Of a stretch of 64,000 nt of DNA, positions 1 through 64,000 are shown in pieces. The position numbers and the translations under genes are program-made. The stretch covers positions 10,650 to 74,649 of the forward strand of contig CAZLGP010000055.1 in NCBI GenBank assembly GCA_964558905.1, read 5' to 3'. How positions within the stretch are numbered: the first letter of the stretch is position 1; every line of letters begins with the position of its first letter. This DNA comes from an uncultured Thermoanaerobaculia bacterium (GTDB lineage: Bacteria; Acidobacteriota; Thermoanaerobaculia; Gp7-AA8). The notes beneath the pieces were generated by a model. The model worked only from the letters and a program-made list of their open reading frames with translations, did no database searches and was not told the origin of the DNA.

Positions 1-812
1 CGCGCCGATACAAGCGAAAGTGCGATCCCGAGCAGCCGGTTGACGCCGTCGCCAAGGCTGCGGAGCGCAACGGGATGCACGTTTCCCGTCAGCTTCGCCA
101 TCGGTATACGATTTCGCCCCGTTTCTCCGATGAAGGAGATCCGTTCGATATCGGGTGAAATGATGCGCAGCGCCTGGATGACAGCGGGCTCGAGATCTGT
201 GAGCGTGATCAGATCCCACAGCTTCGATGCTGCTTCAGCGCTGAGTCCATATGGTGATACCAAGGCGTGTCGTGCCACCTCCGCGCGAGGTGAGGAAGAG
301 AAAACGCTCCACGCTCTCCAGTCGGTAACATCCATCGGCAAGAGGCGCGCGACACCCCGGTAAGTGCTGATCACAGCTGGTCGCCGAGGCCCGTCACTCG
401 TCTCCAGCGCGAGCGCGGGTACAACGACTCCGATGCTTTCGCCGAGCAAGCGAGCGGGAACGGCCGCGATACGAATCGAAAGTGTCCTTTGCTCGTCGCT
501 CAGCGGCCCGACACGGATCGCGACTCGCTCGCTCCACCCATCGTTGCGTCCATGAAAGAGTTGCTTGACCGCGTAGAACCGATCCTCCAGCTCCCTTCCG
601 CTCTCGATCCGCAGGTCATCGTGTGACTCGAGGATCGACAGAATGTCCTCGCCGGAGCCTCCGCTCGCGTAGAGGCCTACCGCCTCGAGCACCGATGACT
701 TCCCGCTGTTGTTCTTCCCTACGAGCAGGTTTACCCGCCCAAGACGCGGGATCTCCAGCCGCTTGAACACGCGGTAGTTCTCGATCAGGAGGCTCTCGAG
801 AAGCAGCGTCAT
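1..812 (-). CDS. AAA/ABC-type ATPase (OLD/AAA_21-like); 3' end runs off the window
   Basis: Hand translation of the minus strand from ATG at 812..810: MTLLLESLLIENYRVFKRLEIPRLGRVNLLVGKNNSGKSSVLEA with a Walker A GKNNSGKS motif. No stop before position 1. Absent from the ORF track because it is truncated. Confidence 0.55.
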   Translation of the reverse strand, partial: MTLLLESLLIENYRVFKRLEIPRLGRVNLLVGKNNSGKSSVLEAVGLYASGGSGEDILSILESHDDLRIESGRELEDRFYAVKQLFHGRNDGWSERVAIRVGPLSDEQRTLSIRIAAVPARLLGESIGVVVPALALETSDGPRRPAVISTYRGVARLLPMDVTDWRAWSVFSSSPRAEVARHALVSPYGLSAEAASKLWDLITLTDLEPAVIQALRIISPDIERISFIGETGRNRIPMAKLTGNVHPVALRSLGDGVNRLLGIALSLVSA

Positions 813-832
813 GCGCGCTAGTTTACTCGCGG

Positions 833-2488
833 TCAGTGTGTCTTGACCGCCCCTTCCCTTCTCCACCTCTGCGCGATCGGCATGTCCCGGCCGCTGCCGA
901 AGGCTTTGCTCGACACGCGGATGGTGGGTGCCGCCTGGACGCGTTTGAACTCGTTGGTGTCCACCATCTTCAGAACCCTAGCGACGAGCTCCCGATCGTA
1001 GCCGCGCTCGGCGATCGCGTCCACTTCCAGCCATTCCTCGATGTAGAGCTTCAGGATTCCGTCGAGGACGTCGTACGGAGGCAGCGTGTCCTGGTCGGTC
1101 TGATTCGGACGCAGCTCCGCGGAGGGCGGTTTGGTCAACGTCGATTCCGGGATGATCTCGCGCTCGCGATTGATCCAGCGCGAGACGCGGTAGACCATGG
1201 TCTTGTAGACGTCGCCGAGGAGGGCCAGGCCGCCAGCCATGTCGCCGTAGAGCGTGCAATAGCCGACCGCGAGCTCGGACTTGTTGCCGGTCGTGATGAC
1301 CAGTGCCCCGGTGCGGTTCGACCAGGCCATGAGCAGGTTGCCGCGGATCCGCGCCTGGACGTTCTCGTTGGTCGTGTCGAACTTCTTCTCGCCGAACAGC
1401 TCGTCGAGGGCGGTCTCGTAAGGGGCGTAGATCGACGCGATCGGAACGATGTGAAACGCGATGCCGAGGTTCTCCGCGAGTGCACGGGCGTCATCGATGG
1501 AATGCTGCGAGGAGAACTGCGACGGCATGGCGATGCCGGTCACGTGCTCCGGCCCCAGCGCCTCCGCCGCGATGGCTGCGGTGAGCGCGGAGTCGATGCC
1601 GCCGGAGAGACCGATCACGACGTCCTGGAATCCGCATTTGTCAATGTAATCGCGAAGTCCGAGGATCAGGCCCCGGCCGATCTCCGCTTCCCCCGTCAGC
1701 GAGAGCACCGACTCGCACGGACTTCCCTGCAGGTGCACGAGCGAGCCGTGCTCCTCGAACGCCGGCGCGCAGAAGATCGTCTGGCCCGACTTGTCGAAGA
1801 CGATCGATGAGCCGTCGAAGAGGAGCTCGTCGTTTCCTCCGACCTGATTGACGTAGACCAGCGGCACGTCGTAGCGGCGCGCGATGCCGGAGAAGATCTC
1901 CCACCGCGCACGTCGCTTGCCCGCGTTGAACGGCGATGCGGAGATGTTGAGCAGCAGCTCCGCGCCTTGGCGCACCAGGTCGTCGACCGGATTGCCGCAG
2001 TACATCTTCTTGCCGAAGACGTCGTCGTCGAACCAGAAGTCCTCGCAGATCGAGACGCCCACGCGGGTGCCGGCGATCTCGACGAGGTGCACCTCGCATC
2101 CAGGCTCGAAATAGCGCAGCTCGTCGAAGACGTCGTAGGTTGGCAGCAGCATCTTTTTCTGCTCGAGCAGCACCCGCCCGTTACGCGCCACGATGGCCGC
2201 GTTGTGCAGCGGCTTGCCGCACCAGTACGTCGTCCGGATGGGGCAGCCGAAGATCAGCGTCACGTCGCCGGTCATGGCCGCGAGCGAGTCGCGGATCTCC
2301 AGCGCGCATTCGATGAAATAAGGCCGGTCGAGCAGATCGCGAGGCGGATAGCCGGTCACCGCGAGCTCGGGGACCAGCACGACATCCGCGCCCGCCTGTA
2401 CGCCCTCGTCGTAGGCGCGGCGGATCAGCTCGGCGTTCGCGCCCAGCGCACCAACCGTGGAATTGATCTGGCCGATGTAGACCTTCAT
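833..2488 (-). CDS. nadE: glutamine-dependent NAD+ synthetase (N-terminal nitrilase/CN-hydrolase domain plus NAD synthase domain)
   Basis: 551 aa. N-terminal CN-hydrolase region followed by an SGGIDS P-loop and the NAD synthase fold. Confidence 0.9.
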   Translation of the reverse strand: MKVYIGQINSTVGALGANAELIRRAYDEGVQAGADVVLVPELAVTGYPPRDLLDRPYFIECALEIRDSLAAMTGDVTLIFGCPIRTTYWCGKPLHNAAIVARNGRVLLEQKKMLLPTYDVFDELRYFEPGCEVHLVEIAGTRVGVSICEDFWFDDDVFGKKMYCGNPVDDLVRQGAELLLNISASPFNAGKRRARWEIFSGIARRYDVPLVYVNQVGGNDELLFDGSSIVFDKSGQTIFCAPAFEEHGSLVHLQGSPCESVLSLTGEAEIGRGLILGLRDYIDKCGFQDVVIGLSGGIDSALTAAIAAEALGPEHVTGIAMPSQFSSQHSIDDARALAENLGIAFHIVPIASIYAPYETALDELFGEKKFDTTNENVQARIRGNLLMAWSNRTGALVITTGNKSELAVGYCTLYGDMAGGLALLGDVYKTMVYRVSRWINREREIIPESTLTKPPSAELRPNQTDQDTLPPYDVLDGILKLYIEEWLEVDAIAERGYDRELVARVLKMVDTNEFKRVQAAPTIRVSSKAFGSGRDMPIAQRWRREGAVKTH

Positions 2489-2499
2489 GGGCTCCCGTT

Positions 2500-2602
2500 T
2501 CCAACGGAGCTCAATAGGGTCAGACCCGGAAACTCTACTTGAGTCCCGCCCCGCACCCCTTAAGTAGAGTTTCCGGGTCTGACCCTACCTGACTCCGTTC
2601 AC
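2500..2602. repeat. MITE-like palindromic element (37-bp inverted arms around GGGTCAGACCCGGAAACTCTACT)
   Basis: Left arm 2503-2539 is the reverse complement of right arm 2563-2599. A half-copy of the right arm recurs at 29603-29640. Confidence 0.7.
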
Positions 2603-2696
2603 AGAAAGTTTTGTTAACCCCGACAAACCTTCGACCACTCGCCACGTCTCTAGGGTTCGAATACACCGTATCTCAAATCGGCGCGCGGGGGGATCC

Positions 2697-5264
2697 ATGA
2701 AGCACATCGCGACCGTCCTCTTTCTGATTTGCATTTCAGTGCCCGCTGTCCGCGCCCAGGAGGCAACGCCGCGGCCGACGTATCGGGCCGTGCGCGCCGC
2801 GCAGGCGCCGGTGATCGACGGCGATCTCTCCGATGCCGTCTGGCAGAGCGCACCCGAGGCCACCGGCTTCACGCAGCGCGATCCGAACGAGGGCCAGCCC
2901 GCCACGCAGCAGACGCGGATCAAAGTTGCGTACACCGACGAGGCGATCTACTTCGGCGCGGTGATGGAGGACGACGGCAAGGTCACGCCGCTCCTTGCCC
3001 GCCGCGACAGTGACCTCAACAACGGGGACTACATCCGCATCAGCATCGACTCGCAGCACGACCGTCTGAATGGCGCGGCGTTCGTCGTGAATGCCTCGAA
3101 CGTTCAGATGGACATGATTCTCTACAACGACATCTACGACGACATCAGCTGGGATGCGGTGTGGGACTCGGCGACGAAGATCACGGAGAAGGGCTGGGTC
3201 GCGGAGGTGCGGATTCCGCTGTCGCAGTTGCGGTTCCCGGACAGGCAGGTCCACACGTGGGGCCTCAACGTCAGCCGCTGGCAGGCACGCCTGCGGGAGA
3301 GCACGCGACTCGTGCACACTCCGAAGACGGAGTCGGGGTTCGTGTCGCGCTTCGCCGATCTCGAGGGCATCGAAGGGATCAAACCGAGGCGCGCGTTCGA
3401 GCTCATGCCGTACGGAGTCGCCCGCTCGGACCTCTACAGCCGCGCGAACAACCCGTTCATCCCTGCCTCCGAGCATCGCGTCGACGCGGGCGTCGACCTC
3501 AAGTACGGCCTCACGTCGACGCTCACGCTCACCGGCACGATCAACCCTGATTTCGGTCAGGTCGAGGTCGATCCCGCGGTCCTCAATCTCTCGCAGTTCG
3601 AGACCTCGTTCCCGGAGAAGCGCCCGTTCTTCACCGAGGGTGCGAGCGTCTTCCGCTTCGGCAATGGCCCCGCGAATTCGCGGTGGGGCTTCAACATGTG
3701 GTTTCCGACCTTCTTCTACTCGCGCCGCATCGGCCGTGCGCCGCAGGGCTTCATCGACGCGGACCACGTCGACACTCCCGGCGAGACGACGATCCTCGGC
3801 GCCGCGAAGATCACCGGCAAGGTCGGCAAGGGCTGGACGGTCGGCTTTCTCGACGCGCTCACGGACAAGGAAGAAGGATGGTGGCGGGTTGGCGATGACG
3901 TCGGGAAACAGACCGTCGAGCCGATGACGAACTACCTCGTCGCCCGAGCCACGAAGGAGTACGGGAAGGACTCGCGCGCGGGATTCATGTTCACGTCCGT
4001 GAACCGGAAGCTGAGTGACAACCTTGAGGGGTCTCTGCGCGAAAGCGCGTACTTTGGCGGAGTCGATGGCTATTCGCTCTTCAAGGACAAGGCCTGGATC
4101 CTCGAGTGGCTCGCTGGCGGCTCCCTCGTCCAGGGCTCGGAGGATGCGATTGCCTCGACCCAGCTGAGCGGCGCGCGCTACTTCCACCGTCCCGACGCCG
4201 ATCACCTCGAGTACGACCCGACGCGCACATCGCTCTCCGGCTGGATGGGGCGGGTCATGCTCGCCAAGCAGCAGGGGAAGTGGCGGCCCAACATCCAGGT
4301 CCAGATGCTCTCCCCCGGCCTCGAGATCAACGACCTCGGATTTCTCCCGCGCACCGACGCGGTCTCGACCCATGCCGTGCTGCACTACCTGAACACCGAT
4401 CAGACGAAGTACACGCGCGAGATCAGCGCGTGGGTCGGCAAGTATCAGAACTGGAACTTCGACAAGGACCTGACCGCGAATGGCGTGTCGTCGAACATCT
4501 ACGTGCAGCTCAAGAACTACTGGTCGGTCTACATGTGGGGCGGTGGCCAGGTCGACCGCATCGATGACCGCATCACCCGAGGCGGTCCGGCGATGTTGTA
4601 TCGCGGGCACCGCTACGTGGGCGGCGGCTTCGGCAGCGACTCGCGGAAGAAGTTCAGTGCCTCCATCGAGACCGAAAGCGTCGTCGACGGCTTCGACGGC
4701 ACGTTCCGGATGTATTGGACCTCGTTGACCTACCGGCCGACGCCGGCCATCCGCATCTCCCTGACCCCGTCGTTCCGGCGACTGCACGAAGTCGCCCAGT
4801 ATGTGACGCAGGTCGCCGATCCTTCCTACGAGGCGACCTATGGGAAGCGGTACATTTTTGCCACGCTCGATCAGCGGACCCTGGACATCGGTCTCCGGAC
4901 GGAGTGGACGATGAACGCGCGCCTTTCCGCGCAGCTCTACCTGCAGCCGTTCGTCGCCAGCGGCGATTACAGCGGCTTCAAGTACCTCACGCGTGCTCGT
5001 GACGACGAGTTCACGCCGATCGAGGGCGTCCGTGAGACGGAGGAGGCGGGCAATCCCGACTTCAACTTCCGCAGCGTGCGCGGGAGCGCGGTCGTGCGCT
5101 GGGAGTTCCGTCCCGGATCGGCGATGTATGTGGTGTGGAGCGAGAACCGAGCCGACGTCGCGCCGTACGGCGACTTCCGGGTCCGCCGCGACTTCGGCGC
5201 GCTGCCCGACGCGCCGTCACAGGACGTGTTCCTGGTGAAGTTCTCCTACTGGCTGCCGATCTAG
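2697..5264 (+). CDS. secreted ~850-aa protein, DUF5916 / CBM9-like hydrolase family (tentative)
   Basis: Signal peptide MKHIATVLFLICISVPAVRA. Size and N-terminal carbohydrate-binding-like region recalled from DUF5916 proteins. Family assignment is from memory only. Confidence 0.4.
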   Translation: MKHIATVLFLICISVPAVRAQEATPRPTYRAVRAAQAPVIDGDLSDAVWQSAPEATGFTQRDPNEGQPATQQTRIKVAYTDEAIYFGAVMEDDGKVTPLLARRDSDLNNGDYIRISIDSQHDRLNGAAFVVNASNVQMDMILYNDIYDDISWDAVWDSATKITEKGWVAEVRIPLSQLRFPDRQVHTWGLNVSRWQARLRESTRLVHTPKTESGFVSRFADLEGIEGIKPRRAFELMPYGVARSDLYSRANNPFIPASEHRVDAGVDLKYGLTSTLTLTGTINPDFGQVEVDPAVLNLSQFETSFPEKRPFFTEGASVFRFGNGPANSRWGFNMWFPTFFYSRRIGRAPQGFIDADHVDTPGETTILGAAKITGKVGKGWTVGFLDALTDKEEGWWRVGDDVGKQTVEPMTNYLVARATKEYGKDSRAGFMFTSVNRKLSDNLEGSLRESAYFGGVDGYSLFKDKAWILEWLAGGSLVQGSEDAIASTQLSGARYFHRPDADHLEYDPTRTSLSGWMGRVMLAKQQGKWRPNIQVQMLSPGLEINDLGFLPRTDAVSTHAVLHYLNTDQTKYTREISAWVGKYQNWNFDKDLTANGVSSNIYVQLKNYWSVYMWGGGQVDRIDDRITRGGPAMLYRGHRYVGGGFGSDSRKKFSASIETESVVDGFDGTFRMYWTSLTYRPTPAIRISLTPSFRRLHEVAQYVTQVADPSYEATYGKRYIFATLDQRTLDIGLRTEWTMNARLSAQLYLQPFVASGDYSGFKYLTRARDDEFTPIEGVRETEEAGNPDFNFRSVRGSAVVRWEFRPGSAMYVVWSENRADVAPYGDFRVRRDFGALPDAPSQDVFLVKFSYWLPI

Positions 5265-5392
5265 TTGACAGTTGGCAGTTGGCAGTCGGCAGTTGGCAGG
5301 AGCCCCCCGCCCAACTACCTGCCAACTACGGGGGCGGGAGGGTCTCCTGCCAACTGTCAACTGTCAACTGCCAACCGCCAACCTATAATCTC
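5265..5392. repeat. inverted repeat built from tandem CAGTTGGCAG-type units
   Basis: Left arm GTTGACAGTTGGCAGTTGGCAGTCGGCAGTTGGCAGG. Right arm CCTGCCAACTGTCAACTGTCAACTGCCAACCGCCAACC. GC-rich palindromic spacer between them. Confidence 0.75.
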
Positions 5393-5395
5393 CCC

Positions 5396-6082
5396 ATGAG
5401 CGACGACTTCGGCACTATCAGCGCCCGGCGCGGCGATCGTGCGAAAGAGATCGAGGTTCTGCGCAAGCATCGCGAATCGCTCGTGAAGATGCTCGAGGAC
5501 GTCGACGCGCAGCTCCGCGAGCTCGAGATTTTCGACACCCCCGGCGCAAGGCCGCTCGTGACGACGCCGGACTATGAAGAGCCGGGGGTGGCGCAGGCAG
5601 GCAGCGGTCTGCGCGTCCTTCTGATCATCGGCGCAGCCCTGCTCGCGCTGGTGCTCATCGCGTGGCTCATCTGGCGCGCGAGCTCCGATCGGCCTGCCGC
5701 GACGGGCACGGTTGCCGAGGAAACCGTCACGGACGCAACAACGCCCGCGACGATCACGGAAGCGCCTGAGATCGAGGCGCTCACCGTCACGCCTTCGTCG
5801 CGCGACTACGGGCTCGTTCGGAAGGGTACGCGCGTGACGCGGCAGTACGAGGTTGCGAACAACACCGAGGAGCCGATCTCCATCACTGTGGCCCGCTCAG
5901 CCTGCCGCTGCCTCTACTACGAGCACGCGCCGGTCATCCCACCGATGGCGAAGGACTCCGTGACGGTGACGGTCGACGGCGCGAAGGCGAAAGCGGGGAC
6001 GCTGCGCGAGTCAATCCGCGTGACGGCGAAATCCGACCCATCCGTTGGAACATCGTTCGACGTAATCGCAACCGTCCGGTGA
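5396..6082 (+). CDS. membrane-anchored protein with DUF1573-like C-terminal domain (tentative)
   Basis: Internal ATG at 5396 chosen because the upstream part of ORF 5135..6082 lies in the repeat and overlaps the previous gene. Coiled-coil N-terminus, one transmembrane helix, C-terminal SACRCLYYEHAPVIPP resembling the DUF1573 SCGCT motif. Confidence 0.4.
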   Translation: MSDDFGTISARRGDRAKEIEVLRKHRESLVKMLEDVDAQLRELEIFDTPGARPLVTTPDYEEPGVAQAGSGLRVLLIIGAALLALVLIAWLIWRASSDRPAATGTVAEETVTDATTPATITEAPEIEALTVTPSSRDYGLVRKGTRVTRQYEVANNTEEPISITVARSACRCLYYEHAPVIPPMAKDSVTVTVDGAKAKAGTLRESIRVTAKSDPSVGTSFDVIATVR

Positions 6083-6120
6083 CATTCGGCGGAACACGGT
6101 TACCGAACGGCCGTGTTCTA

Positions 6121-7404
6121 ATGCGCGCCGTGAAGCGACCCCTCGGGTTTTTACTCGTATTCCTCGTGTGCTCAACAGTTTCCGGGCAGGACGCACCGCT
6201 GACACTCGAGCGGGCGGTGACCCTAGCCCTGGAGCGGAACGAGCGCGCCGCGATCGCCGATACGACGGTCGAGGCCGCCGAGGCGCGCGTGAGCCGCGCC
6301 CGCACCGCGTTCTTCCCCCGCGTCGATATCCTCGGCAACTGGCGCACCGACTATCCGGATCCCACCGACCGCACCCTCTCGACCTCCGCCCTCCTCACCC
6401 AGCCGATCTTCGATGCGCGCGTGTTCCCGTTTTTCCGCCAGGCGCGCTATCAGCGCGACGCCGCTCGTTTCGGCGCCGACGAGAGCAAACGGCTCCTTGG
6501 ATTCGACGCGGCGGTGGTATTCCTCAACACGCTCAGCTTCGAGCAGGTCGAGCTTGCCGCCGGGCGCCGCCGCGATTTCGCGCAGAGGAACCTCGAAGAT
6601 GTCCGCGCACGTTTCGAGGCCGGACTCGTCAGCTCGAACGACGTGACCCGCGCGGAGCTCGAGCTCGCGACCGCCGTGCGTGGCGTCGCCGAGGCGGCGG
6701 GCAACGTCCAGGCGGCGCGCGTCGATCTCGAGAATCTTCTGAAGACCGACATCGACGGACCTCTTGCGCGCCCCACGGCTCTCCTCGAAGCGGCCGCCAC
6801 GCCACCGGCGACGGACGTCCCGACCGCCCAGCAGCGTCGTGGAGACATCGCCGCGGAGCGGGCGAGCGTCGAGGCATTGCGTGCGTTCGCCGACGAGCCG
6901 CGCGCGCGCTTCTTCCCTTCCGTCGGGCTGAGCGCCCAGACGCGCAACATCAACGACGGTCCGATCACCTCGCGCGAGCAGGACGGCTTCGTCGGCCTCA
7001 CGTTCGCGTGGCCGGTTCTCGACGCCGGCGTGCGCGGCGCGGAGCGGCGCGAGCGCGAGGCGCTCGTGCGCGGCGCCGAGCTGGAGCTCGAGGCGTCGCT
7101 CCGCGGCGTCGAGCGGGAGCTCGCCAGCGCCGCGGTGCGGTTGAGCACCGAACATGCTGCGCTTCGCGAAGCGACGGCGGCCGTCCGCGCCGCGCGCAAA
7201 AACGCGGAAGAGACGACGATCCTCTATCGCGAGGGCCTCGCGAGCGCACTCGAGCTCGCCGACGCAACGCAGCAACTCTTCGAGGCCGAAGTGGCGGAGG
7301 CGACGGCCACGTATCGCATGGCCCTCGCGTACCTGTCGTTACGCGAGGCAAGCGGTGATGGCCCCGCCGGCGTTGCAGGCGCCGCGGGCGCTGGTGAAAG
7401 GTAG
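6121..7404 (+). CDS. TolC-family outer membrane efflux protein
   Basis: Signal peptide MRAVKRPLGFLLVFLVCSTVSG. Two TolC-like repeats rich in Leu/Ala/Arg. First gene of a TolC-MFP-RND operon. Confidence 0.8.
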   Translation: MRAVKRPLGFLLVFLVCSTVSGQDAPLTLERAVTLALERNERAAIADTTVEAAEARVSRARTAFFPRVDILGNWRTDYPDPTDRTLSTSALLTQPIFDARVFPFFRQARYQRDAARFGADESKRLLGFDAAVVFLNTLSFEQVELAAGRRRDFAQRNLEDVRARFEAGLVSSNDVTRAELELATAVRGVAEAAGNVQAARVDLENLLKTDIDGPLARPTALLEAAATPPATDVPTAQQRRGDIAAERASVEALRAFADEPRARFFPSVGLSAQTRNINDGPITSREQDGFVGLTFAWPVLDAGVRGAERREREALVRGAELELEASLRGVERELASAAVRLSTEHAALREATAAVRAARKNAEETTILYREGLASALELADATQQLFEAEVAEATATYRMALAYLSLREASGDGPAGVAGAAGAGER

Positions 7405-7432
7405 AAGAGAAAAGGTGAAAGAGAAAAACATC

Positions 7433-8566
7433 ATGCGCAGCGCGAAGCGGTCCCCCGTCTCCACTTTTCTCTTTTCCCTTTTCTCTTTGACCTTCGTGTC
7501 GTTCGTGTCTCTGACCTTCGTGTCCTGCTCCAAGGGCGAAGCCGAGGCAAGGGGCGGCCCCGGCAGCCGGAAGAGCATGGAGTTCCCGGTCGAGGTGAAG
7601 CCGGTCGAGTCGCGGCGTGTCGAGTACACCGTGACCGCCGTCGGCTCTCTCGACGCGTTCGAGCGTGTCGCTGTCACGGCGCGGGTCGCGGGCGCCGTCG
7701 AGCGCGTCAACTTCCGCGAGGGCCAGCTGATCAATCCGGGGCAGGCGCTCGTGGAGATCGAGCCGGAGCGGTACCGCCTCGCCGTCGCCGCCGCCGAGGC
7801 CACGCTGGAGAAGGCGGGCGCGGCGCAGGGCGAGGCGCAGGCAGGCTACTCGCGGCGTCAGGCCGCGAGCGAGAAGAACCCGGGACTGATTCGCGGCGAA
7901 GAGATCGAGACCTGGCGGACGAGAGTCCAGAGCACCGCGGCCGAGGTGTCGCAGGCGCAGGCGGCGCTCGCGCAGGCAAAGCTCAATCTGCGCGACGCCT
8001 TCGTGCGCGCGCCGGTGGCGGGGATCATCCAGACCCGCACGGTCGAGACGGGGCAGTACGTTCCGGTCGGGACCGTGCTCGCGACGCTCATGCGCCGGGA
8101 TCCGCTGCTGCTGCGTTTCCAGGTTCCGGAGCAGGACGCGCTGCCGCTGCGCACGGGCATGATCGTCCGGTTCAACGTCGCCGAAGGGGAGACGCAGCAC
8201 GAGGCGCGCGTCACGCACGTTGCGGCCGCCGCCAGCCAGGCCTCGCGCATGGTCGATGTCACCGCGAACGTGCTCAACGCGAACCGTCCCGATCTGCGGC
8301 CCGGCGCCTTCGCCCGCGTCACCGTCCCGATCGCATCCTCGCGCGAGGCCCCGGTCATCCCGCAGACCGCCATCAGACCGAGTGAGAAAGGTTTCCTCGC
8401 CTACACAGTGGAAGGTGGCGTGGCGCGCCAGCGCATCCTTACATTGGGGATGCGCACGGCCGACGGACAGGTGGAAGTGAAACAGGGGCTCACGCCCGGG
8501 GAAACGCTCGTGATTCGCGGCGCGGAAGCGCTGCGGGATGGCGCGAAGGTGAAGGTCACGCAGTAG
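7433..8566 (+). CDS. efflux RND periplasmic adaptor (membrane fusion protein, HlyD family)
   Basis: ATG at 7433 preceded by AAAGGTGAAAGAG. Lipoprotein-like signal peptide ending VSCSKG. Coiled-coil and beta-barrel MFP regions. Signal-peptide DNA carries a short tandem repeat CTTTGACCTTCGTGTC. Confidence 0.85.
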   Translation: MRSAKRSPVSTFLFSLFSLTFVSFVSLTFVSCSKGEAEARGGPGSRKSMEFPVEVKPVESRRVEYTVTAVGSLDAFERVAVTARVAGAVERVNFREGQLINPGQALVEIEPERYRLAVAAAEATLEKAGAAQGEAQAGYSRRQAASEKNPGLIRGEEIETWRTRVQSTAAEVSQAQAALAQAKLNLRDAFVRAPVAGIIQTRTVETGQYVPVGTVLATLMRRDPLLLRFQVPEQDALPLRTGMIVRFNVAEGETQHEARVTHVAAAASQASRMVDVTANVLNANRPDLRPGAFARVTVPIASSREAPVIPQTAIRPSEKGFLAYTVEGGVARQRILTLGMRTADGQVEVKQGLTPGETLVIRGAEALRDGAKVKVTQ

Positions 8567-8570
8567 AACG

Positions 8571-8666
8571 GAGTCGTCTCAAAGTCTCAAAGTCTCAAAG
8601 TCTCAACGACCCCGCAACGAACCTCTTTGAGACTTTGCGACTTTGAGACTTTGAGACTCCGAGTCG
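8571..8666. repeat. inverted array of tandem AAAGTCTC octamers
   Basis: (GTCTCAAA)x3-4 followed by the inverted (TTTGAGAC)x3-4, between the MFP stop and the RND start. Confidence 0.8.
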
Positions 8667-8676
8667 AGGCAAGCCC

Positions 8677-11600
8677 ATGAAAATAACGGAAGCCTGCATC
8701 AAAAACCCGGTCTTCGCGTGGATGCTCATGCTCGCGACGGTGGTGTTCGGCGGTGTCGCGGCGACGCGCATCGGCATCTCGCAGTTTCCGGACGTCGACT
8801 TCCCTACGATCAGCGTGAGTGCCGGCTGGGAGGGCGCGGCGCCGGAAGTCATCGAGCACGACGTCGTCGAGCCGATCGAAGAAGCGCTGATGCAGGTCGA
8901 GGGCGTGCGCAACATCACCTCCACGTCGCGCCAGGGCTCGGGCAACGTCACCGTCGAGCTCGACCTCGCGCGCGACGTCGACCTCGCCCTGCAGGATGTC
9001 CAGGCCCGCGTCGCGCAGGTCCAGCGCCGCCTGCCGCGGGACATCGAGCCGCCGGTCGTCTCCAAATCGAATCCGGAAGACCAGCCGATCATGTGGATCG
9101 GTCTGTCCGGTCCCTACGCACCGCAGGTTCTCGCCGACTACGCCCGCTATCGCATCAAGGAGAAGCTGCAGACGGTTCCCGGCGTCGGGGAGATCATGTC
9201 CGGGACGGTCGATCGCAACGTGCGCATCTGGATCGACTCGGACAAGCTCGATGAGCGCCGCGTCACCGCGGGCGAAGTGCTCCGGGCGATCCAGCAGCAG
9301 CACGTCGAGCTGCCTGCCGGCCGCCTCGAGACTGCCGGGCGCGAGGTGAACGTCCGCGTCCTCGGCGAGGCCTTCGACCTCGTGGAGTTTCGCCGCCTCG
9401 TCGTGAAAGATGTGGAAGGCTCGCCGGTCTACCTCAGCGACGTAGCCATCGTCGAAGACGGCTTCGAGGACATCCGTCGCCTCTCGCGCGTCAACGGCGA
9501 GCCGGCGCAGGGGATGGGCATCCGCAAGCAGCGCGGCTCGAACGCCGTGGCTGTCGCCAAAGGGGTGAAGGCGACGATCGCGGAGATTCAGACGACCCTG
9601 CCGGAAGGCATGGAGCTCGGCGTCAATTTCGACTCCACGAAGTTCATCGAGGAGTCGGTGCACGAGATCCAGTTCGAGTTGCTGCTCTCGGTCATCCTGA
9701 CGGCATTCATCTGCTGGCTGTTCCTCGGCTCGTTCGGCGCGACGGTGAACGTCATCATGGCCATCCCGATGTCGCTGCTGGGGACGGTTGCGTGCATCTA
9801 CTTCTTCGGTTTCACGCTGAACACGTTCACGCTCCTCGGACTGGCCCTCGCGGTCGGCATCGTCGTCGACGACGCGATCATGGTCCTCGAGAACATCTTC
9901 CGGCACGGCGAGATGGGCAAGGACCGCGTGACCGCGGCGCGGGAGGGGACGGCCGAGATCAGCTTCGCGGCGCTGGCGGCTACGCTGGCGGTCTGCGCGA
10001 TCTTCCTCCCGGTCGTCTTCATGCAGGGGATCATCGGAAAGTTCTTCCTGCAGTTCGGCGTGACGCTCTGCATCGCGGTGCTGCTCTCGTACGTCGAGGC
10101 CGTGACGCTCGCTCCGGCGCGCTCCGCGCAGATGCTGAATGCGGGACAGGTGCGGCAGTCGAAGCTCGGCCACCTCGTCGACGTCGCCTTCGACAAGCTG
10201 GCGGCGCGTTACGCGAAGGTGCTGGCCTTGGGCCTCAAGGCGCCGGTGACGGTCCTTCTGCTCGCGCTCGGGGTCTTCGGCCTGTCGATCTTCGTGTTCA
10301 AGAACCTGCCCAGCGAGTTCGTCCCCTCGCAGGATCAGAGCCGGCTGATGGTGCGCCTGCAGACCTCCGTCGGCGCGAACATGGAAGAGACCGACCGCGT
10401 GTTCCGCCGCGCCGAGCAGTACCTGATGAATCAACCCGAGGTCCTGCGCGTGTTCGGGTTCGTCGGAGGGTTCGGCGGCGGCAGCGTGAATACCGGCATC
10501 CTCTTCGTGACCATGATCCCGCCCAACGAGCGTGTGCCGCAGCAGGAGTTTGCGGCCCGCATCCGCAAGGAGCTCAATTCGTATCCGGGCGCGCGCGCGG
10601 TCGTGCAGGATCTCTCGCAGCAGGGCTTCACCGCTCAGCGCGGGTTCCCGATCGAGTTCTCGGTGCGCGGCCCGGAGTGGGAGAAGCTGATCGAGATCTC
10701 GACGGACCTGCGCGAGAAGCTGGCCTCGAGCGGATTCGCCACTGACGTCGACACGGACTATCAGGTCGGCATGCCGGAGCTGCGCATCGTTCCCGACCGC
10801 GACCGCGCCGCCGATCTCGGCGTGCCGGTCGAGGAGGTGGCGACGACGATCAACGCGCTCGTCGGCGGCGTGCGCTCGGGCAAGTACTCGACGGGCGGGC
10901 GGCGCATCGACATCCGTACGCGCCTGCTCGCGAATCAGCGCACGCGGCCCGAGGATCTCGCACGACTGCGGGTGAGGACGGCGTCGGGCGAGCTCGTCCC
11001 GATGTCGTCGCTGGTGAAAGAAGACGAGCGTCCGGCGCTGCAGTCGGTGACGCGCCGCGACCGCGAGCGCGCGATCTCGATCTATGGCAACGTCGCCCAG
11101 GGCAAATCGCAGGGCGATGCGCTCGCCTACATCGAGTCCATCAGTCAAGACCTGCCTCCAGGCTACCGCGCGGTCCTCGGCGGTTCGTCGGTGGCGTTCC
11201 GCGAGTCCATGAGCCAGCTCATGTTCGCCCTCGTCCTCGGACTGGTCGTGGCGTACATGGTCCTGGCATCGCAGTTCAACTCATTCCTGCATCCGCTGAC
11301 GGTGCTCTCGATCGTCCCGTTGTCCATCGCCGGTGCGGCCTTCGCGCTGCTCATCACCGGAAAGAGTCTGAACATCTTCTCGATGATCGGACTGCTGCTG
11401 CTCATGGGCATCGCCAAGAAGAACTCGATCATCCTCGTCGACTACGCCGTGCAGGGACAGCGCGAGCGCGGGCTGTCCGCGCTGGACGCGATGATGAAGG
11501 CCGGGCCGGTGCGACTCCGCCCGATCCTCATGACCACGACGGCCACGATGATGGCGGCTGTCCCCCCGGCGCTCGCTCTCGGACCGGGCGCGGAGACGCG

Positions 11601-11766
11601 CGGCCCGATGGCGGTCGCGATCATCGGAGGCCTGATCATCTCGACGACGCTCTCGCTCCTCGTGGTCCCCGCGTTCTTCGTAGTCGCGGACAACCTGAAG
11701 ATGAGGCTCGCGGCGTTGTTCCATCGCGAGGTCGAGAAAGAGGTCGAGGAGGCCCCGGCGCACTAG
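8677..11766 (+). CDS. RND efflux transporter permease (AcrB/HAE1 family)
   Basis: 1029 aa, twelve transmembrane helices, two large periplasmic loops, typical N-terminus MKITEACIKNPVFAWMLM. Confidence 0.9.
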   Translation: MKITEACIKNPVFAWMLMLATVVFGGVAATRIGISQFPDVDFPTISVSAGWEGAAPEVIEHDVVEPIEEALMQVEGVRNITSTSRQGSGNVTVELDLARDVDLALQDVQARVAQVQRRLPRDIEPPVVSKSNPEDQPIMWIGLSGPYAPQVLADYARYRIKEKLQTVPGVGEIMSGTVDRNVRIWIDSDKLDERRVTAGEVLRAIQQQHVELPAGRLETAGREVNVRVLGEAFDLVEFRRLVVKDVEGSPVYLSDVAIVEDGFEDIRRLSRVNGEPAQGMGIRKQRGSNAVAVAKGVKATIAEIQTTLPEGMELGVNFDSTKFIEESVHEIQFELLLSVILTAFICWLFLGSFGATVNVIMAIPMSLLGTVACIYFFGFTLNTFTLLGLALAVGIVVDDAIMVLENIFRHGEMGKDRVTAAREGTAEISFAALAATLAVCAIFLPVVFMQGIIGKFFLQFGVTLCIAVLLSYVEAVTLAPARSAQMLNAGQVRQSKLGHLVDVAFDKLAARYAKVLALGLKAPVTVLLLALGVFGLSIFVFKNLPSEFVPSQDQSRLMVRLQTSVGANMEETDRVFRRAEQYLMNQPEVLRVFGFVGGFGGGSVNTGILFVTMIPPNERVPQQEFAARIRKELNSYPGARAVVQDLSQQGFTAQRGFPIEFSVRGPEWEKLIEISTDLREKLASSGFATDVDTDYQVGMPELRIVPDRDRAADLGVPVEEVATTINALVGGVRSGKYSTGGRRIDIRTRLLANQRTRPEDLARLRVRTASGELVPMSSLVKEDERPALQSVTRRDRERAISIYGNVAQGKSQGDALAYIESISQDLPPGYRAVLGGSSVAFRESMSQLMFALVLGLVVAYMVLASQFNSFLHPLTVLSIVPLSIAGAAFALLITGKSLNIFSMIGLLLLMGIAKKNSIILVDYAVQGQRERGLSALDAMMKAGPVRLRPILMTTTATMMAAVPPALALGPGAETRGPMAVAIIGGLIISTTLSLLVVPAFFVVADNLKMRLAALFHREVEKEVEEAPAH

Positions 11767-11805
11767 GGCTTCGCAGGCTCTGAGGGCGCGCGTAGAATCC
11801 GTCCG

Positions 11806-12423
11806 ATGCTCACGCCCCGACTCGAGATTCGCTCGCCGACGCCGGCATCGCGGTTCCAGTTCCTGACCTTGCCGGGATACTCCGGCTCGGGGCCGGAGCA
11901 TTGGCAGACGCTGTGGGAGCGTAACGATCCTTCGTTCGTGCGCGTCGAGCAGCGGGATTGGGATCATCCCGACGCACAGGAATGGGCGGTGGCGATCGAG
12001 GCCGCGATCCGCGGTGCGGCCAAGCAAGTGGTTCTCGTCGCGCACAGTTGCGGCGTCGCGGCGGTCGCGCACTGGGCGAGGCTCTTCGCGCCGGACAGCG
12101 GCGTCGCCGGGGCGTTTCTCGTCGCACCGCCCGACCTCGACCGCAAGGACCTCGAAGGGGCGATCTGCGCGTTCGGGCCCGCGCCGCTCGATCCGCTGCC
12201 GTTCCCGTCGATGCTCGTCGCGAGCGAAGACGACCCTTACTGCGAGGTCGGCAGGGCGCGCGCCCTCGCGAGCGCGTGGGGCGCATCATTCGTCTCCGCC
12301 GGGAACCGCGGTCACATCAACACCGCCTCGGGGCACGGGCCATGGCCCGAGGGGAGACGGCTGCTGAGCGCGTTCGCGACGCAGTTGAAGTTCGGGCCGG
12401 CCGCTACTGAGACACCTTACTAG
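11806..12423 (+). CDS. RBBP9/YdeN-family alpha/beta hydrolase
   Basis: 205 aa. AHSCG nucleophile-elbow motif and small alpha/beta fold typical of YdeN-like serine hydrolases. Confidence 0.6.
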   Translation: MLTPRLEIRSPTPASRFQFLTLPGYSGSGPEHWQTLWERNDPSFVRVEQRDWDHPDAQEWAVAIEAAIRGAAKQVVLVAHSCGVAAVAHWARLFAPDSGVAGAFLVAPPDLDRKDLEGAICAFGPAPLDPLPFPSMLVASEDDPYCEVGRARALASAWGASFVSAGNRGHINTASGHGPWPEGRRLLSAFATQLKFGPAATETPY

Positions 12424-12424
12424 C

Positions 12425-12525
12425 GGCAGAATGTCAGGCGCGTTGCGCCGCTCGAAGCCCGTAACCCGCGAGTGCATCCGTGACGTGCCGTAAGGCGGAG
12501 CAACCAGCGCCGCCGGCCGTGCCGG
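12425..12525. repeat. ~95-bp dispersed GC-rich element (family sharing GAGCAACCAGCGCCGCCGGCCGTGCCGGCC)
   Basis: Aligns with the tandem copies at 53441-53531 and 53531-53622. Sits exactly between two gene 3' ends. Confidence 0.65.
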
Positions 12526-12526
12526 C

Positions 12527-12976
12527 CTACTGAGTGATCTGCCGGAAGCCCGCGGCGATCAGGATCTCCGCGGCTTTTGACGCATCGCTGTCCTTCACGA
12601 ACACCCAGTCGCGCGTGAACGCCGACACCACCAGGATGTCGAGCCCCGCGTCGCGGAACGGCGCGGAGATCGAAGCGATGAACCCGACGCAGTAGAAAGG
12701 GTTCGCGCAGTCGATCGAGACCAGCTGCCAGCGGTCGGGATTCACCTCGATCGCGTCGATGTCCTCGAGGTATTGCGTGACCACGGTCGTCTCCTTCTCG
12801 TCGCGCGCGATGAGGAGGTGCCGGTCGATGTTTCGGACGGCCCGGGCCGAGGCCCAGAAATATGTACCGGCGAAGCGGAACTTACTATCGGCGATGATGT
12901 CTTCCAGAACGCGACTGCTCACGGCCGTCATTGTAGTGGCGCTCGCGCTGCCCTTGTTCGCCGATCCGCGTGTCAT
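12527..12976 (-). CDS. ACT-domain-like small protein (tentative); start uncertain
   Basis: C-terminal VGFIASISAPFRDAGLDILVVSAFTRDWVFVK resembles an ACT fold. The 5' end overlaps the divergent DUF1287 gene, so the true start is probably downstream of 12976. Confidence 0.3.
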   Translation of the reverse strand: MTRGSANKGSASATTMTAVSSRVLEDIIADSKFRFAGTYFWASARAVRNIDRHLLIARDEKETTVVTQYLEDIDAIEVNPDRWQLVSIDCANPFYCVGFIASISAPFRDAGLDILVVSAFTRDWVFVKDSDASKAAEILIAAGFRQITQ

Positions 12977-13487
12977 CCCTCTCGTTGTCAGCGGCGCGAA
13001 GAAGCAGGTCGGCGTGACTCGAGGCTACGACCCGGCGTACCGGCGCATCGGCTATCCCAACGGAGACGTGCCGCGCGAGACCGGCGTCTGCACGGACGTG
13101 ATCATCCGCGCGTACCGCCATGCCGGCGTCGACCTGCAGGTCCTCGTGCATCAGGACATGAAGGGGAACTTCTCGAAGTATCCGAAGAACTGGGGCCTGC
13201 GCCGCCCCGACACGAACATCGATCACCGCCGCGTGCCAAATCTCGCGACGTTCTTCACGCGTCGCGGCGCAAAGATGCCCGTGACGCGCCGCGGCGCGGA
13301 CTACGAGCCCGGAGACATCGTGACCTGGAGGCTCTCCTCGGGCGTCCCGCACATTGGCCTGGTCTCGGACGTGCGCGTGCCGAACACGGATCGCTACCTC
13401 GTCGTGCACAACATCGGCGCGGGCACGCGGATCGAGGACGTGCTCTTCGCGTATGCGCTCACGGGGCACTACCGATGGCGGCGTTGA
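12894..13487 (+). CDS. DUF1287 domain-containing secreted protein
   Basis: Signal peptide MMSSRTRLLTAVIVVALALPLFA. Conserved GVCTDVIIRAYRHAGVDLQ and NIDHRRVPNL blocks recalled for DUF1287. Confidence 0.55.
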   Translation: MMSSRTRLLTAVIVVALALPLFADPRVIPLVVSGAKKQVGVTRGYDPAYRRIGYPNGDVPRETGVCTDVIIRAYRHAGVDLQVLVHQDMKGNFSKYPKNWGLRRPDTNIDHRRVPNLATFFTRRGAKMPVTRRGADYEPGDIVTWRLSSGVPHIGLVSDVRVPNTDRYLVVHNIGAGTRIEDVLFAYALTGHYRWRR

Positions 13488-14145
13488 GCTCCTCCGCCTT
13501 CTCCACGTTCGATAGGTGAGCCGCACCGGCGAGCTTCACCAGCCGCGCGTTCGGAATCGCGGCGGCCATGCGCTCGGCATCCGCCGGCGGTGTGATCGTG
13601 TCGTCCTCGCCGACGACGATGAGCGTCGGGACGTCGATGGATGGCAGCAGCGGCGATGAGTCGGGACGCTCGGCCATCGCCCGCAGTGAGGCAGTCACGA
13701 AGTCCGGCGACGCCGACATCATCACCTCGCGCACGAATTCACGCATGTCCTCCGGTGCGGAGGCGGTGAGCATCTTCGGCAGCATCGACTCGACGATCGG
13801 CGCGACGCCCTCGCGCTGCGCCTTTTCGATCATCTCGTGGCGTCCCTTGCGCGTTTCGTCCGTGTCCGCGGTCTCGCGCGTGTCGATGAGAATCAGCCCG
13901 GACACGCGCTCAGGGAAGAGGCGCATCGCCGCGAAGCAGATGTAGCCGCCCATCGACAACCCGGCGAAGGTCGCCTTCTCGATGCCGCGCGCATCGAGCT
14001 GATCGACCGCGAATCGCGCGTAATCCTCCATCGACTCCCGCGGAGGGAGGTCGGGCATCACGTGCTTGACACCTCGTATCGAAAGTTGCTTCGCGAAGAT
14101 GGCGGAGGTGAGAGGGAAGCCATGGAGCCAGAGGATGGTGTTCAT
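13459..14145 (-). CDS. alpha/beta-fold hydrolase
   Basis: 228 aa. HGFP oxyanion motif, GLSMGG nucleophile elbow, C-terminal Asp/His. Confidence 0.8.
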   Translation of the reverse strand: MNTILWLHGFPLTSAIFAKQLSIRGVKHVMPDLPPRESMEDYARFAVDQLDARGIEKATFAGLSMGGYICFAAMRLFPERVSGLILIDTRETADTDETRKGRHEMIEKAQREGVAPIVESMLPKMLTASAPEDMREFVREVMMSASPDFVTASLRAMAERPDSSPLLPSIDVPTLIVVGEDDTITPPADAERMAAAIPNARLVKLAGAAHLSNVEKAEELNAAIGSAP

Positions 14146-14335
14146 CGCGCCTCACAGGATAACGTGCCTCGGCCGGCACGGCCGGCAGCGCTGGCGTTCG
14201 CGAACGGCGCCAACGATGTCTCGAAAGGGACTGCCACGCTCGTCGGCTCCGGAGTCTCGACCGCAGAGATCAGTTCATCGTAAAAGCAGTTTGTGCAGCT
14301 GGATCAGGGGATCGCGTAAGATCCGTACCCAATCG

Positions 14336-15106
14336 GTGAGTGAATACCAGTACTACGAGTTTCAGGCCATCGATCGGCGGCTCACCGCCGTCGAGATGGC
14401 CGAGCTGCGAGCATTCTCGACTCGCGCGCGGATCACGTCGACTTGTTTCGTGAACGACTATCAGTGGGGTGGGTTCAAGGGAAACGAAGACACGTGGATG
14501 GACAAATACTTCGACGCGTTCCTCTACTTCGCGAACTGGGGAGCTCACACGCTCATGCTGCGGGTCCCCGCTCCCCTGCTCGATGCGAAGACAGCGGGGC
14601 CCTATTGCGTCGGTGAATCCGCCTCCGTCCGCGAGCGAAACGGAAAGACGATCCTCACGTTCATCTCCGAAGACGATGAACCCGATGACGACTGGGATGA
14701 TCAGACCGCCGCGCTTTCAGCATTGATTCCGATTCGAGCGCAATTGGCTCAGGGCGATCTCCGAAGTCTGTACATCGGCTGGCTTCATTGTGCGCAGGCT
14801 GGAGAGCTGGAACACGAGGACATCGAGCCACCGGTTCCGCCTGGGCTCGGAGATCTGGATGGATCCCTTGAGCGCCTGGTCGACTTTCTGCGAGTGGACA
14901 TCGATCTGCTCGAGGTCGCCGCGGCGGCCAGCCCCGCCAAACCCGCGCAGACTCTTACCCGCAAGGCGATTCAGCAGTGGATCGCCGAACACCCTCTCGC
15001 TGAGAAGGATGGCTATCTCGAGCGGTTCATTGCTGCGGAAGAGCCGGCACTCGCGACCGAGCTTCAGCGCCTCATCGCACATCGGAATGCCGCGACTACC
15101 CCATAG
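14336..15106 (+). CDS. hypothetical acidic protein (starts VSEYQYYEFQAIDRRL)
   Basis: GTG at 14336 chosen because upstream ORF residues are Arg-rich noise. GC3 pattern supports coding on this strand through 14700-15100. Confidence 0.5.
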   Translation: MSEYQYYEFQAIDRRLTAVEMAELRAFSTRARITSTCFVNDYQWGGFKGNEDTWMDKYFDAFLYFANWGAHTLMLRVPAPLLDAKTAGPYCVGESASVRERNGKTILTFISEDDEPDDDWDDQTAALSALIPIRAQLAQGDLRSLYIGWLHCAQAGELEHEDIEPPVPPGLGDLDGSLERLVDFLRVDIDLLEVAAAASPAKPAQTLTRKAIQQWIAEHPLAEKDGYLERFIAAEEPALATELQRLIAHRNAATTP

Positions 15107-15412
15107 CCGGTATGCCTCGATCCACTCCCAACCATGGGGAGGCGAATCCGGGAGCGGAAGATCGACAATGGGAATCGACTGCCGATGTCGTCCGCGCAAA
15201 CAGATGGCGATGATCTGGTCGGCGGGTGTGAGATCGACCCGCTCGACGATGACGGGCACGCCGAGAACAATCACCTCGAACGGGACAGCCACGTTGTCCT
15301 CGATCTTCGTGAACCAGCCGGTGACCTTCTCCGAGTCGTTGTAGCAGTCGACAGTTGCTTCCTCGATCATCTCCTCGAATCTGATCTTCGAAATGCGAGG
15401 AACGCGTGTCAT
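15100..15412 (-). CDS. small conserved protein translationally coupled to the helicase (MTRVPRISKIRFEEMIEEATVDCYNDSEKVTGW...HGWEWIEAYRLW); 3' end undefined
   Basis: ATG at 15412..15410 overlaps the helicase TGA (ATGA). Strong GC3>GC1>GC2 periodicity across 15101-15410. No in-frame stop until 14717, so the end given here is approximate. Confidence 0.4.
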
Positions 15413-18228
15413 GACGGTCCTCTCCGGCGTTGTGACAAACCCCGCAGAATGGCATCGAGAACCGAATCGAGCTCTTTCCCCACGTCCTCGGCGAGAAAGC
15501 GCAGTACCCAATAGCCGTTCTCCTGCAGCAGCCGATCCTTGTGACGGTCGCGGCGCCATGCGGCTGCATCCGACAGGTGCTGCGCGCCATCGATCTCGAT
15601 CGCGACACGCGCGTCGCCGCACAACAAGTCGACTTCCATCTCGCCTCGTGCGTCGAATGCGATCGGCAATCTGGCGTTCAGCTCGAAACATCCCCGAGTG
15701 TCATTCAACGTTTCCAATCGCCGATACAGGAACGCCTCGGTTGCGCTACGCGCCCGATCGGCGCCCACGGCCTCCGAGGAAGGTGATCGAGCCGCATGAA
15801 CGAACAGGTTCGCCAGCGGCGCATCGACTCCGTCGCGAATGAGTCGGCGCACGCTCGCGGAGTAGTCGTGTTTCCAGCCCGGATCGGATGGGAGAGGGAC
15901 GTCGGCCGGCCAGCCGGGAACCGCGCTTGCGGGAAGAACGATCGTATAGCCCACGGCTTCGTAGCCACGGCAACGACGGTCGAACATACGCGCCAGCATC
16001 GGCGCATTCAGATCCGCGTAGTCGTACACCCGGACCTCGCGCTTGCTGTCGTAGAGACGATGGAGCCTGCCGGCGTATTGAGCGATGGTGCCGCGCCACG
16101 AAACTGGAAGCGTGAGCATGAGCGTGTCCAGCCGCGCGTCGTCGAACCCTTCGCCGATGTATTTTCCTGTCGCCAGCAGCACGCGGTCCTCGTCGCGCGG
16201 AATCGCCGCCAATTCTTCGGCGACGGCCGCGCGCTGCTTCCGGCCCATTCCACCGCGAAGGACCAGCAGATGCCGAACCTTTCCTGAGAGATGACTCGCC
16301 AGGCGATCGAGGTGATCGTTGCGCTCGGTGAGGACGAGCGGCGAGCGGCCGGCACGGACCGCCTCGATGACGTCGTCGCAAATTTGCGTGTTCCGCAACT
16401 CATCGTCGATCAGCTCGCGGTAAAGGCTTTGGAACTCCAACCGCTGATCCGCGCTCGCCGAAACACGCGATTGGAAAGGCGTGGGGCGGACGAAGACGGT
16501 GTGCTCGAACGGCCGAACGGCAGCCTGGTCCCGCGCATTGACACGATGGCGGATCGGGCCGCACTGCATGAAGATGATCGGATGATGGCCGTCTTTCCGG
16601 GCAACGGTCGCCGACAACCCGGCGACGAACCGAGCTTTCGCACGTCGAGCCACCTGCTCGAAGCTGTACGCCGGCAGGTGATGACATTCGTCCACGATCA
16701 GATGGCCGTACTCGCCGACGCGATCGTCGACCACTCCCTTGCGCCCGAGGCTCTGAATGAGAGCAACGTCGAGCGTGCCGGTCGCTCGATCTCGCCCCCC
16801 GCCGATCTGACCGATCGCACCTGCTGGCAACTCGAGAAATGACGAGAGTCGCTCCATCCATTGGTCGAGCAGTTGCCGCCGGTGCACGAGGACCAGCGCA
16901 TTGACACCGCGCTGCGCGATGAGCCACGCGGCGATGACCGTCTTCCCGAACGCCGTCGTGGCGGACAGCACGCCGGTGTCGTGGGCCAGCATCGCCTCGG
17001 CCGCGATCCTCTGTTCCGGACGAAGCTCTCCTCGGAATGCGGCGCGGAGAGGCAATCCCGGGAAACGCTCATCGCGGACGACGGGAGTGACCTTCAGCTC
17101 CGAAAGCAGTTCCAGCAGCTCGCCGCGGCATCCGCGCGGCAGGCCGATGTGTTGCGGATGATCCTCGGCGCAGCCGATGATCCGCGGCTTGTCGTAGGTC
17201 GGCAGCCGCATCGCCTGCGCCTTGTAGAACTCGGGATTCTGAAACGCCGCGAGCCGGAGCAGGCGGTTTCGGAGCGGTGGAGGGAGTGACTCCTTGGCGA
17301 CATAGATCTCGTTCCCCAGCACCACCTCCAGCGTACGGGGCAAGCCCGGAATCGCCGGCTGTTTCCGATGGCGCGAGGGAGGGGCCGCCCATGGCTCATC
17401 CGCGTCATCCTCGGCCGCCGGGAAGCGCACGCCCACGATGCGCCCCCTTCGCTCGGCTTCGCGCACGATCGCTTCCACTCGGAACCGGCCGATCTTCTTG
17501 ACGTTAGACAGAAAGGCCCACTGATCGGGATGCGGCATCAACTCGTCGTCGACGAAAACGCTGTTCCCTCGATCGCGAGCCTGCTTCTGCAACGGCAACG
17601 CGATCAGATTGCCGAACCCGCCGTTGGGCAGCGTGTCCTGATTCGGAAAGAAGCGGTCGTACGAATCGAATCCCGCTTCGGGACGACGCTCCATCGTCTC
17701 TGTGAGAATGGACGACCCGAGCCTGCGCGCCAGTGCGGCCGGGATGGCCTCGTCGAAGAAGAGCCACACATGGCCGCCCTCGCCGGAACGCGAGCGCTCG
17801 AAGGCAGCGGGCAGCTCCAGCCGGCGGCACGTCTCGACGAACGCGCTCGCGTCCTCGCGCCAGCCCGCCTTGTCGAAGTCGACGGCCAGAAAGAAGCACG
17901 ACTCGTCGCGGAGCATCGCATACACGCCCGCGACGAACGGCTGGCCACCGTCGTCGCGTCCCGACAAGTGCCAGCGAATCACGTCATCGCTCACCGCCAG
18001 AAAGCGTTGGTGTGAACAGTCCGCGCATCGAATCCGCGGCTTCTCGCAGATCCCTCGCAACCACTCGTTGGCACAGGCCGGCGCGTACCCCGACTTCCCC
18101 GTCTTCCGGCTCTCGAATCGACGCGCGTAGACGTCTTCGCGGCCTCGGAAGAGAGAGCGGAACAGAGCGATCTTCGCCTCGGATGGGGACTGGAGATGGA
18201 CTGTGGGTTCTGCTCGCTCCTGCGACAT
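15409..18228 (-). CDS. fusion of an AEP primase-polymerase, an SF2 DEAD/DEAH helicase and a DUF559/Vsr-like endonuclease
   Basis: N-terminus has a Cys4 cluster (CANEW...CEKPRIRCADCSHQ) and AEP motifs LAVDFD and SRSGEGGHVWLFF. Helicase motifs TTAFGKTVIA, LIVDECHH, LSATVAR. C-terminal RVAIEIDGAQH...WVLRF matches DUF559. Resembles proteins named TOTE conflict system primase domain protein, recalled from memory. Confidence 0.85.
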   Translation of the reverse strand: MSQERAEPTVHLQSPSEAKIALFRSLFRGREDVYARRFESRKTGKSGYAPACANEWLRGICEKPRIRCADCSHQRFLAVSDDVIRWHLSGRDDGGQPFVAGVYAMLRDESCFFLAVDFDKAGWREDASAFVETCRRLELPAAFERSRSGEGGHVWLFFDEAIPAALARRLGSSILTETMERRPEAGFDSYDRFFPNQDTLPNGGFGNLIALPLQKQARDRGNSVFVDDELMPHPDQWAFLSNVKKIGRFRVEAIVREAERRGRIVGVRFPAAEDDADEPWAAPPSRHRKQPAIPGLPRTLEVVLGNEIYVAKESLPPPLRNRLLRLAAFQNPEFYKAQAMRLPTYDKPRIIGCAEDHPQHIGLPRGCRGELLELLSELKVTPVVRDERFPGLPLRAAFRGELRPEQRIAAEAMLAHDTGVLSATTAFGKTVIAAWLIAQRGVNALVLVHRRQLLDQWMERLSSFLELPAGAIGQIGGGRDRATGTLDVALIQSLGRKGVVDDRVGEYGHLIVDECHHLPAYSFEQVARRAKARFVAGLSATVARKDGHHPIIFMQCGPIRHRVNARDQAAVRPFEHTVFVRPTPFQSRVSASADQRLEFQSLYRELIDDELRNTQICDDVIEAVRAGRSPLVLTERNDHLDRLASHLSGKVRHLLVLRGGMGRKQRAAVAEELAAIPRDEDRVLLATGKYIGEGFDDARLDTLMLTLPVSWRGTIAQYAGRLHRLYDSKREVRVYDYADLNAPMLARMFDRRCRGYEAVGYTIVLPASAVPGWPADVPLPSDPGWKHDYSASVRRLIRDGVDAPLANLFVHAARSPSSEAVGADRARSATEAFLYRRLETLNDTRGCFELNARLPIAFDARGEMEVDLLCGDARVAIEIDGAQHLSDAAAWRRDRHKDRLLQENGYWVLRFLAEDVGKELDSVLDAILRGLSQRRRGPS

Positions 18229-18391
18229 GGCTGATCGATCTCACCATAAGCGATTTTCCGTCAGGCCGGCGCCGCGGGCCGGCGCCGCGGCCCACTAGTG
18301 TCCTGTCACGGCTAAGAACGTCGTCGGTGTGATCCACCCACTCCGCGTCTGGTGCAATCAGACGCGCTCGCCGTTCAGTCGGTGAACGCGA

Positions 18392-18971
18392 TCACTTCGG
18401 CAGTCTGTCGAGGAGATCTCTCTCCGCGAGGCTGAGCTCGCGCTCGACGGCGGGGTTCTCTTCGATCAGCGTTTGAGCGTCCGCGAGATCGCGCAGTCTC
18501 TTCGAGCGACGCCGCTCGGGATCGCTTCCGGCGCGGAGCTTCTCGTGCAGGAGGTCAATGACTCGAATCACGCGAAGGGGCACGTCGTCGATGACGATCT
18601 CGTCGGCGACGGAGACCGCGGGTGCGAGCAGCGGATCGTCTGTGAATTGGACCGGTGTGCCGTCAGCGGCCAACCAGTTCTCCGAATGCATGAAAACGCC
18701 GTCGATCCGGAACCCTGCCGCGATGAGGGCATCCCGCGGAATGTCGCCGCGTGAAACGACGGCGACATCGATATCGAGCGTGGTGCGCTTCCTGCTGGTG
18801 CACCTGGACAGCCAGTCCTCCGATGATCGCGTAGGGCACCTGCGCGTCACGAAGAACGCGGCACAGCGCCAGAAGAGCGGGTCGTTTGCTCTCTTCCATT
18901 TCGCCCCTCAACCAGTGCCACTGCCGATCCAGCAGAAATCCTGCTGCGAGACCAGAGCTCATGACGATCAT
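18392..18971 (-). pseudogene. nucleotidyltransferase-fold (minimal NTase) gene with a frameshift
   Basis: Frame A (from 18971) gives ...PYAIIGGLAVQVH. Frame B (to 18392) gives TSRKRTTLDIDVAVVSRGD. Together they make the GG...H-G-x-R-x-T-x-DID NTase motif, only if one base is added or removed near 18795-18805. Confidence 0.5.
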
Positions 18972-19247
18972 TCTACGCGGTGCCGCCGTTTCTCACGGCG
19001 GCACCCATTCGTCGTGGATTCTGAGGCGGTCCATGGCTTCCACCCCGCGTAGAAGAACGGCTTCCCTCGATCAAGCTCGACCTGCTGGTCGCTGATTCTG
19101 TCGTCGTCGAGATCAAGGCGGTATCAACGATCGAGGCCGTCCACGAAGTACAGCTTCTCACCTACATGAAACTCGGTGGCTGGAAACTCGCCTACTCCTC
19201 AACTTCAACGTCCCTTTTCTGAAGGACGGCATCCGCCGCCGTGTCCT
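18961..19247 (+). pseudogene. GxxExxY (PD-(D/E)xK_3) family gene remnant with several frameshifts
   Basis: RLPSIKLDLLVADSVVVEIKAVSTIEAVHEVQLLTYMKLGGWKLAYS, then +1 frame LLNFNVPFLKDGIRRRVL* matches the family C-terminus. The N-terminal part (ILRGAAVSHGG) is in a third frame and is cut by a stop at 19022. Confidence 0.45.
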
Positions 19248-20370
19248 CTGACTCCGTCCCACTCTGTGCTCTCTGTGGCTCTGTGGTGGTCCCCCGTCTG
19301 ACTGGTATTGCAACGAGCAATGCTCCGGCCGCCGCGTAAACGCCGACGGCTCCTGCGACGTCGAACACCGCCAGCGCAACGAGCGGACCGGCGGCAGCGC
19401 CGGCGTCGCGCGCGATTCCAAGGCGGGCCAGCGCCTGGACGCGCTCGAGACCGGCGTGTCTCGCCGCGGAAACGGGGATGGTCGTGCTCGTGACGGCGGC
19501 GCCGCAGCAGAGCAGAACGGCTCCGGCGATGGTGCTGTCGCAGGCGATGAAGAACGCGCCTGTCGCGGCGACCGTGAAGCCGGCGATGGTGGCGACGCCT
19601 CCGCCGAATCGATCGGCCGCGTGTCCGCTGATCGGCGCGAGCACGACCATGGCGATGCGCTTGAAGGCGAGCAGCATTCCCGCGCCGAGCACGGCGCCGC
19701 TCACGTCCGCCGATCTCGCGAGGAGCAGCCCGATGGTCGCCGGGAAGACCCCGTCCAGGACGAAGCCCGCGACGGCGCTGAGCCACTCGTGGCCCGTTGG
19801 CCTTGGCGACCTGCGCCGCGACGCAAGATGGATGCGCGCGTCAGGGAGCAGCGTCGCGATGGCGACGCCGAGGAGGGAGACGACGCCGAGCAGCCCGAGA
19901 GCCGGTCGCACGCCGAGCGCGGAGACGGCGATCGTGCCGGCCGTCAGCGACGACAACGGTCCGAGCTCGCGCAGCGACAGCGAAAGCCCGACGCGCTTTC
20001 CCGCGTCGTGACGTGACGCCGTGGCGTAGGCCAGCGCGGAAAGGGACAGACTCCCGAAGGCCGTGCCCCACGCGATGCGCGATGCGAGCAACGCCCACGC
20101 ACCGCTTCCAAATGCGAATCCCAGCGTCGAGAGTGCGCCGAGGGTCGCGGCGGCCATGGTGAAGCGCCGCAGCCCGGTGGCGGCGATGCGGGCGAGGACT
20201 GGATACAGGAAGAGGCGAACGACGCGATTCGCCGAGAGCAGCACGCCGACCCAGGCGAGGGAGACGCCGAAGGTCGACGCGTGCAACGGCAGGACCGCGT
20301 AAAGGAGCGAGTCGCCCAACAGCGCCAGCGCCAGGACGAGCGACGCCAGCACTGTCGGGCGACTGGTCAT
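19192..20370 (-). CDS. MFS transporter
   Basis: 392 aa, about twelve hydrophobic helices rich in Gly/Ala/Leu. Confidence 0.7.
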   Translation of the reverse strand: MTSRPTVLASLVLALALLGDSLLYAVLPLHASTFGVSLAWVGVLLSANRVVRLFLYPVLARIAATGLRRFTMAAATLGALSTLGFAFGSGAWALLASRIAWGTAFGSLSLSALAYATASRHDAGKRVGLSLSLRELGPLSSLTAGTIAVSALGVRPALGLLGVVSLLGVAIATLLPDARIHLASRRRSPRPTGHEWLSAVAGFVLDGVFPATIGLLLARSADVSGAVLGAGMLLAFKRIAMVVLAPISGHAADRFGGGVATIAGFTVAATGAFFIACDSTIAGAVLLCCGAAVTSTTIPVSAARHAGLERVQALARLGIARDAGAAAGPLVALAVFDVAGAVGVYAAAGALLVAIPVRRGTTTEPQRAQSGTESEDTAADAVLQKRDVEVEE

Positions 20371-20380
20371 CGCGGTCCCG

Positions 20381-21883
20381 TCAGCCGCAGCACGATCCCG
20401 CGGCGGCGGGCGCGCTCGGCCGCACGACCTTCGGCGCGCCGCATCCGCATCCCGCTTCGCCGGCGGCTTTCGCGTCGGCGTCCTTCACACAGCAGGCGTC
20501 GGCTTCCTTCGGTGCCGGACCTCCGCAACATGCGGCTGCGCGCGGCTCTTCAACTGCATTCATTTCGGTCATCTCCATCTCCTTTCTCGAGTCCTCCGCG
20601 CCGCAGCAACCCGTGGACGCGTCGTTTCCTCCGAATGTCACGTTGCACACCCCCGTCTCCGGGAGGTCGAGCAGGACTTCGCGGGCTGCCACGAAATCGC
20701 CGGCGAGATACGCCGCCACGGAGCGGACCTGCTCGTAACCGGTGGCGAGCAGGAACGTCGGCGCTCGCCCGTAGCTCTTCATTCCGACGATGAACAGGCC
20801 GCGCTCCGGCTGCTCGAGCTCGAATGCGCCGTGCGGCCGTACGGACCCGCAACTGTGCTCGTTGGGATCGATCAGCGGGCCGAGGACGCGCGGACTCTCC
20901 AGCGCCGGATCGAGGTCGAGACGCATCTCGCGAAGAAGCTCGAGATCGGGGCGTGCGCCGGTCGCGACGATGACCTCGTCGACGGATGCCACCTCGGATC
21001 CTGTGATGTCGCGCACGACGAGCGCCCCGGCTCGTTGCTCGACCGCACCGATCTGCAGTCCGGCGAGGATCCGCACGTTTCCGGCATCGACATGTCTGCG
21101 CAGTCGCGCTCCGAGCGCGCCGCGCGCGGGGAGCGCGTCGGCATCGCCGCCGCCGAAAGCATTTCCCGGCGCACTCCGGCGCATGCCCCAGAAGACGCGC
21201 GTCGTCACGCTCTCCTCCATCAACTCCACGAGTGCGAGCAGACTGTTGACGGCGGAGTGGCCCGTGCCGACGACGAGGGTCCGCTTCCCGGCGTAGCGCG
21301 ATCGATCCCGGCTGAGGATGTCCGGGATGCCGTAGCGGACGCGGTGTGCGTGCGCCCTCTCGCCGCGTGCCGGCAGGCCGTTTGCCCCCATCGGGTTCGG
21401 CTGGAACCACGTTCCCGAGGCGTCGATGACCGCGCGGGCGAGCCTGTCGTGCTCGACGCCAGCGGCGTCGACGCTTCGCACGAGGAACGGCATTGCGTCG
21501 CGCTCTTGCGTCTTCACCTTGTCGACCGACTGTCGGGTCACGGCGGTCACACGCGTGTTGAAGCGGATCGCGGATCGAATCGACGGAAGGGCCGCGAGCG
21601 GCTCCAGATACTGCAGGGCGACGTCGAGCCCCGTCGGCAGCGCATCGTCGTCCGGCGGGAGCCAACGCCCGTGGAGCATTCGCTTCGCCGCGTGATCGAT
21701 CACGTAGCGCCACGGCGAGAACATCCGCACGTGTCCCCATTCGCGAAGCGAGTGGCCGACGCGCGGCGCGGCTTCGAAAATGATCGGCCGCAGTCCGCGC
21801 TCGAGGAGATGGGCCGCCGCGGCGAGCCCGACAGGGCCGGCGCCGATCACCGCGACGGGAAGGTCGTTCGTTTGCGTCGTCAT
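20381..21883 (-). CDS. FAD/NAD(P)-binding oxidoreductase (flavin monooxygenase-like) with a C-terminal Cys-rich metal-binding tail
   Basis: N-terminal VAVIGAGPVGLAAA Rossmann motif. Second dinucleotide motif LVVGTGHSA. Tail CCGAED...ACCGGP...ACCVKD...GCGCG...SCCG. Confidence 0.7.
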   Translation of the reverse strand: MTTQTNDLPVAVIGAGPVGLAAAAHLLERGLRPIIFEAAPRVGHSLREWGHVRMFSPWRYVIDHAAKRMLHGRWLPPDDDALPTGLDVALQYLEPLAALPSIRSAIRFNTRVTAVTRQSVDKVKTQERDAMPFLVRSVDAAGVEHDRLARAVIDASGTWFQPNPMGANGLPARGERAHAHRVRYGIPDILSRDRSRYAGKRTLVVGTGHSAVNSLLALVELMEESVTTRVFWGMRRSAPGNAFGGGDADALPARGALGARLRRHVDAGNVRILAGLQIGAVEQRAGALVVRDITGSEVASVDEVIVATGARPDLELLREMRLDLDPALESPRVLGPLIDPNEHSCGSVRPHGAFELEQPERGLFIVGMKSYGRAPTFLLATGYEQVRSVAAYLAGDFVAAREVLLDLPETGVCNVTFGGNDASTGCCGAEDSRKEMEMTEMNAVEEPRAAACCGGPAPKEADACCVKDADAKAAGEAGCGCGAPKVVRPSAPAAAGSCCG

Positions 21884-21973
21884 GCCCCAGAGACGGGGAG
21901 GGCCCCGAAAAGACGCACGCGATTTCGGGATGCGTCTTTTGCCGGCCGTTTCCGTCTATCTTTGGAGGAACGA

Positions 21974-22588
21974 ATGGAAAGCAATCCTGCGATCGACGTC
22001 GCCGCCGCGTGGCATGAGCTCGGAGACCGGCTGCGCATCTATGTTTCGCGACGCGTGAATCCCGGTGATGCGGATGACGTCGTGCAGTCGGTGATGGTGA
22101 AGCTGCTCGAGCGTCGCGCCGACATCGGACCCGATTCCGTGCGGGCGTGGCTCTTCGCGGTCACGCGCAACGCCGTCGTCGAGTACTACCGCCAACACCG
22201 GCCGTCGGTCGATCTCGACACGTTCGGCGATCTTCCCGAGAACGACGCCGCAGACCCGGCCGACCGGACCATCGGCCAGCTCAGCGACTGCCTCGAGCCG
22301 ATGCTCCGCATGCTCTCCGCATCGGATGCCGATGTGCTGCGCAGGATCGACCTGGAAGGGGAGGCCCAGACCACCCTAGCATCCTCCCTCGGCGTGCCGC
22401 TGTCGACGCTCAAGTCGCGCGTGCAGCGCGCCCGGACGAAGTTGCGCGCGGCGTTCGACGCCTGTTGCGCGATCGATCTCTCTCGCGACGGTTCCCCGAT
22501 CGGGTTCGAGCGTGGCTCGGCATGCTCCCCTACGTGCGCCGGCGAATACGAAGTCGGCACGCGGCGCTCGTCGTCGCGTTGTGATTGA
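21974..22588 (+). CDS. sigma-70 family ECF sigma factor with Cys-rich C-terminus (SigZ-like)
   Basis: GGAGG RBS at 21964 and ATG at 21974. Sigma region 2 DVVQSVMVKLLE and region 4 HTH. C-terminal CCAIDL...CSPTCAGE. Divergent from the oxidoreductase gene. Confidence 0.8.
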   Translation: MESNPAIDVAAAWHELGDRLRIYVSRRVNPGDADDVVQSVMVKLLERRADIGPDSVRAWLFAVTRNAVVEYYRQHRPSVDLDTFGDLPENDAADPADRTIGQLSDCLEPMLRMLSASDADVLRRIDLEGEAQTTLASSLGVPLSTLKSRVQRARTKLRAAFDACCAIDLSRDGSPIGFERGSACSPTCAGEYEVGTRRSSSRCD

Positions 22589-22591
22589 CGC

Positions 22592-22735
22592 TCATCTGCA
22601 CTCGGGATGTCCGCACCCGCAGCGGCCGTCTGCACCCGTGCGTCCCTCGCGACAGGACGGCGAGCAGTATCCATCCCCCTTCACGTCAGTCCCGTTGCAG
22701 TGGCAGGGCTCGTGATTGCATTTCGGCTGATTCAT
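22592..22735 (-). CDS. small Cys/His-rich metal-binding protein (metallothionein-like, 47 aa)
   Basis: MNQPKCNHEPCHCNGTDVKGDGYCSPSCREGRTGADGRCGCGHPECR. Start chosen at internal ATG 22735; the upstream part of the ORF is Arg-rich noise. Confidence 0.4.
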   Translation of the reverse strand: MNQPKCNHEPCHCNGTDVKGDGYCSPSCREGRTGADGRCGCGHPECR

Positions 22736-22839
22736 CGAAGTCCTCCTGCTGGTACTCAGCATATGGCGTACCATCCAAAGTGATCGGGCCCGATCTGTTC
22801 GGAGCGCGCGAAGGCGCGGGGCCAGATCGTACGGCGCGC

Positions 22840-23271
22840 CTACAGTCCGGCGACCAGCGCGTCCGGGATGCCGTGCCACCGCTGAGGCGGGCGGCGTCCG
22901 GCGAGGCAGTCGTCGATCACTGCCATCAGCTCGGGTGCCGAGAATGGTTTCGCGAAGACCGCGCAGACATCGAGTCGTTGCGCTGCCGCCAGCAGGCGTG
23001 CGCTGTCGATCCAACTCGTGATCACGACCATACACGGCCGCCACTCCGGGCAGTGCTGCTCGATGTATTCGAGGAAGATCAGCTCGCGGCCGTTCGCTTC
23101 CACCACGACCGGCGACCCGACGATGACGCAGCCAAAGAACTCCTCCTCCAGGGCCGCAATCGCACTGCGCCCGTCAGGCACGGCGGTGACGTCGTGGCCG
23201 CCCATCTCCAGCGTCACCTCGACGAGCTTGCGGATGTCCTCGTGCGGCTCGATGAGAAGGACCCGCGGCAT
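22840..23271 (-). CDS. response regulator receiver domain protein (CheY-like, stand-alone)
   Basis: MPRVLLIEPHEDIR...phospho-acceptor Asp region...KPF motif. Start at internal ATG 23271. Confidence 0.7.
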   Translation of the reverse strand: MPRVLLIEPHEDIRKLVEVTLEMGGHDVTAVPDGRSAIAALEEEFFGCVIVGSPVVVEANGRELIFLEYIEQHCPEWRPCMVVITSWIDSARLLAAAQRLDVCAVFAKPFSAPELMAVIDDCLAGRRPPQRWHGIPDALVAGL

Positions 23272-23376
23272 CAGTACCCCACCGCCTTTCGCTCCGTTCC
23301 GATCTCCCGAAGCCCTCGCATCCCTACATCCAGTGCAAGAAGCATGCAATTCATTGGTATGCCATGCAATAACGGC

Positions 23377-23904
23377 TCAGGGCTCTGCTCGCTCGGCGTC
23401 GGCGACGTTCTCCGTCGATGGACGCGTGGGCCGCTCTTCGGGCCGGCCCAGCACGCTGAACGAGCCGTCCGTTTCCAAGACGACCATGAAGACCCGATCG
23501 AGATCGTGGATGCCCGACGCGCGAATGGCCATCATCACTTCGTCGCGCGCGAGACGCTCCTTGCGCATGGCCTCCTCGTCGAACTTCCCGTCTACGAACA
23601 CCGCCGCCGGCCGGCTCTTCACGACGCGCTCGAACCACGGCGCTCGAACGGTCAGCCAGGCCACGACGTATTGCAGGGCGATGAGCAGCGCCAGGGCCAG
23701 GATCCCATCGGCGACGGGAAGGTCGGTCGAGGTGAGCACGGCCGACAGCGTCGATCCGAGGGCCACGGTGACGACCAGGTCGAAGGCGTTCATCTTCGCG
23801 AGCGTCCGCTTCCCGGTGATGCGGAGAAACGCGACGAGCGCGACGTAAGCGATGCCGCCGGCCAGTACCGTGCGGCCGAGGGAGCTCCAGCTTTCGAAGA
23901 ACAT
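23377..23904 (-). CDS. DUF421 (YetF-like) membrane protein
   Basis: MFFESWSSLGRTVLAGGIAYVALVAFLRITGKR N-terminus typical of DUF421, with a C-terminal soluble domain. Confidence 0.6.
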   Translation of the reverse strand: MFFESWSSLGRTVLAGGIAYVALVAFLRITGKRTLAKMNAFDLVVTVALGSTLSAVLTSTDLPVADGILALALLIALQYVVAWLTVRAPWFERVVKSRPAAVFVDGKFDEEAMRKERLARDEVMMAIRASGIHDLDRVFMVVLETDGSFSVLGRPEERPTRPSTENVADAERAEP

Positions 23905-23935
23905 CGACCCCGGTCCACGCAAGGGCCGTTCCGTG

Positions 23936-24520
23936 ATGGATGGTCTGCCATGGAACGTGCTACGATGCGCCGCCAGTTCGCGGAGTGGGAGAGTGGCCGG
24001 CAACGACAAGCTCAGGGATGCTCAGTCGGTATTGAACTCGTTCCGGCGGATCGTCAAATCCCTTCGCGTGGCCGATCGGGCCGGTCTCAAGGAGCACGGC
24101 CTCGGTGCGTCGCAGCTCTACGTGCTGCACGAGTTGAAACGCGAGTCGCCGCTGTCCATCAACGAGCTGGCCCGCCGAACGGCGACCGACCAGAGCACCG
24201 TGTCCGTGGTCGTGGCGAAGCTCATCGAGAAGGGATTCGTCGCCCGCCAGCGCTCGGAGCAGGACGCACGGCGCCTCGACCTCACAGTGACCGCGAAGGG
24301 CCATCGCCTCCTCGATCGCCTTCCACCTCCGATCCAGTGGTCGATCATCGAGGGGGTGCAGTGTCTGCCCCGGGCTCGCGCCAGGGCGCTCGCGGAATCG
24401 CTCGAGGAGATCTGCCAGGTGCTCGGCATTGCCGATATGCAACCTCCGATGCTGATGGACGACGGCGGCCCGCCGCCCGCGCGGAAGCGCTCTTCGAGGC
24501 GTCCTGCGTCGCGGCGATGA
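23936..24520 (+). CDS. MarR-family transcriptional regulator
   Basis: Winged-HTH block LGASQLYVLHELKRESPLSINELARRTATDQSTVSVVVAKLIEKGFVAR. Confidence 0.8.
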   Translation: MDGLPWNVLRCAASSRSGRVAGNDKLRDAQSVLNSFRRIVKSLRVADRAGLKEHGLGASQLYVLHELKRESPLSINELARRTATDQSTVSVVVAKLIEKGFVARQRSEQDARRLDLTVTAKGHRLLDRLPPPIQWSIIEGVQCLPRARARALAESLEEICQVLGIADMQPPMLMDDGGPPPARKRSSRRPASRR

Positions 24521-24521
24521 C

Positions 24522-24699
24522 CTAGTGTCGTGTCCAGGTTGAAGACGTGGGTTGTTTGCGAGCGCCGGTGGGTTGGATGCAAGCCGCCGCGACGCAGGCG
24601 ATGCGGGACATCGTCGAGGAGCGGCGGCGCAGCAGACGACCCGCCGCCGCCGCAAAGAACCCACGGTTTCAACCTGGACACGACACTAGTGTCGTGTCA
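24522..24699. repeat. MITE-like element with 32-bp terminal inverted repeats and a GACACGACACTAGTGTCGTGTC palindrome
   Basis: CTAGTGTCGTGTCCAGGTTGAAGACGTGGGTT at 24522-24553 versus its reverse complement at 24657-24688. The same TAGTGTCGTGTC module recurs at 35941 and 36185. Confidence 0.75.
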
Positions 24700-24978
24700 C
24701 GACTGCCGGCGAAAGGTGTCGCTGCCGGGAAGCAGCGTGACGCTGAAGACCGCGTCGGACGTGCGCGCCGTGGCGATGGCTTGATCACCTGGATACTTTT
24801 GCACCGTACCGACGAGTGTCGCGGAATGTGAGCGCAGGAACTCGGCGAGCGCCGCGTCGACCGTCTCCGCTTCGACCCGGTGATAGTGAGGATGGCTGGC
24901 GGCGCGTTGGCCACGACCGTCGGTGAGGAAGATCTGTTCCACTGTGTAACGCACTGCCCTCGACTCTGCAAGTTCCAT
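24697..24978 (-). CDS. hypothetical small protein (93 aa)
   Basis: Non-repetitive composition. MELAESRAVRYTVEQIFLTDGRG... from internal ATG 24978. No family recognised. Confidence 0.3.
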   Translation of the reverse strand: MELAESRAVRYTVEQIFLTDGRGQRAASHPHYHRVEAETVDAALAEFLRSHSATLVGTVQKYPGDQAIATARTSDAVFSVTLLPGSDTFRRQS

Positions 24979-25226
24979 GCGGTGACCTTGCACATCGCGT
25001 TGAGCAAACAGGTGATCTGGGCCTGTCGGCGCGACGCGGTGTGTCCATCGCCACACCTTTCCGCAGTTTTTCCACCCGAGCTGCGGAACGAACCAGCACA
25101 GGTCGGCACGGCCGGAGCGCTGGTTGCCCCGCCAACCGCCAACCGCCAGCCTCCAACCGAATGAGGCGGAGCAACCAGCGCGGCCCGTCGTGCCGGCTGG
25201 CCCGCTTCCTGCGCCAGCACCGCGTG

Positions 25227-25916
25227 ATGCATACGACCGAAACGGAGCGCGTACGCCTCCTCGTGCAGCTCGAGCGAGTGCTCGAGCGACCGATGATCGT
25301 CCTGTCGCTCATCTGGCTGGTGCTGTTCGTGGTGGAACTGGCACATGGCATCACTCGGGCCGGTGAGATTGCCGGACTCGGCATCTGGATCGTGTTCGTG
25401 GTGGACTTCGCGATCAAGTTCGTCGTTGCGCCGCGGAAGACTCTCTTCCTGCGCCGGAACTGGGCGACGGCCCTCTCCCTGGCGCTGCCCGCGTTTCGCA
25501 TCCTTCGCGTCACGCGCGCGTTTCGCGCGGCGCGCGTTCTTCGCGGGGTCCGCTTCGCGAGGCTCCTCGGGACACTCAACCGCGGCATGCGTGCGGTGCG
25601 GAGAAGCATGCGCCGTCACGGCTTCGGCTATGTCGTGACACTGACGCTCGTCGTCCTGTTCGCCGGGGCGGCGGGGATGATGTCGTTCGAGCGGGAGGGA
25701 TCGAATCAAGCAGCGTTCGAGAGCTACACGGCCTCCTTGTGGTGGACGGCGATGCTCATGACCTCTCTCGGTTCCGAGGTGTGGCCGCGGACGGGAGGCG
25801 GCCGCGCGCTCACGCTGCTGCTTGCGCTCTATTCGTTCGCGGTCTTCGGCTACATCACGGCGACGCTGGCTTCATTCTTCATCGACCGCGATGACGAACA
25901 GCGACGCGCGCGTTGA
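25227..25916 (+). CDS. compact voltage-gated-type ion channel (ion transport protein family)
   Basis: S4-like RILRVTRAFRAARVLRGVRFARL with Arg every third residue. Pore-helix and filter-like TSLGSEVWP. Six predicted transmembrane segments in 230 aa. Confidence 0.65.
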   Translation: MHTTETERVRLLVQLERVLERPMIVLSLIWLVLFVVELAHGITRAGEIAGLGIWIVFVVDFAIKFVVAPRKTLFLRRNWATALSLALPAFRILRVTRAFRAARVLRGVRFARLLGTLNRGMRAVRRSMRRHGFGYVVTLTLVVLFAGAAGMMSFEREGSNQAAFESYTASLWWTAMLMTSLGSEVWPRTGGGRALTLLLALYSFAVFGYITATLASFFIDRDDEQRRAR

Positions 25917-25966
25917 CGCGAGGCCGAGTCTCACCCTCTTCCCATCCGGTAAAGGGGGGAGCGACT

Positions 25967-26968
25967 TCATTTCACCGGAACGCGCATTGCGAACAGGAGC
26001 GTGCCGCCGAGCAGATACAGAACGAGGATGACGATCGACTCCCACGTCACGATGAATCGTCTCTGAGCCCGAATCGCGATCGCGATGATGACCACGGCCG
26101 TCATGGCGATGGCGATGATCGCGGAGACGCCGTGCGTGGGCGAGACATGCTGCAGAATCGGTCCCGCGGTGAAGAACACATCGTCGATCATCAGGATCGA
26201 CATGTTGAAGAGGTTGCTCCCGAGGATGTTGCCGAGGGCCAGGTCGACCGCCCCGATACGTACGGCCGCGAGCGACACGACCAGCTCCGGAACCGAGGTC
26301 GAGAAGGCGATGAACAGACTGCCGACGAATGTCTCGCCGAGACCAGAGAGGACAGCGAGCCTTGCCCCGACGGCCGGCAGAAACGAAGCTGCGCCGATGA
26401 TGACTACGGCGAGCGCGGCGTAGCGGAATCCTGCCTGCGCCAGCTTCATCGCCGGATATCGCAGAGGCACCGCGGCCGCCGTAGCGCTCTTCTCCTTCTC
26501 ACGCTCGAAGATCGTGTTGATGGCCAGGAGGTAGCCGATCATGAGCACGACGCTGGAGAGGCCGACCCACCCGGCAGCCGGGATGTCCCCGCCAGTGAGG
26601 AGCGGCAGCGCCACCGCGGACAGCAGAAGGATGGAGAACCCCGCGGCGACCGTGTGTCCCGGATCGGCGCGTGCTGCGACGGAGGGACCATTCGTGACGA
26701 AGTCCATGAGGGCGATGATCAGGAGGTTGAACATGCAGCTCCCGAGCACGTCGCCGACCGCGAGATCGGGCGCGTTGACGACGACGACGGAGCTGATGCC
26801 GGCCGCCAGCTCGGGGACGGAAGTCACCGAGGCCAAGAGGATGACGCCGATCCACGTCCGTCCCAGACCGCTCTTCTCGGCGATGACGTCCGCGTAGTAC
26901 GACAGTTTCGTGCCGGCGACGAGAATGATCGCGGCGAGAACGGCGAACTGCAGAATCGCGACCGTCAT
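25967..26968 (-). CDS. calcium/sodium antiporter (CaCA / YrbG family)
   Basis: Two internal alpha repeats (GTSVPELAAG and STSVPELVVS) and ten transmembrane segments. Confidence 0.8.
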   Translation of the reverse strand: MTVAILQFAVLAAIILVAGTKLSYYADVIAEKSGLGRTWIGVILLASVTSVPELAAGISSVVVVNAPDLAVGDVLGSCMFNLLIIALMDFVTNGPSVAARADPGHTVAAGFSILLLSAVALPLLTGGDIPAAGWVGLSSVVLMIGYLLAINTIFEREKEKSATAAAVPLRYPAMKLAQAGFRYAALAVVIIGAASFLPAVGARLAVLSGLGETFVGSLFIAFSTSVPELVVSLAAVRIGAVDLALGNILGSNLFNMSILMIDDVFFTAGPILQHVSPTHGVSAIIAIAMTAVVIIAIAIRAQRRFIVTWESIVILVLYLLGGTLLFAMRVPVK

Positions 26969-27104
26969 GGCCGCGTCTCCTCGGCAGCCGCGGCGCTCGG
27001 ACACCGGTCGTCACTCGCTTTGTGAAACGTGCTCATCGCCATCCAGGCTACTCCTGAAAGCCATGCTGCGAATGGTAGCGTGCGCGGGCGGTGCGTCGAG
27101 TCAC

Positions 27105-27160
27105 GCGGGTTCGTGATGCGAGGGGAGTGATTGTGATGAGTGATGAGCGATGAGTGATGA
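27105..27160. repeat. tandem (GTGATGAG)n array
   Basis: gtgatgcgaggggagtgattgtgatgagtgatgagcgatgagtgatgagtgatgagggg, direct copies only. Confidence 0.8.
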
Positions 27161-27218
27161 GTGATGAGGGGGCTGCCGGGTCCGGCATGGCCAGCGGCTT
27201 GCAGGCGGTCGCATTGCT

Positions 27219-27602
27219 TTGAGTTCAATCCAACTGACCCACGAGCTGCGGGCCTTCGTGAAGGATCGCTTCAGCTCCGCCGACCAGATCGGCATCGTCC
27301 TCCTGCTGCTTCAGGATTCGGGGCGGTCCTGGACGACGTCGGAGGTGGCGGACCGGTTGAAGATGGCCCCGGAGTCGACGGCCATGCGTCTGTTTCTGCT
27401 GGCGTCCGCGGGCCTGATCGCGTTCGAGCCCGCCGGCGTCCCCCGCTACCGGTATGCTGCCACGGATGAAGCGACCGACCGGCTGCTGCACGAGTTGGTG
27501 CCGGTGTTCGCCGGGAACACCGAAGAGGTTCTGCGGATCATCGCCGCGGCCGAGATCGATCCGATCCGTACGTTTGCGGATGCATTCAAGCTGAAGGGAT
27601 GA
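27219..27602 (+). CDS. hypothetical cytoplasmic protein, first gene of a three-gene coupled operon
   Basis: TTG start at 27219. Its stop overlaps the next start (ATGA at 27599). Confidence 0.4.
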   Translation: MSSIQLTHELRAFVKDRFSSADQIGIVLLLLQDSGRSWTTSEVADRLKMAPESTAMRLFLLASAGLIAFEPAGVPRYRYAATDEATDRLLHELVPVFAGNTEEVLRIIAAAEIDPIRTFADAFKLKG

Positions 27603-27871
27603 GAGGAGACATGCTCGCGATCATCGTCTACATCCTCTGTGCCGCGACGAGCGCGCTGTGCGCGGTGCTGCTGCTGCGAGGCTACTCGCAGTCGCGTGCG
27701 CGCCTGCTGTTCTGGAGCGGCCTCTGTTTCGCCGGGCTGGCATTGAACAACTTCTTTCTGATCGTCGACGTGCGCATCATCCCCACCATCGATCTGTCGT
27801 TCTGGCGCACCGTGCCGGCGCTGATCGGAGTGTCGCTTCTCGTCTACGGTCTGGTCTGGGAGACGCGATGA
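27599..27871 (+). CDS. small integral membrane protein (90 aa, three transmembrane segments)
   Basis: MRGDMLAIIVYILCAATSALCAVLLL... ATGA overlaps at both ends. Confidence 0.45.
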   Translation: MRGDMLAIIVYILCAATSALCAVLLLRGYSQSRARLLFWSGLCFAGLALNNFFLIVDVRIIPTIDLSFWRTVPALIGVSLLVYGLVWETR

Positions 27872-28119
27872 CCGAAGTCTCCTCCGGAATGCTGGTCGCG
27901 GGCTATGTCTTCGCAGCCCTATTCTTCGGCCGCTTCTGGGCGCAGAGCCGGGATCGGCTCTTCGCGATGTTCGCCGTGGCGTTCGGACTCCTGGCGATCC
28001 AGCGCCTGGCTCTATCGCTGAGCGCCGCACCGCTGGAGGATCGGACGATCTTCTATCTCCTCCGCCTGTTCGCCTTCGCCGTCATCGCCTTCGCCATCAT
28101 CGACAAGAACCGCCGCTGA
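27868..28119 (+). CDS. small integral membrane protein (83 aa)
   Basis: MTEVSSGMLVAGYVFAALFFGRFW... ATGA overlap with the previous gene. Confidence 0.45.
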   Translation: MTEVSSGMLVAGYVFAALFFGRFWAQSRDRLFAMFAVAFGLLAIQRLALSLSAAPLEDRTIFYLLRLFAFAVIAFAIIDKNRR

Positions 28120-28170
28120 GCGGGCCGGCCGTCGACGCTGGTTGCTTCGGCTTGCGGCGCGCCACTGGGG

Positions 28171-28268
28171 GTCTCGAGTCGTCGAGTCGTCGAGTCGTCG
28201 AGTCTCAGAACAGTCTCACAGATGGAGGTTGTGAATGTCTCCGAGACTCTGAGACTCTGAGACTCGCG
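28171..28268. repeat. inverted array of tandem GAGTCGTC / GAGTCTCA octamers
   Basis: (CGAGTCGT)x4 then GAGTCTCAGAACAGTCTCACAG, spacer, then (GAGACTCT)x3. Followed by a partial GCAACCAGCG element at 28275-28320. Confidence 0.8.
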
Positions 28269-28327
28269 CGTGACGGTGCCGCAAGGCAGAGCAACCAGCG
28301 CTGCGCAGTCTGCGCCAGAATGCGGGG

Positions 28328-29347
28328 ATGATCAATCGACGCAACTTCGCCCGCCTGGTCTCGCTGGCCGCGGCCGCCGCCACGGTCAGCGCTGCGCCGC
28401 CGCGCCGAACGATTCTCAAGCCGAAACGGCTCGCCGAGGGGGACACCGTGGGCCTGGTGCTGCCGGCGTCGTTGACGCTGGAGGGGGACGACATCCAGCT
28501 CGCGAAGGAGCAGCTCGAGGCGATCGGCTTGAAGGTCACAATCGGCGCACACGCGCATGATCGTCACGGCTACTTCGCGGGGCGCGATCGCGATCGCGCC
28601 GACGACGTCAAACGCAAGTTCGCCGACGATCGCATCGCCGGCATCGTCTGCTACACCGGCGGCTGGGGCTCGGCCCGGGTGCTGCCGTATCTCGACTACG
28701 ACCTCATCGCGCGCAAGCCGAAGGTGCTCATCGGCTACAGCGACATCACCGCGTTGCTGAACGCGATTCATCAGCGCACGGGGTTGGTCACGTTTCATGG
28801 TCCCGTCGGCGGCTCGACGATCGAGCCGTATTCGCTCGACAACTTCCGCCGGGTGGTGATGAGTCCCGAGCCGGCCGGCCTGCTCGCGTCGCCACCCAGG
28901 AAGGCGACCGAGCTGGTCGACCGCACGAATCGCGTGCTGCGCCTGCATCCCGGCAAGGCGACGGGACGCCTGGCCGGCGGGAACCTGACGCTGCTCGCAT
29001 CGCTGATGGGAACTCCGTACGAGATCGAGACGGACGGCGCGATCCTGTTCGCGGAGGACATCCGCGAGGAGATCTACCGCGTCGATCGCATGCTCACCCA
29101 GCTCGCCCTCGGCGGAAAACTCGAGCGGATGGCGGGCTTCGTCTTCGGACGCTGCACCGACTGCAGGGCAACGAGCGTCAGCCTGGAGGACGTCCTACGC
29201 GACCGCTTCGGCGCGGGACCGGCCCCGGCGATCTCGGGTCTTTCGTTCGGACACATCGAGCAGAAGCTGACACTGCCGATCGGGGTGATGGCGAAGCTGG
29301 ATGCGGACGCAGGGACGGTGGAGATCCTCGAGGGAGCGGTCACGTAG
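28328..29347 (+). CDS. LD-carboxypeptidase (peptidase S66) with Tat signal
   Basis: RRNFARLVSLAAAAATVSA twin-arginine signal. GYSDITAL nucleophile motif and the S66 fold. Confidence 0.85.
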   Translation: MINRRNFARLVSLAAAAATVSAAPPRRTILKPKRLAEGDTVGLVLPASLTLEGDDIQLAKEQLEAIGLKVTIGAHAHDRHGYFAGRDRDRADDVKRKFADDRIAGIVCYTGGWGSARVLPYLDYDLIARKPKVLIGYSDITALLNAIHQRTGLVTFHGPVGGSTIEPYSLDNFRRVVMSPEPAGLLASPPRKATELVDRTNRVLRLHPGKATGRLAGGNLTLLASLMGTPYEIETDGAILFAEDIREEIYRVDRMLTQLALGGKLERMAGFVFGRCTDCRATSVSLEDVLRDRFGAGPAPAISGLSFGHIEQKLTLPIGVMAKLDADAGTVEILEGAVT

Positions 29348-29394
29348 CCGGCACGGCCGGCTGCGCTGATTGGCCAAGCCTCGGGCACGCTGTA

Positions 29395-29640
29395 CTACCT
29401 GACCGGCCTTGATGAGGGGGATGACATCTTCGATGTCATTAGCCGCGGAGACGGCGAAGGACCCCCTGCGATAGACGACGCCCGCGCCTGAGGCAGGGGG
29501 TCCTTCGCCGCGCTCCGCCGGCTCAGCATGACACCGTTTTCTGCCGCGTAGGCTCATGGCCGGCATGGTCGACTGCGCTGGTGGCTCGGCCTTGGAGAGT
29601 TCAGTAGAGTTTCCGGGCCTGACCCGACTTGACTCCGTTA
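29395..29640. repeat. composite repeat region that shares modules with 35941-36213 and 2500-2602
   Basis: Palindrome GATGACATCTTCGATGTCAT. Modules GACGGCGAAGGACC and GGCTCAGCATGACACCGTTTTCTGCCGCGTAGGCTC. Half-copy of the 2500-2602 element at 29603-29640. Confidence 0.65.
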
Positions 29641-31104
29641 CCGCGCCTCCAGCCCGGCGAACAATGCCTCGAAGATCTCGATGCCGTCCCACAGGTTCTG
29701 CAGGCGGAGGTTCTCGTTCGCCGCGTGCTGGTTGTTGTCGTGGTTCACGGTCGGCAGGACGATCGTGGGTGTATCGCCGGGATGCTGGAAGAGATAGATG
29801 GGGACGCTCCCGCCCATCGTCGGCAGGCGAACCGGCTCGTGTCCGGCCTGCGTCATCAGCGCGGCGATCTCCTTTGACAGAGGGAGATCGAGCGGCGTGC
29901 GGGCCGGCGGGTAGCCTGGGCCCCAGCGTACGCGCACGATCCTTTCCTTCGAACGGCGCGTCTCCGGATCGGGGTCATCGCGCACGATCGTCCATCCGCG
30001 CGCAACGAGGTGCCGCTCGACGCGCGCCTTCACCGAGTCGGGCGTCTGCGCGGGCACGAGGCGGAAATCGATCGCCGCGCGAGCGCTCGTCTGGATCGTG
30101 TTCGATGCCTTCTCGCCGACGCCGCCGGACTGGATGCCGCTGACATTCAGCGCCGGCAGCAGGATCCGTTCGTTCAGCGACGGCCCTTCCGTCCGCGCGA
30201 TTTGAAACTGGCGACGCAACTCGGCCTCGACCGGCGGCATCGCGGCGATGGCCTCTTTCTCCGCGGGTGTCGCAGGCACGACGTCGTCGTAGAAACCATC
30301 GATGAGGATACGGCCGTTCTCGTCGCGCATCGAGTCGATGAGGTGCGTGAGCGCGACGATCGGATTGGGGACCCAGTTCCCGTAGTGACCGTCGTGCAGT
30401 CCGCGCACGGGGCCATAGACGACCAGGTCGAGCGCCTGCACGCCGCGCACGCCAAACGCGAGCTGTGCGCGACGGCTCTGGTGTACGGGACCGTCGCAGA
30501 TGATCCAGGCATCGGGACGGAGAGCATCCGGGTACTTCGCGATGAATGCGCCGAGGTTTGGGGAGCCGGCCTCCTCCTCCCCTTCGAAGACGAAGCGCAG
30601 ATTCACGCGCGGCTTCACGTTCTTCGCACGCAGACGATCGAGCGCGGCGAGCATGGCCACGATCGGCGCCTTGTCATCACTCGCCGAGCGCGCGTACAGA
30701 CGCCACTCAGGATCGAGCGCCGGCGCGTTCTGCCAGTCGACGTCCTTCCCGCTCGCATCTCGCATGACCGGCGTCCACGGCGCGCTCTGCCACTGCGCGG
30801 GATCGACCGGCTGTCCGTCGTAGTGCGCGTAGAACGCGATCGTCCGCTTCGAGCCCGCGCCTTCGAGATCGCCGACGACGATCGGCGGTGCGCCGTCGAG
30901 GGTGAGGAGCCGCGTGGCGATGCCGCGCTTCTCCAGCATCGCCACGAGCGCCTCCGCGTTGCGCGTGATGTTTGCCGTGTCGTCCGCGAGGTTCGGGATC
31001 GCGAGGAGTTCGGTGAGCTCGCGAAGCACGGCTTTGTCGTCCGCGAAGAGCGGCAGGGCGCAGAGAAGAGCGATACAGAACGCACGCATGGCCCGATGGT
31101 ACAT
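29638..31104 (-). CDS. M20-family metallopeptidase (dipeptidase-like), secreted
   Basis: Signal peptide. Metal ligands in AFYAHYDGQPV, ASDDKAPIVAML, VFEGEEEAGS. The ATG at 31089 is an alternative start. Confidence 0.85.
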   Translation of the reverse strand: MYHRAMRAFCIALLCALPLFADDKAVLRELTELLAIPNLADDTANITRNAEALVAMLEKRGIATRLLTLDGAPPIVVGDLEGAGSKRTIAFYAHYDGQPVDPAQWQSAPWTPVMRDASGKDVDWQNAPALDPEWRLYARSASDDKAPIVAMLAALDRLRAKNVKPRVNLRFVFEGEEEAGSPNLGAFIAKYPDALRPDAWIICDGPVHQSRRAQLAFGVRGVQALDLVVYGPVRGLHDGHYGNWVPNPIVALTHLIDSMRDENGRILIDGFYDDVVPATPAEKEAIAAMPPVEAELRRQFQIARTEGPSLNERILLPALNVSGIQSGGVGEKASNTIQTSARAAIDFRLVPAQTPDSVKARVERHLVARGWTIVRDDPDPETRRSKERIVRVRWGPGYPPARTPLDLPLSKEIAALMTQAGHEPVRLPTMGGSVPIYLFQHPGDTPTIVLPTVNHDNNQHAANENLRLQNLWDGIEIFEALFAGLEAR

Positions 31105-31439
31105 GGAGAGCGCCGCGGCAGCGCTGTCGCCTTACGACCAGACCGTTCAAGCCCATCGCGTTGCGACGCGATCCGTTCCGCGAAGTGGGAGAGACTGCAG
31201 CCCATGCGCTGACGCATGCGTGCGCCGCGTCGCGGCGGCCGGAATGCGAGTCCAAACCTTCACGATGCCACCCGATCCAGACATCCGGTGCCGCTGACGC
31301 GGCACACTCCCCTGGCAACCCTTTCCGGGGGTTGCTCGCTGCGCGCTCGCACCCCCGGCTACCGTCTGGCTGCCGCTCCGCGGCAAGGATCCACGCCGCT
31401 TCACGTCGGCGTAGACTAGACCGTACGGCGCAGACCTTG

Positions 31440-31713
31440 GAAGGGTCAAACGTGTTGTCGAGCGCCTCGTCGTCCGCCGTCCAACACTCGAGGCCATCGC
31501 CGCCCGTGCTCTGGTTCGGGTAGTAGCCCGAGGCGTGCATCTCGGCGTCGCGGAATCGGGTGACCCAGAAGTGATGATCGAGGAACGCCGCGCGCTTGCG
31601 CACGGGGACTTCGTGGTCACGAACGGCAGGGAGTTGTCGCCGGGGATGAGGAGGTAGCCGGTCGTGCCGCCGAGGGCGTTCTTCACGGCCGCGCAGACTC
31701 CTAGTCGCCGCAC
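31440..31713 (-). pseudogene. degraded gene remnant in two frames
   Basis: Frame 1 gives MRRLGVCAAVKNALGGTTGYLLIPGDNSLPFVTTKSP. Frame 2 gives VRKRAAFLDHHFWVTRFRDAEMHASGYYPNQSTGGDGLECWTADDEALDNTFDPSKV. Both are flanked by Arg-rich noise. Family not recognised. Confidence 0.3.
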
Positions 31714-31725
31714 TCCAAATCGTCG

Positions 31726-32700
31726 CTACGGTACCCGTGCTCTGGCAATCGTGTTCGCGTCCGTGCCGAACCAGAGGTCGCGACGCTGCGCGTCGAAGAT
31801 CATGTGGCGCACGGTGCTGCCGCCGCTCGGCACGTTGCCGCTCGCGAAGAACTGCTTCGTCGCGGGATCGAAGCCGACGAGCCGGTTCGGTTGCGGGCCG
31901 GTCTCGACGAGCCACATCCGTCCGCGGTCGTCGACCGCCATCGCGTACGGCAGCGAGCCCTTGCCGGAGGGCGTGAGCCACTCAGAGACCTCTTTCGATT
32001 TCGGATCGAAGCGCGCGATCCGCCCCCGGGCGTAGTCGACGTACCACACGCCGCCGTCGCGCCCCAGGGCGATGCGCCGCCCGCGCGTCCCCTCGGGGAG
32101 CGGGTGCTCTTCGAGCTTCATCGTCTTCGGATCGATCGTGCCGAGGGCGTTGCGGCCGAATTCGTTGAACCAGGGGCGGCCGGCGTCGTCGACGACGATG
32201 CCGTACGGGCGCGAGCCGGGTGTCGGGACTTTCACCAGCCGCACCGCTCCGCTCTTCGGATTCAGATGACCAACGAAGCTGCCGGATTGCACCGTGAACC
32301 AGATGCTGCCGTCGGGCGCGAGAACGAGCGTGTGCGGGTCGCCCGCGCTGCTGTCGGGCATCGGGAACTTGCGGATCTCGCCGCGTTTCGAATCCAGATG
32401 GCCGATGTACCCCTTGCGATTGGCGGCGAACCAGATCGCGCCGTCCGCGCCGACGATCAGATTGTGCGGGCCCGCGCCTTTCTCCAGCGCGAAGCGGTCG
32501 AACTTCCCGTTCGCGGGATCGAGCCGCGCGATGTAGTCGGCGGTCTGACCGACGAACCACACCTTGCCGTCGCGATCGACGGCCGGATCGCGGGGCCGCG
32601 TGTCCTCCCACGGGACGGGCCACTCGCGGATGCCGATCGTGGACTGCGCGTTCGTGACGAATGCGGCGAAGAGGATGACGAGAAGGGCGATGGATTTCAT
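31726..32700 (-). CDS. Vgb (streptogramin B lyase)-like beta-propeller protein, secreted
   Basis: Signal peptide. Five or more repeats of D-G-x-(I/V)-W-F-x...G-x-(I/L)-x-(R/H)-(L/F)-(D/N)-P. Confidence 0.55.
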   Translation of the reverse strand: MKSIALLVILFAAFVTNAQSTIGIREWPVPWEDTRPRDPAVDRDGKVWFVGQTADYIARLDPANGKFDRFALEKGAGPHNLIVGADGAIWFAANRKGYIGHLDSKRGEIRKFPMPDSSAGDPHTLVLAPDGSIWFTVQSGSFVGHLNPKSGAVRLVKVPTPGSRPYGIVVDDAGRPWFNEFGRNALGTIDPKTMKLEEHPLPEGTRGRRIALGRDGGVWYVDYARGRIARFDPKSKEVSEWLTPSGKGSLPYAMAVDDRGRMWLVETGPQPNRLVGFDPATKQFFASGNVPSGGSTVRHMIFDAQRRDLWFGTDANTIARARVP

Positions 32701-32740
32701 GTCGGGCTCCGTGTGTGGTGATTATCGCCTTTGCGCGGCC

Positions 32741-33241
32741 CTATCCGCCTGCCTCGTAGCGGAACTTCACCGGTGTCGACGCGGCCGCGTTGCCGTCGCG
32801 GAGCTTTGTCAACGTGCCCGTCAGCGCGGCCGTCTCGTACGGCGGCGGGTTCTCCGCGAAGTTGCCGACGACCTCGAATGCGCCCTCGAAACGGTAGCTC
32901 ACGCCGTCGACCGCCGCGGTCGTGAACGTCAGGTTCCGGCCGTCGAGCTTCGGGCTGACGAGCACGTAGTCCTTCGCCTCCTGCTCCTTGGGCCGGAGGA
33001 ATCCATTGAGCGGCGCGGGCGCCGCATTCTCGTCGATCGTCGCGAGCAGCAGATGGTCGAGCTCCGCGAGCTCCGGGGGGAGCTCCGTCATCACGAAGTA
33101 GGCACCGGTCGGGTCGAGGGAGACGATCTCGGGCGCGGTCTCGCTCGATGTCGCGGTCGCGGTCACAGACGGCGCTTCCGCATCACGACATGCGGCAACG
33201 AAGACGAGAAGGAGAAGGAGAGGGATCCATCGGCGGGACAT
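32741..33241 (-). CDS. lipoprotein of unknown function
   Basis: MSRRWIPLLLLLVFVAACRD lipobox. Start at internal ATG 33241. Confidence 0.45.
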   Translation of the reverse strand: MSRRWIPLLLLLVFVAACRDAEAPSVTATATSSETAPEIVSLDPTGAYFVMTELPPELAELDHLLLATIDENAAPAPLNGFLRPKEQEAKDYVLVSPKLDGRNLTFTTAAVDGVSYRFEGAFEVVGNFAENPPPYETAALTGTLTKLRDGNAAASTPVKFRYEAGG

Positions 33242-33263
33242 GGGACGCGACGTTACCACGCCC

Positions 33264-33388
33264 ATGTGGAGTGCGGCAGCAGCGCTGCCGCTTTCCATGC
33301 GGCGGCGTCGAGCCGCCGATGGGCGGGCGGGTGGCCGCAGCTCGACGCTGCGGCCACCCAGTGCGGCGACTCGCCGTCGCCGCACTCC
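33264..33388. repeat. 14-bp perfect inverted repeat (ATGTGGAGTGCGGC / GCCGCACTCCACAT) enclosing inner palindromes
   Basis: Intergenic, between the hflC 3' end and the lipoprotein start. Inner palindrome GCCGCAGCTCGACGCTGCGGC. Confidence 0.6.
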
Positions 33389-33395
33389 ACATCCC

Positions 33396-34334
33396 CTACC
33401 TCGCGGAATTGAGGTATCGCAGCAGCTCGCTGTCCGTCGACAGCAGCAGCAGCGTGTCCTTGTCCAGGCTCTGCTCGAGCGTCCCCATCGACTTGAGGAA
33501 CCGGTAGAACTCCGGGTCGCGGTTGTACGCGGCGGCGTAGATGTCCGCGGCCGCGGCGTCGGCCTTGCCTCGAATCTCCTGCGCCTGCCGGTAGGCCTCG
33601 GACTCGATGACCCGCAGCTCGCGCTCCTTCTCACCCGCGATGCGGGCCGCCTCACCGGCGCCTTCCGAGCGATACAGCTCGGCGATCCGCTGGCGCTCGG
33701 AGATCATGCGCGCGTAGACCTCCTGCCGTACCGCATCGACGTAGTTGATCTGCTTGATGCGGAAGTCGAGGACCTCGATGCCGAGGTCGCCCGTGCGCCG
33801 GCGGGCGTTCGCGAGAACCTCCTGGGTCAGTCTGTCGCGCCCGAACTGCACGCGCTCCGCGGGCTCCTGCTCCCCGAGCTCGGCGATGTCCTCGGCCACG
33901 ACGAACGGCCGATTGGTCGACCGCACGAGGTCGATCAGCTCGTTCTTGGCGATGGTGTTACGCGTCTCGCCGTCCAGGATGTCGTCGAGACGCGACTGCG
34001 CGCCGCGCTCGTTGTTGAGGCGCTGAAAGAAAAGCAGCGGGTCGGTGATGCGCCAGCGCGCGTACGAGTCGACCCAGATGAACCGCTTGTCCTTCGTCGG
34101 AATCTGGTTCGGGTCTCCGTCCCACTCGAGAAAGCGCTTCTCGAACGCATGCACGGTCTGCACGAACGGCATCTTGACCTTCAGACCGGGGGTGTTGATC
34201 GGCTTTCCGACCGGTTTGCCGAACTGGGTGATGACGACCTGCTGGGTCTCGCCTACGGTGTAGAGCGCGCTCGAGAGCACGGCTCCCCCGAGCAGCAGGA
34301 TGACGACGATGATGACGATGCGGATCTGACTCAC
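33396..34334 (-). CDS. hflC: protease modulator HflC (SPFH / band 7)
   Basis: N-terminal transmembrane segment plus SPFH domain. Overlaps hflK by 4 nt. Confidence 0.9.
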   Translation of the reverse strand: MSQIRIVIIVVILLLGGAVLSSALYTVGETQQVVITQFGKPVGKPINTPGLKVKMPFVQTVHAFEKRFLEWDGDPNQIPTKDKRFIWVDSYARWRITDPLLFFQRLNNERGAQSRLDDILDGETRNTIAKNELIDLVRSTNRPFVVAEDIAELGEQEPAERVQFGRDRLTQEVLANARRRTGDLGIEVLDFRIKQINYVDAVRQEVYARMISERQRIAELYRSEGAGEAARIAGEKERELRVIESEAYRQAQEIRGKADAAAADIYAAAYNRDPEFYRFLKSMGTLEQSLDKDTLLLLSTDSELLRYLNSAR

Positions 34335-35320
34335 GGCTTCACCTCGGTCATGTTCTGGAGCGGGAGCAGCGGCATGAGGTTGCGCAGTTTCTCGTCGAGC
34401 ACGATCTTTTTGGTCACCTTCGGATAGATCGTGGCCATGGTCTCGAGGTACATACGCCGCCTCGTCACCTCCGGTGCGCGCTGGTAGGCCGCGTGGACCT
34501 GCGTGAACAGCTCGGCGTCGCCGCGGGCGCGGTTGACGCGGTCGGTGGCGAAGCCCTGGGCTTGCTGGATGGTCTGCTGGGCCTGCCCTTTGGCGCGGGG
34601 GATGATCTGGTTGTAGTCGGCGCGGGCCTGGTTGATCAGCTTCTCGCGCTCCTGCTGGGCCTGATTGACCTCATTGAACGAGGGCTTGACCTGGTCCGGC
34701 GGATTGACGTCCTGCAGCACGATCTGTTCGACCTTGATCCCGTTCTCGTACTGGTCGCAGAGCGCCTGCAGCTTCAGTTCGACCTCGTTGGCGATCTCCT
34801 GGCGCCCGACCGTCAGCACCTCGTTGACGCTGCGGTCGCCGATCACCTCGCGCATGACCGTCTCGTTCATGTCGCGGAACGTCTTGCGGACATTCCGGAC
34901 GCGGAAGAGGAACTTGTACGGATCGCGGACGCGGAACTGCGCCGTCCATTCGACGACCGCGACGTTGAGATCGCCCGTGAGCATCAACGACTCCGCGGAC
35001 AGCTCCTCGGCCGAGTACGTCGTGCGGATGCCTGCCTCCTGCGTGCGGAAGCCGAACTCCTCCTTCAACTGCCGCTCGATCGGGACCTTGACCACCGTCT
35101 CGAACGGAAACGGGAGCTTCAGGTGCAGACCCGAGGGGACCTGCCGCGCGAAGCGGCCGAAGCGGAGGACGATGCCCGCTTCCTCCGGATCGATGGTGAA
35201 CCATGTCGTGAAGAGAATTGCGATGGCGATGATGCCGCCGATCACGCGCAGAACGATCCCTCCGGGAACCCGGGGCGAGCGGAACTGCCGTACGTTTGGC
35301 ATCTCGAAATCCATAGGCAT
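34331..35320 (-). CDS. hflK: protease modulator HflK (SPFH / band 7)
   Basis: AAGGAGG RBS upstream of ATG 35320 (MPMDFEMPNV). Transmembrane segment plus SPFH domain. Confidence 0.9.
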   Translation of the reverse strand: MPMDFEMPNVRQFRSPRVPGGIVLRVIGGIIAIAILFTTWFTIDPEEAGIVLRFGRFARQVPSGLHLKLPFPFETVVKVPIERQLKEEFGFRTQEAGIRTTYSAEELSAESLMLTGDLNVAVVEWTAQFRVRDPYKFLFRVRNVRKTFRDMNETVMREVIGDRSVNEVLTVGRQEIANEVELKLQALCDQYENGIKVEQIVLQDVNPPDQVKPSFNEVNQAQQEREKLINQARADYNQIIPRAKGQAQQTIQQAQGFATDRVNRARGDAELFTQVHAAYQRAPEVTRRRMYLETMATIYPKVTKKIVLDEKLRNLMPLLPLQNMTEVKP

Positions 35321-35352
35321 GAGTACCTCCTTTTGGACAAAGACCTGATGCC

Positions 35353-35943
35353 ATGCTATCAGGCCAGCAGATGACGACACTGGGTGAGTCTTATCGCATG
35401 CTGGAGGTGACGCCCGACGCGTCGGACGAGGAGGTCCAGCGCGCGCATCGGGACCTGACCAAAGTATGGCATCCCGACCGCTTCGGCAACGACCCGGAGC
35501 TGCGCCGGAGGGCCGAGGAGAAGCTGAAGGCGATCAACGAGGCGTGGGAGACCATCCGCATGTCGCGGGAGGGCAGTTCCCGGCGGCCATACGCCGAGGA
35601 AGATGCGCGCGACGCATGGCGCGTGCGATGGAGCGGACGCGAGGTCCGCGTCGCCGGCGGCCTGCAGGCCATCGTGATCCTCGTCCACCGCGGAGCGATC
35701 GGCGAGGAGGCGGAGATCTTCGATCCCGCCGCCGGACGGTGGGCAACCCTGGGCGAGTTCGCCGAACTGCGCACCGCACTCACCCAGCGCCGCATGCGGC
35801 GCAATCGAACGTGGGCAGTCACCTGCGCAGTCATTGCGATCTTCTTCCTCCTCCGGCGCCCCACGCCGGGCGGGCTCGTGATCGCGCTGATCCTGTTCGC
35901 GGTGGCGATCGTCTTCCTCGCGAGGATGCGGGCGGTGCGCTAG
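35353..35943 (+). CDS. J-domain (DnaJ-like) membrane protein
   Basis: ESYRMLEVTPDASDEEVQRAHRDLTKVWHPDRF with the HPD motif. Two C-terminal transmembrane helices. Confidence 0.75.
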   Translation: MLSGQQMTTLGESYRMLEVTPDASDEEVQRAHRDLTKVWHPDRFGNDPELRRRAEEKLKAINEAWETIRMSREGSSRRPYAEEDARDAWRVRWSGREVRVAGGLQAIVILVHRGAIGEEAEIFDPAAGRWATLGEFAELRTALTQRRMRRNRTWAVTCAVIAIFFLLRRPTPGGLVIALILFAVAIVFLARMRAVR

Positions 35944-36213
35944 TGTCGTGTCACTAGCCGTTGCTCCATGAGGGTGTCATCCTGAGCCGCGTAGACGGCG
36001 AAGGACCTTCTCCGTTGCGTGCTGGAAGGTCCTTCGCTGTCTACGCAGCTGCTAATGACATCGAAGATGTCATTCCCCTCAACGAGGCCGGCAAAACAAG
36101 ACGCAAAGCGTGCCCAAGGCTTGGCCAACAAGCGCCGCCGGCCGTGCCGGCTCAGGATGACACCGGTTTCTGCCGCGCAGGCTCCTAGTGTCGTGTCCAG
36201 GCTGACACTAGTG
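35941..36213. repeat. composite repeat region (modules TAGTGTCGTGTC, ATGACATCGAAGATGTCAT, GCGCCGCCGGCCGTGCCGGC, GGCTCAGGATGACACCGGTTTCTGCCGCGCAGGCTCC)
   Basis: Shares ordered modules, some inverted, with 29395-29640 and with the 24522-24699 element. Confidence 0.65.
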
Positions 36214-36291
36214 CGCCGCCGAGCGTCCCCGGAACGAAAAAAGCCTCGGAGCCGCGGCTCCGAGGCTGGCAATCGGCGCTTCGGTGAATGG

Positions 36292-37506
36292 TCAGTGGCC
36301 GGGTCTTTCCACCTCGGGTCGGCGCCGCTCCCGCGGTTCGCCCTGCAGCTCCATCAGCTCGAGACTGAGCGGCCAGGCGCCATCCGGGCGGACCAGGTAC
36401 AGGTGGCCGTCGCGCTCTTCCAGACTGGAACCACCGGGCAGGGGCAGCTGATGCTCCGTCTCGCCCAACGCCATCCAGACACGGCCCTGGTGGAACCGCA
36501 GCGTTGGCTTGGTCGGCAGTGCGCTCCGTTCGGCCGGCTCGCTGTTGACCGACGGGCCGCTTGCGTAGTGACCGTGGCAGTAGAACGGGTCGTAGGTCGG
36601 CGGCCAGTACGTCGCATACGTGGAGCCGTAGCTGCTCGTCGTCCGCACGACAACGGTCCCGTCACAGTACCGGTCTTCGTAAGTTTGCGTGTCCTGGTAG
36701 AACACCCAATAGACGTCATGTCGGTAGGAGAACTGACAGTAGGAGTAGGCGTAGCTTGCCGAGAGGACCGTCCTCGTCGATCCGAGATAGGTCGTGGTGA
36801 AGTTGGCGGTGTCACAGGCATCGCCGATCCCGTCACCGTCACAATCCGCCTGATCGGGATTGTAGGTGTAAACGCAGTTGTCGGAGGCGTCCGAGATCCC
36901 GTCGCCGTCCGAATCGCTGCTGCCCTGGCAGTCGTTCAGACATTGGTAGTACTCGTTCTCGCAGGAATCGCAGATCAGGACTGTCTCGCAACCGGGGGTG
37001 TTCTGATAACACCATTGGCGATTGAGCTCGCAACCTCCGGCACAAGTGGTCGTGGCGGCCGGGCGGGCGCGTGTTGGGCCGGTCGGTGCGGGAGCACCCG
37101 CCTCGAGGCCGAACGTGGCCGCGTCGGAGCGCGGTCGCGCGATGGCGGGATTCGGAGCCGCGAGCCGGTCGCTGTACGCGAAGAACTCCGCCAGGGAGAA
37201 AGTGCCCAGCGTGTGCCTATCGCGCGACACGCGCACCGTGGCGGTGCGATCGCTGCTCGCCAGCCGCGCCAGCCGCGCCTTTCTGACCGGATCGTGCTGG
37301 AGGAACTCGAAGGTTCCGCCGCCGGCGTTCCGGCGGAGCTCGAGGACGTCTTCGACGAAGAGGCGATCGTCGACTCGAATCTCCAGGCGGAGCTCGGACG
37401 GATCGGACCCGTCGGGAAGTGAATAGAGCAGCCGAGGCGCTTGGGGCGCCGCAGCGACCGTTCCAGCGAGAAGCAGACCGACTACAAGCGCAGAAAATCG
37501 TCGCAT
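36292..37506 (-). CDS. secreted protein with thrombospondin type-3-like calcium-binding repeats
   Basis: Signal peptide. SDSDGDGISDASDNCVYTYNPDQADCDGDGIGDACD repeats. Cys-rich. Confidence 0.6.
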   Translation of the reverse strand: MRRFSALVVGLLLAGTVAAAPQAPRLLYSLPDGSDPSELRLEIRVDDRLFVEDVLELRRNAGGGTFEFLQHDPVRKARLARLASSDRTATVRVSRDRHTLGTFSLAEFFAYSDRLAAPNPAIARPRSDAATFGLEAGAPAPTGPTRARPAATTTCAGGCELNRQWCYQNTPGCETVLICDSCENEYYQCLNDCQGSSDSDGDGISDASDNCVYTYNPDQADCDGDGIGDACDTANFTTTYLGSTRTVLSASYAYSYCQFSYRHDVYWVFYQDTQTYEDRYCDGTVVVRTTSSYGSTYATYWPPTYDPFYCHGHYASGPSVNSEPAERSALPTKPTLRFHQGRVWMALGETEHQLPLPGGSSLEERDGHLYLVRPDGAWPLSLELMELQGEPRERRRPEVERPGH

Positions 37507-37869
37507 GAAACCTCCCTAGGTGTGTTCTGTTCGCCGATTGTCGAACCTCAGCGTAGCAGGTCATGACGGCTATAGGTATGGTTGCATGGAGATCCGGCGA
37601 GACGTAGCGTCGCAGCGGGTCGACGTGTCGAGGACGCCCTGCCGTCTCCGCCACTGATCCGAAAGAGCCGCGGAGCGCCGGCTTCCAGCCGGCCGCTACG
37701 CCGCCTTCCAGGCGGCCCGGGTCGGGAGCTTGCGCCCAGCTTGTGCGATCCCGGCGAGTCGCATGCCGCGTCCAGAATATCCAAACTCCAGACCCCCGGC
37801 AGAGCCCCGGACAGAGCCCTCAATGGCGTTAACTTTAGGCTCGGGCACCTGCGCCGGAGGCGCGTAAAG

Positions 37870-38037
37870 AGGGTAGCCGGTGGCGAGCGCCAATGCGCCG
37901 CCACCGGAAACGTGGGCAACCGCGAAGGATCCGCCCCGGAGGGGCGGCAGAGAACCTCTCCCGCCCCTCCGGGGCGGATTTCCTGCACGCCGTCTTCTTC
38001 CGGTGGCGGCGCTCCGCGCTCGCCACCGGCTACCCTC
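37870..38037. repeat. element with 20-bp perfect terminal inverted repeats (GGGTAGCCGGTGGCGAGCGC)
   Basis: 37872-37891 versus 38016-38035. Inner palindromes CCGCCCCGGAGGGGCGG and CCGCCCCTCCGGGGCGG. Confidence 0.7.
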
Positions 38038-38152
38038 TGAGCGGCCGGCTGCAGGTGACCGGGTGAGCGAAAGGCGACTCTGCCGCCGGCTACGCGAGGC
38101 TGATCCCCGGGACCGATCGACGGCGCTATACCTGACGTATACTGCCGTTCGG

Positions 38153-38386
38153 GTGCGAACGACCGAATACTTCGAGAAGAGAATCCGGGATCGCGGCATC
38201 GAACGAGCGTGGTGTGAGTGGACCGTCGACCACCCCATCGCAACGGAATTGCAGGATGACGGCCGCGTCAGGTACTGGGCCTACGTCGAAGAGGCGCAGC
38301 ACTTCCTGAGGGTCGTCACAGAGGCCGACGGCACCTTGTTGAACGCATTCTTCGACCGGACGTTCGAGCGCAGGAGATCGAAATGA
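38153..38386 (+). CDS. DUF4258-family toxin (RelE/ParE-superfamily RNase-like) of a type II toxin-antitoxin pair
   Basis: GTG start at 38153 (VRTTEYFEKRIRDRGIERAW...). 78 aa. Stop overlaps the antitoxin start (ATGA). Confidence 0.5.
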   Translation: MRTTEYFEKRIRDRGIERAWCEWTVDHPIATELQDDGRVRYWAYVEEAQHFLRVVTEADGTLLNAFFDRTFERRRSK

Positions 38387-38976
38387 AATACTTCTACGAC
38401 CGCAGCAGCGACTCGCTCTACCTGTCCCTCGACGAGCGGCGGGCATACCGAGATTCCGTCGAAGCCGCACCCGGTGTGGTCCTCGATTTCGACAAAGCGG
38501 GCCGGCTCCTCGGTATCGATCTGGAGCGCGCAAGCCGCATCATCGACGTGTCCGACCTCGAGCTTCACGAAGAGCCGTCGCGCGCCGCCGCCGAGGCCGC
38601 CCAGTTGGACGGCAGTAAGCTCCGACGGAAGCGTGAAGAGCTCGGCCTCAGCCAGGTCGAACTGGGTCGCCGGCTGTCCGTCAGCCCCAATACTGTCGCA
38701 CGATGGGAGCGCGGCGAACTGAGAATCGAGCACCCGGGTATGTTGGATCTCGCGTTGTCCTCACTCCGCCCGCGCGCCGTTGCGGCGCAGGTTTCGTCCT
38801 CGATGGCCGTTGAGCGCAAGAAAGGTCACTCTCCTCGTGATCGCAAGTCATCCGTTCACACAACGCGGGTTGAAGCCATCGAACACGGTCGTGCGAGCGC
38901 TCGGAGCACCGCGCATCTCAATGCGAGCCCGAAAGGAAAACAAGCCTCCGAGACGGGACGAGCGAGGAAGAAGTAG
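38383..38976 (+). CDS. DUF2283 antitoxin fused to an XRE-family HTH domain
   Basis: MKYFYDRSSDSLYLSL...VVLDFDKAGRLLGIDLE is the DUF2283 signature. Followed by LSQVELGRRLSVSPNTVARWERGE. Confidence 0.6.
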   Translation: MKYFYDRSSDSLYLSLDERRAYRDSVEAAPGVVLDFDKAGRLLGIDLERASRIIDVSDLELHEEPSRAAAEAAQLDGSKLRRKREELGLSQVELGRRLSVSPNTVARWERGELRIEHPGMLDLALSSLRPRAVAAQVSSSMAVERKKGHSPRDRKSSVHTTRVEAIEHGRASARSTAHLNASPKGKQASETGRARKK

Positions 38977-39083
38977 GCTCTCGCCGCGAGCGACGACCAA
39001 CGGTCTGACCCGTCAACCGGTCCCGGAGGGCGACCACTCGAATGGCAGGACGAGGACTTGCCGAAGAGCTTCCGTGGGAACCG

Positions 39084-39380
39084 TCATTCGAACGCGACGC
39101 TCCAGTCGTCAGTCATCGCAATCTCGGCGAGGCACTGCATGCAGCCGAATCGACGATTGGTGCCACCCTCCCACTCGATTCGATCGCGAGACGCATCGGC
39201 GACGGCAATCAACGCGACATCACTCCCGCGGCGGACCGTAAATGGCCAAGACCGAGTGAAGTCCTCGAGCAGACGGAAAGGACTCGTATCGTTCAGCTGC
39301 CATGCTCCGTCCGACTCGCCCCGATTACCGCAGCGCGGGCAAGTCAAGCCGCTTTGGTCTACAGAAACATCGACATCCAT
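39084..39380 (-). CDS. small zinc-ribbon protein (98 aa; CPRCG...GCMQC)
   Basis: GAGGTGAGG RBS upstream of ATG 39380. Four Cys in two CxxC pairs. Divergent from the two-gene operon. Confidence 0.4.
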   Translation of the reverse strand: MDVDVSVDQSGLTCPRCGNRGESDGAWQLNDTSPFRLLEDFTRSWPFTVRRGSDVALIAVADASRDRIEWEGGTNRRFGCMQCLAEIAMTDDWSVAFE

Positions 39381-39496
39381 CCCTCACCTCGCTCCGAGGC
39401 TACCTCGGTGAACGCGGATGATTGGAATCTCGCTACGCTTCGTAGATGGCGGCATCAGCTTGACGCCTTCGTGCCTTCCAGTGAACATGCACACGC

Positions 39497-40336
39497 ATGC
39501 ATGGGCCTGGCATCCTCGCGCGGACACTCTCAACGCCGACGCCCAAGGGGAAAGGCGCCGCGTGGCAGTATCACCCTCGGAGTGATCACCACTCGAAAGT
39601 CGCGTGCTGGGGGATTCTTTTCGATCTCCTGCAAAGTTCGGCACTGATTCGGGAGCACGTCACATCGGGAAGCCTCGCCTTCGGCATCAATCACGAAATG
39701 CGGGACTTCCGAACGGGGAGAAAGAAGGATCTCGATCTCGTTTTGGCAAAGCCGGCTGCCGGTTCAAACATCAAACCATTGACGTTTCGCATGCTCGCGA
39801 CCAAGTGGGCCATCGACCTGAACGAGTCCGAACGAGAAATTCTCGAACGGCTTCCGAACCTAGTCGAGCGTCGGGTTGGCGTGGTCCATCTCGCACTCGA
39901 GGCCAAGGCTTGCATGACGGAACACATGAAGGCCCGTCCGCGACTCTACGACGAGTTGAACTCGAGCCATGATGCCGTTCACGGTTCTGCCGAGATGGCG
40001 ATCGCGGCCGGTTTCGTCATGATCAACATCGCCGCCGACTTCATCTCGCCGGAGATGAACAAGTTCGGCGGCGCACTTCACGTCACGAAGCACGACCAGC
40101 CTCGCGTCACGGAGAAGGTGATCGAGAAGGTGCTCGAGATCCCGCGCCGCGCGACGACTTCGACCTCCGGATTCGACGCACTTTCGATCGTTCTGGTCGA
40201 TTGTCGCAACGACGGTCAAACTGCCGTACGCATCGTCGCGGACCCGCCGGCACCGAGACCTGGAGAGTCCGTCCACTACGCGGCCATGATCCAACGCATC
40301 GTGCAGCTCTACGAGTCGAGGTTCCCGCACACTTGA
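39497..40336 (+). CDS. uncharacterised protein with a canonical PD-(D/E)xK nuclease motif (candidate restriction endonuclease subunit A)
   Basis: KKDLDLVLAKP...VVHLALEAKACM gives D-x(37)-E-A-K. 279 aa. Start could be the internal ATG at 39698. Confidence 0.5.
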   Translation: MHGPGILARTLSTPTPKGKGAAWQYHPRSDHHSKVACWGILFDLLQSSALIREHVTSGSLAFGINHEMRDFRTGRKKDLDLVLAKPAAGSNIKPLTFRMLATKWAIDLNESEREILERLPNLVERRVGVVHLALEAKACMTEHMKARPRLYDELNSSHDAVHGSAEMAIAAGFVMINIAADFISPEMNKFGGALHVTKHDQPRVTEKVIEKVLEIPRRATTSTSGFDALSIVLVDCRNDGQTAVRIVADPPAPRPGESVHYAAMIQRIVQLYESRFPHT

Positions 40337-41154
40337 AAAGGCACGTCAGGACGAACGCCTTCGAGCTGGCCGATGCGCTAAAGCGGGCGAAGCGTCCTCA
40401 CCCACCGGCATCGGGACCGGAAAAGAAGTGGTCCAAAGACGCGCGGAAGGACTGGACGGATGAGAAGCGCGCCTACTCCGAACGCCTCTCCAAAGAGTTC
40501 TCGAAGGCGATCGAGCAGAGCTTCCGCTCACACTTTCCGCAGACCCGCTCCGGTGAAGGGCTCGGAACGAATGCGGCGAGCGCACAGGGCATCAAGAGCG
40601 TCGATGTGGCCTTCAACATCGAAGGGCTGTTCCTCGGCCTGGGCGTCAGTGTGAAGGCGATCGGAATCCCCGAGGGGAAGAGTGGGTACGCGCACAATTT
40701 CAAGCGGATCACCGAGGAGTGGACCACCGAGACGGTGCTGTACCACCGCTACATGCCCGTCTCGATCATCGTCGGAATCTTCTTCATGCCGTGGGACTCG
40801 GTCGAAGACCGCTCGACGGTGACATCGCTGAGTTACGCGGTAGCGAAGTTTCAGGGGTTCCAAGGACGCCAATCGATCCGTGAGGATTTCGAGCTCATGG
40901 AGCGCATTTATGTTGGGCTATTCAAACCCGACGGCGCAGTGCAATTCCTCGACGTCGGTAAAGGCCAACTCGGCCCACGCGAAACTCCGCAGGCCGATCG
41001 TCTCCAGACTTTCGAGCAGGTGAAGGACGGTCTCGTACGCTTGTTCCGCCTTCGAAATCCGAAGCTGCGTGTCCGCGGAATGCCGGATCTCGATCGCGCC
41101 GGCCACGTCATCGCACCGATTCCAGAGCTCGACGAAGCCTTCGAAGACGACTGA
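40333..41154 (+). CDS. uncharacterised protein, translationally coupled partner (candidate subunit B with a degenerate D...SxK motif)
   Basis: TTG at 40333 overlaps the upstream TGA (TTGA). SVDVAF...GLGVSVKAIG sits at the equivalent position, followed by a hydrophobic strand SIIVGIFFMPWD that parallels FVMINIAADF of gene A. Confidence 0.45.
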   Translation: MKRHVRTNAFELADALKRAKRPHPPASGPEKKWSKDARKDWTDEKRAYSERLSKEFSKAIEQSFRSHFPQTRSGEGLGTNAASAQGIKSVDVAFNIEGLFLGLGVSVKAIGIPEGKSGYAHNFKRITEEWTTETVLYHRYMPVSIIVGIFFMPWDSVEDRSTVTSLSYAVAKFQGFQGRQSIREDFELMERIYVGLFKPDGAVQFLDVGKGQLGPRETPQADRLQTFEQVKDGLVRLFRLRNPKLRVRGMPDLDRAGHVIAPIPELDEAFEDD

Positions 41155-41557
41155 CGTCCTCGCACTCGCACTCCCAGATCACCAGCACTTTCCATCCGAG
41201 CTCGCGTAACTGCCCCTGCACGCGTTCGTCACGCCGGACGTTCGCGGCGAACTTGTCCAGCCAGAACTGCCGATTGCGCGATGGCGTGGTCGTGCGCGGA
41301 CAGCCCTCATGCCGGTGCCAGAAGCAACCATGAACGAAGACTGCCCATCTTCGTGTGCGGTTTGCGACGTCCGGTGATCCTGGGAGATCGCGGTTGTGAA
41401 CTCGGAAGCGATGGCCAAGCGCGTGTAGAAATCGGCGCACGGTCACCTCGGCCGAGGTTCCATGCTGGCGGATGCGCCCAAGCCTCTGGGAGGTCGCAGG
41501 ATCTACGACGAGCTCGGGCTTCGACTGGCCTGCGTGACTTCGCGGCGGGCGAGGCAC
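41108..41557 (-). CDS. vsr: very short patch repair endonuclease
   Basis: TSAEVTVRRFLHALGHRFRV...FVHGCFWHRHEGC...GWKVLVIWECE. Confidence 0.9.
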   Translation of the reverse strand: MPRPPRSHAGQSKPELVVDPATSQRLGRIRQHGTSAEVTVRRFLHALGHRFRVHNRDLPGSPDVANRTRRWAVFVHGCFWHRHEGCPRTTTPSRNRQFWLDKFAANVRRDERVQGQLRELGWKVLVIWECECEDVSRLRRLRRALESVR

Positions 41558-41560
41558 GCC

Positions 41561-42841
41561 TCAGATGATCGCACGCAAGGAATCGCCGCGCATCCGCGCG
41601 AGATGCTCTTCGAGCGCCTCGAGAAATCCGGCAGGGAACCGCAGCTTCGCGCGGTAGGCACGGGACAGAAAACCTGCGGTCGCCTTTGCGGAAAGTGGCT
41701 CGGTGTCGAACTGAAGAAAGGCTTGCAGCGGAGTCGCTGCCACGCGAACAGGCCACTTCGAAACGGCTGCCGCGAACCTGATACCGTCGACGTTGTACGC
41801 CGCCGTCGGCCAGGCCACGGCCGTGCCCAGCGGCGCGTCGCCGACGGCGTCGTATTCGGCGGGAGCGCGCAGTCTTCGCCCGATCCACTCGGCCGCGTTC
41901 ACCGTTACGGCGTTGCCCACGAGCTTCCAGCGTGCGCCCCGCTTGACGACGGATTCCGCCGGCAGCGTCCAATCGGCCTCGAAGCCCTGCATCCTCTCGG
42001 CATCACGCAGGTCCGGCTTCACGACGTTTCCGTTCGGAAGAATGATCGCAGGCGGAGAGGGGATGCCGATGGTAGAGCCCCCCTTGAGTGTCGGAACCGA
42101 GTCGACGGCCCATCCCAGGCCCCGAAGCCCCTCCGTCCAGAAGAACCCGCACGCCACCTCACGAAAGGATCGTCGGTCCTCGGGCTCCGCAGCATCGTCG
42201 ACCAGCAGAACGGAACGCGGGTCGTGCAACCGCGAGGCGAGAATGTAGACCCTCTCGCGGCGCTGTGGCACACCGAACGCGCGGCTGTTGACGACGCGGT
42301 ACGCCCACTTGTAGCCGAGTCTCTCGAACTCGCTGAAGATCAGGTCGAGCGCCCGCCCCCCTCCCAACTGGAGCATGAACGAAACGTTTTCCAGCAGAAC
42401 CCACTCGACGCGCTTGCGGTCCAGGAGACGGAACACCTCACCGACGAGACCGGAGCGCGCTCCACTGATTCCGGCCGTCTTCCCGGCCTGGCTGAGATCC
42501 TGACAGGGAAAGCCCGCCGCCAGCAGGTCCGTCTCCTTCGGGAGCGACCGCAATTGGCGAACGTCGTTGGCCCGCCTCACGGCCGGAAAGCGCGCATCGA
42601 GGACCGCGTTCGCGGCGCGGTCGAACTCGCAAAGGAGTGAGGCCTCATGACCGGCCTGCGACAAGCCGAGCTCGATGCCACCAATGCCAGCGAAGAGACC
42701 GACCGCCGAAAGGCCTGGGAGGGTTACGTCGGTCTTGGGCGCCGCGGAGCGCTTCGCTCCAACGAGCCGCAACTGAGAACGTCCTCCACTCATGATGACG
42801 GCCCCCAGTCTACCTCGGCGCCGCCCAACCTGCGGCGCCAT
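41561..42841 (-). CDS. dcm: DNA (cytosine-5)-methyltransferase
   Basis: Motif I LFAGIGG. Motif IV GFPCQDLSQAG. ENV and QRRERVYIL motifs. Lies immediately upstream of vsr. Confidence 0.9.
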   Translation of the reverse strand: MAPQVGRRRGRLGAVIMSGGRSQLRLVGAKRSAAPKTDVTLPGLSAVGLFAGIGGIELGLSQAGHEASLLCEFDRAANAVLDARFPAVRRANDVRQLRSLPKETDLLAAGFPCQDLSQAGKTAGISGARSGLVGEVFRLLDRKRVEWVLLENVSFMLQLGGGRALDLIFSEFERLGYKWAYRVVNSRAFGVPQRRERVYILASRLHDPRSVLLVDDAAEPEDRRSFREVACGFFWTEGLRGLGWAVDSVPTLKGGSTIGIPSPPAIILPNGNVVKPDLRDAERMQGFEADWTLPAESVVKRGARWKLVGNAVTVNAAEWIGRRLRAPAEYDAVGDAPLGTAVAWPTAAYNVDGIRFAAAVSKWPVRVAATPLQAFLQFDTEPLSAKATAGFLSRAYRAKLRFPAGFLEALEEHLARMRGDSLRAII

Positions 42842-42959
42842 CTCACGACCCGATGGAAACGTGTAACAGCCGCAGGCGAAAAGCTACACACAGTAGATCA
42901 CTCGCACCGCAGGGACGCAGAACGCAGTCGAAGATCTCGCGCCACGCCGGCCAGTCGGA

Positions 42960-43352
42960 GTGGAGAATGCGAAGACCTGCCCCCAAGTGGTCGCGGGCGT
43001 GGCGCCGGCGGTGCGACCGACGGGGCGGATGCACGACCGCGCACGACGCGTCCTCCTCCGCCAAAACACCGCGGCTGACTTCCCGTCGACAAACGAAAAG
43101 CGAAGGTGTGACCCCGGGGAAACGTGGCAACCCGGACAACGCTACATCCACCACGCGAGCCGCGGCTCCAACGTGATGCTCTTCGTCCGCTCGTCGAACA
43201 AGGACGCCTACGGTCGAACCCCGGCCTTCACCTTCCTCGGCCCAGCGTCGTATCAAAGCCACGCCGGCGAGCGTCCGACGGCCATCGTGTGGAAACTCCA
43301 CCGCCCGATGCCGCTGGACGTGCTCGGCGTGGCGCGGGTCGCGGCGGGGTAA
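42960..43352 (+). pseudogene. possible remnant of the C-terminal domain of a larger protein
   Basis: NVMLFVRSSNKDAYGRTPAFTFLGPASYQSHAGERPTAIVWKLHRPMP looks like a conserved domain; a DUF3427-like helicase C-terminus is a guess only. Upstream residues are low-complexity. Confidence 0.2.
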
Positions 43353-43389
43353 CCCGAAGCCCCCGGACTCTTAGGGATAGAATCTCCAA

Positions 43390-43962
43390 ATGTCCTCGTC
43401 AGATGAGCGCTGGATTCGGCGTGCCGTCCTGCAACAGATTGACACGGAGCACGGGCGTGCCGGCGACACGGTAGTGAAAGAGGAATTTGTGGTTCGCCAC
43501 GGAGCGGCGCGAGTTGACATCGCGGTCTTCAACGGTCGAATGGAGGCCGTCGAGATCAAGAGCGATAACGACACTCTGCGCCGGCTGCCCGGCCAGATCG
43601 AGATGTTCGCTAGCGTTTTCGATACCTTGACGTTGGCTTGTGGCCTTCGTTACTCAGAAACCCTACTCCGCGACGCACCTACGTGGTGTGGAGTAATCGA
43701 ACTCTCGGAACGAGGTCAACGAGCACTCCGTTCTGCCGACCAGAGTCCGCTCCAGGAGCCGCGCCACATGGTCAAGCTTCTTCACAGATCAGAAACTCTC
43801 AACGCACTTCAGGCTCTTGGCGTTCGACCAAGACCCTCAGCCAAGCGTCGTGATCTCTACGAGGAACTGTTGCGCACCGTGGATCTCACGCGCCTCAGAC
43901 GAATCGTACTAACCACGATCAAGCTGCGAGTTGGAGGGGCACAAACACCATATGGTGGTTAA
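43390..43962 (+). CDS. sce7726-family protein
   Basis: RVDIAVFNGRMEAVEIKSDNDTLRRLPGQIEMFASVFD matches the remembered sce7726 signature (EIKSD.D.L.RL..Q). 190 aa. Confidence 0.55.
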   Translation: MSSSDERWIRRAVLQQIDTEHGRAGDTVVKEEFVVRHGAARVDIAVFNGRMEAVEIKSDNDTLRRLPGQIEMFASVFDTLTLACGLRYSETLLRDAPTWCGVIELSERGQRALRSADQSPLQEPRHMVKLLHRSETLNALQALGVRPRPSAKRRDLYEELLRTVDLTRLRRIVLTTIKLRVGGAQTPYGG

Positions 43963-44926
43963 TCCCCGCCCGCAGCCAAGTCTGCGCCGAGCCGGTCTTT
44001 CTCGCCTCTCTAGACATGGTGTCGATGTATCTGTCACCAGCAGAGAAGCCAGCGCCACAATACTCTTTGCGAAGACTGAGCATGCGTGCTTGGGCCGGGT
44101 ACTGCTTGAAGCCCTCCCCCTCGTCGTTGAAAACACCCTCTCCGCGCATGACGACGAAGTCACGCTTGTGGGTGTACCTAATTGAAGCGCTGAAGTTGGC
44201 GTTTGGTGGCGCCTCTCTGAAGTCAGCCGTCACCACAGTGTAGTCACCGTACGAAGTTGGGGCTTCGATGCCGCGGCGCTCGATTGATTCCCACGCCAAC
44301 CATTCGTTACGCGGAAGGAGGTACTGGTTGTTTTTCGGGAGACCAGACAGATCGATTGGGAATGAGCCACCCATGATGGTCGCCGATGCCCATCGCGCGT
44401 TCTTCGCAAGAAGCTCTGCAGTTCCCTGCATGCGAGTTCCATCAATCATCGAGCCGAAGTCGAGGAGGACATCAAGGTTGGCGGGGGTTCGTCCGAGTCG
44501 TTCGAGAGTTCGACCGACCTCCTGCAGGAGACGAGTCGATACGAGATCCGCGCTACTGATTCGGATCGATGCGGCGTTAGCACCATCACTCCGCATCCAC
44601 GCGCATAGTTCGTCAAAGAATGCAGACGTGTACAGCGGAAAGACCACATACGGAAGCGCGCCAGCTTCCTTGAGCCGTACGATCACATCGATCGCCGTGT
44701 GGACACGCCAGGAACTATCGACTCGCAAAAAATCCAGAAAGAATGGACGCTTGACACCCCAAGACCCGACCATCGATTTAACTACTTCTCCAGCTGACAT
44801 CAATCGCGATGGAACGAGTTCGAGCAACGGCTTCATGCGAGCTCGCTGCTCGCGAGTCAGCTGCGCGAGAGCGCACTGTTCGGCGACCTTCCAACGCAAC
44901 ACAGGTGTATACATAGTATTAATCAT
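43919..44926 (-). CDS. sce7725-family (beta-family) protein
   Basis: N-terminus MYTPVLRWKVAEQCALAQL matches MYxPxLRxKxxExxAL of sce7725 proteins. 335 aa. Its 3' end overlaps the sce7726 gene by 44 bp, convergent. Confidence 0.55.
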   Translation of the reverse strand: MINTMYTPVLRWKVAEQCALAQLTREQRARMKPLLELVPSRLMSAGEVVKSMVGSWGVKRPFFLDFLRVDSSWRVHTAIDVIVRLKEAGALPYVVFPLYTSAFFDELCAWMRSDGANAASIRISSADLVSTRLLQEVGRTLERLGRTPANLDVLLDFGSMIDGTRMQGTAELLAKNARWASATIMGGSFPIDLSGLPKNNQYLLPRNEWLAWESIERRGIEAPTSYGDYTVVTADFREAPPNANFSASIRYTHKRDFVVMRGEGVFNDEGEGFKQYPAQARMLSLRKEYCGAGFSAGDRYIDTMSREARKTGSAQTWLRAGINHHMVFVPLQLAA

Positions 44927-46094
44927 CCCAACTGACCTCCGGAAATAAGCGCCTGACCTCGCCTTGACCTAGCATGTTTCCTAGTACGCGATACGATCCG
45001 CTCTCATAACGAACTCGCCCTGCAACAATCGCCGGATGAATTCGGAGTTCTCTCGCTAGCAACTCCGCCGCCTGGGGAGAACGAAGGCTGCTGGCGGGAC
45101 TGCGACGCCAAGCGGAGGCAGGGATGAGACGTTCTCTCGCCAATTCATCGGCTTGCCTTTCGCTTTCGTCTGTGGCCGATGTCTCGAGATCATCAACAAA
45201 CACTTGTCGTGCCTTACCGGCCGCGACTATCAAGTGCGCCATTTCATGCGCCAGAGTGAACCAGAACGAATCGATGCGATCGAAACGCAAGGTGAGGCCA
45301 ATTACTGACAGATTCCCGTCTGCTATCGCCACTCCGTCTAGATGGGTCTTCGGCAGTGGCGGCTCAATTACGACCGGTACTCCGTGACGACGCAGGAACT
45401 CTACGGCCAACCTCGGTCCTGCGTCCGCCCAGCTCAACTTAATGGTCTCGCGAAGCAAGTCATCCAAATTACCATCGATACCCGGCGAAGATCGGGCCAT
45501 CGTCTTACCTACGTGGTAGACGCGCGCCGTCCACGCGACAATCGCCTCCTTATCCACCCCGGTCGAACGAGACGTCCGTCTGAACGCGGCTGCGCCACTA
45601 AGTCGGACCACTGGCTCAACATATACGCGGACCGCCTCGGCAGCGTGCGTGTCGAGCCAACCCCGCCGCGCGATTAGAGTAGCCATTCCACCTTTCGTAT
45701 ACTTGACCTTTGCGCGAGACTGAACCTCGTTGTTTGTAATGAGAGCATCCGCGGGAATACCAAGGCCCTCGTTCAACGCTCGGATCATGGAGAGGCTGAG
45801 GCCACGCTTTCCTGAAAGGACCTCCGATACGCGGCTCGGAGAACCTAAGAACTTAACCAAGTCGCGTGGCGAAAGACCCTGTTGCTCCATTCGAAAGCGA
45901 ATCGCCTCAACGGCTGATGCAGGTTCGTGAGGTGGCAAGTGCCGGCGCTCGTAATCCTCGATTAACAGCGTGAGAAGTCGTATGCGGTTACGTGTTGCGT
46001 CGTCACGCGGCACCTCCTTCCCGAGGAGACCTTCCAGCTCATCAAGTGCGGCAGTGTAAGCCTCTGGTGTGTCAAGAATGCCGAACGTGTCCAT
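44919..46094 (-). CDS. HigA-like HTH antitoxin fused to an ImmA/IrrE (M78) metallopeptidase domain
   Basis: XRE HTH (LSPRDLVKFLGSPSRVSEVLSGKRGLS) and HEMAHL zinc motif. Directly downstream of higB. Confidence 0.75.
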   Translation of the reverse strand: MDTFGILDTPEAYTAALDELEGLLGKEVPRDDATRNRIRLLTLLIEDYERRHLPPHEPASAVEAIRFRMEQQGLSPRDLVKFLGSPSRVSEVLSGKRGLSLSMIRALNEGLGIPADALITNNEVQSRAKVKYTKGGMATLIARRGWLDTHAAEAVRVYVEPVVRLSGAAAFRRTSRSTGVDKEAIVAWTARVYHVGKTMARSSPGIDGNLDDLLRETIKLSWADAGPRLAVEFLRRHGVPVVIEPPLPKTHLDGVAIADGNLSVIGLTLRFDRIDSFWFTLAHEMAHLIVAAGKARQVFVDDLETSATDESERQADELARERLIPASAWRRSPASSLRSPQAAELLARELRIHPAIVAGRVRYESGSYRVLGNMLGQGEVRRLFPEVSWDD

Positions 46095-46096
46095 GT

Positions 46097-46381
46097 TTAC
46101 AGCTCCCAGCCGTCATACTCCTCATGTGTACCAGCCCGAAGGCATATAACGAGCTGTTCCTCAAAATCGACTCTGACCAATAGCCGGTAGCGCCCGCCCT
46201 TGATATTGAAAATGATCCGGTTCTTCGAGATGAAGCTAGCATGCTGATAACGCAACTTGATGTCCTGGGGCGTCCTCCAAATCCCGGTCAGAACCTCGGA
46301 TTCCCAAGCAGCCAATTGAGGCCTCGCGTCGGCGTGAATGCGACTGAAATCTCGCAGCACCTGCTTTCCAATAAGCTTCAT
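46097..46381 (-). CDS. higB: type II toxin-antitoxin HigB-family toxin
   Basis: MKLIGKQVLRDF...NRIIFNIKGGRYRLLVRVDFEEQLVICLRAGTHEEYD. Confidence 0.8.
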   Translation of the reverse strand: MKLIGKQVLRDFSRIHADARPQLAAWESEVLTGIWRTPQDIKLRYQHASFISKNRIIFNIKGGRYRLLVRVDFEEQLVICLRAGTHEEYDGWEL

Positions 46382-46444
46382 ACGTTCCCAACATCGGCGC
46401 CAATCTTAATTCACATTTCCCAAAATGGGAAGCGCGCCGGCAGA

Positions 46445-46472
46445 AATAAGGACGCATTTCTGCGTCCTTTAA
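46445..46472 (-). terminator. rho-independent terminator hairpin downstream of nrdJ
   Basis: AAGGACGCA-GAAA-TGCGTCCTT followed by ATTTCT on the minus strand. T-rich on the plus side as well. Confidence 0.5.
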
Positions 46473-46505
46473 TCGCCGCGAGTGAACGCGGCAATACTTC
46501 TTGCT

Positions 46506-49385
<2,880 letters not shown>

Positions 49386-49872
49386 TGGAACTCTCCTTCT
49401 CTCAACACACGCTCACACAGCTGTAGAACAAAAAAAGTAGAGGAAGGCAGTTCGACTACCGTACGAAGGAAATCGGCCGGCTAGAGCTCCGCGGACCTTT
49501 TACGGAACGCTGCCGGGACTCCGATGTCCCTCAAATCGAACTTCCGTCCCCTACCTCCCCCGACACTGCCTTGAACACAGATGTTCGCGGCGAAAACTGC
49601 GATGAAAAAAATCCCCGGGCCCCCTTCAGGGACGGGGATGACAACCTACCGAAATGCAGGACGAACGAACCGGGTAGAAGGGGTTTTCGGCACCGACGAC
49701 TTCACTTTCACCGTCACCTGATAATCGCGAATCTGCAGCGAGACCGACCGGACGGGAGAGCGGTTTTCAGGACGCGTCGATAGCTTGAAATCCTTCATAG
49801 TCCTCCCTCACTTCACCAGGTTGTTTTCGATGGTGACAAGCTACGCCCGCATACCGGTGAAGTCAAGGGGGC

Positions 49873-49920
49873 ACCACTACATCTAGTGGTGTCGTGCACA
49901 CGAAACACAACATCTCGCGT
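49873..49920. promoter_or_regulatory. candidate tandem NrdR boxes in the nrdJ leader
   Basis: CACCACTACATCTAGTGGTG is a near-perfect palindrome matching the NrdR consensus acaCwAtATaTwGtgt. A weaker second box ACACAACATCTCGCGT lies about 30 bp away. Both are about 490 bp upstream of the nrdJ ATG. Confidence 0.3.
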
Positions 49921-50287
49921 AAGTGATTGATTTCCAAGAAGTTCCATGGTTGGGTCGGCTTCCCGCCTAGGGGTGATTTTCCACCCGGCATCCACCGCTT
50001 ATCCGCGACTTTCCCGGAGGAATTCCACAGGCTTTTGCACAGGGGCGTTTTCGCGGAATCCTCAGTAAATCCGCGCGATTTTCACCTGTTTTGCACATGA
50101 TTTTCGTGGGCAATATCAGCGGATTCGTAGTGCGCCTTTTCATCAACTTTTTCGTTCGTTTTCCTCCCGAAAAAAGGGCGAAAAGCAAGCGGAATCCATA
50201 ATCTGCGGAAAAGTGGTTTCCAGCGGCCTCGACCACCACCGGTAGGGGTTCCGGGGAGCAGTGCACACAGAATGTGGCACGTGGAAC

Positions 50288-50333
50288 AATTTACCGGGTG
50301 CTGAGTGCTGAGTGCTGAGTGCTGGATGCTGAG
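50288..50333. repeat. tandem (GTGCTGAG)n array
   Basis: GGTGCTGAGTGCTGAGTGCTGAGTGCTGGATGCTGAGTCAG, abutting the stop of the membrane gene. Confidence 0.8.
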
Positions 50334-51320
50334 TCAGTACTTCCCCGTCGCGCCCGCTCCGCCGAATTGCCCGCCGTCCTCCGGCTTCGGCTCGAATTCT
50401 GCGCGGGGTAGAGCGACAGTGGCGACGGTCTCGAGCTCGTCGTCGAAGCTGGTGAGCCTTGCCGGCGTGCCGACGATGCCGGTGATCCTGTCGCGCAGGG
50501 CGCGCGATGCGAGCCAGGAGCCTCCAAGGAGGAGCGCTCCGCCGATGGCGAGCTTCGCTTCGACGGGGAGGGCGATCGTCCGCGCGAGCTCGATGGACGC
50601 GATGCCGACTCCGATCCCACCGGCGAGGAAGAGCGCGTGGTAGCGGTGGCGAATGGCGAGGAAGAGCGTCACGGCGCCGTACGCGAAGTAGAGCGAGATG
50701 GTGAGGTAGCGCCATTCGGCGTCGGCCTGCGCGTAGCCGACGACGGGAAGCAGGATGGCGATGGCGATGCCGAGGAGCTCGTTCGACGGACGGCGCCACG
50801 TGCGCAGCAGCGCGAACGCGGCGACGACGGCGATGACCAGCGCGGCGACGACGCCGAGGTCGAAACGCTTCTCGAAGTACACGGTGATGAAGCCGGCGGC
50901 GAGCGCGCCGAAGAGGGGATTGCGCACGCGCGCGCCCGGGATGGCCGCACCGGCCGCGAGCACCAGGAGCGACTCCGGCGTGCCTCGGCTCGGCAGCTCG
51001 CTGATCAGCGAGTACAGGCCGCCGATCCAGAGCGCCTCTTCGACGCCCGTCCACCACCAGCGCCACTTGCGGATCAAGGACTCGCCCAGCGCGATGGCGA
51101 TGACGCCGGTGGCGATGCCGGGGTAGGAGATGTCGATCTGATCGAGGAAGAAATAAAAACCGAGAACGCCGACGACGGTGAGGACAAAGAGCGTGGCTCG
51201 CAGAAGAATGCCGTGGGTCCGGTGGGGCACCTTCGCGGCTTCATCGAGGACGGACGCGGCGGCCGGGCCGGAAGCGCGGACCCCCGACAGCATCAGCGCG
51301 CGCTCGTGCTCGAGCTTCAT
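50334..51320 (-). CDS. polytopic membrane protein of unknown function (328 aa)
   Basis: Start at internal ATG 51320 (MKLEHERALM...); the upstream ORF part is Arg-rich noise. Eight to ten transmembrane segments. ATGA overlap with the upstream gene. Confidence 0.5.
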   Translation of the reverse strand: MKLEHERALMLSGVRASGPAAASVLDEAAKVPHRTHGILLRATLFVLTVVGVLGFYFFLDQIDISYPGIATGVIAIALGESLIRKWRWWWTGVEEALWIGGLYSLISELPSRGTPESLLVLAAGAAIPGARVRNPLFGALAAGFITVYFEKRFDLGVVAALVIAVVAAFALLRTWRRPSNELLGIAIAILLPVVGYAQADAEWRYLTISLYFAYGAVTLFLAIRHRYHALFLAGGIGVGIASIELARTIALPVEAKLAIGGALLLGGSWLASRALRDRITGIVGTPARLTSFDDELETVATVALPRAEFEPKPEDGGQFGGAGATGKY

Positions 51321-52240
51321 TTCGGCTCCTTGAAGCGCGCGTGCAGGAAGAGCAGGCCCGCGACGGCGGCGATCATCGAGACGAGGATGACCAGGAAGGC
51401 CAGGGCCTCGAATCGATCCACGAGCTCGAGGAGCATCCAGTCGGCGGCGATGATGCCGTAGACGACGCCGTACAGGACGAACGGCTCGTGCCGCGTGCGG
51501 AAGCCCCAAACGATCACCGCGATGGCGATGGCAATCGTGAGGAGCCCCCCCAGCGCAACCTGATCGTCCATGAGCGAGAGGCCGCCGATGAGCGCGGCGT
51601 TGGCGGCGAAGTGCTCGAAGGTGCGGGCGAAGGAGACGGCCGGCGGTTGACGGTTGGCGGATGGCGGGAGCTTTGAGTCGATCGCGCGCCAGGCGATGAG
51701 AAGCGCGGCGAGCTCGAACGCGGGGAGGGCGACATCCACGAAGCCGCGGTCTTTGTCGAAGCCGAGGTATCCGCCGAGGGCGGTGATGGCGAGGGAGAGC
51801 AACATGCGCGAGCGGTATGCGTACGCGGCCGCGGTGTGGACGACAGCGAGGAGGAGCAGGTGGCGCTTCCACGCGTCGTCGAAGAGGTGGAACTGCGCCT
51901 CGATGAAGGCAACGTCGGCGCTGACGAGCAGCGCGCCGAGGAGGAGGATGTAGTCGTCGACGACGCTCGCCCGCGCGCGGCGCCACCAGGTCCACCCGTA
52001 GCACGCGGCCGCGGCGACGCCGATGAGGATCGCCAGCGCCAGCGGTCCGATGCGATCGAGGTTGTCCTTGAGAAGCACGCCCGCCGCCCCGGCAAGGAGG
52101 GTCGCGCCCAGCCATCCGGCGATGCGCAGCTCGGGATAGACGGAGAAGACCTCACGTCGCTCGCGCGCGATCAGCGCGTTCGTCGCCGCATCGCCGAGAC
52201 GCGGGCGGAGAGCTTCGAGCTCGGGCTCGAGGGAGAACAC
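51317..52240 (-). CDS. polytopic membrane protein of unknown function (~307 aa)
   Basis: GTG start at 52240 chosen because the upstream ORF residues (PHPAPRTPHPAPRT) are a translation of the tandem repeats. Confidence 0.45.
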   Translation of the reverse strand: MFSLEPELEALRPRLGDAATNALIARERREVFSVYPELRIAGWLGATLLAGAAGVLLKDNLDRIGPLALAILIGVAAAACYGWTWWRRARASVVDDYILLLGALLVSADVAFIEAQFHLFDDAWKRHLLLLAVVHTAAAYAYRSRMLLSLAITALGGYLGFDKDRGFVDVALPAFELAALLIAWRAIDSKLPPSANRQPPAVSFARTFEHFAANAALIGGLSLMDDQVALGGLLTIAIAIAVIVWGFRTRHEPFVLYGVVYGIIAADWMLLELVDRFEALAFLVILVSMIAAVAGLLFLHARFKEPK

Positions 52241-52244
52241 AGGG

Positions 52245-52480
52245 CCATCATAGTGCTGAGTCCTGAGTGCTGAGTCCTGAGTTCTGAGTCCTGGGTGCTG
52301 GGTGCTGGGTGCGGGGTGCGGGGTGCGGGGTGCGGGGTGCGGGGTGCGGGGTGCGGGGTGCGGGGTAAAAGGTGAAAGGCGTTTTCCAGGGGCGAAGCTA
52401 CTGCAGGACAGGCGGTGCTGGCGCTGACTTCTAGCACTCAGCACTCAGCACTCAGCACTCAGCACTCAGCACTCCCCGCG
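52245..52480. repeat. composite tandem-repeat region: (GTGCTGAGTCCTGAGT)n, (GGGTGCTG)3, (GGGGTGCG)8, then inverted (CTCAGCAC)5
   Basis: Read directly. The CTCAGCAC array is the inverse of the (GTGCTGAG)n array at 50288. Confidence 0.85.
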
Positions 52481-52482
52481 AA

Positions 52483-53067
52483 TCAGACCCAGTTATCCAG
52501 TTTCTCGACGCTGACGACGCTCCAGCCGAAGCCGGTGGTCTTGACGGTCTGGCGGACGAACGTCCAGCCGAGTTTCCCCCGCCAGCCGAGGATGGCAAAG
52601 CGGTGGCCTTCCTCGCGCTTGTGGGATTCGACAACGGTGATGTTCGGCGTGGACATCCAGCGCAGCCAACTCGTGGCGTCTTTCATCTCTGTCGCGATCG
52701 TCGACTGCATGCCTTTGGCGTTCATCGACGAGTCCTCGAGTTGCTCGTTCACGTGTACGACGCGCGGGGTGTACCAGTTCTTGTCGACCGCGAACATGCA
52801 GCCGGTCAGCGGACCGGTGTAGAAGTAGTCGGCCTGGCTGCCGAGCTTCCCGGTCGAGACGTCGTTCTCAGCCCACCCCAGGACATAAAACGAAGCTCGC
52901 TCCTCCTCGGAACCGGCGGTTTTCATCTGGGCGACGTTGAGGTCGTCGTCGTACTCGAGCTTCAGGTACTTCACGCGGAGCCCGACCCCTTCGGCCGGAC
53001 AGGTCGTCGGGACGCTCTGCAGAAACTTCAACGGGTCCGCCGTGAACTGCTTCGTCACATTGGCCAT
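52483..53067 (-). CDS. hypothetical protein (194 aa) lying between repeat arrays
   Basis: Start at internal ATG 53067 (MANVTKQFTADPLKFLQ...). Diverse composition and lower GC. No family recognised. Confidence 0.4.
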   Translation of the reverse strand: MANVTKQFTADPLKFLQSVPTTCPAEGVGLRVKYLKLEYDDDLNVAQMKTAGSEEERASFYVLGWAENDVSTGKLGSQADYFYTGPLTGCMFAVDKNWYTPRVVHVNEQLEDSSMNAKGMQSTIATEMKDATSWLRWMSTPNITVVESHKREEGHRFAILGWRGKLGWTFVRQTVKTTGFGWSVVSVEKLDNWV

Positions 53068-53249
53068 GGATGCAGCTTCGCACAGCTTCGCATTGGCTTC
53101 GCAGAGAATAGGGGGAAGGTGCAAAGTGGCTTCGCTTGTCGGCGCGAGCACCTTCCTTTCTCTTCGAGAACACCGGTGGGGTGTAGGTCGCGTTGTAGCT
53201 GTATGGCACGCGTTGCGACGTATGCGGAAGTCCCGGTTGGATGGGACCT

Positions 53250-53622
53250 GGGGCGCTCTGTCGCCCGCTACGCGGGCTGGATTGGACGCAATCGCAAGTC
53301 CCCCGGCTGAAAGCCGGGGGCTATTTCCTCTTGCCCGCTACGCGGGCGCATTGACCGCTTCGTGGGGGCACATTGACCGCTTCGTGGGCCTATTGACCGC
53401 CGTGAGTCTGCGCGATTGAAGCGTCAGGCACGTTGCGCCGCCCGAACCGCGACCGTCGAATTATCGGAGACGTGCCGTAAGGCGGTGCAACCAGCGATGC
53501 CCGCCGAGCCGGCTAGTGTGCGCGAAGGGGCGTCAGGCGGTTGCGCCGCCCGAAGCCGCGACCGTCGAATTTATCGGAGACGTGCCGTGAGGCGGAGTAA
53601 CCAGCGATGCCCGCCGAGCCGG
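53250..53622. repeat. repeat cluster: 2x CCCGCTACGCGGGC, 2x CATTGACCGCTTCGTGGG, and two tandem copies of the ~90-bp GC-rich element
   Basis: 53441-53531 and 53531-53622 are about 90% identical direct repeats. They are related to 12425-12525. Confidence 0.8.
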
Positions 53623-54576
53623 CTAGACGAGATACGCTACTGCGAAGCCGATCTGCGCGGCCATCATCATCAGATACATGTGGCGCCAGCTGGGGTGGTT
53701 CTCGGTGGCCGTGAGCTCGTCGGGATTGCGGACGATCAGCCAGACCGTGTACGCGCCCCACAGCGCGAGGGTGAATCCGAGGATGGTGATGAAGGTGGCG
53801 TTGCCGGTGAGGATCCCGGTGCTCGCACCGATGGGCATGAGCAGCCAGGGGATCACGAAGAAGGGGGAGATCATCCAGGCCGCCTTGCGCACGCCGAAGG
53901 CGATGGGCAGGGTGCGGCAGCCGCCGGCGGCGTCGCCTTTCATGTCGCTGAAGTCTTTCGTCGACGCGGCGCCGAGGAGGAAGAGCATGAAGATCAGACC
54001 GATGAACCACGGCTCGGCTTCGAGCGCGCGCGCGACCATCGTCCAGCCGGCGACCTTCAGCAGCAATCCCCGGGGGATGGCGATGGTCAGGTTCGCGCCG
54101 ATGGGATGCGCCTTCGTGCGGCCGAGGGCGGGAACGGAGTAGACGAAGGTCGACACCAGGGCGATGACGTAGATGAAGAAACACTCGTGCCACGCCAGCG
54201 GCGCGAAGAGCTTCTGCGTCCAGGTGGTGTACGGATAAACGACGACGAGCCACGTAGGGATCGTCCCCAGTGCATAGAGGATCCAGGTGAAGATCCACGC
54301 CCCGCGAGTGGAGACCTGGCCCGCCACGAGCGGGCGATTGGGCTTGTTGATGCGGTCGATCTCGAGGTCGTAGATCTGATTGAGGGTGTTGTTCGCGGCA
54401 TTGAGGAACGCCGCGCAGAGGGAGCCAAGAGCGACGGTGAGGAGGACGGAGGTGGTGACCGCGCGGCTGGGATCGGGATTGTGAGCGGAGCCCCACGCGC
54501 AGACGGCGCCGGAGATGATGCCGAGGAGCGGCGGCAGGAGAGTGAAGGGTCGGGCGAGGGTGAGGTAGGCACGCAA
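53623..54576 (-). CDS. UbiA-family prenyltransferase
   Basis: NTLNQIYDLEIDRINKPNRPL (NxxxDxxxD motif). Nine transmembrane segments. Confidence 0.85.
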   Translation of the reverse strand: MRAYLTLARPFTLLPPLLGIISGAVCAWGSAHNPDPSRAVTTSVLLTVALGSLCAAFLNAANNTLNQIYDLEIDRINKPNRPLVAGQVSTRGAWIFTWILYALGTIPTWLVVVYPYTTWTQKLFAPLAWHECFFIYVIALVSTFVYSVPALGRTKAHPIGANLTIAIPRGLLLKVAGWTMVARALEAEPWFIGLIFMLFLLGAASTKDFSDMKGDAAGGCRTLPIAFGVRKAAWMISPFFVIPWLLMPIGASTGILTGNATFITILGFTLALWGAYTVWLIVRNPDELTATENHPSWRHMYLMMMAAQIGFAVAYLV

Positions 54577-54595
54577 GCGGCCGGTAGTGTACTGC

Positions 54596-54722
54596 TCTGA
54601 ACCCTGAGCGGGAGCGAAGGGTCATGGGTGCCCCCTCGTTGCGTGGCCGCGCGGTCGCATCGCGTGGCACCGACCTCGTGAGGGCTCCCTTGACCCTTCG
54701 CTCCGCTCAGGGTTCGGGGGGG
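54596..54722. repeat. MITE-like element with GACCCTTCGCTCCGCTCAGGG arms
   Basis: CCCTGAGCGGGAGCGAAGGGTCA ... TGACCCTTCGCTCCGCTCAGGG. Same family as 61440-61680. Confidence 0.8.
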
Positions 54723-54754
54723 CGCCAACCGCCAACCGGTAGTAGACTCCTTCC

Positions 54755-55585
54755 GTGCCAGCACCACGCAAAGCCGCCCCTGAGACCGTCACCGAGGACG
54801 CCGATTACGGCAAGCCACCTTCCCAACGCATGAGCGAGAGCAAGATCGCGCTCTTCATCGACTTCGAGAACATCGCCATCGGCGTGATGGACGCGAAGTA
54901 CAAGAAATTCGAGATCAACCTGGTCCTGGAGCGCCTCCTGGAGAAGGGGAAGCTCGTCGTCAAGCGCGCCTACAGCGACTGGGACAAGTTCCCGGACTAC
55001 AAGCGCGAGTTGCACGAAGCGGCCATCGAGATGATCGAGATTCCCGGCCGCGGCTACTCGGGCAAGAACTCCGCGGACATCCGCATGGCCGTCGACGCGA
55101 TGGACATGTGCTGGTCCAAGGACCACATCGACCTCTTCGTCATCGCCTCCGGCGACTCCGACTTCTCGCCGCTGGTCTCGAAACTGAAGGAGAACGACAA
55201 GTACGTGATCGGCTGCGGCGTGAAGAACTCGTCGAGCAACCTGCTGATCGACAACTGCGACGAGTTCATCTTCTACGAGGACCTCGTCCGCGGCGTGGCC
55301 AAGGCTCCGAAGGTCGCGTTCCAGGACAAGAAGAAGGCCGAGGTGTTCAAGCTCCTCATCGACTCGATCAAGGCCCTCATGCGCGAGAACAAAGAGATCC
55401 TCTGGGGATCGATGGTCAAGCAGACCATGCAGCGCAAGAAGCCGACGTTCAACGAGGAGTACTACGGCTACAACACCTTCAGCGACCTGCTGGAAGACGC
55501 GCAGAGCAACGACATCATCAAGATCAAGAAGGACCAGAAGTCGGGGTCTTACGTGATCACGGGGTTCGCGCAGTCGGCCGTTTGA
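54755..55585 (+). CDS. NYN-domain (LabA-like) protein with C-terminal OST-HTH/LOTUS-like domain
   Basis: IALFIDFENIAIG...RAYSDW...VIASGDSDFSPLV acidic residues. Lower GC than its surroundings. The start may be the ATG at 54830. Confidence 0.75.
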   Translation: MPAPRKAAPETVTEDADYGKPPSQRMSESKIALFIDFENIAIGVMDAKYKKFEINLVLERLLEKGKLVVKRAYSDWDKFPDYKRELHEAAIEMIEIPGRGYSGKNSADIRMAVDAMDMCWSKDHIDLFVIASGDSDFSPLVSKLKENDKYVIGCGVKNSSSNLLIDNCDEFIFYEDLVRGVAKAPKVAFQDKKKAEVFKLLIDSIKALMRENKEILWGSMVKQTMQRKKPTFNEEYYGYNTFSDLLEDAQSNDIIKIKKDQKSGSYVITGFAQSAV

Positions 55586-55760
55586 GTCGTCGAGTCGCCG
55601 AGTCGTCGAGTCTTTGCGACGTCGCGGCTTCAGGGGTGGAGGCTCATAGGCTCACAGGCTCACAGACGACGACCCTGTGCGACTGTGAGACTGTGAGACT
55701 GAGACTGTGAGACTCCGCGGCGACTCGACGACTCGGCGACTCAAAGACCCGGCGACATAG
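55575..55760. repeat. nested inverted arrays of tandem octamers (GAGTCGTC / GCTCACAG / GTGAGACT / GACTCGAC)
   Basis: Outer arms GAGTCGTCGAGTCGCCGAGTCGTCGAGTC versus GACTCGACGACTCGGCGACTC. Inner arms (GGCTCACA)n versus (TGTGAGAC)n. Confidence 0.85.
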
Positions 55761-55770
55761 AATACGCGCC

Positions 55771-57426
55771 GTGCCCGGCCTCGAGAATCGCGCCCACTAT
55801 CCCGTGCTCATCATCGGTACCGGCATTTCCGGGCTAACGACCGCTTTCACGCTCGCGAGCGCGGGGATGAAGGTACTGCTGGTGACGAAGGCCTCCGATC
55901 CCGCGGACTGCAATACGTCATGGGCGCAGGGCGGGATCATCTACCAGGGGGAGGGCGACACGCCGGCGCAGCTGGTGACGGACATCGCCCGGGCCGGCGC
56001 GGGGATCTCGAACGAGGAAGCAGTGAACTGGCTCGCCGTGGAGGGGCCGCGCGTCGTCAAACAGCTGCTGCTCGACAGCGTACACGTGCCGTTCTCGACG
56101 AGGGACGAGGGGGAGCTCGACCTGACGCAGGAGGGGGCGCACTCGATGCCGCGCATCATCCACGCCGGCGACGCCACCGGACGCGCGATCGAGACCTCGC
56201 TCCTCAACCGCGTGAAGTCGGAGCCGAACATCACGCTTGCCACGGACATCACGGCCATCGATCTTCTGACGACCCACCACCATCCGCTCGACATCCAGGT
56301 GCGCTATCGCCTGTCCAACGAGTGCGTGGGGGCGTATCTGCTCGACAACCGCACGAACGAGGTCTACACGATCTTCGCCGACTACACGGTCCTCGCGACA
56401 GGCGGCATCGGCCAGATCTATCTGCATACGACGAACACGCGAAACTCCCTCGGCGACGGCGTAGTCATGGCCCATCGCGCGGGCGCGCGGATCATGAACG
56501 CGGAGTACGTCCAGTTCCACCCCACCGCGCTCGCGGACAAGAATGCGAATCACTTCCTGATCTCCGAGGCGCTGCGGGGTGAGGGGGCTCGGCTCCGGAA
56601 TCAGCGGGGCGAGTACTTCATGGAGCGCTACGCGCCCGAGCAGAAGGACCTGGCCCCGCGCGACATCGTGGCTCGGGCGATCGTCGAGGAGATGACGCGC
56701 AACAAGGAAGAATTCGTCTACCTCGACCTGGCCAACTACTACCACGGGCCGCAGCCGATCGCGGAGCGCTTCCCGAACATCCGCAAAGCGTGTCTCGACA
56801 TGGGCATCGACATCGAGCGCGATCCCATCCCGGTGGTTCCCGCGGCGCACTACTTCTGCGGTGGGATTCTGGTGAACACGTTCGGGGAGTCGACGCTGGC
56901 CCGGTTGTACGCGATCGGCGAGACGTCGTGCTCGGGCCTGCACGGCGGGAACCGCCTGGCGTCGACGTCACTGCTCGAGGGACTGACCTGGGGCTACTAC
57001 TCGGCGCAGTCGATTCGCCAGAAGATCACCACCCCGGCGTCGAGCGCGTCGCCGTCCGCGCGGCGCGCGTACTCTTCCCTCCCCGCCGGCAACGGCTCGA
57101 TCCCCGGTTCCATCCTCGGAACGATCCCGGACTGGCGGCCGCCCGGAAGCGAGAACCTCGAGGATCCCGCGCTCATCCTCCAGGACTGGACGACGATCCA
57201 ACACACGATGTGGAACTACGTGGGGATCGTCCGCACCTACGAGCGTCTCAAGCGCGCTCTCGCCGACATGCACCACCTCGGCACGCGCCTCACGAAGTAC
57301 TACCACGAGTCGACGATCAGCAAGTCGATCGTGGAGCTCTTCCACGGGCAGCAGATGGCGACGATCGTCGCGAACGCCGCGATCCGGAATCCGCAGTCGA
57401 CCGGGGCTCACTTCCGGAAGGATTGA
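55771..57426 (+). CDS. nadB: L-aspartate oxidase
   Basis: FAD-binding IIGTGISGL. Flavoprotein and succinate-dehydrogenase-like catalytic region including HYFCGG. Confidence 0.9.
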   Translation: MPGLENRAHYPVLIIGTGISGLTTAFTLASAGMKVLLVTKASDPADCNTSWAQGGIIYQGEGDTPAQLVTDIARAGAGISNEEAVNWLAVEGPRVVKQLLLDSVHVPFSTRDEGELDLTQEGAHSMPRIIHAGDATGRAIETSLLNRVKSEPNITLATDITAIDLLTTHHHPLDIQVRYRLSNECVGAYLLDNRTNEVYTIFADYTVLATGGIGQIYLHTTNTRNSLGDGVVMAHRAGARIMNAEYVQFHPTALADKNANHFLISEALRGEGARLRNQRGEYFMERYAPEQKDLAPRDIVARAIVEEMTRNKEEFVYLDLANYYHGPQPIAERFPNIRKACLDMGIDIERDPIPVVPAAHYFCGGILVNTFGESTLARLYAIGETSCSGLHGGNRLASTSLLEGLTWGYYSAQSIRQKITTPASSASPSARRAYSSLPAGNGSIPGSILGTIPDWRPPGSENLEDPALILQDWTTIQHTMWNYVGIVRTYERLKRALADMHHLGTRLTKYYHESTISKSIVELFHGQQMATIVANAAIRNPQSTGAHFRKD

Positions 57427-57442
57427 CGGCCCGCTGCCATCC

Positions 57443-58879
57443 TCAAGCGTTCTGCTTGAGCTCTCCTACGATTCCCTGCAGCGCCTTCTTCGCGTCGAGG
57501 AACAGCATCATGGTGTTCGGGTTCTCGAAGAGCTCGTTCTTGATGCCCGCGAAGCCTGCCGACAGGGAGCGCTTGATGACGATGACCGATCCCGCGTTCC
57601 AGGCCTGAAGCACGGGCATGCCGGCGATCGCGCTCTGGGGGTCCTTCTCCGCAGCCGGATTCACGACGTCGTTCGCACCGATGACCAGCGCGACGTCGGC
57701 GGTCTTGAGCTCACGGTTCGATTCGTCCAGCTCGAGCAGCTTCTCGTATTCGACGTCCGCCTCCGCGAGGAGGACGTTCATATGACCCGGCATGCGCCCG
57801 GCGACCGGATGAATCGCATAGAAGACCTGCGCGCCACGCGCCTCGATGATGTCGGCGATCTCGCGTACGGTGTGCTGCGCCTGGGCGACGGCGAGGCCGT
57901 ATCCGGGAATCACGATGATCTTCTCGGCTGCGTCGAGGAGCATGGCCGCCTCTTCCACGCCGCCCGATCTCACGGGACCGTACTCGCCGCCGCCGCCGCC
58001 GGCGCCTTCCGTCACCGCGCCGAATCCGCCGAAGATGACGTTGGCGAGTGAGCGGTTCATCGCCTTGGTCATCACATTCGTGAGGATGAGACCGGAGGCA
58101 CCCACGAGCGCGCCGGCAACGATCAGCATGGCGTTGTTGATGACGAATCCCGTCGCCGCCGCGGCCAGTCCCGAATAGGAGTTGAGCAGGGAGATGACGA
58201 CCGGCATGTCGGCGCCGCCGATGGGGATGACGAGCATCACCCCGAGGGCGAGAGACAGGGCGATGACGATCCACGCCAGCATCACGTACTGCGCGGGCTC
58301 TAGCGTCCCAAACGCGAACCAGAGGCCGACACCGACCGGGATCAGAAAGAGGATCGCGTTGATGACGTGGCGTCCAGGGAGAAGCACCGGGTTGCCTTTG
58401 GCGATCTTTCCCTGCAGTTTGAGGTAGGCGATGAGGCTGCCGGCGAGCGTGACGCCGCCGATCAGAATCGACAGCGCGATGGTGAGCGCGGAGGATGCAC
58501 CGATGGCGTCGGCGAGACGGCCGGTCTTCCCGGCCTCGATGTAGCCGACGTAGAGAGCCGACGTCGCCACGAGGAGCGATGCGCCGCCACCGAAGCCGTT
58601 GAAGATGGCCACCATCTCCGGCATCATCGTCATCGGGACGCGGACCGCGCCGAGCCAGCCGATGACCGAGCCGATGAGCACCCCGGCGATGATCCAGCGG
58701 TAGTCGATCCGGCCGGCCTCGATCAACGTGCCGATGATGGCCAGCAGCATCCCCAGGCCGGCCATCGCGTTGCCCCGACGCGCCGAGCTCACCTTGGTCA
58801 TGCCTTTCAGGCCGAGGATGAAGAGCGCCGCGGAGACGAGGTAGAGGATCTGCACGAGAGTCGCGACCACGTTGCTCAT
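57443..58879 (-). CDS. pntB: NAD(P) transhydrogenase beta subunit
   Basis: Start at internal ATG 58879 (MSNVVATLVQ...). Membrane domain plus NADP(H)-binding domain III. Confidence 0.9.
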   Translation of the reverse strand: MSNVVATLVQILYLVSAALFILGLKGMTKVSSARRGNAMAGLGMLLAIIGTLIEAGRIDYRWIIAGVLIGSVIGWLGAVRVPMTMMPEMVAIFNGFGGGASLLVATSALYVGYIEAGKTGRLADAIGASSALTIALSILIGGVTLAGSLIAYLKLQGKIAKGNPVLLPGRHVINAILFLIPVGVGLWFAFGTLEPAQYVMLAWIVIALSLALGVMLVIPIGGADMPVVISLLNSYSGLAAAATGFVINNAMLIVAGALVGASGLILTNVMTKAMNRSLANVIFGGFGAVTEGAGGGGGEYGPVRSGGVEEAAMLLDAAEKIIVIPGYGLAVAQAQHTVREIADIIEARGAQVFYAIHPVAGRMPGHMNVLLAEADVEYEKLLELDESNRELKTADVALVIGANDVVNPAAEKDPQSAIAGMPVLQAWNAGSVIVIKRSLSAGFAGIKNELFENPNTMMLFLDAKKALQGIVGELKQNA

Positions 58880-59166
58880 GCTTTTTTCTTCCCGAACATC
58901 CGGAGCATCCGGTCGGTGACGGCGAAGCCGCCCACGACGTTGATCATGGCGAAGACGATGGCCGTGACGCCGAGGATGTTGCTCATGGTCACGTTGCCGG
59001 TGTTGGCCGCGAGAAGCGCTCCGACGATGGTGATGCCGGAGATGGCGTTCGCGCCGGACATGAGCGGCGTGTGGAGCGTCGGCGGGATCTTCGTGATGAT
59101 CTCGAGACCGACGAACATTGCGAGAACGAACAGATAGATGCCGATCAGCAGTGGACCCATGTTCAT
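58876..59166 (-). CDS. pntAB: NAD(P) transhydrogenase alpha subunit part 2 (membrane)
   Basis: 96 aa, three transmembrane segments. ATGA overlap with pntB. Confidence 0.85.
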   Translation of the reverse strand: MNMGPLLIGIYLFVLAMFVGLEIITKIPPTLHTPLMSGANAISGITIVGALLAANTGNVTMSNILGVTAIVFAMINVVGGFAVTDRMLRMFGKKKA

Positions 59167-60302
59167 GCACCCCCTTGCAGCAGCTCGGCGGTCGGCCGGT
59201 GGACGACCGTGCCATCGTGCGTCAGGAGGGAGCCGCGGATGATCTCGTTCTCCAGATCGAGAGCGATCTCCCCCCCTTTCTTCACGAATTCGCCCGAGAG
59301 CGACTGGATGTTGCGGGCGTAGAGGACGCTCGCGTCGTACGGGACGGTCCCGGCGAGGTTCGAGTACCCGAGGATCCGCACCCCCTTGTAAACCACCTCG
59401 GCATCGAGTTGGGAGCCTTCGACATTGCCGCCGGCTTCAACGGCCAGGTCGAGAACGACCGAGCCGGGACGCATGCCGTCGAGCATCTCCCGGGTGACGA
59501 GAATCGGCGCCTTCCTGCCAGGAACCTGTGCGGTCGTGATCACGACGTCCGCCGCCGCGATATGACGGGTGACGATCTCGCGCTGCTGGCGGAGAAACTC
59601 GGCGGAGACTTCGCGGGCGTAGCCGCCGGCGCCCTCGCCGCTCTCCTCCATGGGGAGATCGATGAAGCGGCCGCCGAGCGAGGCAACCTGCTCCTTGACC
59701 GCGGGACGGATGTCGGACACCTCGACCACTGCCCCGAGGCGCTTCGCCGTGGCGAGGGCCTGCAGGCCGGCCACCCCCGCACCCATCACGACGACTCTCG
59801 CAGGTTTGATCGTGCCCGCGGCGGTCATCAGGAGAGGGAAATAGCGCGGCAACTCGGTCGCGGCGACCAGGGCCGCCTTGTAGCCGGCGATGCTGGCCTG
59901 CGAGGACAGCGCGTCCATCGTCTGGGCCCGCGTGGTGCGCGGGATGAGCTCCATGGCGAAGCTCGTCACTTTCCGCTCGACGAGACCGCGGACGAGGTCG
60001 AGATGGCGGTGCGGCGCAAGGAGTGCGATGAGGATCGCACCGGGCTTCATCGACGCGACGTCGGACAGGAGTGGCGGGGCGACCGACGCCACGACGTCCG
60101 CGCCCGCGAAGCCTTCGCCGCGGCTCACGATCGTGGCACCGGCCGCGACGAATTGGTCGTCCGTGATGAACGCCTTTTCCCCCGCGCCCGACTCGACGGA
60201 GGCGGCAAGTCCGGCCTTGATGAAAAGCCTCACGGTCTCGGGCGTCGCCGCCACTCGCGTCTCGCCGGGAGGAGATTCCTTCGGAATGAATAGGTTCGGC
60301 AT
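59163..60302 (-). CDS. pntAA: NAD(P) transhydrogenase alpha subunit part 1 (dI, NAD(H)-binding)
   Basis: Alanine-dehydrogenase-like fold with Rossmann motif VVMGAGVAGL. Confidence 0.9.
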   Translation of the reverse strand: MPNLFIPKESPPGETRVAATPETVRLFIKAGLAASVESGAGEKAFITDDQFVAAGATIVSRGEGFAGADVVASVAPPLLSDVASMKPGAILIALLAPHRHLDLVRGLVERKVTSFAMELIPRTTRAQTMDALSSQASIAGYKAALVAATELPRYFPLLMTAAGTIKPARVVVMGAGVAGLQALATAKRLGAVVEVSDIRPAVKEQVASLGGRFIDLPMEESGEGAGGYAREVSAEFLRQQREIVTRHIAAADVVITTAQVPGRKAPILVTREMLDGMRPGSVVLDLAVEAGGNVEGSQLDAEVVYKGVRILGYSNLAGTVPYDASVLYARNIQSLSGEFVKKGGEIALDLENEIIRGSLLTHDGTVVHRPTAELLQGGA

Positions 60303-60394
60303 GGCCGGCGAATTCTACCTACTTGCGGAATGGGCGCATGTGACGATGAGGGGCGCCGGAAATCCACGAATCTGCTAGTGCTAGAGCTAGCCCG

Positions 60395-61420
60395 CTAGAA
60401 AAGGTCTCCCTGTTTCCGCGCTGCGCTGAGTGGGTAGCCGAGGTGCTCATAGGCGGTGCGGCTGGCAACGCGCCCGCGGGGGGTGCGTTGGAGAAAGCCG
60501 ATCTGGATGAGGTAGGGCTCGTAGAGGTCCTCGATGGTACCGCGGTCCTCGCCGATCGAAGATGCGAGCGCGTTGAGGCCGACCGGGCCGCCGCCGAAGC
60601 GCTCGATCACGGTGTTCAGGAGCTTGCGGTCGATCTCGTCGAGCCCGTACTCGTCGACTTCGAGCATGTGCAGCGCCTCGCGTGCAATGGCGACGTCGAC
60701 CCGGCCCTCGTGACGCACTTCGGCGAAATCGCGTACGCGGCGCAGCAGTCGGTTGGCGATGCGGGGCGTACCGCGCGAGCGCCGCGCGAGCTCGACCGCG
60801 GCGTCGCGCTCGGTGGGTATGCCGAGGATGTCGGCGGAGCGGCGGACGATGATCGTCAGCGACTCGACGTCGTAGAAGTCGAGGCGGTGGACGATGCCGA
60901 AGCGCGCGCGCAGCGGGGCGGTGAGGAGGCCGGCACGCGTCGTTGCGCCGACGAGGGTGAAGCGCGGCAGCTCGACCTTCAACGTGCGCGCCGCCGGTCC
61001 CTGTCCGATGACGACGTCGACGTGAAAGTCCTCCATCGCCGAGTAGAGGACTTCCTCGACGATGGCCGGCAGGCGGTGGATCTCGTCGATGAACAGCACG
61101 TCGCCGGCTTCGAGGTTCGTGACGATGGCCACGAGGTCGCCCGGCTTCTCGAGCGCGGGACCGGAAGTCGAGCGGAGGCTGGCGTTCATCTCGTTGGCGA
61201 CGATGTTCGCGAGCGTGGTCTTGCCGAGGCCGGGGGGGCCGAACAGGAGGACGTGATCGAGCGCCTCGGCGCGGTTGCGGGCGGCGGTGAGGGAGATCTC
61301 GAGGTTCGCCTTCACCTTGTGCTGACCGATGTACTCGCGCAGCAGTCTGGGGCGGAGGGAGAGCTCGGTCTGGAGGTCGTCCTGGTCGGGAGTTGCGGCG
61401 AGGATGCGCTCGTCGGTCAC
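60395..61420 (-). CDS. ruvB: Holliday junction branch migration helicase RuvB
   Basis: GPPGLGKTT Walker A. DEIHRL. C-terminal winged helix. Confidence 0.95.
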
Positions 61421-61439
61421 GGTCGGCAGTCTAACTCCA

Positions 61440-61680
61440 ACCCCAACTCTTCTAACCCTGAGGAGCGAAGCGACGAAGGGTCAAGGGAGCCCCCGCGCTG
61501 CGTCGGCCGAAGCACTGTGAGGGCTCCGCGGACCCTTCGCTCCGCTCAGGGGTTGCGACGAAGGGTCAAGGGCGCCCCCGCGCTGCATCGGCAACGGCAT
61601 CGAGAGGGCTCCGTTGACCCTTCGCTCCGCTCAGGGGTTATGACGCTGACCCTTCGCTCCGCTCAGGGTTGACCCGACGG
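61440..61680. repeat. two to three tandem MITE-like copies of the GACCCTTCGCTCCGCTCAGGG family
   Basis: CCCTGAGGAGCGAAGCGACGAAGGGTCAAGGGAGCCCCCGCGCTGC...GACCCTTCGCTCCGCTCAGGGG is repeated. The last copy overlaps the 3' end of the kinase CDS. Confidence 0.8.
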
Positions 61681-63286
61681 GGAGTGTCACGACGATGCTC
61701 GTGCCCTCCCCCTCCTGGGAGGTCACGTCGATCTTTCCGCCATGCTCCTGGACGATGCGGTACGAGATGGCCATGCCCAGGCCTGTACCGGAGGGGAAGT
61801 TCGTGCGGAAGGGCTGGAAGATCCGCTGCAGGTCGGCCGGGGACATGCCGCGGCCGTTGTCGGTGAAGATGATTTGGTACGACGAGTCGGCGACGGTCGT
61901 GCGCACCGTGAGGACGCCGCCCTTCGGCATGGCCGCGACGGCGTTGCGGGCGAGATTCCAAAACACCTGGCGGATCTGATCCCCGTCGCCGACGAACGGG
62001 AAGGAGGGCGGATCGATCTCGCGCCGGAGCTCGTGGCTCTCACGGAGCTCGGGCGAGTTCTCGAGGAGATCGAGGGTCTCGGAGAGACTGGCGGCCACAT
62101 CGAACTCCACGGCTCGCTTCTCCTGCGGACGGACGAAGCGGAGGAAGTCGGAGATCGATTTGTTCAGCCGTTCCGATTCCTTCAACACGATGGACATCAG
62201 CCGCTGCTCCTGGGGCGTGAGCGACTGCGACTTCTTCAGCACCTGCACCGACCCGGCGATCGCCGCGAGGGGATTCCGGATCTCGTGCGCGATTCCCGCG
62301 GACAACTCCCCCACCGCCGCCATCCTGTCCTTGAGCCGCACCTCGGCCTCGAGCTTCTTCACGTCGGTCAGATCCTGAAAGATGACCGTGTAGCCGGAGA
62401 AGTGCCCCTCGAGCGTGCTGAGCGGACTGATGGCGAAGCCGAGGCTCCGGCGCTCGCCGTCGGGGTGAACATGATCGCTCTCCCTCCGGAGGATACTGCC
62501 CGTGGACAGATCCACGCGCGCCACCTCCCACTCCTGGGGAGTGAAGAACCCGAGCGCCGTCACATGCCGGCCGAGCGTCGACAGAGCATCCGTGCGGAGG
62601 ATGCTCGCGCCGGCGGGGTTGATGAACGTCGCGGTGCCGGAGGACGAGAGCGTGATCAAGCCGGACGGAATCGAGTCGACGACGTTCTGATTCAGAGCGC
62701 GAAGCTCCGCCAGGTTCTGACGGTTCGCGTCGAGCTCGCGCGCCGTCCGCTGGAGCTGCTCGGAGAGGTATGAGGTGAGCAGGGCCGTGGCATAGAAGCC
62801 GGAGAAGTTCGCGGCCATGTTCAGGTAGAGCCGCGAGGAGGTCCAGGCCACGGGCAGCAGCAGCGTCTGCTCGGGCATCGGAAGCACGCCGTAGTACATG
62901 AGATCGACCAGCGCACCGTAGAAGATCGACGCCGCGGATGCCGCGAGCAGGCCGCCCCGCCGGTAGAGCAGCATCGACGCCGTGATGACGGAGACGAGAT
63001 AGAGGAACGAGAACGGCGAGTCGAGACCTCCGGTGAAGTAGACCAGCAGCGTCTCCACGCCGAGGTCGCCGCCGGTCTGGATGGCGAGATTGAGGTTGCG
63101 CGAGGGGAAGGCGAACGCGAGACCGATGTACACGAGTGTGAGCGCGTAGCTGACGCCCGCGGCCGCGTAGAGGTAGTCGAGAGGAAGAACCTCGCGGATC
63201 GTGTACTGGATGATCAGGGCCGCGAGCAGGAGCGTGGTGACGACCACGACCCGGACGGCGATGAGCATCCGGACGTCATTACTCAT
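61631..63286 (-). CDS. PAS-domain sensor histidine kinase (PilS-like; next to pilC)
   Basis: Multi-transmembrane N-terminus, PAS domain, HisKA (ELSAGIAHEIRNPL), HATPase_c (DNGRGM, GTGLGM). Confidence 0.85.
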   Translation of the reverse strand: MSNDVRMLIAVRVVVVTTLLLAALIIQYTIREVLPLDYLYAAAGVSYALTLVYIGLAFAFPSRNLNLAIQTGGDLGVETLLVYFTGGLDSPFSFLYLVSVITASMLLYRRGGLLAASAASIFYGALVDLMYYGVLPMPEQTLLLPVAWTSSRLYLNMAANFSGFYATALLTSYLSEQLQRTARELDANRQNLAELRALNQNVVDSIPSGLITLSSSGTATFINPAGASILRTDALSTLGRHVTALGFFTPQEWEVARVDLSTGSILRRESDHVHPDGERRSLGFAISPLSTLEGHFSGYTVIFQDLTDVKKLEAEVRLKDRMAAVGELSAGIAHEIRNPLAAIAGSVQVLKKSQSLTPQEQRLMSIVLKESERLNKSISDFLRFVRPQEKRAVEFDVAASLSETLDLLENSPELRESHELRREIDPPSFPFVGDGDQIRQVFWNLARNAVAAMPKGGVLTVRTTVADSSYQIIFTDNGRGMSPADLQRIFQPFRTNFPSGTGLGMAISYRIVQEHGGKIDVTSQEGEGTSIVVTLPVGSTLSGAKGQRHNP

Positions 63287-63289
63287 GGC

Positions 63290-63412
63290 AGTGCTGAGTG
63301 CTGCGTGCTGAGTGCTGAGTGACGCTCCACGCCAGGGCGACCTTCGCGCCTGGGCGGGCGGGACTCAGCACTCGGCACTCAGCACTCAGCACTGCAGGCG
63401 GGCCGGAGCCCG
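63290..63412. repeat. inverted (GTGCTGAG)n arrays flanking a GC-rich palindrome
   Basis: GCAGTGCTGAGTGCTGCGTGCTGAGTGCTGAG...inner palindrome CGCCAGGGCGACCTTCGCGCCTGGGCG...CTCAGCACTCGGCACTCAGCACTCAGCACTGC. Confidence 0.85.
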
Positions 63413-63427
63413 CCCGCGCACGTGCGA

Positions 63428-64000
63428 TTATCCCAGCTGTCCGATCAGCGTGAACATCGGCATGTACATCGCGATGACGATGCCGCCGATGGCGACGCCG
63501 AGGAACGCGATGAGGACGGGCTCGAGGAGCTTCATCAGGCCGGCCACGGCCACGTCGACTTCTTCCTCATAGAATTCCGCGATTTTCGAGAGCATGGTGT
63601 CGAGAGCGCCGGTCTGTTCGCCGACGGCGATCATCTGCACGACCATCGGCGGAAAGATCTCGGTGTCGCCCAGCGGCTCGCTGATCGTCTTTCCTTCCTC
63701 GACGGATTTGCGCGTGGACATGATCGCGTCTTCGATCACGGAGTTCCCGGCGGTGCGCGCCGTGATGGTCAGGCCGTCGAGGATGGGAACGCCCGACGAC
63801 GTCAACGTCGCGAGCGTGCGGCAGAAGCGGGCCACGGCGATCTTGCGCAACAGAATGCCGATGATCGGCGCCTTCAGCAGCAGGCCGTCGAGGACGCGCT
63901 TGCCCTTGTACGTCTGGTGGTACTTCTTGGTAGCGAACCAGCCCGCGACGAACAGCAGCATGATCAGCCACCAGAAGTCGGCGATGAAGTTCGACAGGGC
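63428..64000 (-). CDS. pilC: type IV pilus assembly protein PilC (GspF family); 5' end beyond the window
   Basis: GspF-domain C-terminal region ...IAVGEQTGALDTML...; the reading frame is still open at 64000. Confidence 0.8.
   Translation of the reverse strand, partial: ALSNFIADFWWLIMLLFVAGWFATKKYHQTYKGKRVLDGLLLKAPIIGILLRKIAVARFCRTLATLTSSGVPILDGLTITARTAGNSVIEDAIMSTRKSVEEGKTISEPLGDTEIFPPMVVQMIAVGEQTGALDTMLSKIAEFYEEEVDVAVAGLMKLLEPVLIAFLGVAIGGIVIAMYMPMFTLIGQLG

What the first reader, a model, noticed from the sequence alone, without database searches (positions are those of the whole stretch)
5265..63412. Family of intergenic palindromes built from inverted arrays of tandem 7-10-mers, each locus with a different unit
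There are at least eight loci: 5265-5392 (CAGTTGGCAG), 8571-8666 (AAAGTCTC), 27105-27160 (GTGATGAG, direct only), 28171-28268 (GAGTCGTC and GAGTCTCA), 50288-50333 and 52245-52480 (GTGCTGAG plus GGGGTGCG), 55575-55760 (nested GAGTCGTC, GGCTCACA, GTGAGACT) and 63290-63412 (GTGCTGAG). All share the same plan: n tandem copies of a short unit, a spacer, then the same number of inverted copies. The result is a long hairpin sitting right at gene boundaries. This shared plan with variable units is not a standard REP, BIME or CRISPR layout. It suggests slippage-prone elements that could act as terminators or recombination substrates.
Basis: seen in the sequence. Interest (0 to 1): 0.6.

Follow-up and report, generated by a model that had tools for sequence, protein, structure and literature searches.

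The report
Hairpins built from tandem 7/8-mers
About a quarter of the gaps between genes in this soil acidobacterium and 82 relatives hold long hairpins whose two arms are roughly 31-base runs of a repeated 7- or 8-base unit, a known kind of bacterial repeat seen here in a new phylum with more than a hundred different units.

Summary
The window has 11 intergenic loci with tandem arrays of 7-nt or 8-nt units. There are no 10-mers. Seven loci are inverted pairs that fold into hairpins of -41 to -111 kcal/mol.

The genome is an uncultured Thermoanaerobaculia (Acidobacteriota). The same architecture occurs in all 83 related genomes sampled: 318 arrays, 149 unit types and 94 inverted pairs, at about 1.6 loci per 10 kb. 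Shuffled sequence gave 3 arrays and 50 kb of E. coli gave none.

Arms are about 31 nt whether the unit is 7 or 8 nt. The 5' arm is usually G-rich. Arms start a median of 4 nt after a stop codon, and none has a U-tract.

At the orthologous pilC-pilS spacer, more than 25 species carry such hairpins built from at least 12 unit families. In some lineages the arms are far better conserved than 4-fold codon sites. In others they have been replaced outright.

The closest precedent is the set of inverted GGGAATC heptamer repeats of Xanthomonas. These elements are not REP/BIME, CRISPR, MITEs or canonical terminators, and they did not vary among near-identical contigs.

Best reading: hairpins grown by unit slippage and kept as structured intercistronic RNA. 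The function is inferred, not shown. This is a new variant of a known kind.

The parts
5263..5382 (+). Locus A. Arms are 5263-5299 (AGTTGGC x5.3) and 5347-5382 (CTGCCAA x5.1), around a GC-rich core stem-loop. The first arm overlaps stop TAG 5262-5264 of the DUF5916 gene. The next ATG is at 5396 (DUF1573 gene).
   Evidence: MFE -87.1, z -10.5
7397..7494 (+). Locus B. Purine-rich arm 7398-7427 (AAAGGTAAAAGAGA x2.2) and pyrimidine arm 7465-7494. Stop TAG 7402-7404 of the OEP gene lies in arm 1. ATG 7433 of the MFP lipoprotein gene lies in the loop. Arm 2 encodes part of its signal peptide.
   Evidence: MFE -40.7, z -4.4
8569..8663 (+). Locus C. Arms are 8576-8606 (GTCTCAAA x3.9) and 8625-8658 (CTTTGAGA x4.2). 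It lies between the MFP stop (8566) and the RND pump ATG (8677), so it is inside an operon.
   Evidence: MFE -54.4, z -7.7
25118..25180 (+). C-rich direct array CCGCCAA x4.4 (25129-25159). It ends one base before in-frame ATG 25161 and is bracketed by the inverted motif GCGGRGCAACCAGCG (25118-25132 on the - strand, 25166-25180 on the + strand).
27125..27168 (.). Locus D. Direct-only array GAGTGAT x6.4 in a divergent spacer. It has no inverted partner and no fold.
   Evidence: z -0.7
28136..28300 (+). Locus E. An outer, non-repetitive inverted repeat (28136-28150 / 28286-28300) encloses the arrays GAGTCGTC x3.9 (28174-28204) and CTCTGAGA x3.4 (28239-28265). The unit order matches locus H.
50298..50334 (-). 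Locus F. Direct-only array that reads CTCAGCA x5.3 on the - strand. It abuts the stop codon (50334-50336) of a - strand membrane-protein gene and has the same unit as loci G and I.
52252..52474 (-). Locus G. Arm 52433-52474 (AGCACTC x6) pairs with arm 52252-52312 (AGTGCTG/AGTCCTG). The 140-nt loop carries GGGTGCG x10.6 (52293-52366). The locus lies between stop 52483 and the GTG start near 52238 of - strand genes.
   Evidence: MFE -93.3
55584..55756 (+). Locus H. Nested hairpin with outer arms GAGTCGTC x3.6 (55584-55612) and CGACTCGA x2.8 (55721-55742), and inner arms AGGCTCAC x3.2 (55640-55665) and CTGTGAGA x5.2 (55675-55714). The first arm overlaps the stop codon of the NYN-LOTUS gene. The next gene starts at 55771.
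   Evidence: MFE -101.9, z -6.0
63290..63393 (-). Locus I. Arms are 63363-63393 and 63290-63321 (GAGTGCT x4.4-4.6 on the - strand) around a GC core stem. A small GC hairpin at 63395-63420 follows the pilC (T2SSF) stop at 63428-63430. The conserved PilS ATG (63286-63284) is 3 nt past the second arm.
   Evidence: (MFE -110.8, z -10.7)

Best explanation
These are chromosomal, vertically inherited, hairpin-forming long simple-sequence repeats, typical of a whole clade of Thermoanaerobaculia (Acidobacteriota).

Each element is an intergenic stem-loop. It often has a short unique GC-rich core. Its stem is extended on both sides by about 31 nt of a tandemly repeated 7- or 8-nt unit.

Inferred origin: units are gained and lost by slipped-strand mispairing within each arm. 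Because every unit in one arm can pair with every unit in the other, the hairpin survives such changes. Complementarity between arms is kept by selection or by conversion between arms.

Inferred function: the elements are transcribed as part of polycistronic or 3'-terminal mRNA. There they act as generic structured spacers, that is, stabilising, processing or attenuating stem-loops. They fill the gap from a stop codon to the next start codon and can stand in for ordinary GC hairpins. They do not act as canonical terminators, contingency loci or mobile elements.
For: Shown:
- Period 7 (251 arrays) and period 8 (67) dominate all tandem repeats in 1.25 Mb from 83 genomes. Shuffled sequence gave 1 and 2.
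- There are 149 unit types, and 59% of arrays have an inverted partner.
- 184 of 203 loci are intergenic, occupying about a quarter of spacers.
- Density is constant at 1.4-1.8 loci per 10 kb across RuvB identity 77-100%.
- Arm length has a median of 31 nt for both periods. For 7-mers, a peak at 30-33 nt survives background subtraction.
- Arms begin a median of 4 nt after the upstream stop codon.
- At the pilC-pilS spacer of 55 species, a hairpin always fills the gap. It is an array hairpin in more than 25 species (at least 12 unit families). In the others it is a plain GC hairpin, a U-tract terminator or a REP-like palindrome. The conserved PilS ATG lies 0-12 nt past the 3' arm.
- Several array hairpins flank a plain terminator-like core, for example in L069 and L033.
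- Plain hairpins in array-free spacers share the bias towards a G-rich 5' arm, 42:16 against 65:10 for arrays.
- Window versus L007: 4-fold sites are 58% identical (43% expected at random), but the arms are about 97% identical and both have 4+4 copies.
- Unit changes are compensated on both arms: GAGTGCT/AGCACTC, AAGTGCT/AGCACTT (L066), GAGTACT/AGTACTC (L038) and GGGTGCT/AGCACCC (L019).
- Copy number differs between relatives 92-95% identical in DNA.
- Three junctions around the DUF1573-OEP-MFP-RND efflux genes carry such hairpins, two of them inside the OEP-MFP-RND operon.
Against: - Transition mismatches between arms are G.U 43 versus A.C 41 on the sense strand. There is therefore no sign that RNA wobble pairs are preferentially tolerated.
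- Sense and antisense folds are equally stable.
- The G-rich 5' arm is a strand-symmetric property, so it does not show which strand matters.
- Loci occur in divergent and convergent spacers roughly in proportion to availability. This fits a passive element as well as a functional one.
- About 40% of arrays have no detectable partner.
- There are no expression data.
Confidence: 0.5

Rival explanations
1. They are a neutral by-product. This clade's replication and repair machinery slips in 7-8-nt steps, arrays accumulate wherever they are tolerated (intergenic hairpins), and they have no function of their own.
For: - G.U equals A.C among arm mismatches.
- There are 149 different units.
- Loci occur in all spacer types in proportion to availability.
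- Many arrays are unpaired or degenerate.
- Units are replaced outright between close relatives: window, L001 and L005 each have a different unit at about 88% PilS identity.
- Heptamer over-representation in many bacteria has been ascribed to polymerase slippage (PMC4679880 and PMC4692102, citing Mrazek 2007).
Against: - Arms are conserved far above 4-fold sites, with unchanged copy number, in window, L007 and L010.
- Unit changes are compensated on both arms.
- Arm length peaks sharply at 30-33 nt instead of decaying geometrically.
- There is no copy-number change among near-identical contigs.
- A hairpin is conserved at the same spacer in 55 species.
Confidence: 0.22
2. They are intrinsic transcription terminators or attenuators of a U-tract-independent type used by this high-GC lineage.
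For: - The stems are long and very stable and begin directly after stop codons.
- Canonical stem-plus-T-run terminators are not above chance in the window, so something else may do the job.
- At the pilC-pilS site some species have a canonical terminator instead, and some arrays flank one.
- Arrays share the G-rich 5' arm bias of plain hairpins.
Against: - Only 8 of 188 tails have at least 5 T in 8 nt.
- Hairpins sit inside the OEP-MFP-RND operon, whose genes need co-expression.
- There is no enrichment between convergent genes: 8% of loci against 14% of gaps.
- The next start codon is 0-13 nt beyond the stem, which leaves no room for a promoter.
- From general knowledge, U-tract-less hairpins terminate poorly in tested high-GC bacteria.
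Confidence: 0.13
3. They are dispersed by copying: REPIN- or MITE-like non-autonomous elements, or arrays spread by ectopic conversion, possibly with a trans-acting enzyme.
For: - Distinct loci in one genome share the identical unit 11% of the time, against 1.1% between genomes. The figure is still 8% for loci more than 5 kb apart.
- Loci E and H share the same order of two unit types and similar junctions.
- The size and shape resemble REPINs: two arms of about 31 nt and a loop of about 19 nt.
Against: - Nothing is conserved outside the arrays, and loops and flanks are unrelated.
- No terminal inverted repeat or target duplication is visible.
- At least 10 unit types in 64 kb is too many for enzyme-matched families.
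- Orthologous loci are inherited vertically.
- No GTAG/CGTC head is present.
Confidence: 0.07
4. They work at the DNA level, as cruciforms, G-quadruplex/i-motif structures or arrays of protein-binding sites that affect supercoiling, replication or recombination.
For: - No strand or wobble asymmetry is seen.
- Some units are G4-capable: GGGTGCG x10.6 at 52293-52366, and AGGGCCG or AGGGCGC in L001, L003, L004, L012 and L046.
- The Xanthomonas GGGAATC repeats form G4 structures in vitro (PMC4692102).
Against: - Most units have no G-tract (GAGTGCT, GTCTCAAA, AGCTCTT, GTTGCTG), yet they show the same length of about 4 units.
- The diversity of units argues against a sequence-specific protein.
- The strict stop-to-start placement points to expression rather than to chromosome structure.
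Confidence: 0.07
5. They are assembly artefacts from collapsed low-complexity reads.
For: None was found. The only cause for suspicion is that the data are metagenome assemblies.
Against: - The same architecture appears in 83 genomes from different projects and assemblers. These include long-read MAGs and two complete chromosomes (OY970284.1, OY970380.1).
- Orthologous loci share units between species.
- Identical arrays were assembled independently from six samples.
Confidence: 0.01

Closest known systems
Inverted GGGAATC heptamer SSRs of Xanthomonas campestris and X. axonopodis (Rehm et al. 2015, PMC4692102)
   Same: - Tandem 7-nt units with a strong intergenic bias.
- A clear preference for about four units.
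- 70-75 cases per genome of two arrays in convergent orientation that can form stem-loops.
[quoted passage not shown] This is the same handedness seen here.
- Arrays lie between the same genes in related species, with length and sequence variation.
- They are transcribed, and their function is unknown.
   Different: - Xanthomonas has essentially one unit family (GGGNATC), and the four-unit preference was explained by G-quadruplex formation.
- Here there are 149 unit types, most with no G-tract, in both 7- and 8-nt periods, yet with the same arm length of about 31 nt.
- 59% of arrays are paired.
- The phylum is different.
- Divergent spacers are not avoided here.
Long SSRs of 5-11 nt in prokaryotes (Mrazek et al. 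2007, as summarised in PMC4679880 and PMC4692102), and cyanobacterial STRR heptamers (Mazel et al. 1990, from my own knowledge)
   Same: - Heptanucleotide units are the most abundant long-SSR class.
- They are intergenic.
- Polymerase slippage is the proposed origin.
   Different: - Those surveys describe direct arrays, and Acidobacteria are not singled out.
- The systematic inverted pairing, the stop-to-start placement and the fixed arm length are not part of those descriptions.
TAACTGA direct repeats of marine Beggiatoaceae and some cyanobacteria (MacGregor 2015, PMC4679880)
   Same: Intergenic heptamer arrays of 2-6 copies that most often end 1 nt before a start codon. The C-rich arrays here likewise end 0-15 nt before start codons.
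   Different: There is a single unit, the repeats are almost always direct (one inverted case) and the genomes are AT-rich. Horizontal spread was proposed for them.
REP / BIME / REPIN elements
   Same: - Intergenic, transcribed hairpins of about 70-110 nt between co-directional genes.
- Genome-specific sequence families.
- Proposed roles in mRNA stability.
   Different: - REPs are single conserved imperfect palindromes with a GTAG/CGTC head and a cognate RAYT transposase.
- Here the arms are tandem arrays, many unrelated units coexist and no conserved head is present.
- True REP-like families exist separately in the same window.
Rho-independent terminators
   Same: A stable GC-containing stem just after a stop codon. 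At one orthologous site the two types replace each other.
   Different: There is no U-tract, the stems are 30-40 bp instead of 5-14 bp, and many lie inside operons.

Membership tests
Long simple-sequence repeats (heptanucleotide class) | Head-to-tail iteration of a 5-11-nt unit, at least 3 copies, above chance | tested here: met
   251 period-7 and 67 period-8 arrays, against 1 and 2 in shuffles. The window has 12 and 7.
Long simple-sequence repeats (heptanucleotide class) | Units that are not multiples of three are confined to non-coding DNA | tested here: met
   184 of 203 loci are intergenic after correcting over-extended ORF starts.
Xanthomonas-type inverted heptamer SSRs | Two arrays of the same unit in convergent orientation, close together | tested here: met
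   94 inverted pairs with a median loop of 19 nt. Window loci A, B, C, G, H and I.
Xanthomonas-type inverted heptamer SSRs | Preference for about four units | tested here: met
   Copies per arm peak at 4-4.5. Length peaks at 30-33 nt.
Xanthomonas-type inverted heptamer SSRs | One G-tract unit (GGGNATC) able to form G-quadruplexes | tested here: not met
   There are 149 unit types, and the commonest lack GGG. Window units GTGCTGA, GTCTCAAA and GAGTCGTC have no G-tract.
REP / BIME / REPIN | One conserved 20-40-nt imperfect palindrome per family, with a GTAG or CGTC head | tested here: not met
   Arms are tandem arrays that differ between loci, with no shared head.
REP / BIME / REPIN | A cognate RAYT (Y1 transposase) gene in the genome | not testable with these tools
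   Only 64 kb of the genome is available. The window ORFs were not all scanned.
Rho-independent terminator | Stem-loop followed within 0-2 nt by a U-tract | tested here: not met
   8 of 188 tails have at least 5 T in 8 nt. No array is listed by the terminator scan.
Rho-independent terminator | Ends transcripts in vivo | not testable with these tools
   No transcript data are available.
CRISPR array | Repeats of 23-47 nt separated by unique spacers of similar length | tested here: not met
   Units are 7-8 nt and contiguous.
MITE | Terminal inverted repeats, target-site duplication and a conserved body in many copies | tested here: not met
   Only the arrays are shared between loci. Loops and flanks are unrelated.
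Phase-variation (contingency) SSR | Copy number varies among closely related strains | tested here: not met
   Six contigs with 0-4 SNPs (3-15 kb each compared) show no indel at any array. The reference locus has 12 tandem-repeat arrays. This is a limited sample from one study.
Phase-variation (contingency) SSR | The repeat lies in an ORF or between promoter elements, so that copy number switches expression | tested here: inconclusive
   Arrays are outside ORFs. One -35-like hexamer lies in an arm of locus A. Promoters are otherwise unknown.

The most novel reading that the evidence does not exclude
The array hairpins may be an active translational-coupling device. Each stem begins a few bases after a stop codon and ends a few bases before the next start codon, which often has no Shine-Dalgarno sequence. 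Folding would therefore bring stop and start together. A terminating ribosome that melts the first units would free the G-poor 3' arm, which is almost free of start codons, and could reinitiate there. That would be a bacterial counterpart of ribosome shunting. A stem built of repeats would keep working after slippage because it pairs in any register. A second, independent point: arm length is about 31 nt whatever the unit length. This suggests a general ruler, for example the minimum homology needed for recombination. Such a ruler would also explain the four-unit rule in Xanthomonas better than G-quadruplexes do.
Probability: 0.12. Interest if true: 0.8.

Novelty: new variant of a known kind. 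Interest (0 to 1): 0.55.

Why it matters
Heptamer repeats are known to be over-represented in bacteria, but their cause and role remain open questions.

This clade offers a natural experiment. The same architecture is written with more than a hundred unrelated 7- and 8-nt units: arms of about four units (about 31 nt), inverted pairing and a G-rich 5' arm. This separates architecture from sequence. It argues against the G-quadruplex explanation given for Xanthomonas, and it points to a structural or mechanical ruler.

The elements occupy about a quarter of intergenic spacers, which extrapolates to roughly 800-1000 per genome. They probably shape operon expression in an abundant, uncultured group of soil bacteria.

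They also mislead gene callers. Several ORFs in the window are over-extended through arrays.

Tried and rejected
- Exact-protein look-ups for two window proteins found nothing, so the window's own genome is not in that collection.
- A metagenome scan for the window-specific start of locus I found no match, so there is no strain-level comparison for the window itself. I used the P0045 contigs instead.
- Rfam gave no family at gathering threshold.
- The canonical terminator scan gave nothing above chance and nothing at the arrays.
- The idea that 7- and 8-mers provide stop codons in all three frames was rejected. 30 of 94 5'-arm units contain a stop triplet, against 28.5 expected.
- I first read 'G-rich arm first' as following the direction of transcription. 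This was wrong. The property is the same on both strands of an inverted repeat, so it carries no directional information. I kept it only as a handedness shared with plain hairpins.
- The wobble test for RNA-level selection was negative, 43 versus 41.
- Array-free spacers show no general G-to-C gradient.
- Literature searches found no description of these elements in Acidobacteria.


Full report

Reading the eight named stretches shows tandem short units followed by their reverse complement. Tandem Repeats Finder and the inverted-repeat search confirm this.

- The units are 7-mers (AGTTGGC, GTGCTGA, GGGTGCG, GAGTGAT) or 8-mers (GTCTCAAA, GAGTCGTC, CTCTGAGA, AGGCTCAC, CTGTGAGA).
- Two named loci (27125-27168 and 50298-50334) are direct-only.
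- Three further loci were missed: 7397-7494, 25129-25159, and the outer inverted repeat around 28136-28300.
- Units are not unique to a locus. GTGCTGA occurs at three loci and GAGTCGTC at two.
- On the transcribed strand the inverted loci fold with MFE of -41 to -111 kcal/mol (z -4.4 to -10.7 for A, B, C, H and I). The direct-only loci do not fold.
- The window holds 12 period-7 and 7 period-8 arrays of at least 3 copies. A 50-kb E. coli control analysed the same way holds none.

**2. Whose genome is it, and is this general?**

RuvB (60395-61420, - strand) is 95% identical to RuvB of Thermoanaerobaculia MAGs. A genome scan returned 80 syntenic loci, all from Thermoanaerobaculia/Acidobacteriota MAGs. 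Two more loci came from exact-protein look-ups.

I ran a census over the window plus these 82 loci, 1.25 Mb in total.

- Arrays of at least 3 copies have period 7 (251) or period 8 (67). Periods 6, 9 and 12 give 6, 22 and 9. A dinucleotide shuffle gives 1 and 2 for periods 7 and 8.
- The 318 arrays use 149 distinct units. 187 of them (59%) have an inverted array partner within 400 nt.
- They form 203 loci, of which 184 are intergenic once ORF starts over-extended through arrays are trimmed.
- Density is 1.4-1.8 loci per 10 kb in every RuvB-identity bin from 77% to 100%. This includes complete long-read chromosomes.

This rules out an assembly artefact.

**3. Anatomy**

- Arm length has a median of 31 nt for both 7-mers and 8-mers, paired or not.
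- With a more sensitive threshold and background subtraction, 7-mer arrays still peak sharply at 30-33 nt. Counts are 117 real against 2 shuffled in that bin, and only 19 at 34-37 nt.
- Loops have a median of 19 nt. Arms begin a median of 4 nt after the upstream stop codon, and 59 of 77 begin within 10 nt of it.
- The 5' arm is G-rich in 65 of 75 informative pairs. This handedness is identical on both strands, so it says nothing about the direction of transcription.
- Plain hairpins in array-free spacers share the bias, 42:16. Spacers as a whole show no such gradient.
- 3'-arm units almost never contain ATG, GTG or TTG (6 of 94). Stop triplets occur at chance level.
- Only 8 of 188 arm tails have at least 5 T in 8 nt.
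- Loci lie in co-directional, divergent and convergent spacers as 81%, 11% and 8%. The corresponding shares of all gaps are 73%, 12.5% and 14%.

**4. Context in the window**

- Pfam identifies a run of four co-directional genes: DUF1573, an outer-membrane efflux protein (OEP), a membrane-fusion protein (MFP) and an RND pump.
- Array hairpins sit before DUF1573 (locus A), between OEP and MFP (locus B) and between MFP and the RND pump (locus C).
- In locus B the OEP stop codon lies in arm 1, the MFP start codon lies in the loop, and arm 2 encodes part of the lipoprotein signal peptide.
- Locus I fills the spacer between pilC (T2SSF) and pilS. The conserved PilS ATG is 3 nt past the stem.
- Locus H starts within the stop codon of a NYN-LOTUS gene.
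- Loci G and F flank a two-gene membrane-protein operon. The boundaries of that operon had to be corrected by frame analysis.

**5. Evolution at one orthologous site**

I extracted the pilC-pilS spacer from 55 species.

- More than 25 species carry an array hairpin. At least 12 unit families are used: GAGTGCT, AGGGCGC, AGGGCCG, AGCTCTT, GAGGATT, GGTGCTG, GAGGCAC, GCCGTTG, GAGTGAT, GTTGCTG, GGGCTCA and GCGAGCA.
- The other species carry a plain GC hairpin, a canonical U-tract terminator or a REP-like palindrome.
- In L069 and L033 the arrays flank a terminator-like core.
- Related species share unit families. Unit substitutions are matched on the opposite arm, for example in L066, L038 and L019.
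- Between the window and L007, 4-fold codon sites of pilS are 58% identical, against a random expectation of 43%. The arms are about 97% identical and both keep 4+4 copies, while the loop has diverged.
- L001 and L005 are closer in protein sequence, yet each carries an unrelated unit.
- Six contigs of one population (0-4 SNPs per 3-15 kb compared) show no array indel.
- A relative 92-95% identical in DNA keeps the unit family GTTCCTCGG but has 5/5 instead of 10/3 copies.

The arrays therefore change slowly. They are held complementary over long periods and are occasionally replaced wholesale.

**6. Spread within genomes**

- Different loci of one genome share the identical unit in 11% of pairs, against 1.1% between genomes.
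- The figure is 21% for loci under 2 kb apart and still 8% beyond 5 kb.
- Loci E and H share the order of two unit types.

Some copying between loci, or a genome-specific preference for certain units, is therefore likely. No mobile-element hallmarks are present.

**7. Mechanism**

Shown:
- The elements are hairpin-capable and inherited.
- Their length is constrained.
- They are placed from a stop codon to the next start codon.
- They can be replaced by ordinary hairpins.
- They lack U-tracts.

Inferred:
- Unit gain and loss happens by slippage in each arm. A stem made of repeats tolerates this because it pairs in any register.
- Complementarity is kept by selection or by conversion between arms.
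- The role is that of structured intercistronic or 3' RNA: stability, processing, attenuation, or shielding naked RNA between ribosomes.

Evidence against an RNA-level role is the equal number of G.U and A.C mismatches (43 versus 41) and the equal stability of the two strands. I therefore keep a neutral-by-product rival at about 0.2.

The shared cap of about 31 nt for 7- and 8-mers suggests a length ruler. One candidate, which is my own inference and untested, is the minimum homology for recombination. A one-unit register shift in a 31-nt array leaves 23-24 nt of overlap.

**8. Comparison with known elements**

- The nearest precedent is the GGGAATC heptamer repeats of Xanthomonas. They share the intergenic location, the four-unit preference, 70-75 inverted pairs per genome, the same handedness relative to ORFs, transcription and an unknown function (PMC4692102).
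- Heptamers as the dominant class of long SSR, and the slippage hypothesis, go back to Mrazek 2007 as cited in PMC4679880.
- TAACTGA repeats in Beggiatoaceae end 1 nt before start codons.
- No paper describing such elements in Acidobacteria was found.
- New here are the phylum, the diversity of units, the coexistence of 7- and 8-nt periods with one arm length, the predominance of pairing, and the evidence from orthologous sites. The first three argue against G-quadruplexes as the general explanation.

**9. Verdict**

This is a real, lineage-wide feature and a new variant of a known kind of repeat. The function is unproven. Interest is moderate (0.55).

Noticed in passing
window 54615-54700 and 61474-61624: A separate REP-like palindrome family, CGAAGGGTCAWGGGWGCCCCC, gives 5 hits against 0.03 expected. 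One site is an inverted pair upstream of the NYN gene. The other is an 85-nt unit repeated twice between pilS and ruvB.
   Followed up: partly
window 35975-36060 and 36146-36161; L002 8140-8232; L014 pilC-pilS spacer: A palindrome starting GTCATCCYGAGC... occurs in the window. In two relatives it occupies the very spacer that holds an array hairpin in the window, so different hairpin types replace one another at this site.
   Followed up: partly
window 12495, 25118/25166, 28136/28286, 53482, 53592 and others: The motif GCRGAGCAACCAGCG gives 10 hits against 0.8 expected. Inverted pairs of it bracket the arrays at 25129 and at locus E. It also lies inside the 110-nt x1.9 tandem repeat at 53421-53626.
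   Followed up: partly
window 53331-53400: A 20-22-nt direct repeat, TTGACCGCTTCGTGGG, occurs about 3.4 times just upstream of the 110-nt repeat and next to the UbiA-family gene. It could be an operator or iteron-like array.
   Followed up: no
window 5361-5398: A promoter-like site, CTGTCA-17-TATAAT (10 of 12 matches), has its -35 element inside the second arm of locus A and its -10 element ending 6 nt before ATG 5396. This suggests a possible leaderless transcript for the DUF1573 gene.
   Followed up: no
window 52293-52366: (GGGTGCG) x10.6, 98% perfect, is the longest array in the window. It is G-quadruplex-capable on the + strand, which is the template strand for the flanking - strand genes, and it sits in the loop of locus G.
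   Followed up: no
window 24522-24689; 2503-2599; 37868-38038: Three long non-repetitive inverted repeats: 39-nt arms at 92%, 41-nt arms at 85%, and a perfect 23-nt pair with a nested 24-nt palindrome. None is built of tandem units.
   Followed up: no
window 50334-52444: The two longest ORFs here (50334-52115 and 51317-52444, - strand) are over-extended. Third-position GC shows two adjacent membrane-protein genes, roughly 50334-51316 and 51317-52238. The second ORF had run through the arrays of locus G. Arrays can mislead gene callers.
   Followed up: yes
window 51642-51667: GGCGGTT x3.7 lies inside the coding region of the - strand membrane-protein gene. It is one of the few period-7 arrays that appear to be truly coding (17 of 203 loci across the data set).
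   Followed up: no
L083 9712-9962 and 11029-11128; L089; L001 11028-11128: The unit family GTTCCTCGG, with a period wobbling between 8 and 10 nt, flanks ruvB on both sides in several relatives. Arrays of the same sense lie 1.1 kb apart and could pair, or recombine, across the gene.
   Followed up: partly

Follow-up and report, generated by a model that had tools for sequence, protein, structure and literature searches.

A deletion joining two convergent gene ends probably underlies a stop-less CcbP-like ORF beside an AEP primase-polymerase/SF2 helicase/DUF559 gene of an uncultured Thermoanaerobaculia bacterium

The window, a stretch of 64,000 nucleotides from a contig of an uncultured Thermoanaerobaculia bacterium, harbors a block of three genes (Table 1). 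A gene of an unnamed family, referred to here as YYEF (MSEYQYYEF...), converges on a small CcbP-like gene, which itself follows, on the same strand, a large gene coding for a fusion of AEP primase-polymerase, SF2 helicase and DUF559 nuclease. The block is shared with L001, a metagenome-assembled genome (MAG) of the Thermoanaerobaculia, and the flanking sequence differs from that of L001 on both sides. The block is flanked by toxin-antitoxin and nuclease genes (AbiEii-like, PIN/RHH, Uma2 and PIN/PSK).

Table 1. Features of the three-gene block, with positions numbered along the window
Feature	Position	Strand	Basis or remark
Three-gene block common to the window and L001, 93-95% nucleotide identity	14188..18267		blastn, L001 gene tables
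Truncated YYEF-family gene, GTG start, MSEYQYYEFQAIDRRLT..., 256 aa vs ~380	14336..15106	+	homologue alignment
Read-through tail of the small ORF, 127 non-homologous codons + TGA	14717..15100	-	shadow ORF antisense to the YYEF gene
Deletion junction (probable), 5-nt microhomology CCCAT	15100..15104		blastn breakpoints, sequence comparison, alignment
Conserved part of the small gene, aa 1-104, complete CcbP-like fold (predicted) ending ...EWIEAYRLW	15101..15412	-	homologues, PF11535, AlphaFold
Shine-Dalgarno-like site of the small gene, GGAGAGG	15419..15425	-	sequence reading; inside the 3' end of the large gene
Large gene, intact, 939 aa	15409..18228	-	Cys4 module, AEP primase-polymerase, SF2 (ResIII/DEAD, XPB-like) helicase, DUF559/Vsr-like nuclease
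Cys4 putative zinc module (C52, C61, C68, C71)	18016..18075	-	conservation; metal binding presumed
AEP-TOTE primase-polymerase domain, aa 19-253	17470..18174	-	PF22548; D116/D118, H152, D227
SF2 helicase core, aa ~401-745	15994..17028	-	ResIII, DEAD and Helicase_C matches; GKT, DECH, SAT, QYaGRLHR
Predicted DUF559/Vsr-like PD-(D/E)xK nuclease domain, aa 864-931	15436..15639	-	PF04480, MTES_1575

The product of the large gene carries all the parts that an earlier note on this DNA had read from the letters, a Cys4 module, AEP motifs, a DECH helicase and a DUF559 endonuclease, as borne out by the ORF, by Pfam and by conserved residues. The AEP-TOTE profile (PF22548) matches at 327.6 bits (cut-off 27) over profile positions 2-229 of 230, and the DUF559 profile (PF04480) at 45 bits (cut-off 20.6), so that both profiles proposed as a check are present; the nuclease domain is also matched by MTES_1575 (28 bits). 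The helicase part is recognized by ResIII (67.9 bits) and DEAD (37.9 bits), both above cut-off, over residues 401-544, and weakly by Helicase_C (18.3 bits, below cut-off), and its core by the DNA helicase family phrog_16 (135.7 bits). The XPB, RadD and PrimPol models of NCBIfam match too, each below its cut-off, and with 51 on the XPB equivalog, whose cut-off is 610, the protein does not qualify as an XPB orthologue. Among 69 full-length relatives from many phyla, 32% of the positions are at least 95% conserved, including all four cysteines, D116 and D118 (LAVDFD), H152 (GGHVWLFF) and D227 (FVDDE), which were assigned by inspection to AEP motifs I (DxD), II (His) and III (Asp), the four helicase motifs (Walker A GKT, the DExH box DECH, motif III SAT and motif VI QYaGRLHR), and the nuclease motif E.D...E.DG.QH (E865, D867, E878, D880, Q883 and H884). 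The dN/dS against L001 is 0.11 over 939 codons. These comparisons indicate that the gene is under purifying selection and belongs to a widespread family already named, a 95% identical protein (P0226) bearing the NCBI name [quoted passage not shown], in line with the likeness perceived at first reading.

The stop of the large gene overlaps the start of the small one in the ATGA that the earlier note had seen (15409-15412, gtcATGAcac, with the ATG at 15412-15410), and the GGAGAGG site is identical in L001; translation of the small gene is probably coupled to that of the large gene. From this start the ORF runs for 231 sense codons, as long and as free of stops as had been described, to a first in-frame TGA at 14719-14717, and is antisense to the plus-strand gene where both overlap. 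A search found 104 homologues of the small protein. Its conserved part was modeled by AlphaFold with a pLDDT of 92.6, and the predicted fold of the first 104 residues is that of Anabaena CcbP (Alr1010; PDB 3urg, 2p0p and 2k2v; PF11535), with a TM of 0.76 and a probability of 1.0 against 3urg. Profiles point to CcbP only weakly, with an E of 0.006 and with PF11535 reaching 22.9 bits, borderline for its cut-off of 21.5 and over the N-terminal part only; an orthologue from L157 matches PF11535 along the whole profile. The small protein differs from Anabaena CcbP in sequence (identity only 16-18%), in gene context, relatives of the small gene being found after an AEP-helicase gene or before a YYEF gene, and in the 127-residue junk tail of the window copy. 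Each of the 58 relatives retrieved by motif has its stop 2-15 codons past the conserved YRxW, against 127 in the window, and the usual length of the family, once checked, is not about 230 aa.

The truncation of the convergent YYEF gene had been overlooked at first. Its family counts 4254 homologues found, and most of the matches listed are 376-385 aa long and extend beyond ...NAATTP, whereas the window copy is without the C-terminal 126 aa (residues 257-382), which form the C-terminal helical domain. In the structural model the cut falls within a low-confidence linker (residues 251-257), just ahead of this confidently predicted domain. The TAG that ends the gene is the antisense of the Leu codon CTA in the YRLW of the small protein, and no second YYEF fragment was found in the window. 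The possibility raised earlier that one of the two convergent genes was miscalled is countered by the searches, which place both in well-populated families.

In L001 the small gene has 116 codons and the YYEF gene 382, and the two full-length genes overlap by 45 nt at their 3' ends. By blastn, positions 9693-10614 of L001 align with 14188-15111 of the window (94.7%) and positions 10981-14148 with 15100-18267 (93.0%), and an alignment of the two sequences contains a 378-column gap. In L001, CCCAT occurs twice at a spacing of 378 bp, as part of an imperfect 12-nt repeat, CCCAT[C/A]GC[G/C]GGT. The YYEF lengths (376-385 aa in most matches listed) and the position of the small-gene stop in 58 of 58 relatives place the loss on the window side. 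We propose that the 378 bp between the two copies were lost in the lineage of the window by what would be a typical microhomology-mediated deletion, through replication slippage or illegitimate recombination. This event would have taken from the small gene its stop and the 12 codons before it, and from the YYEF gene its final 126 codons, the helical domain, leaving the latter with a fortuitous TAG as its end, and the small ORF would then continue through antisense YYEF sequence. We assign a probability of about 0.85 to this explanation of the stop-less ORF by a 378-bp deletion and a shadow ORF. Of the earlier suggestion that a stop had been lost through an indel or sequencing error, the loss itself therefore stands, and its cause would be the 378-bp deletion, neither a single-base indel nor a sequencing error. 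As a whole the finding is largely ordinary, a known family and a deletion that joins two convergent gene ends. In another relative (L083, AEP 85% identical), the YYEF gene persists only as fragments (aa 162-173 and 352-379) beside an AEP gene and a small gene that are both intact; this is an independent and different deletion in the YYEF gene, and such deletions do occur in the lineage.

No homologue of the small protein has the read-through tail, which is unique to the window among 59 family members. Relative to L001 the tail shows, in its own frame, 10 non-synonymous changes and 1 synonymous; these 11 changes alone give a dN/dS of 3.25 for that frame and of 0.28 for the sense frame of YYEF, and the value for the small-gene head is 0.56, from only 23 changes. 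The strong codon-position GC periodicity first noticed in the small ORF is confirmed by measurement (0.60/0.41/0.73 in the head, 0.65/0.44/0.77 in the tail), that of the tail being inherited from the sense gene because both frames are codon-aligned. In a codon-aligned antisense frame, stops arise only from the sense codons TTA, CTA and TCA, which together represent 0.48% of the codons in eight genes of the window. From local codon usage, the probability of 127 open codons is about 0.54, and codon-aligned antisense open runs of 128-500 codons are present in all eight window genes tested. The tail is long because these three codons are very rare in a 65% GC genome, the first one occurring 127 codons on, and its frame is already open in L001, without an attached start there. 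With the normal stop lost, the absence of another is thus within chance expectation, and the 127-residue tail appears to be an unselected appendage. It is similar to the shadow ORFs of GC-rich genomes in occupying the codon-aligned antisense frame of a real gene, but here a deletion has probably fused the shadow ORF in frame to a real gene, through which it gains a start codon and a ribosome-binding site. The small protein, if made, would consist of a CcbP-like domain with a junk tail.

Other origins of the stop-less ORF were weighed. An artefact of assembly or binning behind the 378-bp gap, whether a mis-join or a minority-variant consensus, is quite unlikely; the organism would then really be L001-like, with both genes complete. 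In its favor, the window apparently derives from a metagenome-assembled contig, every one of its closest relatives is a MAG, an NCBI contig of 84.6 kb carries a 100% identical protein (P0225) and the junction is known from a single assembly; however, the junction repeat (5 nt perfect, 10 of 12 nt imperfect) is far below assembler k-mers, so that a collapse is unexpected, both flanks are collinear with L001 at 93-95% identity, and L083 shows its separate deletion of the YYEF gene. We regard as highly improbable a genuine, selected overlapping gene whose 231-aa product would join the CcbP-like domain to a new antisense-encoded C-terminal extension. Such a gene would agree with the uninterrupted ORF, its Shine-Dalgarno-like site and ATGA coupling, and its coding-like GC profile, but the extension occurs in one of 59 family members, its changes are nearly all non-synonymous, its periodicity mirrors the sense gene, and its open frame is expected by chance and already exists in L001, with no start attached. 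The true overlap envisaged by the earlier note is not supported, given the position of the stop in the 58 relatives and a tail that evolves as the antisense of the YYEF gene. Finally, it is scarcely credible that the stop was lost around 15090-15110 through the gain or loss of one base or through a sequencing error: a G4 run lies right behind the Trp codon (tggggtagt) and one added G would make TAG, but 378 bp and not 1 bp are absent relative to L001, both sides of the junction align without a frameshift, the additional base would also abolish the stop of the plus-strand gene, and the 126 codons absent from that gene are beyond any single-base change.

Relatives of the large gene occur patchily in over 10 phyla (61-84% identity), with at least 594 matching stretches for the protein in a collection of 185,579 species genomes and 9 loci in 2.9 million viral contigs. 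The gene sits at synteny breaks, near toxin-antitoxin genes and transposases. Across 80 genome loci encoding 61-84% identical proteins, no conserved neighbor was found within 4 kb; the small gene accompanies the large one at a single locus, weakly, and the YYEF gene at five. Pfam gave no TPR or cold-shock domain match among the window neighbors within about 3.6 kb on each side, and neither a TPR-OB (cold-shock domain) gene nor a TBP-fold gene lies beside the large gene here or at the 80 related loci. The large protein is therefore usually encoded by a stand-alone gene, without a TPR-OB or TBP partner. Tandem Repeats Finder detected no long-period (CRISPR-like) repeat array across the window, and no cas genes are present among the genes scanned around the locus.

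TOTE conflict systems are composed of TPR, OB, TBP and Effector (Aravind, Iyer and Burroughs 2022, as cited in PMC12458937). The large protein shares with them an effector-type AEP domain in which all catalytic residues are kept, and differs in that this domain is part of an SF2 helicase-DUF559 nuclease fusion encoded mostly by a stand-alone gene; it carries a TOTE-type effector domain outside a canonical TOTE operon. The label “conflict-system-like” given earlier thus suits the AEP/helicase/DUF559 architecture, but the defining TOTE partners are absent, and the conflict role is one that we still infer. The AEP domain is also homologous to that of CRISPR-associated primase-polymerases (NF040561 PrimPol_Msp; PDLC01465), from which the large protein differs by its helicase and nuclease fusion. 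In PADLOC it matches only the model “PrimPol, cas-associated” (PDLC01465, 312.7 bits, aa 16-329). NF040561, at 79.9 bits, is far under its cut-off of 200, and this assignment was rejected. Like the ARMADA/Druantia-type YprA helicases and Hhe, a helicase-Vsr/DUF559 defense fusion, the large protein combines in a single chain an SF2 helicase with a PD-(D/E)xK nuclease of Vsr type at the C-terminus. Unlike the YprA type, the helicase of the large protein is ResIII/XPB-like, and the Hhe, ARMADA and Druantia fusions are without an N-terminal AEP domain; none of the PADLOC models of such systems matches the large protein. In ARMADA, YprA helicases with the C-terminal Vsr layout give protection from phage (PMC12458937). 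A literature search found no experimental work on the family of the large protein.

With slightly better than even confidence, we interpret the large protein as having a role in defense (conflict), as a nucleic-acid-targeting enzyme most likely acting alone. This reading draws on the toxin-antitoxin and nuclease genes around the block, on the patchy distribution and on the rarity of the gene in viral contigs. The substrate would be foreign or aberrant DNA, onto which the SF2 motor would load and which it would unwind; the Vsr-like domain would introduce a nick, and priming or extension on the exposed strand would fall to the AEP domain. The CcbP-like and YYEF proteins would be dispensable accessory or regulatory partners. 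A rather unlikely alternative is that the large protein serves in DNA repair or damage tolerance and is no immune effector, its XPB-like helicase being combined with a Vsr-like nuclease that nicks and a PrimPol that would reprime or fill gaps. XPB-Bax1-type helicase-nuclease pairs and the AEP polymerase domain of LigD function in repair, the helicase is nearest to the XPB/Rad25 and RadD models, though below their cut-offs, and the high conservation across phyla and the usual lack of a partner gene are also consistent with repair; the patchy distribution, the location at synteny breaks beside toxin-antitoxin genes and transposases, and an AEP-TOTE family that takes its name from conflict systems argue against it. 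It is decidedly unlikely that the block serves a mobile element as its replication module, the primase-helicase being the initiator. AEP and helicase fusions are typical of plasmid and virus replication proteins, and weak PHROGs primase and helicase matches are present, but the helicase belongs to SF2, replicon helicases being usually SF3 or DnaB-type, the viral loci are few, no terminal repeats, integrase or tRNA were found at the ends of the block, and no other mobile-element genes are conserved around the large gene. As for the conservation of the large protein, a level this high is unusual for defense genes, and a repair enzyme also fits.

The small ORF that follows the gene for the AEP primase-polymerase, SF2 helicase and DUF559 fusion (AEP gene) most probably arose through a 378-bp deletion flanked by microhomology, and stays open because antisense stops are normally scarce where GC content is high. 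The earlier note had recorded an ORF coupled to the AEP gene and open far into its convergent neighbour, and this observation is confirmed. The start of the small ORF overlaps the AEP stop (ATGA) and is preceded, at 7 nt, by a GGAGAGG site; the frame is antisense to the + strand YYEF gene over 14717-15106. A homology search with the 231-aa product returned 104 homologues covering its first 26-52% only (mostly 40-46%), and nearly all of the aligned proteins terminate two to five residues past a conserved ...EWIEAYRxW. A motif scan placed the stop 2-15 codons past the YRxW Trp (mode 4) in 58 related loci, against 127 codons in the window. The conserved 104-106 residues yield a confident model (pLDDT 92.6) that matches Anabaena CcbP (3urg) with a TM score of 0.76 and a probability of 1.0; the family profile matches CcbP chains weakly (E 0.006) and the PF11535 match is barely over threshold. 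The last helix of this CcbP-like fold (residues 95-105) finishes where the homology finishes.

The convergent gene belongs to a family that we named YYEF from its N-terminus. For its protein 4254 homologues were found; the listed ones are mostly 376-385 aa long, and the best one is 96% identical. The window copy finishes at ...HRNAATTP and in the alignment its relatives run ~126 residues further. In the model of a full-length relative (pLDDT 85), the truncation point corresponds to a low-confidence linker (residues 251-257); beyond it, the C-terminal domain is helical and confidently modelled, and includes a long helix (263-309). The missing segment is absent elsewhere in the window. No family was matched by the YYEF protein in Pfam, NCBIfam, PADLOC or PHROGs, and the PDB gave no significant sequence or fold match.

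The 96%-identical protein is encoded on a contig of a Thermoanaerobaculia MAG (GCA_054316715.1, hereafter L001) that carries the same three-gene block. By blastn, L001 9693-10614 corresponds to window 14188-15111 at 94.7% and L001 10981-14148 to window 15100-18267 at 93.0%; accordingly, the window lacks 378 bp of L001, and a 378-column gap is present in the pairwise alignment. The junction, placed from the blastn breakpoints and by direct comparison (the MAFFT pair alignment misplaced the gap edges), lies within CCCAT at window 15100-15104. In L001, CCCAT is found at both edges of the missing segment, in an imperfect 12-nt repeat (CCCATCGCGGGT and CCCATAGCCGGT), and the L001-like sequence of the extra 378 bp contains ...CCCATCGCGGGTGGCG.... 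The lengths in both protein families show L001 to be in the ancestral state, and hence the window to carry the deletion. An assembly fault behind the odd ORF is less likely than a real deletion. The small gene lost ...DRKTGTSQFRDE* and the YYEF gene 126 codons; the TAG now closing the latter (15104-15106) corresponds, on the opposite strand, to the Leu codon CTA in the YRLW of the small protein. Neither a promoter-like site nor a terminator was found at the junction, and an Rfam scan of window 13000-19500 gave no match.

Coordinates of the genes and repeats discussed, with dN/dS between the window and L001
Sequence	Feature	Position	Strand	Description	dN/dS
Window	YYEF gene	14336-15106	+	GTG start; encodes MSEYQYYEFQAIDRRLT..., 256 aa	0.19 (remaining 256 codons)
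Window	Small ORF	15412 to 14717	-	231 sense codons; directly downstream of AEP gene	0.56 (conserved head; few changes)
Window	AEP gene	15409-18228	-	ORF encoding 939 aa; one of three real genes in the region	0.11 (whole); 0.10-0.13 (three parts separately)
L001	YYEF gene	9839-10987	+	382 codons	
L001	Small gene	10943-11293	-	116 codons	
L001	AEP gene	11290-14109	-	939 codons	
L157	AEP-helicase gene	3383-5941			
L157	Small gene	5953-6309			
L157	122-aa ORF	6270-6638			
L157	YYEF gene	6631-7788			
Window	C5 cytosine DNA methylase	41561-42841	-	near low-GC genes	
Window	'Beta protein' gene	43919-44926	-	PF14350; in low-GC stretch	
Window	HTH + Peptidase_M78 gene	44919-46094	-	ImmA/IrrE-like; in low-GC stretch	
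Window	REP-like repeat copies	12482-12526, 14171-14194, 25164-25197, 28276-28301, 29347-29368, 36126-36151, 53421-53626			

After the deletion, the frame of the small gene is codon-aligned with the antisense YYEF frame, where a stop requires a TTA, CTA or TCA sense codon. These represent 0.48% of the codons pooled from eight window genes, and the YYEF gene has one, TCA at 14717. With this share, the probability of 127 open codons is ~0.54, and open runs of 128-500 codons are present in this antisense frame in each of the eight genes. The GC periodicity of the tail (0.65/0.44/0.77) mirrors GC1 and GC3 of the sense gene. Between the window and L001, the tail shows 10 non-synonymous changes and 1 synonymous change in the small-ORF frame (omega 3.25), while omega is 0.28 for the same region in the YYEF frame; in L001 the same antisense frame is open, though joined to no gene. 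Taken together, the chance-level openness, the GC mirroring, the omega values and the open frame of L001 indicate that the tail is a shadow ORF captured by a real start codon. In annotation, neither a new long form nor an evolved overlap should be read into the 231-aa protein, and both convergent genes of the window are deletion-damaged. More generally, a long shadow ORF in a GC-rich genome can gain a real start codon through a deletion and so pass for an overlapping gene.

Concerning the AEP gene product, Pfam matches comprise AEP-TOTE (PF22548, 327.6 bits, aa 19-253), ResIII and DEAD (aa 401-544, with a weak Helicase_C) and DUF559 (45 bits, aa 864-931). All NCBIfam matches are sub-threshold (CRISPR-associated PrimPol, XPB, RadD and a DUF559 protein), PADLOC gave a 'cas-associated PrimPol' model (312.7 bits) with no defined defence system matched, and PHROGs gave generic helicase and primase families. 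In an alignment of 69 full-length relatives taken from genome loci, C52, C61, C68 and C71, D116/D118, H152, D227, GKT, DECH, SAT, QYaGRLHR and the nuclease core E865/D867...E878/D880/Q883/H884 are each at least 95% conserved. The motifs read in this protein by the earlier note are therefore correct, and its interpretation of the locus was partly right: the fusion protein stands as described, and the small ORF, for which it had considered a true overlap, a lost stop or a miscalled gene, is now traced to the 378-bp deletion. The family to which this fusion protein belongs is already known and named, and the protein is typical of it.

The AEP gene of the window has evidently outlasted the decay of its neighbours. 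At another locus, L083, the AEP protein is 85% identical, the small protein terminates as YRLWVT*, and the YYEF gene is reduced at 6300-6445 to two short pieces (aa 162-173 and 352-379), which converge on the small gene. They mark a larger deletion of the YYEF gene, independent of that in the window, beside an intact AEP gene and small gene. L163 (AEP 84% identical) lacks the small gene between its AEP gene and a full-length, convergent YYEF gene, and in L165 the YYEF gene lies 2 kb upstream. From these arrangements, the partners come and go and the AEP gene remains intact. A variable cargo spot adjoins the three-gene block (window 18268-19313, L001:14149-15829), harboring a 152-aa AbiEii-like nucleotidyltransferase fragment in the window (18392-18850, - strand) and RHH, PIN and Uma2 genes at the corresponding place in L001; synteny returns further on, at MFS, flavoprotein and sigma-70 genes.

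TOTE stands for TPR, OB, TBP, Effector (Aravind, Iyer and Burroughs 2022, as quoted in PMC12458937). An AEP domain of the TOTE type is present in the window gene, and no TPR-CSD or TBP gene was found near this gene; its neighbours code for a serine hydrolase, an ACT-domain protein, DUF1287, an alpha/beta hydrolase, the AbiEii-like fragment, an MFS transporter and a flavoprotein. When a single genome of each species was scanned, at least 594 stretches encoding relatives of the AEP protein were identified, the best 80 of which are 61-84% identical over the full length. The hosts of these 80 span more than 10 phyla, including Acidobacteriota, Planctomycetota, Verrucomicrobiota, Myxococcota, Proteobacteria, Lentisphaerota, Riflebacteria, Saccharimonadales, Chloroflexota and others, and such identity between phyla suggests recent transfer of the gene. 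Clustering of all flanking ORFs within 4 kb at 81 loci (these 80 and L001) revealed no conserved neighbour. The commonest is the YYEF family (6 loci including L001, hence 5 of the 80 scanned), and the small gene was found in the flanks of one locus, weakly. Our conclusion is that the architecture stands alone as a horizontally mobile accessory gene, sharing the TOTE effector domain outside any canonical TOTE operon; the window copy of this very widely transferred enzyme is intact.

The AEP protein joins in a single chain a predicted SF2 translocase, a nicking nuclease of the Vsr type and a primase-polymerase, and its most likely role is in conflict (defence), since the layout recalls the helicase-Vsr fusions of ARMADA-type systems, which protect against phage (PMC12458937), the gene occupies variable spots beside PIN/RHH, Uma2, AbiEii-like and PSK/PIN genes, and AEP-TOTE is named from conflict systems. 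In such a role, DNA that is foreign or aberrant would be recognised, unwound and nicked by the protein, with the AEP domain serving to prime or extend on it. A repair role for this combination of XPB-like helicase, nuclease and PrimPol is a serious rival, favoured by the very high conservation of the protein and its lack of partners. No experimental test of the family was found in the literature. A function in mobile-element replication is unlikely: no terminal direct or inverted repeats were found at the ends of the three-gene block and no tRNA in the 64-kb window, and viral contigs rarely encode the AEP protein (9 loci, of which just one has the DUF559 part).

We also searched metagenome contigs with the alignment of the small protein, keeping 80 loci. 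In 27 of the 72 loci with sufficient upstream sequence, the small gene directly follows an AEP-helicase gene of the same strand; this AEP-helicase is usually ~52-57% identical, and the similarity usually stops at residue ~761, so that the DUF559 domain is absent, this shorter form accounting for most of these upstream genes. At loci lacking an upstream AEP gene, no other conserved gene was found in that place, just unrelated housekeeping or toxin-antitoxin genes. Downstream, a same-strand YYEF gene is present in 18 of 48 loci with enough sequence, and a ~120-aa gene occurs in 14 of the 80, usually between the YYEF gene and the small gene. The full same-strand cassette, consisting of an AEP-SF2 helicase (~760-850 aa, without DUF559), the CcbP-like gene, the ~120-aa gene (product MGK..FHLS.AHVQMARELGMNPRKLGKL...) and a ~380-aa YYEF gene, recurs in L157:3383-7788, L125, L130, L089, L099, L112, L147, L148 and L160; neither the ~120-aa nor the YYEF protein belongs to a Pfam family. 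These linkage data point to a recurrent module sometimes attached to AEP-helicase effectors. More tentatively, and with some doubt, the CcbP-like and YYEF proteins, often with the ~120-aa protein between them, might form an undescribed accessory (sensor/regulator) module that repeatedly partners AEP-SF2 helicase effectors, replacing the TPR-OB and TBP of canonical TOTE; the window would then be a decaying example on a DUF559-bearing effector. No description of a CcbP-like/YYEF module was found in the limited literature accessible to us, and its linkage to AEP-helicases is a modest lead for defence-system research.

Other features of the window include a dispersed GC-rich intergenic repeat of ~45 nt (...GACGTGCCGTAAGGCGGAGCAACCAGCG.CGCCGGCC...) resembling a REP element, with a partial copy at the left edge of the three-gene block and related copies in L001; at 53421-53626 it is part of a 110-nt unit repeated 1.9 times. 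A low-GC stretch (41561-46094; 0.56-0.57 at 44-46 kb) resembles another small island, of foreign or defence genes. Heptamer tandem arrays are clustered within 220 bp at 52252-52474 (AGTCCTG x6, GGGTGCG x10.6, AGCACTC x6), and others lie at 5263-5299, 27125-27168 and 50298-50334. Two octamer arrays in inverted orientation, 18 bp apart (8576-8606, GTCTCAAA x3.9; 8625-8658, CTTTGAGA x4.2), could constitute a long hairpin or a protein-binding site. Finally, an 85-nt unit is present as two tandem copies with 87% identity at 61470-61639, and the AT skew swings from +0.20 to -0.21 between adjacent 1-kb windows at 26001-28000.

Follow-up and report, generated by a model that had tools for sequence, protein, structure and literature searches.

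A probable mosaic of selfish and defence modules downstream of nrdJ in an uncultured Thermoanaerobaculia bacterium

Introduction

Is a dense, low-GC cluster of defence and addiction genes beside a conserved core gene a single acquired island, or a collection of modules with separate histories? The question is raised by an islet of ~8 kb adjoining nrdJ in an uncultured Thermoanaerobaculia bacterium. The window analysed here is a 64,000-nt stretch of its genome (GCA_964558905.1, contig CAZLGP010000055.1, forward-strand positions 10,650-74,649), and the islet occupies window positions 38,153-46,381. An initial annotation, made from the sequence alone, had described a compact, horizontally acquired defence and addiction cluster. 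Its gene inventory is recovered at the same coordinates, with Pfam, NCBIfam and PADLOC profiles used for identification, and the compact clustering of defence and addiction modules is borne out. We consider it quite probable that the islet is made up of independent selfish and defence modules, a mosaic gathered at different times in a variable slot downstream of nrdJ. Because an independently assembled Logan contig, L081, matches the window exactly between the nrdJ 3′ end and position 38014, the juxtaposition of these genes is not a binning artefact.

Results

GC content falls to 56.6% at 43390-46381 (z = -5.5 against 3-kb windows outside the islet; GC3 0.58-0.64), which agrees with the dip previously noted at 43.4-46.4 kb. 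The baseline, earlier put at ~68%, measures 65.4% over the rest of the window. The stretch at 39084-42841 has a GC content of 62.6% (z = -2.05) and GC3 of 0.66-0.78, and the flanking core genes have GC3 of 0.84-0.92. The compositional shift is thus evident in GC and weak in tetranucleotide usage, where deviation does not exceed z = 2.2.

Within the low-GC segment, three minus-strand genes give full-length matches, in operon order, to the PADLOC models for PD-lambda-2. Component A (46097-46381, 94 aa) is a HigB-like protein (PD-Lambda-2_A, 1.2e-33; PF09907, HigB_toxin, 1.5e-21). Component B (44919-46094, 391 aa) joins an Xre-type HTH (PF01381, HTH_3) to an ImmA/IrrE (M78) metallopeptidase (PF06114, Peptidase_M78) with its HEMAH motif intact (PD-Lambda-2_B, 3.1e-116). 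Component C (43919-44926, 335 aa) is a Beta protein (PF14350, 4.7e-49) that scores 1.5e-40 on PD-Lambda-2_C versus 1.4e-4 on the generic "beta" model. A and B are 2 nt apart, and B and C overlap by 8 bp. Converging on the Beta gene, with a 3′ overlap of 44 bp, is a plus-strand sce7726 / phage P4 cII-like gene (43390-43962, 190 aa; NF033832, 1.2e-37, 129.7 bits against a cut-off of 70), which also matches PADLOC "cll" (1.3e-32) and, in precomputed annotation, PF26915 (Phage_P4_cII); PGAP labels P4 cII itself an sce7726 family protein. The higB, higA-ImmA and Beta genes are one PD-lambda-2 operon with sce7726 (P4 cII) as convergent partner, and the segment has the layout of P4 gop-beta-cII with a different toxin module in place. 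The PADLOC run that the initial annotation had proposed accordingly returned PD-lambda-2 A, B and C, cII and, further left, MTase_II. Its higB and higA-ImmA genes hold (PF09907, PF06114), not as a separate module; of its sce7726/sce7725 pair the former stands, whereas the latter has no NCBIfam match at E ≤ 0.01 and is the Beta protein.

Next to this segment, a plus-strand ORF at 42960-43352 with host-like GC3 (0.82) matches only the C-terminal end of DUF3427 (PF11907, E = 1.4e-4, profile positions 207-274 of 280), at 21.7 bits and so below the 27.7-bit cut-off. It agrees with the decayed-domain remnant described before and is probably a dead DUF3427 gene fragment.

The zinc-ribbon gene, PD-(D/E)xK pair and vsr-dcm that had been listed separately are together one five-gene type II restriction-modification (R-M) module (39084-42841), which recurs as a unit in other genomes. 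Two of its minus-strand genes are readily assigned, as they had been: dcm (41561-42841, 403-426 aa) encodes a C5 cytosine DNA methyltransferase (PF00145, 5.4e-49; TIGR00675, 1.2e-46; PADLOC MTase_II PDLC03324, 4.9e-145), and vsr (41108-41557, 149 aa) a very-short-patch repair endonuclease (TIGR00632, 1.1e-34, 119 bits above a cut-off of 97.85; PF03852). The 3′ end of vsr overlaps unkB convergently by 47 bp.

On the plus strand, unkA (39497-40336, 279 aa) encodes a predicted PD-(D/E)xK restriction endonuclease, judged by context, motifs and an AF2 model, and unkB (40333-41154, 273 aa), which overlaps the unkA stop by 4 bp, a second predicted nuclease. Neither has a Pfam, NCBIfam or PADLOC match. 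The 2947 homologue clusters of unkA are all "hypothetical" and none carries a Pfam domain. The gene always adjoins vsr and dcm, and the identities of the three co-vary across seven independent contexts (unkA/vsr/dcm 80/76/80% in L097, 79/75/78% in L098, 74/72/71% in L083, 74/74/71% in L090, 57.5/50/59.6% in L082, where dcm is a fragment, 55/55/63% in L084 and 51/46/53% in L087). L084 is a minimal insertion between housekeeping genes, with unkA converging on vsr and dcm (unkA → ← vsr ← dcm), and L082 holds tandem units, one with a truncated methylase. Homologues of unkB form 79 clusters and, at 50% identity, 236 representatives, all lacking Pfam domains; the gene invariably accompanies dcm/vsr, the gene order taking several forms, and protein P0244 joins Vsr and unkB in one chain.

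The AF2 model of unkA (pLDDT 95) has an alpha-beta-beta-beta-alpha-beta core with invariant D80 and E135-A-K137 (D...ExK), and its weak Foldseek matches are mostly restriction endonucleases and other PD-(D/E)xK nucleases. In unkB (pLDDT 86), D91, S106-V-K108, E114, E128 and E129 are invariant (D...SxK...E). The two proteins, compared with each other, are not homologous. Because neither gave a significant fold or sequence match (best Foldseek E-values 6.7e-3 and 7.1e-3, with low TM-scores) and profile searches of PDB sequences found nothing, their predicted nuclease role rests on motifs, topology and context. Motifs and core fit the PD-(D/E)xK label first given to them, as members of the R-M module rather than as a separate pair. 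No palindrome was informatively depleted in the window that would indicate the recognition site.

The fifth gene is a minus-strand zinc-ribbon ORF (39084-39380, 98 aa) with invariant cysteines C14, C17, C80 and C83, a candidate controller with no family match in Pfam, NCBIfam or PADLOC. Homologues with 38-49% identity in protein alignment adjoin the same R-M module in L097, L098/L099 and L090. Just upstream of its start lies a 15-bp palindrome, CCGAGGCTACCTCGG (39394-39408), a candidate operator or 5′-UTR hairpin that is identical in every lineage with the zinc-ribbon ORF beside the R-M genes (L097, L098/L099 and the rearranged L090), although the zinc-ribbon proteins share just 41-49% identity with that of the window. 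Downstream of the palindrome is a conserved promoter-like TTGACG...GAACAT element for unkA.

At the left of the islet, 38153-38976 may be a two-gene toxin-antitoxin (TA)-like pair. The plus-strand gene at 38383-38976 encodes a 197-aa DUF2283 and Xre-type HTH protein (PF10049, 1.9e-12; PF01381, HTH_3, 3.1e-9), as initially annotated, and is a putative antitoxin or regulator. Its putative toxin partner, a plus-strand ORF at 38153-38386 (~78 aa from a GTG at 38153, the start being uncertain), has no Pfam or NCBIfam match, and its DUF4258 label is unsupported, that family giving no match even at E ≤ 1. As in DUF4258/DUF2283 putative TA pairs, the small upstream ORF overlaps the DUF2283 gene by 4 bp, and on Rhodothermus marinus plasmids a homologue with 47% identity immediately precedes a DUF2283 gene; this conserved pairing is the sole support for the ORF, and none of the toxin family models supports the pair. 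The pair differs from those systems in lacking the DUF4258 match and in the additional Xre HTH and long basic tail of the DUF2283 protein.

On the right, synteny with relatives stops at 46505/46506, the stop codon of nrdJ (46506-49385, minus strand), a conserved core gene for class II ribonucleotide reductase (PF02867, 9e-141) with 89% identity to Thermoanaerobaculia MAGs. The left boundary was not located. Of the flanks named initially, nrdJ holds; the other, a secreted TSP3 protein gene (36292-37506, minus strand), has a visible signal peptide and a sub-cut-off TSP_3 match (19.6 bits). The gene-poor gap at the islet's left edge contains a near-perfect palindrome of 171 nt (37868-38038), single-copy within the window, with nested inverted repeats of 23/23, 15/15 and 23/24 nt and a DNA fold of -95.4 kcal/mol (z = -12.3), which could be a boundary, a terminator or a MITE-like element. 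Contig L081 breaks inside it, at window position 38014. No integrase, tRNA or att/flanking direct repeat was found at the islet, nor mobility genes or att sites explaining the arrival of any module.

Discussion

What follows nrdJ on its 3′ side varies among relatives and often includes defence genes. Only 42.85-46.5 kb of the islet is specific to this genome, coinciding with the low-GC part. Two related lineages, L097 and L098/L099, also have the R-M module at this position beyond the nrdJ 3′ end, with protein identities of 73-81% versus 77-84% for the neighbouring nrdJ segment. Because it shares both the locus and an nrdJ-like divergence there, the R-M part appears to be an older resident of the site, or to have been repeatedly exchanged at it. 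In L097, dcm adjoins nrdJ across a gap of ~320 bp, and the corresponding slot in L098 is filled by an unrelated gene of 553 aa. The DUF3427 remnant and the PD-lambda-2/cII segment would be the latest insertion, given their position between dcm and nrdJ, the lowest GC, and their absence from relatives sharing the R-M module. Horizontal acquisition, as first proposed for the whole islet, is supported for 43.4-46.4 kb, which is compositionally foreign and restricted to this genome. The finding named in advance as speaking against it, the same block in relatives, was made in part and only for the R-M module, about half of the islet, at nrdJ in L097 and L098/L099.

It is very improbable that the whole block is old and vertically inherited, its composition reflecting gene-specific constraints. 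The shared locus and nrdJ-like divergence of the R-M module, the weak tetranucleotide deviation and the lack of an integrase, tRNA or att repeat would fit such a history. However, L001-L004 and L011, whose nrdJ is equally or more similar, carry other genes there and none of the block; the R-M module is also found elsewhere, in contexts and taxa with no relation to this one, such as Anaeromyxobacter; the PD-lambda-2/cII segment, 5.5 standard deviations below the window in GC, is in no relative; and the GC3 of the R-M genes (0.70-0.79) is below that of nrdJ (0.92-0.94) in all three lineages.

We propose that 43390-46381 is a PD-lambda-2 abortive-infection system consisting of HigB-like A, Xre-M78 B and Beta C, with a convergent P4-cII-like gene. 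In E. coli PD-lambda-2, B is toxic and is neutralised by A, and defence depends on C (Vassallo et al. 2022, PMC9519451). The locus has the HigB-like, Xre-HTH-M78/ImmA and P4 Beta-like components of that ECOR42 system in identical order. It differs in its acidobacterial host, where the system is known from its genes, and in the cII/sce7726 gene overlapping the 3′ end of C, outside the published three-gene definition. Because the E. coli clone reached only ~390 bp beyond the three genes, cII is probably dispensable for defence in that system. B is at most ~47% identical to any homologue found, the identical Logan copy aside.

Beta and cII would be the same two-gene core as in P4 gop-beta-cII, an anti-phage, TA-like system active against lambda and P1 (Rousset et al. 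2022, PMC9122126), with the A-B pair in the position of gop. The P4 record (NC_001609) reads gop → beta → ← cII, with beta annotated as "beta family" and cII as "sce7726 family". Both loci have convergent Beta and cII genes, preceded on the Beta strand by a toxin-type gene. Here, however, a HigB-like and Xre-M78 pair replaces gop, cII is 190 rather than 264 aa, and Beta and cII overlap by 44 bp where a terminator separates them in P4. Convergent, 3′-overlapping Beta/sce7726 pairs also occur on plasmids and prophages of E. coli, Rhizobiaceae, Rhodococcus and Bacillus. Among metagenomic loci with a B homologue, 15 have a Beta match; in eight of these Beta is complete and the sequence runs far enough beyond it to judge, and six of the eight have a convergent cII. 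No cII was found in the metagenomic B-homologue loci that lack Beta.

Each pair is also commonly found by itself, A-B lacking Beta and Beta/cII lacking A-B. It is nevertheless unlikely that higB/higA-ImmA is an ordinary addiction module merely adjacent to a separate Beta/sce7726 module. That arrangement would suit the predominance of A-B pairs without Beta among the homologues (>25 loci with room downstream and no Beta), the plasmid examples of such pairs, and the isolated Beta/sce7726 pairs of Rhodococcus, Bacillus and E. coli prophages. Against it, B and Beta overlap on the same strand, the Beta protein favours the PD-lambda-2 model over the generic one by many orders of magnitude, the A-B-Beta operon recurs in the 15 metagenomic loci, and the Beta component is needed for defence in E. 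coli (PMC9519451). We infer functional coupling of A-B with Beta from the operon structure and the subtype-specific HMM scores.

In the R-M module, Dcm would mark the module's site, and Vsr, which corrects T:G mismatches created by 5mC deamination, would repair those arising there. The cognate endonuclease cutting unmethylated incoming DNA would be unkA, as its strict, co-varying linkage and its motifs suggest. The product of unkB, a gene translationally coupled to unkA, resembles a nuclease but is unrelated to unkA, and its most likely target is likewise the site that Dcm protects. The gene probably came in through the merger of two tandem R-M units, one of which lost its methylase, and Anaeromyxobacter oryzae displays the intermediate stage. 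The divergent zinc-ribbon ORF and the invariant palindrome may act as a controller that delays nuclease expression. C-protein/C-box control likewise combines a small gene, divergent from the nuclease genes, with an invariant palindrome in the control region that they share, but the candidate here appears to be a four-Cys zinc ribbon where C proteins carry an HTH.

R-M systems with a C5-methyltransferase and linked Vsr include XorII, NaeI and HpaII. With Dcm-Vsr type II systems the module shares methyltransferase, Vsr and adjacent nuclease gene in a compact cassette moving between genomes; it differs in having two unrelated nuclease genes per methylase, from families with no annotation or solved relative, and a zinc-ribbon ORF. 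The invariant D...S-x-K of unkB, with conserved Glu residues on the following helix, resembles the variant active site of the CCGG-family PD-(D/E)xK enzymes (Cfr10I, NgoMIV, Kpn2I, SgrAI). Kpn2I (for unkB) and SgrAI (for unkA) are among the weak Foldseek matches, although these are not significant (E 0.1-0.24, TM ≤ 0.27) and the PDB-sequence profile search was empty.

Could unkA, unkB and possibly the zinc-ribbon protein instead be subunits of one obligate heteromeric restriction enzyme? We think this unlikely, if still deserving of weight. The two genes are translationally coupled, unkB is found only with unkA (6/6 contexts), the zinc-ribbon ORF is confined to lineages with the unkA-unkB operon, and the top weak structural match of unkA is the heterodimeric BbvCI. 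Yet in most of its ~2900 clusters unkA works without unkB; in L087/L089 the two genes are convergent and form no operon; L082 has an unkB-like gene with its own dcm-vsr unit; and the proteins are not homologous. That neither is a restriction enzyme, both being passengers or serving another defence or repair function near dcm-vsr, is quite improbable. The lack of a significant match to a known restriction enzyme, in sequence or fold, would agree with it, but type II enzymes are too diverse for family models, and the strict dcm-vsr linkage with co-varying identities in seven contexts, including the three-gene insertion, and the invariant acidic/Lys motifs on a PD-(D/E)xK-type core argue for nucleases.

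With its TA-like pair, predicted R-M module and PD-lambda-2/cII segment, the islet is real yet fairly ordinary, and partly common to related genomes. Its modest interest lies in the beta-cII core and in nuclease families that lack annotation.

Results

An islet with two histories beside nrdJ

The block that runs from a putative toxin-antitoxin pair to nrdJ, the class II ribonucleotide reductase gene (46506..49385, minus strand), is a genuine defence and addiction islet at a variable hotspot, made of known kinds of systems. Family scans against Pfam, NCBIfam and PADLOC recovered nearly every gene that the initial annotation had placed there, each at its position. Its interpretation is only partly supported, because the modules have to be regrouped, half of the islet is common to relatives and mobility signatures are missing: the listed genes are real, but they sort into a probable restriction-modification (R-M) cassette and a predicted PD-lambda-2 operon (genes A, B and C) with a convergent cII gene.

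Synteny with 80 relatives stops exactly at the nrdJ stop codon, and the islet block is missing from their nrdJ loci save for one homologue of its zinc-ribbon ORF. Right of nrdJ, synteny with relatives continues to ~63 kb, and nrdJ itself is 89% identical to that of uncultured Thermoanaerobaculia/Acidobacteriota MAGs. Relatives with this block at this site and of like composition had been named as the sign of an old core region. The 80 nrdJ loci lack it; the R-M module (zinc-ribbon ORF, unkA, unkB, vsr, dcm) occupies the same site in two related lineages, L097 and L098/L099, which rank with the nearest when the nrdJ C-terminus is compared. There dcm lies directly against nrdJ in L097, and an unrelated 553-aa gene separates the two in L098/L099. 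This makes the R-M module either an older or a recurrent presence at the nrdJ flank. The segment specific to the window, 42.85-46.5 kb, holds a DUF3427 remnant, cII and the PD-lambda-2 genes, and coincides with the GC minimum. Synteny does not set the left boundary, since nothing from the first 38 kb of the window (1-38 kb) turns up less than 10 kb from nrdJ in the 80 relatives.

GC is 64.8% over the whole window and 56.6% at 43390-46381 versus 65.4% for the rest, 5.5 standard deviations below same-size windows elsewhere (z = -5.5); the reported drop at 43.4-46.4 kb thus holds, and the ~68% quoted for the remainder was too high. The R-M part is marginally low (62.6%, z = -2.05). GC3 declines stepwise from core genes (0.84-0.92) through a TSP3-like gene (0.78), the toxin-antitoxin pair (0.72) and the R-M genes (0.66-0.78) to PD-lambda-2 and cII (0.58-0.64). 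The genes to the left, at 26-36 kb, are housekeeping-like (GC3 0.85-0.91) and include a Na/Ca exchanger, an LD-carboxypeptidase, an M20 peptidase, two Band-7 proteins and a DnaJ protein. An assembly chimera behind the GC drop is ruled out because the block recurs unchanged, from nrdJ as far as 38014, in L081, a separately assembled Logan contig that thus reaches the toxin-antitoxin pair. The nrdJ protein has no exact database record, and the same-species comparison consists of this contig alone.

Horizontal acquisition finds support in the atypical GC of 43.39-46.38 kb, marginally in that of the R-M part, but not in signatures of mobility. tRNA, tmRNA and Rfam scans of the window were empty, no integrase occurs among the genes scanned, and a search of 35.9-46.6 kb for att sites or flanking direct repeats gave just short two-copy matches of chance quality. 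A promoter and terminator scan returned sites no more numerous than in shuffled sequence.

Several other features were seen in the flanks. A 171-nt near-perfect palindrome (37868-38038; DNA fold -95.4 kcal/mol, z = -12.3), single-copy within the window, lies at the left edge of the islet, in the gene-poor 650 bp that separate the TSP3-like gene from the toxin-antitoxin pair, and contig L081 breaks inside it. Nested inverted repeats (36-nt arms, 83%; 17-nt arms, 100%) lie at 35973-36164, with the DnaJ-domain gene on one side and the TSP3-like gene, by its 3' end, on the other. Directly upstream of nrdJ, 49400-50300 has 57-59% GC, no convincing ORF and no riboswitch or other Rfam match. A second, milder GC dip (~60%) at 14000-15500 contains an ORF (14066-15103) with GC3 of 0.69, versus 0.85-0.9 in its neighbours, which may be another foreign gene.

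In the toxin-antitoxin pair, the second gene (38383..38976, plus strand) encodes an antitoxin-like DUF2283-HTH protein (PF10049, 47.6 bits against a cut-off of 23). The small ORF before it (38153..38386, plus strand) had been labelled DUF4258, a label that we drop: Pfam gave no match for the 168-aa version at E <= 0.01 or for the 88-aa C-terminal part at E <= 1, and the 168-aa version had no NCBIfam match. The pairing of the two genes is kept on Rhodothermus plasmids. The DUF3427 ORF (42960..43352, plus strand) scores 21.7 bits, below the gathering score of 27.7, and matches the last ~70 of 280 profile positions alone, consistent with a gene remnant.

A probable restriction-modification cassette with two predicted nucleases

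The dcm product (41561..42841, minus strand) is a C5-methylase by PF00145 (167.8 bits), TIGR00675 (159.8 bits, cut-off 100.65) and PADLOC MTase_II (4.9e-145). The vsr gene (41108..41557, minus strand; TIGR00632, 119.3 bits, cut-off 97.85) starts 3 nt past the dcm stop. Beside them, unkA (39497..40336) and unkB (40333..41154), both on the plus strand, drew no hit from Pfam, NCBIfam or PADLOC, nor from the sequences of PDB, the last searched with single sequences and profiles. They are real, conserved genes, with 2947 homologue clusters for unkA, counted at 90% identity, and 79 clusters for unkB, all annotated as hypothetical and devoid of Pfam domains; a full HMMER scan puts the unkB family at 236 representatives at 50% identity. 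A Pfam scan of distant unkB relatives assigned no family, its single finding being a Vsr fusion. In the single predicted protein P0244 (448 aa), a Vsr domain forms the N-terminal part and an unkB-like domain the C-terminal part; it is either a true Vsr-unkB fusion or a read-through gene call.

Gene neighbourhoods tie both families to dcm/vsr. unkA adjoins vsr and a C5-methylase gene in every context examined, with the identities of all three tracking one another, and in the minimal case a convergent unkA and vsr-dcm unit is inserted amid housekeeping genes. unkB accompanies dcm/vsr in all contexts seen, in varying gene orders. Confident AlphaFold models of the two proteins (pLDDT 95 for unkA, 86 for unkB) share an alpha-beta-beta-beta-alpha-beta core bearing invariant residues of PD-(D/E)xK type: D80 and E135-x-K137 in unkA, and D91, S106-x-K108 and helix glutamates in unkB. 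Foldseek searches of PDB with both models and of BFVD with unkB returned nothing at E <= 1e-3; the non-significant matches are mostly restriction enzymes or other PD-(D/E)xK nucleases for unkA (BbvCI, SgrAI, Cas4, Can2) and include Kpn2I and MspJI for unkB. From linkage, motifs and models, unkA and unkB are probable restriction nucleases of Dcm-Vsr systems. A paralogous heterodimer like that of BbvCI is ruled out because hhalign shows no homology between the two. The dcm-vsr linkage, the tracking identities and the PD-(D/E)xK-type motifs and models together lead us to interpret 39084-42841 as a single type II R-M cassette that encodes two predicted nucleases. Palindrome depletion across the 64 kb, considered as a guide to the recognition site, was uninformative, with generic CTAG depletion only.

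How two nucleases came to share a methylase is suggested by Anaeromyxobacter oryzae (locus L082, from AP025591.1; L082 positions 6001-10473), where unkA-vsr-dcm(fragment) and unkB-like-vsr-dcm stand in tandem. Their neighbours, an MmeI-type enzyme, an SNF2 helicase and an HNH gene, mark this locus as a defence island in which one methylase is decaying. Such tandem units, the first with a truncated methylase, are a plausible origin of the two-nuclease cassette.

The 98-aa zinc-ribbon ORF (39084..39380, minus strand) matches nothing on plasmids. It accompanies the R-M module in L097, L098/L099 and a further comparison locus, L090, and its four cysteines are invariant. Just 5' of its start lies a 15-bp palindrome, CCGAGGCTACCTCGG, at 39394-39408 in the window, 7128-7142 in L097, 9066-9080 in L098 and 3679-3693 in L090. 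It is base-for-base identical in these four lineages, even with rearranged gene order, whereas the zinc-ribbon proteins of L097, L098 and L090 are only 41-49% identical to that of the window. The protein is thus a possible R-M controller.

A predicted PD-lambda-2 operon and its convergent cII gene

Genes A (46097..46381), B (44919..46094) and C (43919..44926) follow one another on the minus strand from 46381 to 43919, with 2 nt between A and B, an 8-bp overlap between B and C, and C last and co-directional. A is a small HigB/RelE-like protein (PADLOC PD-Lambda-2_A, 1.2e-33, positions 1-92 of 94; PF09907, 76.9 bits, cut-off 27). B matches PD-Lambda-2_B (3.1e-116, positions 1-398 of 402) and, above cut-offs, PF01381 and PF06114; it joins an Xre/HigA-type HTH to an ImmA/IrrE (M78) peptidase at the C terminus and has the HEMAH motif. 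C matches PD-Lambda-2_C (1.5e-40), like A and B along its whole length, and PF14350 (168 bits, 4.7e-49), and weakly the generic PADLOC beta model (1.4e-4). By these matches, HigB-like A, Xre-M78 B and Beta C are one tight predicted PD-lambda-2 operon. PD-lambda-2 of E. coli has the same three-component make-up; there B is toxic, A rescues, C is needed against lambda-vir, and defence is abortive (PMC9519451).

Convergent to C, and overlapping it by 44 bp at the 3' ends, lies cII (43390..43962, plus strand), whose sce7726 label stands (NF033832, 129.7 bits, cut-off 70; PADLOC cll, 1.3e-32); PF26915 Phage_P4_cII is precomputed for the identical protein. The sce7725 label of its 335-aa partner does not, as the protein has no NCBIfam match at E <= 0.01 and is Pfam Beta_protein; PGAP calls comparable sce7726 partners beta family proteins. 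The phage P4 genome (NC_001609) has gop followed by beta, with cII convergent and PGAP names of beta family and sce7726 family, so that Beta and cII lie in the same orientation as here. Upstream of Beta, in contrast, P4 has gop and the window has the HigB-like and Xre-M78 genes; in the PADLOC scan, no gene of the region matched a gop model. The gop-beta-cII set is itself an anti-phage system (PMC9122126).

A plain HigBA pair next to a separate Beta/sce7726 pair, rather than PD-lambda-2, would agree with the wide recurrence of the convergent, overlapping Beta/sce7726 pair, with or without a toxin-like module upstream. It is less likely than the PD-lambda-2 operon, to which A, B and C each match by component. 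Metagenomic loci that contain a B homologue nearly always have A-B, and 15 of them have Beta; where the full Beta gene and downstream room are available (n = 8), a convergent cII is present in six, and cII without Beta never occurs among these loci. This co-occurrence of A-B-Beta and cII, with the recurrence of Beta/cII, makes the two pairs of the initial annotation evolutionary modules, while the experimentally defined functional unit is A-B-C and cII goes with the Beta side.

Rhizobial plasmids show sce7726 and beta convergent, followed upstream by an Xre (M78-like) gene and an unannotated 132-162-aa ORF that replaces HigB, as in A. tumefaciens pAt1D1460 (L094, 2574-5934) and S. terangae (L095, 2458-5761). 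A reverse transcriptase and a helicase adjoin one of these two loci.

Discussion

Were the cassette to work as we read it, one methylase serving two unrelated nucleases from unannotated families would be a new R-M architecture, and the zinc-ribbon protein would act at the invariant 15-bp palindrome with no classical HTH C protein. For the annotation of R-M systems the unkA and unkB families are of use, and they may also offer new enzyme specificities.

The Beta/cII core was found in E. coli, Bacillus, Rhodococcus and Acidobacteriota. On one reading, the convergent 3'-overlapping pair would be an autonomous two-gene core spanning phyla, with which interchangeable toxin modules dock: gop in P4, HigB with Xre-M78 in PD-lambda-2, and other small ORFs with Xre on rhizobial plasmids. 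PD-lambda-2 would then have a fourth component, cII, that has so far been overlooked and is perhaps controlled through the antisense overlap. That Beta/cII is a general docking core and, at the same time, the five-gene cassette a new R-M architecture is a joint reading that we consider less likely than not.

None of these findings overturns current understanding. Their novelty is limited to the unannotated nuclease families, the possible zinc-ribbon controller and the explicit tie, through common architecture, of PD-lambda-2 to the Beta/cII core of P4. A loosely labelled gene list has become three defined systems, and in Thermoanaerobaculia the region 3' of nrdJ stands out as a hotspot of defence genes.
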